IMG/VR virus record: IMGVR_UViG_3300020594_000131 | Coordinates: 1 to 25,720 of that record | Source of the DNA: a virus | Lineage: Duplodnaviria; Caudoviricetes | Strand: one strand, 5' to 3' | DNA: 25,720 nucleotides | Part shown: one piece after another, positions 1 to 25,720 of the stretch | Layout of the letters: every line of letters begins with the position of its first letter | Position numbering within the stretch: position 1 is the first letter of the stretch | Program-made: the position numbers and the translations under genes | Notes under the pieces: model-generated | Seen by the model: the letters and a program-made list of their open reading frames with translations, nothing else | Told to the model about the DNA's origin: nothing | Databases searched by the model: none

Positions 1-77
1 GCAAAGGGCAGGGATTTGGCGATATTGCGAAGTTCTGGCCGGTTGCCAACGACAATGACCAGAGGGAGGCGGCGTGA
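1..77 (+). CDS. 3' end of an upstream phage gene (partial), ending ...KGQGFGDIAKFWPVANDNDQREAA*
   Basis: Open frame 3-77 ends at TGA 75-77, which overlaps the next ATG (TGATG coupling). The product cannot be identified from 24 residues. Confidence 0.65.
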   Translation, partial: KGQGFGDIAKFWPVANDNDQREAA

Positions 78-265
78 TGGCCGTCCAATCCGACAAGTTC
101 CTCAACACGGTGCGTGGCAAGGCAATGGTCGGCCATGCCTCGCCAGAGGAAATCATGAAGGTCTTCGATCATCTCGATGCACTCGAAATGTTTCTCGACG
201 ATCACGACGAGGATGATGTGTTCGGAACAGAAGGCTCGCGCCACACAATCGGCATGGAGGACTAA
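77..265 (+). CDS. Small acidic hypothetical phage protein (62 aa)
   Basis: GGAGG RBS at 65-69; start coupled to the upstream stop; stop abuts the next ATG. Confidence 0.65.
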   Translation: MAVQSDKFLNTVRGKAMVGHASPEEIMKVFDHLDALEMFLDDHDEDDVFGTEGSRHTIGMED

Positions 266-508
266 ATGGACAAAGCTCTAGCTGGCCTCGTAGCAATCGC
301 GGCCATCCTCTTCTTCGCGCCGCTCATCGGCGTTCTCGGTGGCGCGTTCGTCGGCTGGGTCGTGGGCCTGTTTTTCGCAGAAACGATCCACGCCTTCCTT
401 GCCGCCGTTGGCATCAACGCGGCGGGCCTTGCGATGTGGCAGATCGGCGCCTCGCTCGGTTTCATCGGCGGGTTCTTCCGCCCGGCTATTCATCGGGCGA
501 AGGCGTAA
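266..508 (+). CDS. Small hydrophobic membrane protein (80 aa)
   Basis: GGAGG RBS just upstream; 2-3 Gly/Ala-rich hydrophobic segments; basic C-terminus. Confidence 0.7.
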   Translation: MDKALAGLVAIAAILFFAPLIGVLGGAFVGWVVGLFFAETIHAFLAAVGINAAGLAMWQIGASLGFIGGFFRPAIHRAKA

Positions 509-588
509 ACACCCAAAACCCCAACTACGCTGCAACAAGTAAATAACGTCGCTCCGCTGCGGACGGAGCGCGCGGAGCGACGGCGCAA
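490..588 (-). CDS. Candidate antisense small peptide MRRRSARSVRSGATLFTCCSVVGVLGVYAFAR (32 aa)
   Basis: TTG start with GGAGGAGG 6 nt upstream on the minus strand; basic N-terminus plus hydrophobic stretch. It could instead be a structured non-coding RNA. Confidence 0.3.
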   Translation of the reverse strand: MRRRSARSVRSGATLFTCCSVVGVLGVYAFAR

Positions 589-709
589 AGCAACCCTCCT
601 CCCCTGATTACTTACGCAGCAGCGAATTACCATGAGAATAAAATGGTTAATAGTTAATCATCCGTAACGATTACCTAACCACACCACCAACAACACGAGG
701 ATTTTATAG

Positions 710-1267
710 ATGGCCAGACTTGGCTCAACATTTGACGCAACCAAACACGATACGACGCAGTCCGATTACTCGGAACTGCCGAACGGCGACTATGAGTTGG
801 AAATCGAGGCCAGCGAAGTAGCTGCCACGAAGGACGGCACGGGCACTATCCTGAAGACGACGATGGTCGTTATTCGCCCGGAGGAGTACGCGAAGCGCAA
901 GCTCTTCAACAATTACAACCTCGAAAACAAAAGCACTCAGGCGCAAGAGATCGGCCAGCGCCAATTCGCCAGCCTTTGCCGGGCGATTGGTGTTTCGGAA
1001 GTCGAGGATTCCGAAGAACTGCACTTCAAAGCGTTCACGGCAAAGATTGGCCTCGGCAAGCCTTCCAAGGACGGCCAGTACCCGGCTCGTGCTGAGATCA
1101 AGAAATACTACTTCCCCGACGAGGGAAATGTCCCCCAGCCTTCAATCGACGCCAATCAGTCTGTAGCGCAGGCTCGCCCAGCCAATGACAACCGACCGGC
1201 CGCGGCAAACAGCAATAAGCCAGCGCCAGCGGCTGCTGTGGCAGGCAAGAAGCGACCTTGGGGCTAA
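710..1267 (+). CDS. DUF669-like phage protein, probable ssDNA-binding protein
   Basis: 'YSELPNGDYELEIEASEV' and 'QEIGQRQFASLCRAIG' pattern; low-complexity tail ending 'RPWG'; position in the recombination module; RBS GAGGA. Confidence 0.75.
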   Translation: MARLGSTFDATKHDTTQSDYSELPNGDYELEIEASEVAATKDGTGTILKTTMVVIRPEEYAKRKLFNNYNLENKSTQAQEIGQRQFASLCRAIGVSEVEDSEELHFKAFTAKIGLGKPSKDGQYPARAEIKKYYFPDEGNVPQPSIDANQSVAQARPANDNRPAAANSNKPAPAAAVAGKKRPWG

Positions 1268-1279
1268 GCCACGCCAACC

Positions 1280-1307
1280 TGCTACTGGCGCGAAAGCGCC
1301 GGTAGCA
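1280..1307 (+). promoter_or_regulatory. 12-bp intergenic hairpin with GAAA tetraloop and no U-tract
   Basis: tgctactggcgc-gaaa-gcgccggtagca (one G-U pair). Confidence 0.55.
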
Positions 1308-1341
1308 ACCACTGTACCGAACCGAACACGAGGAGACTTTG

Positions 1342-2403
1342 ATGAGAGTCAGCATTGACCGCTCACAGCTCGCGCACGCCTTGGCTACCGTCAATCGTGC
1401 CATCGAAAGCCGCAATTCAATTCCTATTCTCGCCAACGTGCTCTTGGCTGTTGAGAACGGCCAGTTGCGCCTGACGGGCACCGATCTGGACGTGGAGATA
1501 ACGACCAGTCTGCCGGTGCTCGACTGCCAGCCTGGTAGCGTAACCGTTCCCGGCAAGATGCTTGCGGACATCGCAAAGCGTGCGACGGGCGACGTTACCC
1601 TTGAGCTGGATGCAGCTAGCGGTGGAGGCCGCCTTACCGTCGCGTCTGGTCGCAGCCGTTACAAGCTCGACGTTTTGCCCGCTGAGGACTTTCCGTCCTT
1701 CAGTGCAGGGAAGTTCGACACGACGCTTGAGTTCGATCTGGCTGCGCTTGTGGCGCCGTGTGTGCACTGTATTTCGACAGATGAGACACGTTACTATCTG
1801 GCTGGCGTTTATCTCCATGCCGTTGACGGCCGCTTGGTTGCTGTCGCAACCGACGGGCACCGGCTGATGCGAAACACAGGTCCCGAAGGTACCCTGCCTT
1901 CCTCGTTGGAGGGCGGCGTTATCCTGCCGCGTAAGCTGGTCGGGATACTGCCGAAGGGCGCTGTCACGATTGAACTGTCCCAAAACAAGGTGCGCATCAC
2001 GTCTGGCTCGACGTTGATCACGTCAAAGCTGATCGACGGCACTTTTCCTGATTATGTGCGCGTCATTCCAACCGGCAATAGCAACATACTTACCGTTGAC
2101 CGGCAGGCGCTCATGAAGGCGGTCGAGCGTGTCGCCGCTGTTGCTGACGACAAATCGCGCGCCGTGAAATTCACGGTCGGCGATGTGCTGCGGCTGATGC
2201 TGGCTGACAAGGCTAGCGATGAAATTGAGGCGACATTCGAAGGCGAGCCTTTGGAAATCGGCTTCAACGCCCGGTACGTCAACGACATGCTTGGCTCGCT
2301 GGATGAAGCAAACGTGCGTTTTGCGCTCGGCGATGCAGGCTCGCCTGCCGTCGTCAAAGGCGAGGGCAAGTGGACGGGCGTGCTGATGCCGATGAGGGTC
2401 TAG
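1342..2403 (+). CDS. dnaN: Phage-encoded DNA polymerase III beta subunit (sliding clamp)
   Basis: Motifs 'IPILANVLL', 'LTGTDLDV', 'DETRYYLAGVYL', 'VATDGHRL', 'SKLIDGTFPDY', 'IGFNARY' and C-terminal 'VLMPMRV'. Confidence 0.95.
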   Translation: MRVSIDRSQLAHALATVNRAIESRNSIPILANVLLAVENGQLRLTGTDLDVEITTSLPVLDCQPGSVTVPGKMLADIAKRATGDVTLELDAASGGGRLTVASGRSRYKLDVLPAEDFPSFSAGKFDTTLEFDLAALVAPCVHCISTDETRYYLAGVYLHAVDGRLVAVATDGHRLMRNTGPEGTLPSSLEGGVILPRKLVGILPKGAVTIELSQNKVRITSGSTLITSKLIDGTFPDYVRVIPTGNSNILTVDRQALMKAVERVAAVADDKSRAVKFTVGDVLRLMLADKASDEIEATFEGEPLEIGFNARYVNDMLGSLDEANVRFALGDAGSPAVVKGEGKWTGVLMPMRV

Positions 2404-2406
2404 GGG

Positions 2407-2586
2407 ATGGCAGTGACAATCCCCGAACCCACGATCTTCAACGCCATTGAATATGCGCTGCGCCATGAAGGCGTGACCGAAATCGCGTTTTCGGAAGATG
2501 GCGAATACGAAGTCGAAATCCACGAGGCGTCCAGCTTGATGCCGTTCGTCATGTGCCTGTTGCGCGAGTTGGAGGTGATTTCCTGA
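2407..2586 (+). CDS. Hypothetical protein, 59 aa (MAVTIPEPTIFNAIEYALRHEG...RELEVIS)
   Basis: Translated by hand (absent from the ORF track); fills the gap exactly and is TGATG-coupled to the next gene. Confidence 0.7.
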   Translation: MAVTIPEPTIFNAIEYALRHEGVTEIAFSEDGEYEVEIHEASSLMPFVMCLLRELEVIS

Positions 2587-3527
2587 TGGCACCGATCCCA
2601 CGGCCTAACTCATCCACGGTGTCGGCCATCTACGCAGCTTACGAGACCCAGGCTAAGTCCTGGGACTCGTGGGGCATAAGCGTGGGAGAGGCGGGCACAG
2701 AATGTGACAGAGCCTTATGGTACGGCTTCCGCTGGGTGTCGGCGCACGAGGTTCATTCTGGCCGCCAACTTCGCTTGTTCGCCACCGGCAATATCGAGGA
2801 AGACCGCTTGGTCGCTGACCTCGAAAGCATTGGCGTCGACGTTTACGGGCAGCAGGACAAAATCAGGCTGGTGTCGGGTTTCGTGCGCGGCAAGTGCGAT
2901 GGCAAGGCAATGGGCGTACCCGAAGCTCCGAAGACTGAACACTTGTTGGAATTCAAGTCGAGCAACGAGAAGGGCATCAAGGAACTGCAGAAGCATAGCT
3001 GCCAGAAGGCTAAGCCCATGCACTATGCCCAGTGCCAACTTGGAATGCACGATTTCGGACTGACGCGCTGCCTGTATCTAGCATCGTGCAAGAACACCGA
3101 CACGCTTTATGCCGAACGTATCGAATATGATGTCGAATTCTGTCTTCGCCTGCTGGCACGCTGCGAACGCATCGTGTTTTCGGACGAGCCGCCCAGCCGT
3201 ATCAGTGAAGATCCGGAGTTTTTCGGATGCTTGTTCTGCAAGCACCGTGGCGTCTGCCACGAAGGCGTGCAGCCGCGCGTAAACTGCCGCACTTGCCTTC
3301 ATGTTCAGCCAGAGCACGGCGGCGACTGCCACATGTCATGCTCGCGCTGGAACAAGCCGTTGTCGATCGACGAGCAGCGAGACGGCTGCCCGGCACACCT
3401 CTACCTGCCGGGACTGATAAATGGCGAGCAGATCGATGCGGACGAGGTCGCAGAGACGGTCACATATCGACTGGCTACGGGTGAGATTTGGGTGGATGGC
3501 GCCAACGACAATAAGAAGGTAGCATAA
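2586..3527 (+). CDS. Cas4-like / PD-(D/E)xK phage exonuclease with Cys cluster
   Basis: 'ECDRALWYGFRW', 'GKCDG...LLEFKS', 'HYAQCQLGM', 'CLFCKHRGVC', 'NCRTC'; RBS GGAGG before ATG 2586. Confidence 0.85.
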   Translation: MAPIPRPNSSTVSAIYAAYETQAKSWDSWGISVGEAGTECDRALWYGFRWVSAHEVHSGRQLRLFATGNIEEDRLVADLESIGVDVYGQQDKIRLVSGFVRGKCDGKAMGVPEAPKTEHLLEFKSSNEKGIKELQKHSCQKAKPMHYAQCQLGMHDFGLTRCLYLASCKNTDTLYAERIEYDVEFCLRLLARCERIVFSDEPPSRISEDPEFFGCLFCKHRGVCHEGVQPRVNCRTCLHVQPEHGGDCHMSCSRWNKPLSIDEQRDGCPAHLYLPGLINGEQIDADEVAETVTYRLATGEIWVDGANDNKKVA

Positions 3528-5305
3528 TGCTTGAACTCAGGTCGTACCAACGCGAAAGCATCGACGCCCTTTACGAATACTGGGCTAATGGCGGCGGTAA
3601 CGGATTAATCGTACTGCCGACCGGCGCCGGCAAAGCTCTAGTCATTGCCAAGATCATTGAGGAGTTGCTTGCTCAATACCCAGACATGCGGATCGTCAAT
3701 GTCACGCATTCGGCGTCATTGGTCGAACAGAACTTCAAGGAGTTCTTGGGCCTTTCTCCGTTCGCGCCTGCCGGCATTTATTCCGCCAGCCTCAATCGCA
3801 GGGACAGCAGAGCACAAGTGCTGTTCTGTGGCATTCAGTCAGTTTGGAACAAGGTCAAGGAGTTGGGGCCAATCGATCTTGTCTTGGTCGATGAGGCTCA
3901 TGCCATTAGCCGCAACGCTAATACTCAATACGGCAAATTCTTCCGCGATGTTCGCGAGACCAATCCAGACAGCAGAACGGCCGGAACGACGGCTACCGAT
4001 TACCGCATGGATTCGGGTCGCCTGACAGATGAAATGGATTCCGATGACGATGTGGACGAAGACGGCAATAAGGTCAGGTTCAAGTTGTTTGACGATGTCG
4101 TCTATGAAGTTGGCATCGCGGAACTTATCGAGAATGGCTACCTGACGAAGCTAACCAGCCACAAGACCAGTGCGAAAATTGACTTGAAAGGAGTAGGCTC
4201 TAGAGGCGGTGACTACATCCCGGGTCAATTGTCTGCCGCGGCAGAGAAGATCATTGAAGACGCTATAGCGGAAGACATGGTCATGTCTGAGGGCCGACGT
4301 GCTGGGCTTTTCTTTAGCACCAGCAAAGAAAACGCACGCCATATTGCCGAGTGTATTCGCAGCCATGGACGCTCGTGCGCTGTCCTTACAAGTGATAATG
4401 CGCACCAGACCAAGGAGGTATTTGAAGGCTTCCGATCCGGCAAGTACTGGGCAATTTCATCGGTCTCAATGATTACAACCGGGACGAATTTCCCGTTCGT
4501 GGACTTTATCAGCCTTATCTTGTCCACGAAATCAGCGGGAAAACTGGTGCAGATTTTGGGGCGTGGCACTCGCAACTCACCTGGAAAGACAGAGTGCTTG
4601 ATTGCAGACCACGGCAAGAACCTCGCCTATCACGGGCCAATTGATCAGATTCGTCCCAAGGCCCCGGGCAGTGGAGACGGAGAGGCGCCTCGAAAGACCT
4701 GCCCAAGTGAAGAAACACTGGGAGCGGTGCGGGATGAGGAAGGAAAGTTCGGCTGCGGCGAACTCATTCACGCGTCCGCCAAGATTTGCCATTGCTGCGG
4801 CTACATTTTCCCACCTAGCGGAGAGGTTAAAATTACGGCGACCGCTGCTGATGTGCCAGTTCTATCGAAAGACAGTGCCAGCGAAAGAGAAGTGACGCGC
4901 AGGACGTTTTATTTCCATGAGGCCAAGCCAGGGAAAAAAGACACGGTGAAGGTCAGTTACATGTGCGGCGTGACTGTCATGAATGATTGGCACGGCCCCG
5001 GACATACAGGTTTTTTCAAGTCGAAAGCAGATCGTTATTGGGCGCGCCACGGCGGTCTCCGTCCCTTTCCTTCAACTGTCATGGAATGGCTAGAACGCCA
5101 GAACGAACTTCGCCCTACAGAGATTATCAAAGTACGTCCCAACGGAAAATATTGGGAGGTTCTAGAGGCCGTACCGGGCGACGGCGCGCCACAAGGCGAG
5201 AATGACAACACGCCGGAGGCTGGCAACGACAACGTGCCTACGGCAAACTACGGGCGGGTATCTGCCGGCCTGGCTGAAATATTGGACGACGAGATACCAT
5301 GGTGA
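3527..5305 (+). CDS. Superfamily II (DEAH; RadD/YejH-like) DNA helicase with C-terminal Zn finger
   Basis: 'LRSYQ', Walker A 'PTGAGKA', 'DEAH', 'TAT', motif VI 'QILGRGTR', 'CHCCGYIF'. Confidence 0.92.
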   Translation: MLELRSYQRESIDALYEYWANGGGNGLIVLPTGAGKALVIAKIIEELLAQYPDMRIVNVTHSASLVEQNFKEFLGLSPFAPAGIYSASLNRRDSRAQVLFCGIQSVWNKVKELGPIDLVLVDEAHAISRNANTQYGKFFRDVRETNPDSRTAGTTATDYRMDSGRLTDEMDSDDDVDEDGNKVRFKLFDDVVYEVGIAELIENGYLTKLTSHKTSAKIDLKGVGSRGGDYIPGQLSAAAEKIIEDAIAEDMVMSEGRRAGLFFSTSKENARHIAECIRSHGRSCAVLTSDNAHQTKEVFEGFRSGKYWAISSVSMITTGTNFPFVDFISLILSTKSAGKLVQILGRGTRNSPGKTECLIADHGKNLAYHGPIDQIRPKAPGSGDGEAPRKTCPSEETLGAVRDEEGKFGCGELIHASAKICHCCGYIFPPSGEVKITATAADVPVLSKDSASEREVTRRTFYFHEAKPGKKDTVKVSYMCGVTVMNDWHGPGHTGFFKSKADRYWARHGGLRPFPSTVMEWLERQNELRPTEIIKVRPNGKYWEVLEAVPGDGAPQGENDNTPEAGNDNVPTANYGRVSAGLAEILDDEIPW

Positions 5306-5868
5306 TCATAGACAATGATAATTTGCCAGTAGAGGAGTGGCGGCAAGTTCCTTCTATTCTAGAGGTTGAAGCTAGCTCACACGGGCGAATAAGGCGAAAA
5401 CCTCATACTGGAATAATGCCGCACGGCGGTACCCGTGAGTACAAATCTGAGCCTAGATTTGGAAGCATAACGTCGGCGTCAAAAGATGCTAGGCATTTAT
5501 ACTTCAATGTCCTCTATCGCGGTATTGGTAACGTTAAGGTTCACTTTGCAGTATGTGAAGCTTTCCACGGAACAAATCCAGATGGGAGTAGCGGTGTCCG
5601 ACACCTCAACGAGAATGGGTTAGACAATCGGCCCACTAACCTTCGGTGGGATTCACAAAAGATCAATCTGAATGATCCCGCGTTCAAGAGTTATCAGCGC
5701 CGTCGCGTTTCACCGAAATCCAACTCCAGACTGAGTAAACGTGAAAAGAGATCCGGCATATATGACAGCATCCTGGATATCGGGATGATGATGATGGAAA
5801 AAAGGAAAATTCGGGCTGATAACGATAATTTTCCGCCCATTAACGGGATGCGCCGCGAGGCATGTTAA
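5299..5868 (+). CDS. NUMOD4-HNH homing endonuclease-like protein
   Basis: NUMOD4-like 'EEWRQVPSILEVEASSHGRIR'; HNH 'VHFAVCEAFHG...VRHLNENGLDNRPTNLRWDSQKIN'; more AT-rich than its neighbours. Confidence 0.8.
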   Translation: MVIIDNDNLPVEEWRQVPSILEVEASSHGRIRRKPHTGIMPHGGTREYKSEPRFGSITSASKDARHLYFNVLYRGIGNVKVHFAVCEAFHGTNPDGSSGVRHLNENGLDNRPTNLRWDSQKINLNDPAFKSYQRRRVSPKSNSRLSKREKRSGIYDSILDIGMMMMEKRKIRADNDNFPPINGMRREAC

Positions 5869-5924
5869 TTTACCTACCGCTGCTTATCGCAGCAAAACCA
5901 ACCACCAAAACACGAGGAGCAATG

Positions 5925-6665
5925 ATGACGGAGAATTACGACCCGTATAACCCGGCGCCTATTGGTCACAATAGACCGCCGCTTACTGTCTACGAGACTG
6001 TAAAACAGGAAATCGAAGACCTGTTTGATGAAGCTAAAAATTTCGCGGACGGTGAAGCAATAGACAATCAACAGTTGGCCGACGCGATCACCGAACTGCA
6101 CGACAAACTGCATGAGGCCGGGAAGCGCGCCGACGAGGCCCGCAAGGACGAAGCGAAGCCACATGACGACGCAAAGGCTGAGATACAGGACCGCTACAAC
6201 AAGCTGATCGGCAATACGAAGTCAGTCAAAGGAAAAGTCGTTCTTGGCAAGGAAACGTTGCAGGCCTTGCTGACGCCATGGCGCAATAAGCTTGTTGCCG
6301 AAAAGGAAGCTGCCGCGCGCGCTGCGCGTGAAGAGGCTGACCGCATTGCGCGTGAAGCGCAGGAGGCCATGCGGGCCAGCGCAGGCAATCTCGAAGAGCG
6401 CGAGAAAGCCGAAGAGCTGCTTGCCGAGTCGAAGAAAGCAGACCGATGGGCCAAGCGCGAAGATCGGTCAGCAACCACGGGCACGGGGCTGCGCACTATC
6501 TGGCACTGCAAGTTGGAAGATGAAGGCAAGGCACTCGACTGGGCATATGGTCGTGCGCCAGAGCGCTTCAAGGAACTCGTGCAGTCGATGGCCGAAGAAA
6601 CTGTGCGCGCCGGGATGCGTCAGGTGCCGGGGTTCAAGATCTGGGATGAGCGGGTGGCGCGGTGA
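5925..6665 (+). CDS. Hypothetical coiled-coil phage protein
   Basis: GAGGAG RBS at 5914-5919; long A/E/R-rich helical region; C-terminal 'RQVPGFKIWDE'. Confidence 0.75.
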   Translation: MTENYDPYNPAPIGHNRPPLTVYETVKQEIEDLFDEAKNFADGEAIDNQQLADAITELHDKLHEAGKRADEARKDEAKPHDDAKAEIQDRYNKLIGNTKSVKGKVVLGKETLQALLTPWRNKLVAEKEAAARAAREEADRIAREAQEAMRASAGNLEEREKAEELLAESKKADRWAKREDRSATTGTGLRTIWHCKLEDEGKALDWAYGRAPERFKELVQSMAEETVRAGMRQVPGFKIWDERVAR

Positions 6666-6847
6666 TGGCGAAGCTAGACCCCGCGGATTACGTGCCGCGC
6701 ATCAAACGCTTGCGGGAGCAAGGGTTGGGGCTGGACGAGGCAAGGAAACAAGTGGACCGCGAGTACCTTCTGAATGCCATCGACGAAGCACGCAACTTCT
6801 ATGAACTGCGCGGGGTTATGCGCGCCTGTATGGAGAAGGTGTTGTGA
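6665..6847 (+). CDS. Small hypothetical protein
   Basis: Start and stop overlap both neighbouring genes. Confidence 0.65.
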   Translation: MAKLDPADYVPRIKRLREQGLGLDEARKQVDREYLLNAIDEARNFYELRGVMRACMEKVL

Positions 6848-7176
6848 GCAACTACGGCGACCAATTCATGAAGTGTCCGGAGTGCGGCGGCACGGCTGAG
6901 GCAGAATGCGTTGACGTCGGCGTCGGCCTTTACATCAGTGAAGAGTACGAATGCCCTTGTGGCTATAACTCGGCGGCTGATGGACGGATGAACGTCGCCA
7001 CCTACGACGACTGGTTTCCTGATCTAACCCGCCCGATTGCTGCCGTGCAGCAAGGCGGCTGGATAAGTCTCGACGGGTTCGTCGATCCGCCAACTGCTCC
7101 GTCGGGATTCACCACTGAAGTGAAGCTCGATTCGTACATGGGCTTTGTGACCGACTACAGGCACGTACCAGCCTAG
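6844..7176 (+). CDS. Hypothetical Zn-ribbon protein
   Basis: CPEC...CPC motif; GTGA overlap with the upstream gene. Confidence 0.6.
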   Translation: MSNYGDQFMKCPECGGTAEAECVDVGVGLYISEEYECPCGYNSAADGRMNVATYDDWFPDLTRPIAAVQQGGWISLDGFVDPPTAPSGFTTEVKLDSYMGFVTDYRHVPA

Positions 7177-7248
7177 GTCCGGGCCACGATCAACACCCCG
7201 CCAGCCACCAACTGGCGGGTTACCACCACGAAACACGAGGAGATGAGG

Positions 7249-8649
7249 ATGGACGCCTACGCGCGTTTCCTGCAAGGGAAGGCTATTGCCGATCCCGTTA
7301 CGGGAATGACTGACATTCCAGAACTAAGCCAGACGCTAAAGCCACATCAGCGTGATATCGTGCGGTGGGCTTTGCGCCGTGGTCGCGCTGCGATTTTTGC
7401 GGGCACGGGTCTCGGCAAGACATTAATGGAACTGACGTGGGCCGAGCATGTCTCGGACTACACCGGCAAGCCTGTTCTGATCTTCGCGCCACTGGCAGTC
7501 GCAGCGCAGCATATTAGAGAAGCTGCCAAGTTCGGTATTCCCGCCCGTATCGTTGCGTCTCAGTCGGACGTTGGGCCAGGCATCAACGTCACCAATTACC
7601 AGAAGATGGATCATTTCTCGCTAGAAGAATTTGGCGGCGTTGTGATCGATGAAAGCTCAATCCTAAAGTCCACAGACGGAAAGTATCGCAACCGACTGAT
7701 TGAGGAATGCGCGGCAATCCCGTTTCGTCTGGCTGCAACTGCTACGCCAGCGCCGAATGATTTCATGGAGCTTGGCAACCACGCGGAGTTTCTGGGCGTC
7801 ATGTCATATACCGACATGCTGGCCACGTTCTTCATCCACGATGGCGGCGAGACACAGAAATGGCGTCTGAAAGGCCATGCTGAAACCGAGTTTTGGACGT
7901 GGATGGCGTCATGGTCTGTGATGCTGCGCAAGCCTTCCGATCTTGGTTATGACAACACCGGATACGATCTGCCGCCGCTGACATATGACCAGCATACGGT
8001 GCAGGTGGAATATGCGCCGAGCGTCGAGACAGGGCTATTTTTCCCTATGGAAGCCCGTACGATGCAGGAACGCATTTCGGCGAGGAAAGACAGCGTAGGC
8101 GAACGCGTCGCGCTTGCTGCCCGTCTGACGCCAAATGACAGGCCATTTGTATGGTGGTGCAATCTGAATAGCGAGGCTGATACACTTGCAAAGGCTATAC
8201 CGGGCGCTGTCAACTTGTCTGGATCGGACAAGGACGACGACAAGGAACGCAAGATTGCTGACTTCCTATCCGGCAAGGCGCGAGTGTTAGTGTCCAAGCC
8301 TTCGATCTGTGGCTTTGGCCTCAACTTCCAGCACTGCGCTGATACCGGCTTCGTCGGTCTTAACGACAGCTTCGAGCAGATATTCCAAGCAGTTCGGCGG
8401 TTCTGGCGTTTCGGCCAGACGAAGCCAGTCAACGTTCATTTCATCGCGGCAGAAACCGAAGGCGCGATTGTTGCCAATCTCCGGCGCAAGGAAGCCGATG
8501 CCGAACGTATGGCAGCTGCGATGGTCATGCATATGGCCGATCTATCCAGCGAGGCGGTTCGTGGCGCTGTGCGTGACAAGCCGAACTATAACCCGCAACA
8601 GCCTATTCAGATACCGGCGTGGCTCACCACCAACGCCGTAGCCCACTAA
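7249..8649 (+). CDS. SNF2-like/SF2 helicase associated with a DNA methyltransferase
   Basis: 'LKPHQ', 'GTGLGKT', 'DESS', 'TATPAPND', 'GFGLNFQ', 'QAVRRFWRFGQ'. ATG 7249 has the best RBS spacing (alternative 7243). Confidence 0.88.
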   Translation: MDAYARFLQGKAIADPVTGMTDIPELSQTLKPHQRDIVRWALRRGRAAIFAGTGLGKTLMELTWAEHVSDYTGKPVLIFAPLAVAAQHIREAAKFGIPARIVASQSDVGPGINVTNYQKMDHFSLEEFGGVVIDESSILKSTDGKYRNRLIEECAAIPFRLAATATPAPNDFMELGNHAEFLGVMSYTDMLATFFIHDGGETQKWRLKGHAETEFWTWMASWSVMLRKPSDLGYDNTGYDLPPLTYDQHTVQVEYAPSVETGLFFPMEARTMQERISARKDSVGERVALAARLTPNDRPFVWWCNLNSEADTLAKAIPGAVNLSGSDKDDDKERKIADFLSGKARVLVSKPSICGFGLNFQHCADTGFVGLNDSFEQIFQAVRRFWRFGQTKPVNVHFIAAETEGAIVANLRRKEADAERMAAAMVMHMADLSSEAVRGAVRDKPNYNPQQPIQIPAWLTTNAVAH

Positions 8650-8668
8650 CCGACACGAGGAGAATTTC

Positions 8669-9706
8669 ATGAGCAAGAGACTTACCGACCAATCTATCGA
8701 AACGAAAACCGCCGCGGTGAAAGCCGTCAATCAAGTCATCACCGACAATTACGCCATCTATGAAGGCGACGCTTGCGAGCTCATTCGTGGAGTACCGACG
8801 GGAACGGTGCATTTCGGCATCCATAGCCCGCCTTTCGAGGGCCTTTATCGGTTCAGCAATTCCGACCGAGACATCAGCAACAACGATGGCGATGGCTTTT
8901 GGGAGCACTATGCCTACCTGATCCAGGAATTGCTACGCGTGACCATGCCGGGCAGAATCCACGCAGTGCATTGCATGCAGTTGCCAACCAGCAAGATCAG
9001 ACACGGCCATATCGGCATGCGCGACTTCCGCGGCGAGGTCGTTCGTGCTTACGAGGATGCAGGGTGGATTTTCCATAGCGAGGTCTGTATCTGGAAAGAT
9101 CCAGTTGTCGCTCAGCAGCGCACGAAATCCATCCGTCTTCTGCATAAGCAGATTACCAAAGACAGCACCATTAGCGGGCAAGGCCTTGCAGACTATATGC
9201 TGATGTTCCGCAAGCCGGGCGATAATCCTGACCCGGTTGATGGCATGTTCGACCGTTATGTCGGTTATGGCAACGAACCTACGGCACTAGCGGATCGGCT
9301 GGCATCTGGCGAAGATCGTGCACGGGCCGAGAAATGGTTCTCGATTGAAGTCTGGCAGCGTTATGCATCGCCGGTCTGGATGGACATTAACCAGACACGC
9401 ACCCTGCAATATCGATCGGCGCGCGACGAGAAAGACGAGCAGCACATTTCGCCTTTGCAGTTGGATGTTATCGAGCGCTGCATCGAACTGTGGAGCAATC
9501 CCGGCGACGTCGTTCTGACACCGTTTTTGGGCATCGGCAGCGAGGTTTACGGCGCAGTTGCTGCCGGGCGTAAGGGTATCGGGTTCGAGTTGAAGCCGTC
9601 CTACTTCTCGCAGGCTGTGCGCAACATTGCGGCGCTTGATTACAGGCAAGACAACATCTTCGACGCGGCCAACGACAACTACGCGGAGGCTGCCAATGCA
9701 GCCTGA
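8669..9706 (+). CDS. DNA amino-methyltransferase (N4-C/N6-A family, beta-class motif order)
   Basis: Catalytic 'HSPPF' near the N-terminus; 'HISPLQLDVIERCIELWSNPGDVVLTPFLGIGSE' SAM-binding region near the C-terminus. Confidence 0.9.
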   Translation: MSKRLTDQSIETKTAAVKAVNQVITDNYAIYEGDACELIRGVPTGTVHFGIHSPPFEGLYRFSNSDRDISNNDGDGFWEHYAYLIQELLRVTMPGRIHAVHCMQLPTSKIRHGHIGMRDFRGEVVRAYEDAGWIFHSEVCIWKDPVVAQQRTKSIRLLHKQITKDSTISGQGLADYMLMFRKPGDNPDPVDGMFDRYVGYGNEPTALADRLASGEDRARAEKWFSIEVWQRYASPVWMDINQTRTLQYRSARDEKDEQHISPLQLDVIERCIELWSNPGDVVLTPFLGIGSEVYGAVAAGRKGIGFELKPSYFSQAVRNIAALDYRQDNIFDAANDNYAEAANAA

Positions 9707-10013
9707 CGATGTGTGTGCTGTCTGCGCCCGCCACGCCGTAGGCCTCGGCGTGCAGGCAGATCGCGAGCCGATCCGCTGGCTGTGCAAGGAATGCGCCGAC
9801 ATCGCCGAGCACATTCGGCATCGGCGTCGGTTAGATCCTTACGAGCTGCGTGCCCTTGATACCGGCGTCGAGGCGGTTGGTTCATACCTTCAAGAGCTTG
9901 GCAAAACCGACCTTAAGGACATGGACGAACTGGAAGCCAGGCAACTGGTGAAAGCCGCGTGGGAAGGCTGCGGGCGGGGGATGCGCGCGGCTTTGACGGA
10001 GGCGCCGTTTTGA
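9696..10013 (+). CDS. Hypothetical protein with CxxC...CxxC Zn finger (DUF6511-like)
   Basis: GGAGG RBS; CAVC and CKEC; C-terminal 'EAPF'. Confidence 0.7.
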   Translation: MQPDDVCAVCARHAVGLGVQADREPIRWLCKECADIAEHIRHRRRLDPYELRALDTGVEAVGSYLQELGKTDLKDMDELEARQLVKAAWEGCGRGMRAALTEAPF

Positions 10014-10708
10014 TGAACGATAACAGCCGCGGCCTTGTGATCCTGCTATGCAATCTCACGGACGCCATGGCCACGCCATGGGCCGACAATGGCTATGACG
10101 TCCTGATGGTTGACCCTCAGCACGGCATGACACATCAAGAAGGGCGAATTACGCGGTTTGCTGGAACGGTGCTGGAAGCAGCGCCGCTTCTGGCGCATCA
10201 CATTCGTCGAACGAAGATCGTCTTCGTGGCAGGCTTCCCGCCATGCACGGATGTCGCGGTCAGCGGCGCCAGGTGGTGGGCGGAAAAGAGGGCGAGGGAT
10301 CCATATTTTCAGGCAAAAGCAGCCATAGTTGCCGAGCAATGTCGGATGGTGTGTCTACTATCCGGGGCGCCTGGATTCTTTGAAAACCCCGTTTCGGCAT
10401 TCAGCAAGGTATTCGGTGCGCCTTCGCATACGTTCCATCCACATGACTACACCGGTATTTGCCTCGACGACAACTATGTGAAGAAAACCTGCCTTTAGGC
10501 GTTCAATGGATACAAAATGCCTGCTCCGCAACGTGACCAAACGCTAGGAAAGCCAGACAACCGTATCTGGATTGCGCCACCAAGCCCGGAACGCGCCAAC
10601 ATTCGAAGCGCGTTTCCACAGGGATTCTCGATCGCAAACTATTTGGCGAACGCGCCTCATCTGCGAGCCGCCAACGACAACTATGCAAATAGCAGTTGCG
10701 TGGCGTGA
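10013..10708 (+). pseudogene. Short phage C5-cytosine-methyltransferase-like gene interrupted by an in-frame TAG (10496-10498)
   Basis: 'GFPPCTDVAVSGARW' and 'ENPV' motifs; the frame continues through KKTCL*AFNGYKMP to the stop at 10708. Confidence 0.75.
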
Positions 10709-10711
10709 CGG

Positions 10712-11209
10712 TTACGAACCTTTCTTACCCTCATAAAGGGGTGCCCATTCCCCGATGAGTGCCGCTTCGAGAGTATTCATGACAGCCTGAGGCGTGCTTT
10801 CAGGAAGGAGAAAATCAATCCGCACCGTATTCTTTTTGATCCATTCATTCACCGTTTCCGGCGTGAGTATCACACCAGAAATCGGTGATTTATCGCAGAT
10901 GCTTCTGGCCAACGTGCTGCTAAGCCCGGAGATCACATTGTAATGATGAAAACTGTAACGTGACTGATTGCTTTGGCTCACCTGGCCCACCTTCAACGTG
11001 CGGAGATTTCCGTGAAGGTGAAATGAGTAAATAGCTTTGCGGTTCTTTGGGAGCGAGGGAACTTTCCCGCCTTCATGATCCCATACGCGCTGTTCAACAC
11101 TTAGCCCATCAACATCGCTAAAGTGTTGAATAATCTTATTATTTATAAACGCAAGTGACTCGTTTGCCTTGATTGCCAGAGGCGATTTCACAGATCGTTT
11201 GAAAAACAT
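10712..11209 (-). CDS. Antisense moron, GIY-YIG-like putative nuclease
   Basis: 'AIYSF...LKVGQ...SRY...LEAALIGEWAPLYEG' follows GIY-YIG motif order; AT-rich; opposite orientation to the backbone. Confidence 0.6.
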   Translation of the reverse strand: MFFKRSVKSPLAIKANESLAFINNKIIQHFSDVDGLSVEQRVWDHEGGKVPSLPKNRKAIYSFHLHGNLRTLKVGQVSQSNQSRYSFHHYNVISGLSSTLARSICDKSPISGVILTPETVNEWIKKNTVRIDFLLPESTPQAVMNTLEAALIGEWAPLYEGKKGS

Positions 11210-11238
11210 GCACCCACCCCATTTCTGAGGGAGATTTT

Positions 11239-13407
11239 ATGCATATATCGCAGGAACTCAATACCGACCCCATGCTTGACGTCGCCCTGTCCTACACGGC
11301 GCGCAGCTGGCCGGTTTTTCCGTGCCGCGCCGCCGATGAGGAATTCGTCGACGAGGACGGCCTTATCGAAATTCTCGCCACCAAAACTCCGCTGACCTCA
11401 AATGGGTTCCGCGGTGCAACGCTGAACGAGCGCATCGTGCGTGAGCTCTGGCGTCGCAATCCCGGTGCAATGATCGGCGTGCCGACCGGTGCGCCTATTG
11501 GTGCATGGGTGCTGGACATCGACCCGAAGCATGGCGGGCCGGATACGCTTGCAACACTCGAAGCCGAGCATGGCGCATTGCCCGCCACGCTTACCGCTGA
11601 AACCACGAGCGGCGGCCGACATTACTTCTTCAAGCATAAGGCTGGCGTTCGCAATCGTGGCGCGTTGGGCGCTGGCATCGATGTTCGTGGCGACGGTGGC
11701 TATGTCATTGCGGCCGGCAGCGTGCCTGCTGTCGGCCAGCCTTACCGCTGGCTGGTCGATATGGAACCGGTCGAGGCTCCAGACTGGTTGCTGGAGCTCG
11801 TTCTGCCACGGTCATACGACAGCACGACCACGTACCAAGCGCCGTCGGTCTCTGGTACGATTAACGATCGGTATGTCGAGCGCGCGGTACAGTCCGAGTT
11901 GGACGACCTCGCCATGGAACCGATGGGCAACCGCAACAATCGCCTGAACGACGCTGCGTTTCGGCTGGGCACCTTCGTTGGTGCCGGGGCCTTGTCGGAA
12001 TCCGAAGCGCGGGCCTTACTGCAGGACGTGGCGCGCGGATGGGGCAGGGACTTCCCACGTTGCTGCAAGACGATCGACAACGGACTGAAGGCGGGCAAGA
12101 TGCATCCGCGTCAGGCACCGGAGGCAGTCAATGACAATACCAAGCTCGTGGACATCACGCGCATGCTCGACAATGCCCGGGCGAAAGTTGATGAGCAGCG
12201 TGAACCCGAAGCTCATAACGAGGAACCAGAGGCACCGCAGGTCGTCGAAGAAGCCCCCACTGACCAACCCATCCTCGCAGCTACACCTTTCCAGTGGAAA
12301 GACCCGTCGACACTGCCACGCCGCGAATTTGCTTTCGGTCGCCATTTCATCCGCAAGTATGTCTCGGTGACAGTTGCTCCCGGTGGCCTAGGCAAAACTG
12401 CAAACAGCATCGTGGAAGCGCTGGCCATGGCGTCAGGCAAGGCTTTGAACGGCGTGAAGCCGCCGCGTCGACTTAAGGTCTGGCTGTTCAACGTTGAAGA
12501 CCCGCGCGACGAGCTGGAGCGGCGCATCATGGCGGCGTGCATTCACTTCAATCTCAAGCCTGAAGACATCGACGGTCATCTTTTCCTCGACAGCGGTCGC
12601 GAGCAGGAGCTTGTCGTGGCGATTGACGACAAGAAGGGCGTCAAAATTCAGGAGCCGATCGTCGAGGCGGTGGCAGAAACCATCCTTGCCAATGGCATTG
12701 ACGTAATGATCGTCGATCCATTCGTGTCGACGCATCAGGTCAACGAAAACGACAACGGCGCAATCGACAAGGTCGCAAAGCTCTGGGCGCAGATCGCCGA
12801 CTACACGAACTGCTCCATCGACATTGTGCACCACCTGCGCAAGGTGAGCGACCGCGAAGCTACCGTCGAAGATGCTCGCGGTGCGGTGGCGCTGATCGGT
12901 GCTGCGCGTTCGGTGCGCGTGCTTAACCGAATGTCAGAAGCGCAAGCCAATGAGGCAGGCGTTCCCGGTATGGATCGGTTCGGCTATTTCTCGATCACAT
13001 ACGGCAAGTCGAACCTTACTCCGCTGTCGCATCGGCTGGACTGGCGCCATATCGAAAGCGTGGCACTGGGCAACGGGCGAGGGCTGACGCAGCCGCAGGA
13101 CCACGCGCCGGTCGTCACCGAATGGCATTGGCCATCCAGCGAGGAAGTGGCTGAAGGTCTGTCGGACGAGCAGAAAGACGCAATCCGCGGCGCGGTAAAC
13201 GGCGGCATGTACAAGCAGGCGCCGCAAGCCAAGGACTGGGTCGGGCACGCCGTGGCTTATGCGCTGGGGCTGGATATCGATGACGAGGTGCAGAAGAAGC
13301 GGGCCAGCCTTATTACTAAGGCGCTATTCAAGGAAGGTTTCTTGGCAAAGGTCGAGGAGCGCGATCCGATACAGCGGAAGACAATGTCGTTTGTGCGGGC
13401 GGTTTGA
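11239..13407 (+). CDS. Bifunctional DNA primase/polymerase fused to an AAA (RepA-like) helicase
   Basis: Prim-Pol motifs 'WPVFPC', 'WVLDIDPKHGG', 'TTSGGRHYFF', 'IDVRGDGGYVIA'; Walker A 'APGGLGKT'; 'IVDPF'; 'IVHHLRK', 'DARGA'. Confidence 0.92.
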   Translation: MHISQELNTDPMLDVALSYTARSWPVFPCRAADEEFVDEDGLIEILATKTPLTSNGFRGATLNERIVRELWRRNPGAMIGVPTGAPIGAWVLDIDPKHGGPDTLATLEAEHGALPATLTAETTSGGRHYFFKHKAGVRNRGALGAGIDVRGDGGYVIAAGSVPAVGQPYRWLVDMEPVEAPDWLLELVLPRSYDSTTTYQAPSVSGTINDRYVERAVQSELDDLAMEPMGNRNNRLNDAAFRLGTFVGAGALSESEARALLQDVARGWGRDFPRCCKTIDNGLKAGKMHPRQAPEAVNDNTKLVDITRMLDNARAKVDEQREPEAHNEEPEAPQVVEEAPTDQPILAATPFQWKDPSTLPRREFAFGRHFIRKYVSVTVAPGGLGKTANSIVEALAMASGKALNGVKPPRRLKVWLFNVEDPRDELERRIMAACIHFNLKPEDIDGHLFLDSGREQELVVAIDDKKGVKIQEPIVEAVAETILANGIDVMIVDPFVSTHQVNENDNGAIDKVAKLWAQIADYTNCSIDIVHHLRKVSDREATVEDARGAVALIGAARSVRVLNRMSEAQANEAGVPGMDRFGYFSITYGKSNLTPLSHRLDWRHIESVALGNGRGLTQPQDHAPVVTEWHWPSSEEVAEGLSDEQKDAIRGAVNGGMYKQAPQAKDWVGHAVAYALGLDIDDEVQKKRASLITKALFKEGFLAKVEERDPIQRKTMSFVRAV

Positions 13408-13521
13408 TTCAATATGGATAGCACAGCTTGAACACCGAATGCCACTCGCACCAGTGAGCCGAATCTAATAAAAAAGAGTAGTGCCGCCTACGAATCTTCC
13501 TCGATCAAATTGGAATACACT

Positions 13522-14607
13522 ATGGACAGTGCGGTGCCCTTCCTGCATGCGCGTGGTCAGTCGGCTGATGAAATTCGGCGGTTGGATTGGAGCCGAAACC
13601 CTATCGGCTTGCCAGAAAGTTGGCCGGCGCCATTAGTCACAGCAGTTCAGATGATGTTGGCTTCGCATTTTCCCAAAGCAATCATTTGGGGGCCAGAATA
13701 TATCACGATTTATAATGACGCCTTCAAGCCAATTCTCGGTGAAAAAGAGAACTGCATGGGAGCTTCATTTCGCGATATTTGGTCGGAGGTTTGGGATGAG
13801 TTGCTACCCATGGTTCAGAAAGCTTATGCTGGCGAGGCGACTTTTATCGAAGACTTTCCGCTCGTTATCGATCGACACGGATTTGATGAACAATGCTATT
13901 TTACATTCTGCTATAGCCCGATCTTTGATCAACAAGGTCGGGTCGGCGGGATGATCGACACGGTCATTGAGACCACCCAAAAAGTGGAAGCCGAGAAGCA
14001 CGCCAGGATTCTCAACGCGGAGCTCGCGCATCGCATCAAGAACACGTTTAGCGTGGTATCCGCTATTGCGAGCCAGACTTTCAATAACAATGCTGATGAA
14101 GAAGTCATCAACACGTTTACAAAGCGACTTTTTGCTCTGGGAAATGCTCATGACGCCCTTCGTCTGGGTAAGAGCTCGGAAGGTTCGTTGCGGCTGATTG
14201 TGTCGGGCATAACAACTGCGCTGGCCGTAGCCGATCGCGTTCACATGACTGGTCCGGATGTATCGATTGGTCCCAAGGGTGCGTCGACACTTTCGCTTTT
14301 AATTCATGAACTAACGACCAATGCGATCAAGTATGGTGCGCTTTCTAATCCTACGGGGCATGTGCAAATGACCGTCGCCATATCCAAAAGACAGGTTGAG
14401 CCGGTTTTCTCGATGAATTGGATCGAAATCGGAGGGCCGCAGGTCGCCCAACCAACAAAAACAGGATTCGGCTCCAAGCTCATAAAAATGGGGCTTCTCG
14501 GAGCGGGGGAAGTTAGTTCCGAGTTTAAGCCAGAAGGATTCCAGGCAATGTTTACCGCGCCACTCCGGCAGCTGCAGGAGGAAGGACGATTGTCTAATTC
14601 CACGTGA
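13522..14607 (+). CDS. Cytoplasmic PAS-domain HWE-family sensor histidine kinase (orphan)
   Basis: H-box 'ELAHRIKN', N-box 'IHELTTNAIKYGALS', 'WIEIGGP' (WxE), 'TGFGSKLI'; N-terminal PAS-like 'DWSRNPIG...WP...YNDAF'; no transmembrane segment. Confidence 0.92.
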   Translation: MDSAVPFLHARGQSADEIRRLDWSRNPIGLPESWPAPLVTAVQMMLASHFPKAIIWGPEYITIYNDAFKPILGEKENCMGASFRDIWSEVWDELLPMVQKAYAGEATFIEDFPLVIDRHGFDEQCYFTFCYSPIFDQQGRVGGMIDTVIETTQKVEAEKHARILNAELAHRIKNTFSVVSAIASQTFNNNADEEVINTFTKRLFALGNAHDALRLGKSSEGSLRLIVSGITTALAVADRVHMTGPDVSIGPKGASTLSLLIHELTTNAIKYGALSNPTGHVQMTVAISKRQVEPVFSMNWIEIGGPQVAQPTKTGFGSKLIKMGLLGAGEVSSEFKPEGFQAMFTAPLRQLQEEGRLSNST

Positions 14608-14631
14608 TAGCAACCAGTATAATTAATCAGG

Positions 14632-14658
14632 AAAGCGGGGCTTCGGCTCCGCTTTTTT
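14632..14658. terminator. Intrinsic, probably bidirectional terminator
   Basis: aaagcggggc-ttcg-gctccgc-tttttt between convergent genes; cUUCGg loop. Confidence 0.85.
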
Positions 14659-15151
14659 ATTGAGTACCGCGAGCGCCTGTATCCTCGGTGTCCGACTTTC
14701 CGTTTGAGAAAAATATCAGGGTGAGCAGCGCAAACACCATTATGATAATAGCAACGTCGAAGGCGTTTACAGCGCAAGCGATTCCGATAGCTCCTGTCGA
14801 CCAGAGACTGGCCGCTGTTGCCGTACCTTTGACCGACGAACTTAAACGAAGGATTGCACCACCGCCGATAAAACCCATGCCCGTGATCACACCTTCAATA
14901 ATGCGCGCAAGCGCTTCTGGATTGTCGGTGGTTATTCCTTCTGTAGCTTGGATAAAGCCGCAACTGGCAACGGCGACCAGAGGAAAGGTCCGAAGGCCCG
15001 CGCTCCGCTCTTCGCGTTCTCGGTGCCAACCTATCGGCAACGCCAGGATGTACGCGGCGGCAAGCGCTATAATATGAGGCCAGACGTTGAAATTATCGGA
15101 CTTTAGCGCCTCTTCGAGCGCGATCTGAAGCTGATCCATGTCTTCTATCAC
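14657..15151 (-). CDS. MgtC/SapB family membrane protein
   Basis: 'PIGWHRE...SAGLRTFPLV', 'GVITGMGFIGGGAIL', 'VKGTATAASLW...IGIA'. Alternative start at ATG 15139. Confidence 0.92.
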   Translation of the reverse strand: MIEDMDQLQIALEEALKSDNFNVWPHIIALAAAYILALPIGWHREREERSAGLRTFPLVAVASCGFIQATEGITTDNPEALARIIEGVITGMGFIGGGAILRLSSSVKGTATAASLWSTGAIGIACAVNAFDVAIIIMVFALLTLIFFSNGKSDTEDTGARGTQ

Positions 15152-15172
15152 TCTGGGTCAATGGCTTCAGTA

Positions 15173-15197
15173 AACGTAGTTGCCGCGGTTCAGTTCC
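15173..15197 (-). promoter_or_regulatory. EcfG/RpoE2-type (general stress sigma) promoter for the MgtC-family gene
   Basis: Minus strand GGAAC-tgaaccgcggcaacta(16)-CGTT. Confidence 0.8.
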
Positions 15198-15357
15198 CGA
15201 CGGGAAACTTTGATACGCAGATAGCGATTTAGATATTGTTAGAACACAAGGGCAATCTCAGACATCGGTCAGCCTATTTCTTCAGCTGACTTCACGTTTC
15301 TATGAATTTTCTTTGACGGTTCCACCGGGATTTGCCTCAAGAAGTGGCCTAAAACAA

Positions 15358-15382
15358 GGAACCTATCAGCAAATGGTTCGTT
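15358..15382 (+). promoter_or_regulatory. EcfG/RpoE2-type promoter for the DUF892 gene
   Basis: GGAAC-ctatcagcaaatggtt(16)-CGTT, 26 nt upstream of the ATG. Confidence 0.8.
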
Positions 15383-15408
15383 TCGTTTTCCCCAACAGGA
15401 GGACGATC

Positions 15409-15882
15409 ATGAAAACTCTGTCTGATATTTTCGAGCATACCTTGCAGGACATTTATTACGCAGAGAACGCCATTACCAAGGCGCTTCCGAAGGTTGCCAA
15501 GGCGGCGAAAAGTGCCAAACTGAAGCAAGCCGCCGAGGAACATCTCGAAGAAACCAAGGGGCAGATCACGATCTTGAATGAGGTGTTTAAGTCTCTCAAA
15601 CTGAAGCCTACCGCCGAGAAATGCGATGCTATCGAAGGGCTAATCAAGGAAGCAGACGGCTTGATGGAAGAGGCAGGCGGCACGGCACTCGACGCCGGCC
15701 TACTCGCAGCTTGTCAGGCAGTCGAGCATTATGAAATTTCCAGATACGGTTCGCTGCGCGAATGGGCAAAGGAGCTCGGACACACGGAAGCGCACACCTT
15801 GCTGACCCATATTTTGGATCAGGAAAAAGCCACAAATAACAAACTCACGAACTTGGCGATAAGCCAAATTAATAAGGCATAG
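15409..15882 (+). CDS. yciF: Ferritin-like DUF892 (YciE/YciF family) stress protein
   Basis: 'LQDIYYAENAITKALPK', 'HLEETKGQI', 'CDAIEGLIKE', 'QAVEHYEISRYGSL', 'LDQEKATN'; AGGAGG RBS. Confidence 0.92.
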   Translation: MKTLSDIFEHTLQDIYYAENAITKALPKVAKAAKSAKLKQAAEEHLEETKGQITILNEVFKSLKLKPTAEKCDAIEGLIKEADGLMEEAGGTALDAGLLAACQAVEHYEISRYGSLREWAKELGHTEAHTLLTHILDQEKATNNKLTNLAISQINKA

Positions 15883-15958
15883 TTTTTTGGCTTCAAACGA
15901 GAGGAAGCGCACCGATCTTCCTCTCGTTTGTTCTTATTATACAACCCACCATCACAAT

Positions 15959-16160
15959 CAAAATACAACTTCTGATACTGCGTACTTCTTTGTGCGCACT
16001 TCTCGAAAAACCCTAAAAGAAGTTCGCAAATGCACGCTGCTTTTGGTGCGTAAGAGTTCTTATATAGAAACTTACGCACAAAGCGCGCGGCGCGCAGTTC
16101 TCGAGTTTTGAGAAGTGCGCACTTTTCCAGATTTTGGCCAATTCCAAAATACAACCTGAT
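15959..16160. repeat. Nested inverted/direct repeat array, probable phage replication origin
   Basis: IR gtgcgcacttctc 15992-16004/16110-16122; IR gtgcgtaag 16046-16054/16071-16079 around an AT-rich core; several TGCGnACTTC-like copies; flanking DR caaaatacaac 15959-15969/16145-16155. Confidence 0.6.
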
Positions 16161-16279
16161 TTGAGGGTGGCCCAAAATATTAGCCGCGCTGCGTCGCCAT
16201 TAACACCACATTTATTGTGACATTCCACACTCCTCTTGCCGCTACCAACGGCATACCGCAATCAACACGAGGAGCTCAC

Positions 16280-16789
16280 ATGGCACGCAGCCGCACACGC
16301 GCGCCTTCGTCTACGACCACAACCGCCACCAAAACCCAAACCGTCCGCATCAACGGCGCCCGCGTCAAGATCACCACCAAGGCTGGGCGAGTGACAACAA
16401 AGCCAGCCCTGCCGCTCGAATGGGAATTACAGGCGGCACAGGTATCCGCTCTCCGCCGCCTGCCACAGTACCAGCGCCAGTTCCTGCTGGCCGGTGACAT
16501 GAACGCCAGCAAGCGTGGACCAAGAGCCCAGGCCCAGGCAATCGCAACGGGAATGACCAGCGGCGAACCTGACCTTCGCATCTATGGCGAATACGGGCGT
16601 CTGCTGATGATCGAGAACAAGGTCGGGCAGGGAAGACTGTCGCCGGCCCAGAAAGACCGCCACGCGGCCCTTGAGCGGCTTGGCTACGCTGTTCTGGTCC
16701 TCAGGGCCACGACGACGACAGAAGCCGCTGAGCGGGCCGTTACGGCGGTTCTGGGGTGGCTTGCACAAGAGAAGGGGAAAGCAGCATGA
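16280..16789 (+). CDS. VRR-NUC domain nuclease (probable Holliday junction resolvase)
   Basis: 'GMTSGEPDL...LMIENKVGQGRLSPAQKDRHAALERLGY'; GAGGAG RBS. Confidence 0.85.
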   Translation: MARSRTRAPSSTTTTATKTQTVRINGARVKITTKAGRVTTKPALPLEWELQAAQVSALRRLPQYQRQFLLAGDMNASKRGPRAQAQAIATGMTSGEPDLRIYGEYGRLLMIENKVGQGRLSPAQKDRHAALERLGYAVLVLRATTTTEAAERAVTAVLGWLAQEKGKAA

Positions 16790-17703
16790 AGAATACAAGA
16801 CATGGATCGCTCGCAGAACAGTTGAAGGCACTTATGGCGTATCGCAATCGACCGGAAGGTCAGCGAGAACCATTACAGACGAACTGGTCTGTTGCGCCTG
16901 GAGCGAATGACAATGACCCGGAGGAAGTCGCCGACATGCGTTACGAGCGGGACTGGCGGCAAACACCGTCCGTGCAAGCCATCATGCAAAACGTTGCGAC
17001 CGGCGATATCGAGAAGAACGGGAATGGACAGATTGTCCGCATAGGCAATCTGCGGTTCAGTGACGGTAACCAGACTGAAGTCGGATATGTGCTCGGCATA
17101 GACGGTGAAGTTATTCAGGCCGACATACGCATGCCGACCGGTGCAATGCTCGGCATGAAAGATAAGCCAGACCGAGCGTCGGGCGGCGGAGTAGACCCAA
17201 AGGATACCAAGGCCAGCAATCACTATTTTGAAGATATGCTTGGAACACTGCCGCATCGATATATTCCATCCGGCAAGCGCCGAAATGGTACGAATTACAG
17301 CGCTGAGGAATCCGCCCGAATTCTCGCAGATGCCTACGCAAACACCGACATGGAGAAGGTTACGTTCACACGATATCCAAAAGGGTTGCCGTGTGGCTCG
17401 CCCAAGGTGGCCGATAGTTTCCTCGGTATGCGAAAGACGACGTGTGCTGGTGGAGGAGACGAAGCGTGGGAAGATACACTGTCTGCGATGATCGATCGTG
17501 ATCTGTGGTTTGAAGCGCTTCAAGAGTTGAAGGACAGGGATCGGGATGTACTAGATGCCGCGTTGGAGGCGGCGAATTACACGGATGTCGGTATAGCAGC
17601 AGGGCAGTCTCGCCATTATGCCGACAAGCGCAGCGGTGGGCGTAAAGCACTGCTTGCTGCCAACGACAATCTAGCGGCTGCAATAAAAAAATATGCTGCG
17701 TAG
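16786..17703 (+). CDS. Phage protein, possible late transcription regulator with a C-terminal HTH-like region
   Basis: ATGA overlap with VRR-NUC; 'ALQELKDRDRDVLDAALEAANYTDVGIAAG' resembles a sigma region-4 HTH; last early gene before the late region. Function inferred from position. Confidence 0.6.
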   Translation: MKNTRHGSLAEQLKALMAYRNRPEGQREPLQTNWSVAPGANDNDPEEVADMRYERDWRQTPSVQAIMQNVATGDIEKNGNGQIVRIGNLRFSDGNQTEVGYVLGIDGEVIQADIRMPTGAMLGMKDKPDRASGGGVDPKDTKASNHYFEDMLGTLPHRYIPSGKRRNGTNYSAEESARILADAYANTDMEKVTFTRYPKGLPCGSPKVADSFLGMRKTTCAGGGDEAWEDTLSAMIDRDLWFEALQELKDRDRDVLDAALEAANYTDVGIAAGQSRHYADKRSGGRKALLAANDNLAAAIKKYAA

Positions 17704-17739
17704 GTAGGTATTCCGCGATCTCGTGCGGAGTATAGTGAA

Positions 17740-17975
17740 GGGGTTCAACCGCTATGCGGTTGCCCCGCACTGTTCCGTGCGCGAGGCGACGGACGCTCGG
17801 TCATGTTGCAGTTGGGTGCAACCGCTGAACCGGGCGTAACTTTCCAAAACAGCGCCCAAACCTCTGCTGTCGGCTTGTCCGGTATTATGTCTGGGCCTTC
17901 TCATTCCAGCGCCGTTTCTCCTCCGGCTGCTGGTTCGGCGGGTTGAGCCTATTGCGGTAGGTTCCCCGCCGAAAA
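17740..17975 (+). ncRNA. Candidate structured non-coding RNA / late leader made of tandem hairpins
   Basis: Six consecutive stem-loops downstream of a TATAGT -10-like hexamer (17731-17736); no convincing ORF. Confidence 0.4.
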
Positions 17976-17986
17976 TTCATTCGAGA

Positions 17987-18313
17987 CTAAGCGGCCATCT
18001 CCCGGCAAGTTGCGGCGCATAGATCGCAAGCCGCGACGCATTCGTCCATCCCATCGAGGTCTTCGCAGCTCTTTGAACAAGCCTCACATATTTCAGCGCA
18101 GGCTTTGCACACCGCTTGATGCAACGGCGTCCTCAAAAGCATGATATGTGCGCACGTCCTACATATCTCGGCACAGGCGAGCATTGTTCGGAAATGCACG
18201 GGTTCAACGTGCTCGCCACCTTCCTCAAGGCAATGTGTGGATGCCATCCCGATGCACGTCTGATAACAAGCCAAACAAGCATCAATACAGGCTTTCATCT
18301 CGTTATTGTTCAT
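17987..18313 (-). CDS. Cys-rich four-helix-bundle copper-storage protein (DUF326/Csp3-like)
   Basis: Repeated CxxxCxxC motifs ('CIDACLAC', 'CAEICRTC', 'CAEICEAC', 'CVAACDLCAATC'); GAGGA RBS before MNNNE; no signal peptide. Confidence 0.88.
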   Translation of the reverse strand: MNNNEMKACIDACLACYQTCIGMASTHCLEEGGEHVEPVHFRTMLACAEICRTCAHIMLLRTPLHQAVCKACAEICEACSKSCEDLDGMDECVAACDLCAATCREMAA

Positions 18314-18332
18314 CGTTCTTCCTCTCAACTGA

Positions 18333-18560
18333 TCAATGCGTCAGATTGCGTTTTTGCCAATATCGGTTCCGAAGTCTTGGTGCTAACCACCACGATATTG
18401 GCGGACTAAGCACAATGCTCGCTGCCACGACGATGGGTAGCCACAACATGGCGTTCACTGACAGGATTGGGATGGAAAGCACGGTTATCGCTCCAACGCC
18501 GAAAACAACGGCATTGACCATAATGTTGATCAAGGCAGCGATTTGAAATCGAACTGACAT
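18333..18560 (-). CDS. Small two-TM membrane protein
   Basis: AAGGAGG RBS; two hydrophobic segments and a basic tail; first gene of the operon with the DUF326 gene. Confidence 0.75.
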   Translation of the reverse strand: MSVRFQIAALINIMVNAVVFGVGAITVLSIPILSVNAMLWLPIVVAASIVLSPPISWWLAPRLRNRYWQKRNLTH

Positions 18561-18583
18561 AACTCGTTCCTCCTTACTTAAGG

Positions 18584-18608
18584 AACGCCGTGAGTGTTCG
18601 TCAGTTCC
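18584..18608 (-). promoter_or_regulatory. EcfG/RpoE2-type promoter for the membrane protein-DUF326 operon
   Basis: Minus strand GGAAC-tgacgaacactcacgg(16)-CGTT. Confidence 0.8.
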
Positions 18609-18621
18609 AAACCGAACTTTT

Positions 18622-18694
18622 CTGGATGTAGCTCAGTACGGCAGGTGACTCTTAATCAGCGGTGCGAAAGTTCAATTCCCACCTGCCGCAATCA
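18622..18694 (+). pseudogene. Degenerate tRNA-Lys(CTT) remnant
   Basis: 'TAGCTCAG' D-arm start; anticodon arm ggtga-CT-CTT-AA-tcagc; 'GTTCAATTC' T-loop-like. The D-loop is shortened, the T and acceptor stems are mispaired, and there is no CCA. Confidence 0.6.
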
Positions 18695-18714
18695 ATTGCC
18701 CATGTAGCAGACGA

Positions 18715-19125
18715 TTAGTCAGCAGTAACGGTATCAGCAAAGCACGTGGATATTGTTTTGTTGGCGCCTAGGTTTCTCGCCCATTCGGCAATCTTCGGAG
18801 CCTCTGCCTTTTCGGCGATACCACCCCAAACATCCTTGAATACAGGCTTTCCCGATGATGAGTTGAAGAAGAAATAGCCTGGATCTGCAATGGGGGTCGA
18901 CGCGTAGATTATCGTCCACGTGCCAGATTGGATGATTGAATCAATATCCACCTTTGAAGGGTTCACTTTCCCATTAAGGCTTTTCGCGATGAGTGGAGCG
19001 TACTGCTTTTTAAGATCCTTTGTGAGTGTTTGATTAACTCCTGCACATGGATCGGCAGCGTAGGAAGCTTGAGGATACAGTATTCCCAGAAACAGGATCA
19101 AGGCCGCATATCTTGAGTAAAGCAT
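18715..19125 (-). CDS. Exported hypothetical protein (moron)
   Basis: Signal peptide 'MLYSRYAALILFLGILYPQASYA-AD'; two Cys; AT-rich; AAGGA RBS. Confidence 0.75.
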   Translation of the reverse strand: MLYSRYAALILFLGILYPQASYAADPCAGVNQTLTKDLKKQYAPLIAKSLNGKVNPSKVDIDSIIQSGTWTIIYASTPIADPGYFFFNSSSGKPVFKDVWGGIAEKAEAPKIAEWARNLGANKTISTCFADTVTAD

Positions 19126-19233
19126 AAGGGTGGCTTCCTTTGAATATGACCGGTTCCGAAGATTGATTAAGCACAGAGATATATTTCTGTAAACATATTA
19201 ATACTATCTCGTGCCGATACTGATGGATGGCGA

Positions 19234-19524
19234 ATGACAGGTGATCCGAGGCCTTGGCGCAATTGGTACAAGCTCGCTCGATGGGAGCGCAGGCGACAAG
19301 AGTTGTTCGCAAAGCAACCGCTATGCGTCAAATGTCTTGAGCGTGAAGAGGTGACTGCGGCCGACACGGCCGACCACGTGGTGCCGCATCGTGGCGATCC
19401 AGAACTGTTCTGGCATGGTGAGCTGCAACCCCTCTGTGCCTCATGTCACAGTCGCATGAAACAGCGTGAAGAGCTCGGGCAGGACGTTGTTCGGTTCGAT
19501 GCGTCAGGCTGGCCAGTCGGTTGA
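19234..19524 (+). CDS. Packaging-associated HNH endonuclease (HK97 gp74-like)
   Basis: 'QPLCVKC...ADHVVPHRGDPELFW...LQPLCASCHS' immediately upstream of terS. Confidence 0.9.
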   Translation: MTGDPRPWRNWYKLARWERRRQELFAKQPLCVKCLEREEVTAADTADHVVPHRGDPELFWHGELQPLCASCHSRMKQREELGQDVVRFDASGWPVG

Positions 19525-19634
19525 CCACCCCCGGGGGCATCGAAAAGTCCAGGAGTGCGGTGCCCCCGGACCGGCGGGGTCCCACAGCGCACGCATCCGC
19601 AATTGAAAATATGACCCCATAAGGATTTCATTCC
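19525..19634. other. Probable cos packaging site region
   Basis: GC-rich spacer between HNH and terS; 9-bp IR ccgggggca 19531-19539 / tgcccccgg 19561-19569. The exact cut site cannot be determined. Confidence 0.5.
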
Positions 19635-20021
19635 ATGGCAAAGCCGAGAAATCCCCTCGGCAAAGCCAAAGTCGAGGGGCGGGACAAGAAAGACCCACAG
19701 CGCTTCAAAAACCGCGCAGACCCAGCCGCAAACGGCCCGCTTGGCGCTCCTCCCGTCTGGTTGAAGGACAACACCGATATCAAGGCGAAGTCAGCCTGGA
19801 AGTTGTTCGCGAAAGAGCTGCCGTGGCTGAATGAATCACACCGCACGCTTGTCGGCATGGCCTCAACTATTCAGGGTCGCATCATGGCCGGACAGGAAGT
19901 TGGTGTGCAGGCGATGAACTTGCTTCGACAGATGCTTGGCCAAATGGGCGCGACGCCTGCGGATGCCTCCAAGGTGGCAACGCCTGACGATGGCGAAGAA
20001 AAGGATGATCTGCTTGACTGA
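19635..20021 (+). CDS. terS: Terminase small subunit
   Basis: Position before terL; 'GAPPVWL...AKSAW' and 'QMGATPADASKV' (P27-family-like GxTPxxR/S). Confidence 0.8.
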   Translation: MAKPRNPLGKAKVEGRDKKDPQRFKNRADPAANGPLGAPPVWLKDNTDIKAKSAWKLFAKELPWLNESHRTLVGMASTIQGRIMAGQEVGVQAMNLLRQMLGQMGATPADASKVATPDDGEEKDDLLD

Positions 20022-21876
20022 TATGCCTGCGCTTGAGCGTGTGAGCGCTTATGCGCAAGCTGTCATTGATGGCAAAGAAGTCGCTGGCCCTCACGTTCGC
20101 AATGCGTGTCGCCGCCATTTCGATGATCTCGAACATGGTCACGAGCGCGGGCTGTATTGGGACGACGATGCTGCCGACCGCGTGTTTCGGTTCTTCGAAG
20201 GACGGCTCAAGCTTTCCGAAGGCCAGTTCGAAGGCAAGCCTTTCAAGCTGCATGCCTCGCAGGCTTTCAAGCTGGGTTCGCTGTTCGGCTGGAAACGTGC
20301 CGACGGATCGCGCCGCTTTCGCCGTGCTTACATCGAAGAGGGCAAAGGCAACGGTAAGTCGCCATTTGCCGGTGGGGTCGGTTTGTATGGCCTGATTGCC
20401 GACAAGGAGGCTGGCGCCCAGATCTATGCGGCGGCTGCCAAGAAAGAACAGGCGGGAATTCTCTTTCAGGACGCCGTTAAAATGGTGCGCGCCGCTCCTG
20501 CTCTGGTCGAGCGGTTGAAATTCAGCGGCGGTATCGGGCGCGAGTTCAATATCGCGCATCACAAGTCGCAATCGTTTTTTCGTCCGATCTCGAAGGATTC
20601 CGGCAAGTCTGGCTCTGGTCCGCGACCGCACTTCGCGCTTTGCGACGAGGTGCACGAACATCCCGACCGCTCGACCATGGAAATGCTGGAGCGCGGCTTC
20701 AAATTTCGTCGTCAGCCTCTGCTGTTGATGATTACGAACTCGGGCAGCGACAGAAACAGCATCTGCTGGGAAGAGCACGAGCACGCCGTCAAGGTGGCTG
20801 CTGGAACGCAGACGCCCGACGAGGATTTCGCCTATGTCGGCGAAGTGATCGACGACACAACGTTTTCCTACGTCTGCGCTCTGGACAAAGGCGACGATCC
20901 GCTCAAGGACGAAACCTGCTGGAAGAAAGCTAACCCGCTTCTCGGCGTTATCCTGACGCAGGAATATCTGGCCGGTGTTGTTGCTCAGGCAAAGCAAATG
21001 CCGGGCAAGCTGAACGGCATTCTTCGCCTGCATTTCTGCTGCTGGACCGATGCTGACAAGGCATGGATGCCACGCGAGACCGTCGAAAGCGTAATGGATG
21101 ACTTCGACCCCGAAGTCGAACACGCTGACAAGCCGGTCTTCATGGGAGTCGACCTGTCCGGCAGCAAGGATATGACCGTTCTGGCATGCGTTGTCCCGAT
21201 CGGCTTCAAGGAAATGGATCGGGAAGACGGATCTACCGTCAATCTGCCGACGTTTGATGCGTGGGTAGAGGCTTGGACGCCAGCTGACACGCTGGAGGCG
21301 CGAGAACAGGCTGACAAGGCGCCATATGCACTTTGGGTAAAACAGGGCTGGTTGAATGCTCCGCCCGGCAAGCGAATTCGATATGATTTTGTGGCCTCGC
21401 GGGTGCAGCAACTCGATCAGGCCTTCGACATCAAGGCTATCGCCTATGACCGTTACGCCTATGACAAGTTCCGCGAGGAAGTCGAAGCGCTCGGGTTAGA
21501 CATTGAACATGTCGCTCACCCACAGGGCGGCAAGATTCGGGCACGTCCCGAGCCTGCAAAGGTAGAAGCGGCGAAAGCTGCTGGCTTGCCCCCGCCGCAA
21601 GGCTTGTGGATGCCGGGTTCGGTTCTGGCGCTCGAAGACATGATTATCGACGGTCGCATTCGTATGCGGCGCAATCCGGTGCTCATGACCGCCCTGATGG
21701 GCGCAACCTTCGATCATGACCCGCAAGACAACCGGTGGTTCGTCAAGACGAAGGCATCGGTGCGCATCGACGCTGCTGTCGCTCTGGCAATGGCGGTTGG
21801 TGTGGCGATGGATACACCTATCGAACCAGCCGACATCGACGACTTCGTCAACAACATGATCACTATAACCTGGTAG
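20014..21876 (+). CDS. terL: Terminase large subunit
   Basis: 'RRFRRAYIEEGKGNGKS' Walker A, 'LCDEVHEH' Walker B, 'WKKANP', 'GVDLS', 'RIDAAVALAMA'. Start is TTG 20014 or ATG 20023. Confidence 0.95.
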   Translation: MTDMPALERVSAYAQAVIDGKEVAGPHVRNACRRHFDDLEHGHERGLYWDDDAADRVFRFFEGRLKLSEGQFEGKPFKLHASQAFKLGSLFGWKRADGSRRFRRAYIEEGKGNGKSPFAGGVGLYGLIADKEAGAQIYAAAAKKEQAGILFQDAVKMVRAAPALVERLKFSGGIGREFNIAHHKSQSFFRPISKDSGKSGSGPRPHFALCDEVHEHPDRSTMEMLERGFKFRRQPLLLMITNSGSDRNSICWEEHEHAVKVAAGTQTPDEDFAYVGEVIDDTTFSYVCALDKGDDPLKDETCWKKANPLLGVILTQEYLAGVVAQAKQMPGKLNGILRLHFCCWTDADKAWMPRETVESVMDDFDPEVEHADKPVFMGVDLSGSKDMTVLACVVPIGFKEMDREDGSTVNLPTFDAWVEAWTPADTLEAREQADKAPYALWVKQGWLNAPPGKRIRYDFVASRVQQLDQAFDIKAIAYDRYAYDKFREEVEALGLDIEHVAHPQGGKIRARPEPAKVEAAKAAGLPPPQGLWMPGSVLALEDMIIDGRIRMRRNPVLMTALMGATFDHDPQDNRWFVKTKASVRIDAAVALAMAVGVAMDTPIEPADIDDFVNNMITITW

Positions 21877-21884
21877 GAGTGCCC

Positions 21885-23123
21885 ATGGGCCTTTTGACTT
21901 GGGTCGGGAAGCCTTTCGGGCTTCTTTCCGGCCCATGGCGCGCATTCTTTGGAATGTCGACCACTAGCGGCGAGACGGTCACTTACGAGCACGCGATGCA
22001 GCTTGATGCTGTCTGGGCGTGTGTGAACCTGATTTCCAATGCCGTGAAAACTTTGCCCTGCAATGTCTACAAGGGCGACGGCGTTGACGTCGACCGTGAG
22101 AATCCGCTGTACGAACTGCTGCACGACTTACCGAATCTGGATGACAGCGCGTCTGATTTCTGGGGCATGGCTGCTCTTTGCCTCTGTCTTGATGGCAATT
22201 TCTTCGCCGAAAAGAAGAAAAATGGCGACCGGCTGGTAGCGCTGAACCCGTTCAATCCGCTTTGCGTCGATGTAAAGCGCGATGACCGGAACAACCGCTA
22301 CTACGAAGTCACCGAGCAGTACAAAAACGGCAAGAAGGGTGGCGTTCGCAAAATCCGCGAAGAAGACATGCTTCATGTCCGCGGATTGGTCATGCCTGGC
22401 TGCGATCGCGGCCTTTCGCCTATCGCCGCACAGCGCAATGTGATCGGCAACGCCATGGCCGGCGAAAAGACGTCGGGCCGCATGTTCAAGAACGGCATGA
22501 TGGCTTCGGTTGTCTTGTCATCGGATCAGGTGCTGAAGCCCGATCAGCGTAAGCAGATTGCAGAATCGTTGCAGGCATTCGCCGGCGCCGACAAGGCGGG
22601 TGGGATCGCGGTACTGGAGGCGGGTCTAACCCCGTCGCAGATCACCATCAACCCCAAAGACGCGCAGATGCTTGAGACGCGACAGTACAGCGTCGAGCAG
22701 ATCTGCCGCATCTTTGGCGTCCCACCTGTCATGATCGGACATGCCGCGAATGGCACGACGACATGGGGCAGCGGGATCGAACAATTGATCCTGCAGTTCA
22801 CCAAGACCTGCCTCACGCCCATGCTCAGAAGCATTGAATCGGCAATCTACCGCGACTTGCTTGATGCAAAGACCCGCAAAACGACCGTCGTCAAGTTCAA
22901 TATGGAAGGCCTGCTGCGCGGCGATAGTCAGGCGAGGGCAGAGTTCCTGCAGAAGATGGTTCAGAACGGCATCTACACGCCGAATGAGGCCAGAGCTTAC
23001 GAGAACAAGCCAAAGATGGACGGCGGCGACGAATTGATCGTCAATGGCACCATGCAGCCTCTGTCCATGGTCGGACACAACGGCGGCCCGCCGCTGGACG
23101 ATACACAGCCAAGCGCTGGATAA
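21885..23123 (+). CDS. HK97-family portal protein
   Basis: 'AVWACVNLISNAVKTLP', 'GLSPI', 'DAQMLETRQYSVEQICRIFGVPP', 'LLRGD', 'TPNEAR'; AGGAG RBS. Confidence 0.95.
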   Translation: MGLLTWVGKPFGLLSGPWRAFFGMSTTSGETVTYEHAMQLDAVWACVNLISNAVKTLPCNVYKGDGVDVDRENPLYELLHDLPNLDDSASDFWGMAALCLCLDGNFFAEKKKNGDRLVALNPFNPLCVDVKRDDRNNRYYEVTEQYKNGKKGGVRKIREEDMLHVRGLVMPGCDRGLSPIAAQRNVIGNAMAGEKTSGRMFKNGMMASVVLSSDQVLKPDQRKQIAESLQAFAGADKAGGIAVLEAGLTPSQITINPKDAQMLETRQYSVEQICRIFGVPPVMIGHAANGTTTWGSGIEQLILQFTKTCLTPMLRSIESAIYRDLLDAKTRKTTVVKFNMEGLLRGDSQARAEFLQKMVQNGIYTPNEARAYENKPKMDGGDELIVNGTMQPLSMVGHNGGPPLDDTQPSAG

Positions 23124-23132
23124 GGGAAATTC

Positions 23133-24251
23133 ATGAAGTTTGAGAACCTGATGGCCGCCTTCGAGGCGGAGCCGTGGGCGATTCAGCGCGAAAAACTAGG
23201 CATGTTGGCCGATATTATCGTTGCTCGTGCTGAAGGTGAAAAGCTGGTGTCGTCGGAGATGGCTACCGCTATCTCAGACGCCCGCGCCCGCGAAATCGCC
23301 AACGTTGACGGAAGCGTGGCCATTGTGCCGGTTTACGGCGTTCTGGCGAACAAAATGGACGCTTTCTCGGCAATGTCGGGCGGAACGTCTTATGCGGGCA
23401 TAAAAAAAGCGCTGCATTCTGCGCTCGCCAATGAAGACGTTAAGGCAGTTGTGCTGGATATCGACAGCCCGGGCGGATCGGTTCCCGGCACGGAAGAATT
23501 GGCCAACGAAATTCGATCGCTGCGAGGCGGTTCCAAACCGATTATCGCGCAGGTCAACAGTCTGGCGGCAAGTGCCGCTTACTGGATTGCGGCCAGTACA
23601 GACGAGATAGTAGTGACGCCTTCTGGGCGAGCCGGATCGATCGGGGTTTACACCGCCCACGACGATGTTTCGGCAGCGCTTGAGAAGCGCGGCGTCAAGA
23701 GAACCTATATTGCATCGACGCCTGAAAAGGTTGAGGGCAACGAGACTGCGCCGCTGAGCAAGGAAACCCTTGCACATATTCAGGACGGCGTGAACCGCTC
23801 CTACCGGGCTTTCCTTTCCGCCGTTGCGGAAGGACGCGGAACCACAGTCGGGAAAATCGAGGATGGCTACGGGCGGGGCAGGGTGTTCTATGCCGAGGCG
23901 CTGATGGACCGCGGCATGGTTGACCGTATTTCGACGCTTGAGCAGACGATTGCGCGCTACGGAGGTACATCTGAACCGGACACTGTACGTCGTATCAAGG
24001 CGGCTAATCAGGCACGCGCAGACGCCGCGCAGACGCTGGTCGCGAAGATGACCGCGGGCGAAGAAATTACAAAACGCGAATTCGAGAACGGCCTGAAGGG
24101 TCTTCTTGGTCTTTCGAATTCGGAGGCAGAGCGGGCCGCTCGGCTCTACCTCAAGTCTGATCAGGGGGAACCTGATGCTGATGCGGAAAACGCCGCTGTT
24201 TCGGCGGCCCTAGAACGGCTTTTGGCCGAAACACGCACTTTCACCATTTAG
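23133..24251 (+). CDS. S49 (SppA/ClpP-like) prohead maturation protease
   Basis: 'VVLDIDSPGGSV', 'AASAAYWIAA', 'AGSIGV', 'GMVDRI'; lies between portal and capsid. Confidence 0.92.
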   Translation: MKFENLMAAFEAEPWAIQREKLGMLADIIVARAEGEKLVSSEMATAISDARAREIANVDGSVAIVPVYGVLANKMDAFSAMSGGTSYAGIKKALHSALANEDVKAVVLDIDSPGGSVPGTEELANEIRSLRGGSKPIIAQVNSLAASAAYWIAASTDEIVVTPSGRAGSIGVYTAHDDVSAALEKRGVKRTYIASTPEKVEGNETAPLSKETLAHIQDGVNRSYRAFLSAVAEGRGTTVGKIEDGYGRGRVFYAEALMDRGMVDRISTLEQTIARYGGTSEPDTVRRIKAANQARADAAQTLVAKMTAGEEITKREFENGLKGLLGLSNSEAERAARLYLKSDQGEPDADAENAAVSAALERLLAETRTFTI

Positions 24252-24265
24252 TATCAGGAGGACGT

Positions 24266-25483
24266 ATGTCCGAAGTTTCTCTTGCCGAGAAGATTGGCGA
24301 GCTTGGCCAGTCTTTGGCTTCTATCAAGGAAAAGGTCGGCAATCTTGCGACCGATTTCACCGCGCAGCTCCAGCAGCACGGAACTGTTTCAACCGAGCTG
24401 ACCGGCAAGGTTGATAAGGCGCTATCTGAGCTTGGTGATACCACGATCCGCATCAGCGAACTGGAAAAGCGTGCCGCTCGTGAACGCGACGACGTTGCAC
24501 AAGGTCCGCAGGACGTTGGCGATATTGTCGTGGCGTCTGAAAAGTTCAAGTCGACCGACGTGTCCGGCGCATGGCGCGGTTCTATCCGTGTCGGTATGGA
24601 GCGCGCGGACATCACATCCGGCAATACCACGGTTGGCGCCGGTCGCTCGGCGGGAACGTCCCTTGTCCCAGGGCAGCGCGTGCCAGGCATCATTGCCCCG
24701 CCTAATCGCCAGCTGACGATCCGCGACCTTATTGCTCCAGGCCAGACCTCGGCCGCAAGTGTCGAGCTCGTAAAGGAAACCGGCTTTACGAACAGCGCGG
24801 CTCCGGTCGCTGAAGGCACACAGAAGCCGAAGTCTGACCTGACCTTTGATATGGAAACGACGCCTGTTCGCACGCTGGCCCATATCTTCAAGGCAAGCCG
24901 TCAGATCCTCGATGATGCTCCTGGCCTTGCAAGCTATATCAACGCTCGCGGCACGTACGGGCTCAAGTTCGTTGAAGAAGGCCAGCTTCTGAACGGTGAC
25001 GGTACTGGTCAGAACCTGCACGGCATTCTCCCGCAGGCATCTGCCTTCGCTCCGGCGTTCACTCCGGAGAACGAAACGGCAATCGACCGCCTGCGACTGG
25101 CAATCCTGCAGGTCATTTTGGCCGAATATCCGGCGAGCGGCTTCGTTCTGCATCCGACGGACTGGACCAAGATCGAGTTGACCAAGGATCTTGGCGGCAA
25201 CTACATTGTCGGCAACGCGCAGTCGCCGATCGGTCCGTCGCTGTGGAATCTGCCGGTCGTCCAGACCCAGGCGCTTTCTGCCGGCAAGTTCCTGACCGGT
25301 GCGTTCAATCTCGGCGCGCAGATCTTCGACCGAATGGGCGTCGAAGTGCTTCTGTCCAGCGAGAACGACAAGGACTTCGAGAACAACATGTTCACGATCC
25401 GTATCGAAGAACGACTCGCGCTGGCGGTTTACCGCCCAGAGGCATTCGTGACCGGCGACGTCAATCCGCCCGTAACTCCTTAA
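24266..25483 (+). CDS. HK97-family major capsid protein
   Basis: N-terminal coiled-coil delta domain; 'LTIRDLI', 'VAEGTQKPKSDLTF', 'SRQILDDAP', 'LLNGDGTG', 'EERLALAVYRPEAFV'. Confidence 0.96.
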   Translation: MSEVSLAEKIGELGQSLASIKEKVGNLATDFTAQLQQHGTVSTELTGKVDKALSELGDTTIRISELEKRAARERDDVAQGPQDVGDIVVASEKFKSTDVSGAWRGSIRVGMERADITSGNTTVGAGRSAGTSLVPGQRVPGIIAPPNRQLTIRDLIAPGQTSAASVELVKETGFTNSAAPVAEGTQKPKSDLTFDMETTPVRTLAHIFKASRQILDDAPGLASYINARGTYGLKFVEEGQLLNGDGTGQNLHGILPQASAFAPAFTPENETAIDRLRLAILQVILAEYPASGFVLHPTDWTKIELTKDLGGNYIVGNAQSPIGPSLWNLPVVQTQALSAGKFLTGAFNLGAQIFDRMGVEVLLSSENDKDFENNMFTIRIEERLALAVYRPEAFVTGDVNPPVTP

Positions 25484-25491
25484 TCGTTAGC

Positions 25492-25513
25492 GGGGCGCTT
25501 AGGCGCCCCTTTT
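25492..25513 (+). terminator. Intrinsic terminator/attenuator after the capsid gene
   Basis: ggggcgc-ttag-gcgcccc-tttt. Confidence 0.75.
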
Positions 25514-25525
25514 CACGAGGAAATC

Positions 25526-25720
25526 ATGAAAATCAAAGCGCTGAAAACCTTGGTCGGCAATTACGGCCGATTGGATGAAGGCATGGTCGCCGATCTGCCG
25601 AACTGGCAAGCCGGCCCGCTTCTGGCGCTTGGTTACGTCGAGAAGTTTACGGAGGTTGGCGATGGCCGACACGAAGACACGCAAACGCCGGGTGGCGAGC
25701 TACATCGGGGCGGGAATCGT
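25526..25720 (+). CDS. Small head-associated hypothetical protein (partial, MKIKALKTLVGNYGRLDEG...)
   Basis: GAGGA RBS; frame open to the window end. A second overlapping start (ATG 25662, GGAGG RBS, MADTKTRKRR...) follows in another frame. Confidence 0.6.
   Translation, partial: MKIKALKTLVGNYGRLDEGMVADLPNWQAGPLLALGYVEKFTEVGDGRHEDTQTPGGELHRGGNR

Follow-up and report, generated by a model that had tools for sequence, protein, structure and literature searches.

The early genes of the tailed phage recorded as IMGVR_UViG_3300020594_000131 repeatedly encode ANDN, the four residues that also head the tmRNA tag of its candidate hosts. The window (the whole stretch of DNA that was analysed, 25,720 nucleotides) carries the motif on several unrelated early proteins. 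In the explanation that we favor, ANDN docks these proteins on the host adaptor SspB, carriers ending in AA are destroyed by ClpXP, and the arrangement filters out leaky expression; we regard this combined reading as probable, with considerable room for doubt. The original observation is confirmed, and its interpretation is borne out in part. SspB binding and degradation of the phage proteins are likely on sequence evidence, and the purpose as a leak filter is more weakly suggested.

Distribution of the motif in the window

The 19 early genes (4619 aa) contain 14 in-frame copies of NDN in nine genes, the number of proteins given in the original prediction. Shuffling gave a mean of 0.52 copies and reached 14 in none of 2000 trials, so that the enrichment is about 27-fold. 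ANDN itself occurs seven times against 0.056 expected; the control words NND and DNN occur once and not at all. At the DNA level, AAYGAYAAY has 15 matches against 1.46 expected, a count that 0 of 100 shuffles reached. The motif mostly has the form [AP]ANDN and is placed at N-termini, in linkers and in tails. The majority of sites are not covered by a domain match; one is part of a predicted helix, and several carriers lack an AA end. The five ANDN tails and the endonuclease tail first noticed are all present at the positions given for them. The proposed absence of NDN from structural and cargo genes was reproduced, with no copy in seven cargo genes (1174 aa) or seven late genes (2103 aa), but just 0.08 and 0.18 copies were expected there, and the related phage 16-3 carries ANDN in its portal and tape measure proteins. 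The packaging and head genes of the window (19234-25720) contain no in-frame NDN. These and all genes below are on the plus strand.

The partial gene at 1-77, with the tail VANDNDQREAA (ANDN at 45-56) and a stop overlapping the next start, was identified as the 3' end of a Sak4-like recombinase, and its 16-3 homolog is annotated likewise. Unique Sak4 homologs have the motif in 27 of 70 cases and an AA-like end in 63 of 70. The Cas4-domain exonuclease (2586-3527) ends in GANDNKKVA (ANDN at 3501-3512), and just 13 of its 84 unique homologs retain the motif. The frequent loss in both families weighs against the docking explanation, and that of the Cas4 tail against a pure degron. The SSB-like protein (DUF669/phrog_2300, 710-1267) carries PANDN (1178-1192) in a tail without an AA end, and the SF2 helicase (3527-5305) has ENDN (5198) and GNDN (5222) in a tail that terminates in DDEIPW. 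Their homologs have the motif in 67 of 69 and 74 of 80 cases, respectively, and never an AA-like end. A phage homolog of the DNA polymerase III beta-clamp (1342-2403) lacks the motif. The NUMOD4-HNH endonuclease (5299-5868) bears DNDN (5311) on its N-terminal side and ADNDN (5815) on its C-terminal side, with the terminus REAC. The most tag-like tail, AANDNYAEAANAA (9665), belongs to the N6/N4 DNA methyltransferase (8669-9706), whose homologs have the motif in 12 of 15 cases and an AA-like end in all 15. The primase-polymerase/AAA helicase (11239-13407) has VNDN (12127) in a linker and ENDN (12745) within its AAA domain match, where the copy is probably structural. The VRR-NUC nuclease (16280-16789) terminates in KAA and has no NDN.

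Two of the five tails proposed as tag mimics are doubtful, a further point against a pure degron. The C5-MTase-like gene (phrog_757, 10013-10708) has MNDN at its start and AANDNYANSSCVA (10667) near its end. It appears to be a pseudogene, because an in-frame TAG (10496-10498), the same in contigs from three studies, interrupts it and leaves this tail on a downstream 3' remnant. The putative regulator (phrog_36072, 16786-17703) has GANDN (16900), AANDN (17656) and the terminus YAA. In its structure model the former lies in a low-confidence loop and the latter in the confidently predicted last helix (residues 284-304). Among 120 homologs, the N-terminal NDN is found in 105, the C-terminal one in 117 and the AA end in 62. 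This protein shows a weak likeness to sigma region 4; a Foldseek search with it gave no significant match, the best useful one being 3hug (E 0.22).

The host tag, SspB and anti-sigma factors

The host is likely an Ochrobactrum-type Brucella, whose tag is ANDNKAQGYALAA. The tag given as rhizobial in the original prediction, ANDNYAEARLAA, is the real tag of four other alphaproteobacterial genomes but differs from that of the likely host. All 16 alphaproteobacterial tags that were read have N after AND and AA at the end, whereas 11 of 12 tags from other bacteria have ANDE or ANDD. The Caulobacter tag is AANDNFAEEFAVAA (PMC9393093). In all five candidate host genomes the tag has the ANDN head and an SspB gene is present; no SspB was found in the five motif-rich phages. 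Compared with the host tag, the phage tails match in its invariant parts, the ANDN head and the final AA. Sequence searches matched SspB to the structure entries 2QAS, 2QAZ and 2NYS, and SspB-alpha reportedly reads NDN, a finding credited to Chien et al. in 2007. The motif is also enriched over the host background, with eight ANDN words in the prophage DNA (approximately 52 kb) of one host (G001) and 16 in the remaining 4.35 Mb. A class-wide count of [AP]ANDN (944 words in 301 genomes) says little about the motif, since 14 of the 40 regions that we inspected belong to the conserved cores of the enzymes Prs and FabD.

Host anti-sigma factors share the motif. Among 120 rhizobial RskA-type homologs, which were collected using a motif-bearing query, 112 have NDN within a variable linker, and 117-119 have AA in the membrane helix that follows. 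In an unbiased sample of genomes bearing RskA, only three of the 13 from Alphaproteobacteria have the motif, with AANDP in one more, and none of the 12 from other bacteria (p 0.22 or 0.10). The SspB site of RseA is not known to be tag-like. The order of NDN before a membrane AA is the layout of tether and AA degron reported for RseA, SspB and ClpXP (10.1101/491043; PMC8103513).

Association of the motif with AA ends

AA-like ends are found in 32 of 49 families with the motif and in 62 of 438 families without it. Of 161 ANDN sites, 86 lie within 26 residues of the protein end, and in 37 of 57 tails the motif is separated from the end by 12-14 residues, compared with 13 in the host tag. An AA-like end is also present in 11 of 19 cases in which the motif is remote from it. 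AA ends also exist without the motif (13 of 71 in phage BiPBO1; 22 of 202 families in high-GC loci).

The original prediction saw these tails as C-terminal copies of the tag. The ANDN head and final AA fit that description, but the motif is short and independent of position, the middle of the tail is free, and the best-kept sites, those of the SSB-like protein and the helicase, never accompany an AA end. These sites, and the tandem copies that the helicase and certain SSBs carry, favor a different role, in which the motifs chiefly keep SspB occupied. During lytic growth this would jam the host's clean-up after trans-translation as well as the breakdown of anti-sigma factors, and with it envelope stress signalling, while phage protein turnover would be of minor importance. 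The presence of the motif in host anti-sigma factors and a stretch in the upstream p73 family that resembles the C-terminal tail of SspB would also suit such a decoy. We consider it unlikely in view of the strong association of the motif with AA ends, and the integrase-less phage RHph_X2_26, which would profit most from jamming, has no motif.

The AA ends could instead be a by-product of Shine-Dalgarno sequences and ATGA overlaps, with ANDN binding some other host protein. Coupled genes do have AA ends more often, and the host shows this too (15 of 80 against 10 of 307). Of 51 AA-like ends in coupled genes, 43 include a Shine-Dalgarno-like word, and the most frequent ending is GCA-TGA. However, the association persists in uncoupled genes, which do not overlap (15 of 27 with the motif against 28 of 299), and none of the 60 coupled genes of RHph_X2_26 ends in AA. 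The data thus support a tie between AA end and motif that is independent of gene overlap, and the by-product explanation is quite improbable.

Distribution among relatives

The motif is all-or-none by lineage, with 6-21 words in 25 records and zero in 16. Most close relatives of the window phage are proviruses that carry an S24 repressor; any integrase and repressor genes of its own would lie outside this 25.7-kb record. RHph_X2_26 is nested among the motif-rich phages in the Cas4 and helicase trees, as a single case on a long branch, and gave no match to an integrase or S24 repressor. It has no ANDN, and AA ends occur in 4 of its 125 genes and in none of its 60 coupled genes, against 92 of 417 genes and 55 of 159 coupled genes, respectively, in five motif-rich genomes; this joint lack supports the docking explanation. 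One other record (G006) is motif-rich despite having no PF00589 match, a point against it.

RHph_X2_26 also lacks the beta-clamp and p72-p74, whereas the clamp and p73 are present in all five motif-rich genomes. This co-occurrence and the all-or-none pattern would be expected if the reader of ANDN were a phage protein, either the clamp or the small KOW/SH3-like p73 (to which neither the atlas nor Pfam assigned a family), and the motif served assembly or localisation. That reading is very doubtful, as ANDN also heads the host tag, occurs in host anti-sigma factors and is found on Xis, portal, tape measure and a phosphoesterase, and one locus (L200) has a clamp homolog without the motif.

Some temperate phages of Alphaproteobacteria are not enriched (BiPBO1, one word; Azospirillum Cd, one; Y3_1, two), which counts against the docking explanation. 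Also against it, no parallel enrichment of ANDE or ANDD was found in 15 gamma- and betaproteobacterial phages (0-4 words of ANDE, ANDD and ANDN in each phage) or in 80 distant Cas4 loci (ANDN in three, ANDE in none, a single ANDD in three). In 58 high-GC loci, no replacement motif was apparent.

Selection at the protein level

Selection on the protein, as originally proposed, was borne out. Among 945 cluster representatives from relatives, 254 of 260 sense-strand motif words are in frame. In five families the motif residues are 88-99% identical among homologs and the flanks 50-68%, with normal synonymous change. An element acting as DNA or RNA, either a binding site or a scattered piece of ssrA, might translate as ANDN by chance and account for the preference for GAC at the Asp codon (used in 131 of 161 motifs but at a rate of 56% elsewhere). 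Such an element is hardly credible given the reading frame, the use of every Ala and both Asn codons, synonymous change like that in the remainder of the genes and a search of the window that found no tmRNA gene.

A possible role in lysogeny

The original prediction named a proteolytic timer or a safeguard against leaky expression in the lysogen as possible purposes. In the SspB-docking explanation, ANDN would bring early phage proteins to host SspB, which would hand those ending in AA to ClpXP. Nucleases, helicase, primase, methylases and recombinase that leak out in the lysogen or in an aborted induction would be cleared. Upon full induction SspB and ClpXP would become saturated, aided by the carriers without AA, such as the SSB-like protein and the helicase. 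More tentatively, Alphaproteobacteria may in general use ANDN to dock proteins on SspB, in the tmRNA tag as well as in anti-sigma factors, a use that seems not to have been described, and one phage lineage may have written the motif across its early proteome as a threshold switch; leaky products would be destroyed in the lysogen, AA-less carriers would saturate the adaptor on induction, and the system would be dropped when the lineage turns lytic. A full-text literature search, with most subscription papers beyond its reach, found no prior description. If the explanation is true, a large share of the early proteome is controlled post-translationally through one four-residue host motif, in a layer of lysogeny control additional to repressors. 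It would also make native SspB substrates of Alphaproteobacteria recognizable by a simple feature of their sequence, beginning with RskA-type anti-sigma factors.

Comparison with known systems

The phage tails share with the alphaproteobacterial tag of the SspB/ClpXP pathway the ANDN head, the AA end and, in most C-terminal cases, the 12-14 residue spacing. They differ in being encoded in the genes rather than added on stalled ribosomes, and the phage motif also occurs N-terminally and in linkers, with a free middle and many carriers without AA. Genome-encoded substrates with an AA-type ClpX degron are known from E. coli RseA, whose tether is SspB, and mycobacterial RsdA/RskA (10.1101/491043; PMC8103513). 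In those cases membrane proteolysis uncovers the degron of a single protein, whereas the putative phage degron would be constitutive and spread over as many as some 18 unrelated proteins. Lambda O and MuA, listed among ClpX motifs (PMC8138137), are likewise phage replication or recombination proteins under the control of host ClpXP, the control that we propose here. In each of these phages a single protein is concerned, its motif is a different one, and an adaptor motif spread across the proteome is not known. Pseudomonas phage pf16 also engages the SspB pathway, but it encodes the adaptor itself (PMC5587285), whereas the motif-rich phages, which have no SspB of their own, would supply a putative ligand. 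With the 16-3-like temperate siphophages, the window phage shares a module of Sak4, SSB, clamp, Cas4, helicase and primase, and its Cas4 is 70% identical to that of 16-3.

Results

The window, a 25.7 kb virus contig, comes from a siphophage and covers its replication and recombination module, a block of cargo genes and the start of the head genes. Among named sequences, its Cas4 is closest to that of Rhizobium phage 16-3 (70%), the nearest prophages with named hosts reside in Ochrobactrum-type Brucella (95%), and the regulator matches its Ochrobactrum sp. counterpart at 94%. The cargo genes (10712-19125), a stress-type set, include a PAS-HWE histidine kinase, an MgtC family protein, DUF892 and a DUF326-like four-helix protein.

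The early genes contain 14 NDN words spread over 9 of 19 genes, a number matched in none of 2000 shuffles (mean 0.52), and 7 ANDN words against 0.056 expected from shuffles. NND and DNN, permutations of the motif, occur once and not at all, respectively, and 15 motif words were observed at the DNA level against 1.46 expected. A sequence check found every tail of the original prediction as stated. Its claim that late and cargo genes lack NDN holds for the window, but few words are expected there, and the portal and tape measure genes of 16-3 carry ANDN (2/21 called virion-region genes of that phage vs 12/72 others). The tail of the C5-MTase-like gene (phrog_757) is preceded by an in-frame TAG (10496-10498), a real nonsense codon that is identical in contigs from three studies (X1, X3 and X4); the position lies outside the coverage of a fourth run. 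An AlphaFold model of the regulator (16786..17703; mean pLDDT 70, pTM 0.30) places the N-terminal ANDN in a low-confidence loop and its C-terminal counterpart in a confident helix. Directly ahead of the methyltransferase motif lies QDNIF (9647-9664), resembling a beta-clamp-binding motif; similar LF words occur in other methyltransferase tails of relatives, and a clamp is encoded by the phage. The helicase ends in DDEIPW (5288-5305; DDIPF in relatives), which resembles the SSB C-terminal motif.

Protein-level selection, as originally proposed, was borne out by comparison among homologs. A home-made hexamer caller, which overlooked some real genes such as the window HNH, yielded 2553 proteins (2158 unique) from 99 loci and genomes. 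Of the 260 sense-strand words in 945 cluster representatives, 254 were in frame; the motif context is [AP][AS]NDNx, and P is over-represented two positions further on. For five families (SSB, Cas4, helicase, MTase and Sak4), the three motif residues were 88-99% identical across homologs in which motif-less sequences were under-sampled, against 50-68% for the flanks, with synonymous change at the motif much as in the remainder of the gene; for the primase, which offered few sites, the values were 81% vs 73%. By direct count, the motif was present in 67/69 SSB, 74/80 helicase, 12/15 MTase, 27/70 Sak4 and 13/84 Cas4 homologs, and at the C-terminus of 117/120 regulator homologs. The Asp codon of ANDN is GAC in 131/161 sites vs 56% elsewhere.

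Among phages, the motif follows lineage. ANDN words number 18 in 16-3, 20 each in NV1.1.1 and X2_25, 7-19 in four IMG/VR proviruses and 18 in the called genes of TM3_3_14B; a second set of 41 records divides into 25 with 6-21 words and 16, all distant, without any. ANDN, ANDE and ANDD words number 0-4 in each of 15 gamma/beta phages and five non-rhizobial alpha phages.

The motif also matches the invariant parts of the host tag. All five candidate hosts possess an alphaproteobacterial tmRNA and SspB, with the tag ANDNKAQGYALAA in three genomes and ANDNNAKEYALAA in two. The fourth residue is N in 16 alpha tags and E or D in 11/12 non-alpha tags; since our script accepted frames with AN[DE] or AD at the start and A[AV] at the end, the informative parts are this residue and the variable middle. 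NDN is reportedly read by alphaproteobacterial SspB. None of five motif-rich phages carries an SspB gene. ANDNNAKEYALAA matches a published table entry for A. tumefaciens (PMC12493166), and the Caulobacter tag is as the prediction had it (PMC9393093). Of 25 ANDN words in candidate host G001 (reversed-word control, 17), one lies in ssrA, 16 elsewhere and 8 in a prophage stretch of ~52 kb, an enrichment whose density is an upper estimate because the stretch runs from first to last site.

Discussion

We consider the motif observation real and the proposed mechanism likely. ANDN on early proteins would dock them on host SspB, and carriers with an AA end would then be degraded by ClpXP; these two steps taken jointly are probably correct. 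The original prediction of a C-terminal tag stood in part: AA ends are tied to the motif, but the motif may lie anywhere. Of 161 ANDN sites, 86 lie at most 26 residues from the end and 26 lie 27-45 residues from it; 17 are close to the N-terminus and 32 internal. With one representative per family, [AVC]A ends were found in 32/49 motif carriers vs 62/438 other proteins, and even carriers with a distant motif have them in 11/19 cases, so that the unit appears to be a terminal degron combined with a tether at any position. When both lie near the C-terminus, their spacing is 12-14 residues in 37/57.

AA ends could instead be a by-product of gene overlap, where the ribosome-binding site and start codon of the next gene fall within the end of the previous one, and this contributes: a Shine-Dalgarno-like word is present in 43/51 coupled AA-like ends, and AA ends occur in 15/80 coupled vs 10/307 uncoupled host genes (11 of the 20 host regions used were picked around ANDN sites). 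However, such overlap leaves the link to the motif unexplained, as uncoupled carriers have these ends in 15/27 cases vs 28/299, and among coupled genes alone the figures are 17/22 vs 34/139.

As to purpose, degradation through SspB and ClpXP might, tentatively, rid lysogens of early enzymes that leak through and damage DNA, up to the point where induction saturates this route. The SSB-like protein and the helicase, both without an AA end, would suit the part of titrators in this scheme and likewise that of decoys, a rival reading that is improbable.

RHph_X2_26 has the replication and recombination module and the same host species as X2_25, and falls within the motif-rich clade on a long branch (Cas4 tree, 98/95; quick helicase tree, SH 99). 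It has no ANDN, AA ends in 4/125 genes, and no integrase hit, S24 hit or minus-strand gene; Miki, the phage most closely related to it, has been reported as lytic (PMC13611946). The case is a single event, and it is confounded because the clamp and p72-p74 were lost as well. Temperate lifestyle alone is insufficient for the motif, because the temperate alpha phages BiPBO1, Azospirillum Cd and Y3_1 contain just 1-2 words each. Upstream of the window-equivalent stretch, a small KOW/SH3-like p73-like protein (16-3 p073; L142:5768-6073, plus strand) is found in 5/5 motif-rich genomes and is missing from RHph_X2_26. It ends in NV[IV]xVDF(T)K then GAA/GVA, resembling SspB's C-terminal VVSLDAFRKK, the ClpX-binding tail. 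The adjacent p74 homolog (L142:6073-7008, plus strand) ends in a domain of the ribosomal L7/L12 C-terminal type (Pfam E 9e-6).

The individual parts are known: the tmRNA tag, SspB, RseA-type substrates and single phage ClpXP substrates, with a phage link to the SspB pathway (PMC8138137, PMC5587285). Among the matches listed by full-text searches of largely open-access literature, neither the phage-wide motif nor the linker motif of RskA is described.

Host proteins offer a parallel. Across 301 alphaproteobacterial genomes there are 944 [AP]ANDN words (8 from two unpublished genomes, G249 and G049, used for this count alone). Of 40 regions inspected, 14 are enzyme cores (Prs, FabD); the others include an RskA-type anti-sigma factor, a CheW, a tape measure protein and proteins that are small or mobile. 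A search with this rhizobial anti-sigma factor gave 637 homologs; of the best 120, 112 have NDN within a variable linker and 117-119 have AA in the membrane helix after it; in the query (L291:1035-1772, minus strand) this AA ends 18 residues past the motif's Ala. The layout parallels the phage motif with its AA end. Published work describes exposure of VAA by membrane cleavage and delivery of RseA to ClpXP by SspB (10.1101/491043, PMC8103513, 10.1101/2020.06.12.148478). An unbiased set of 131 Pseudomonadota genomes contained 25 with RskA_C; in these, ANDN was present in 3/13 alpha (plus one AANDP) vs 0/12 non-alpha genomes, a difference that is not significant. In some other RskA proteins, a stretch resembling N[IV]VxL takes the place of NDN. 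Small host proteins (L281, L284, L292 and L307) carry PANDN or AANDN right before a hydrophobic segment and a CheW (L287) begins MAANDN; these are possible native SspB substrates.
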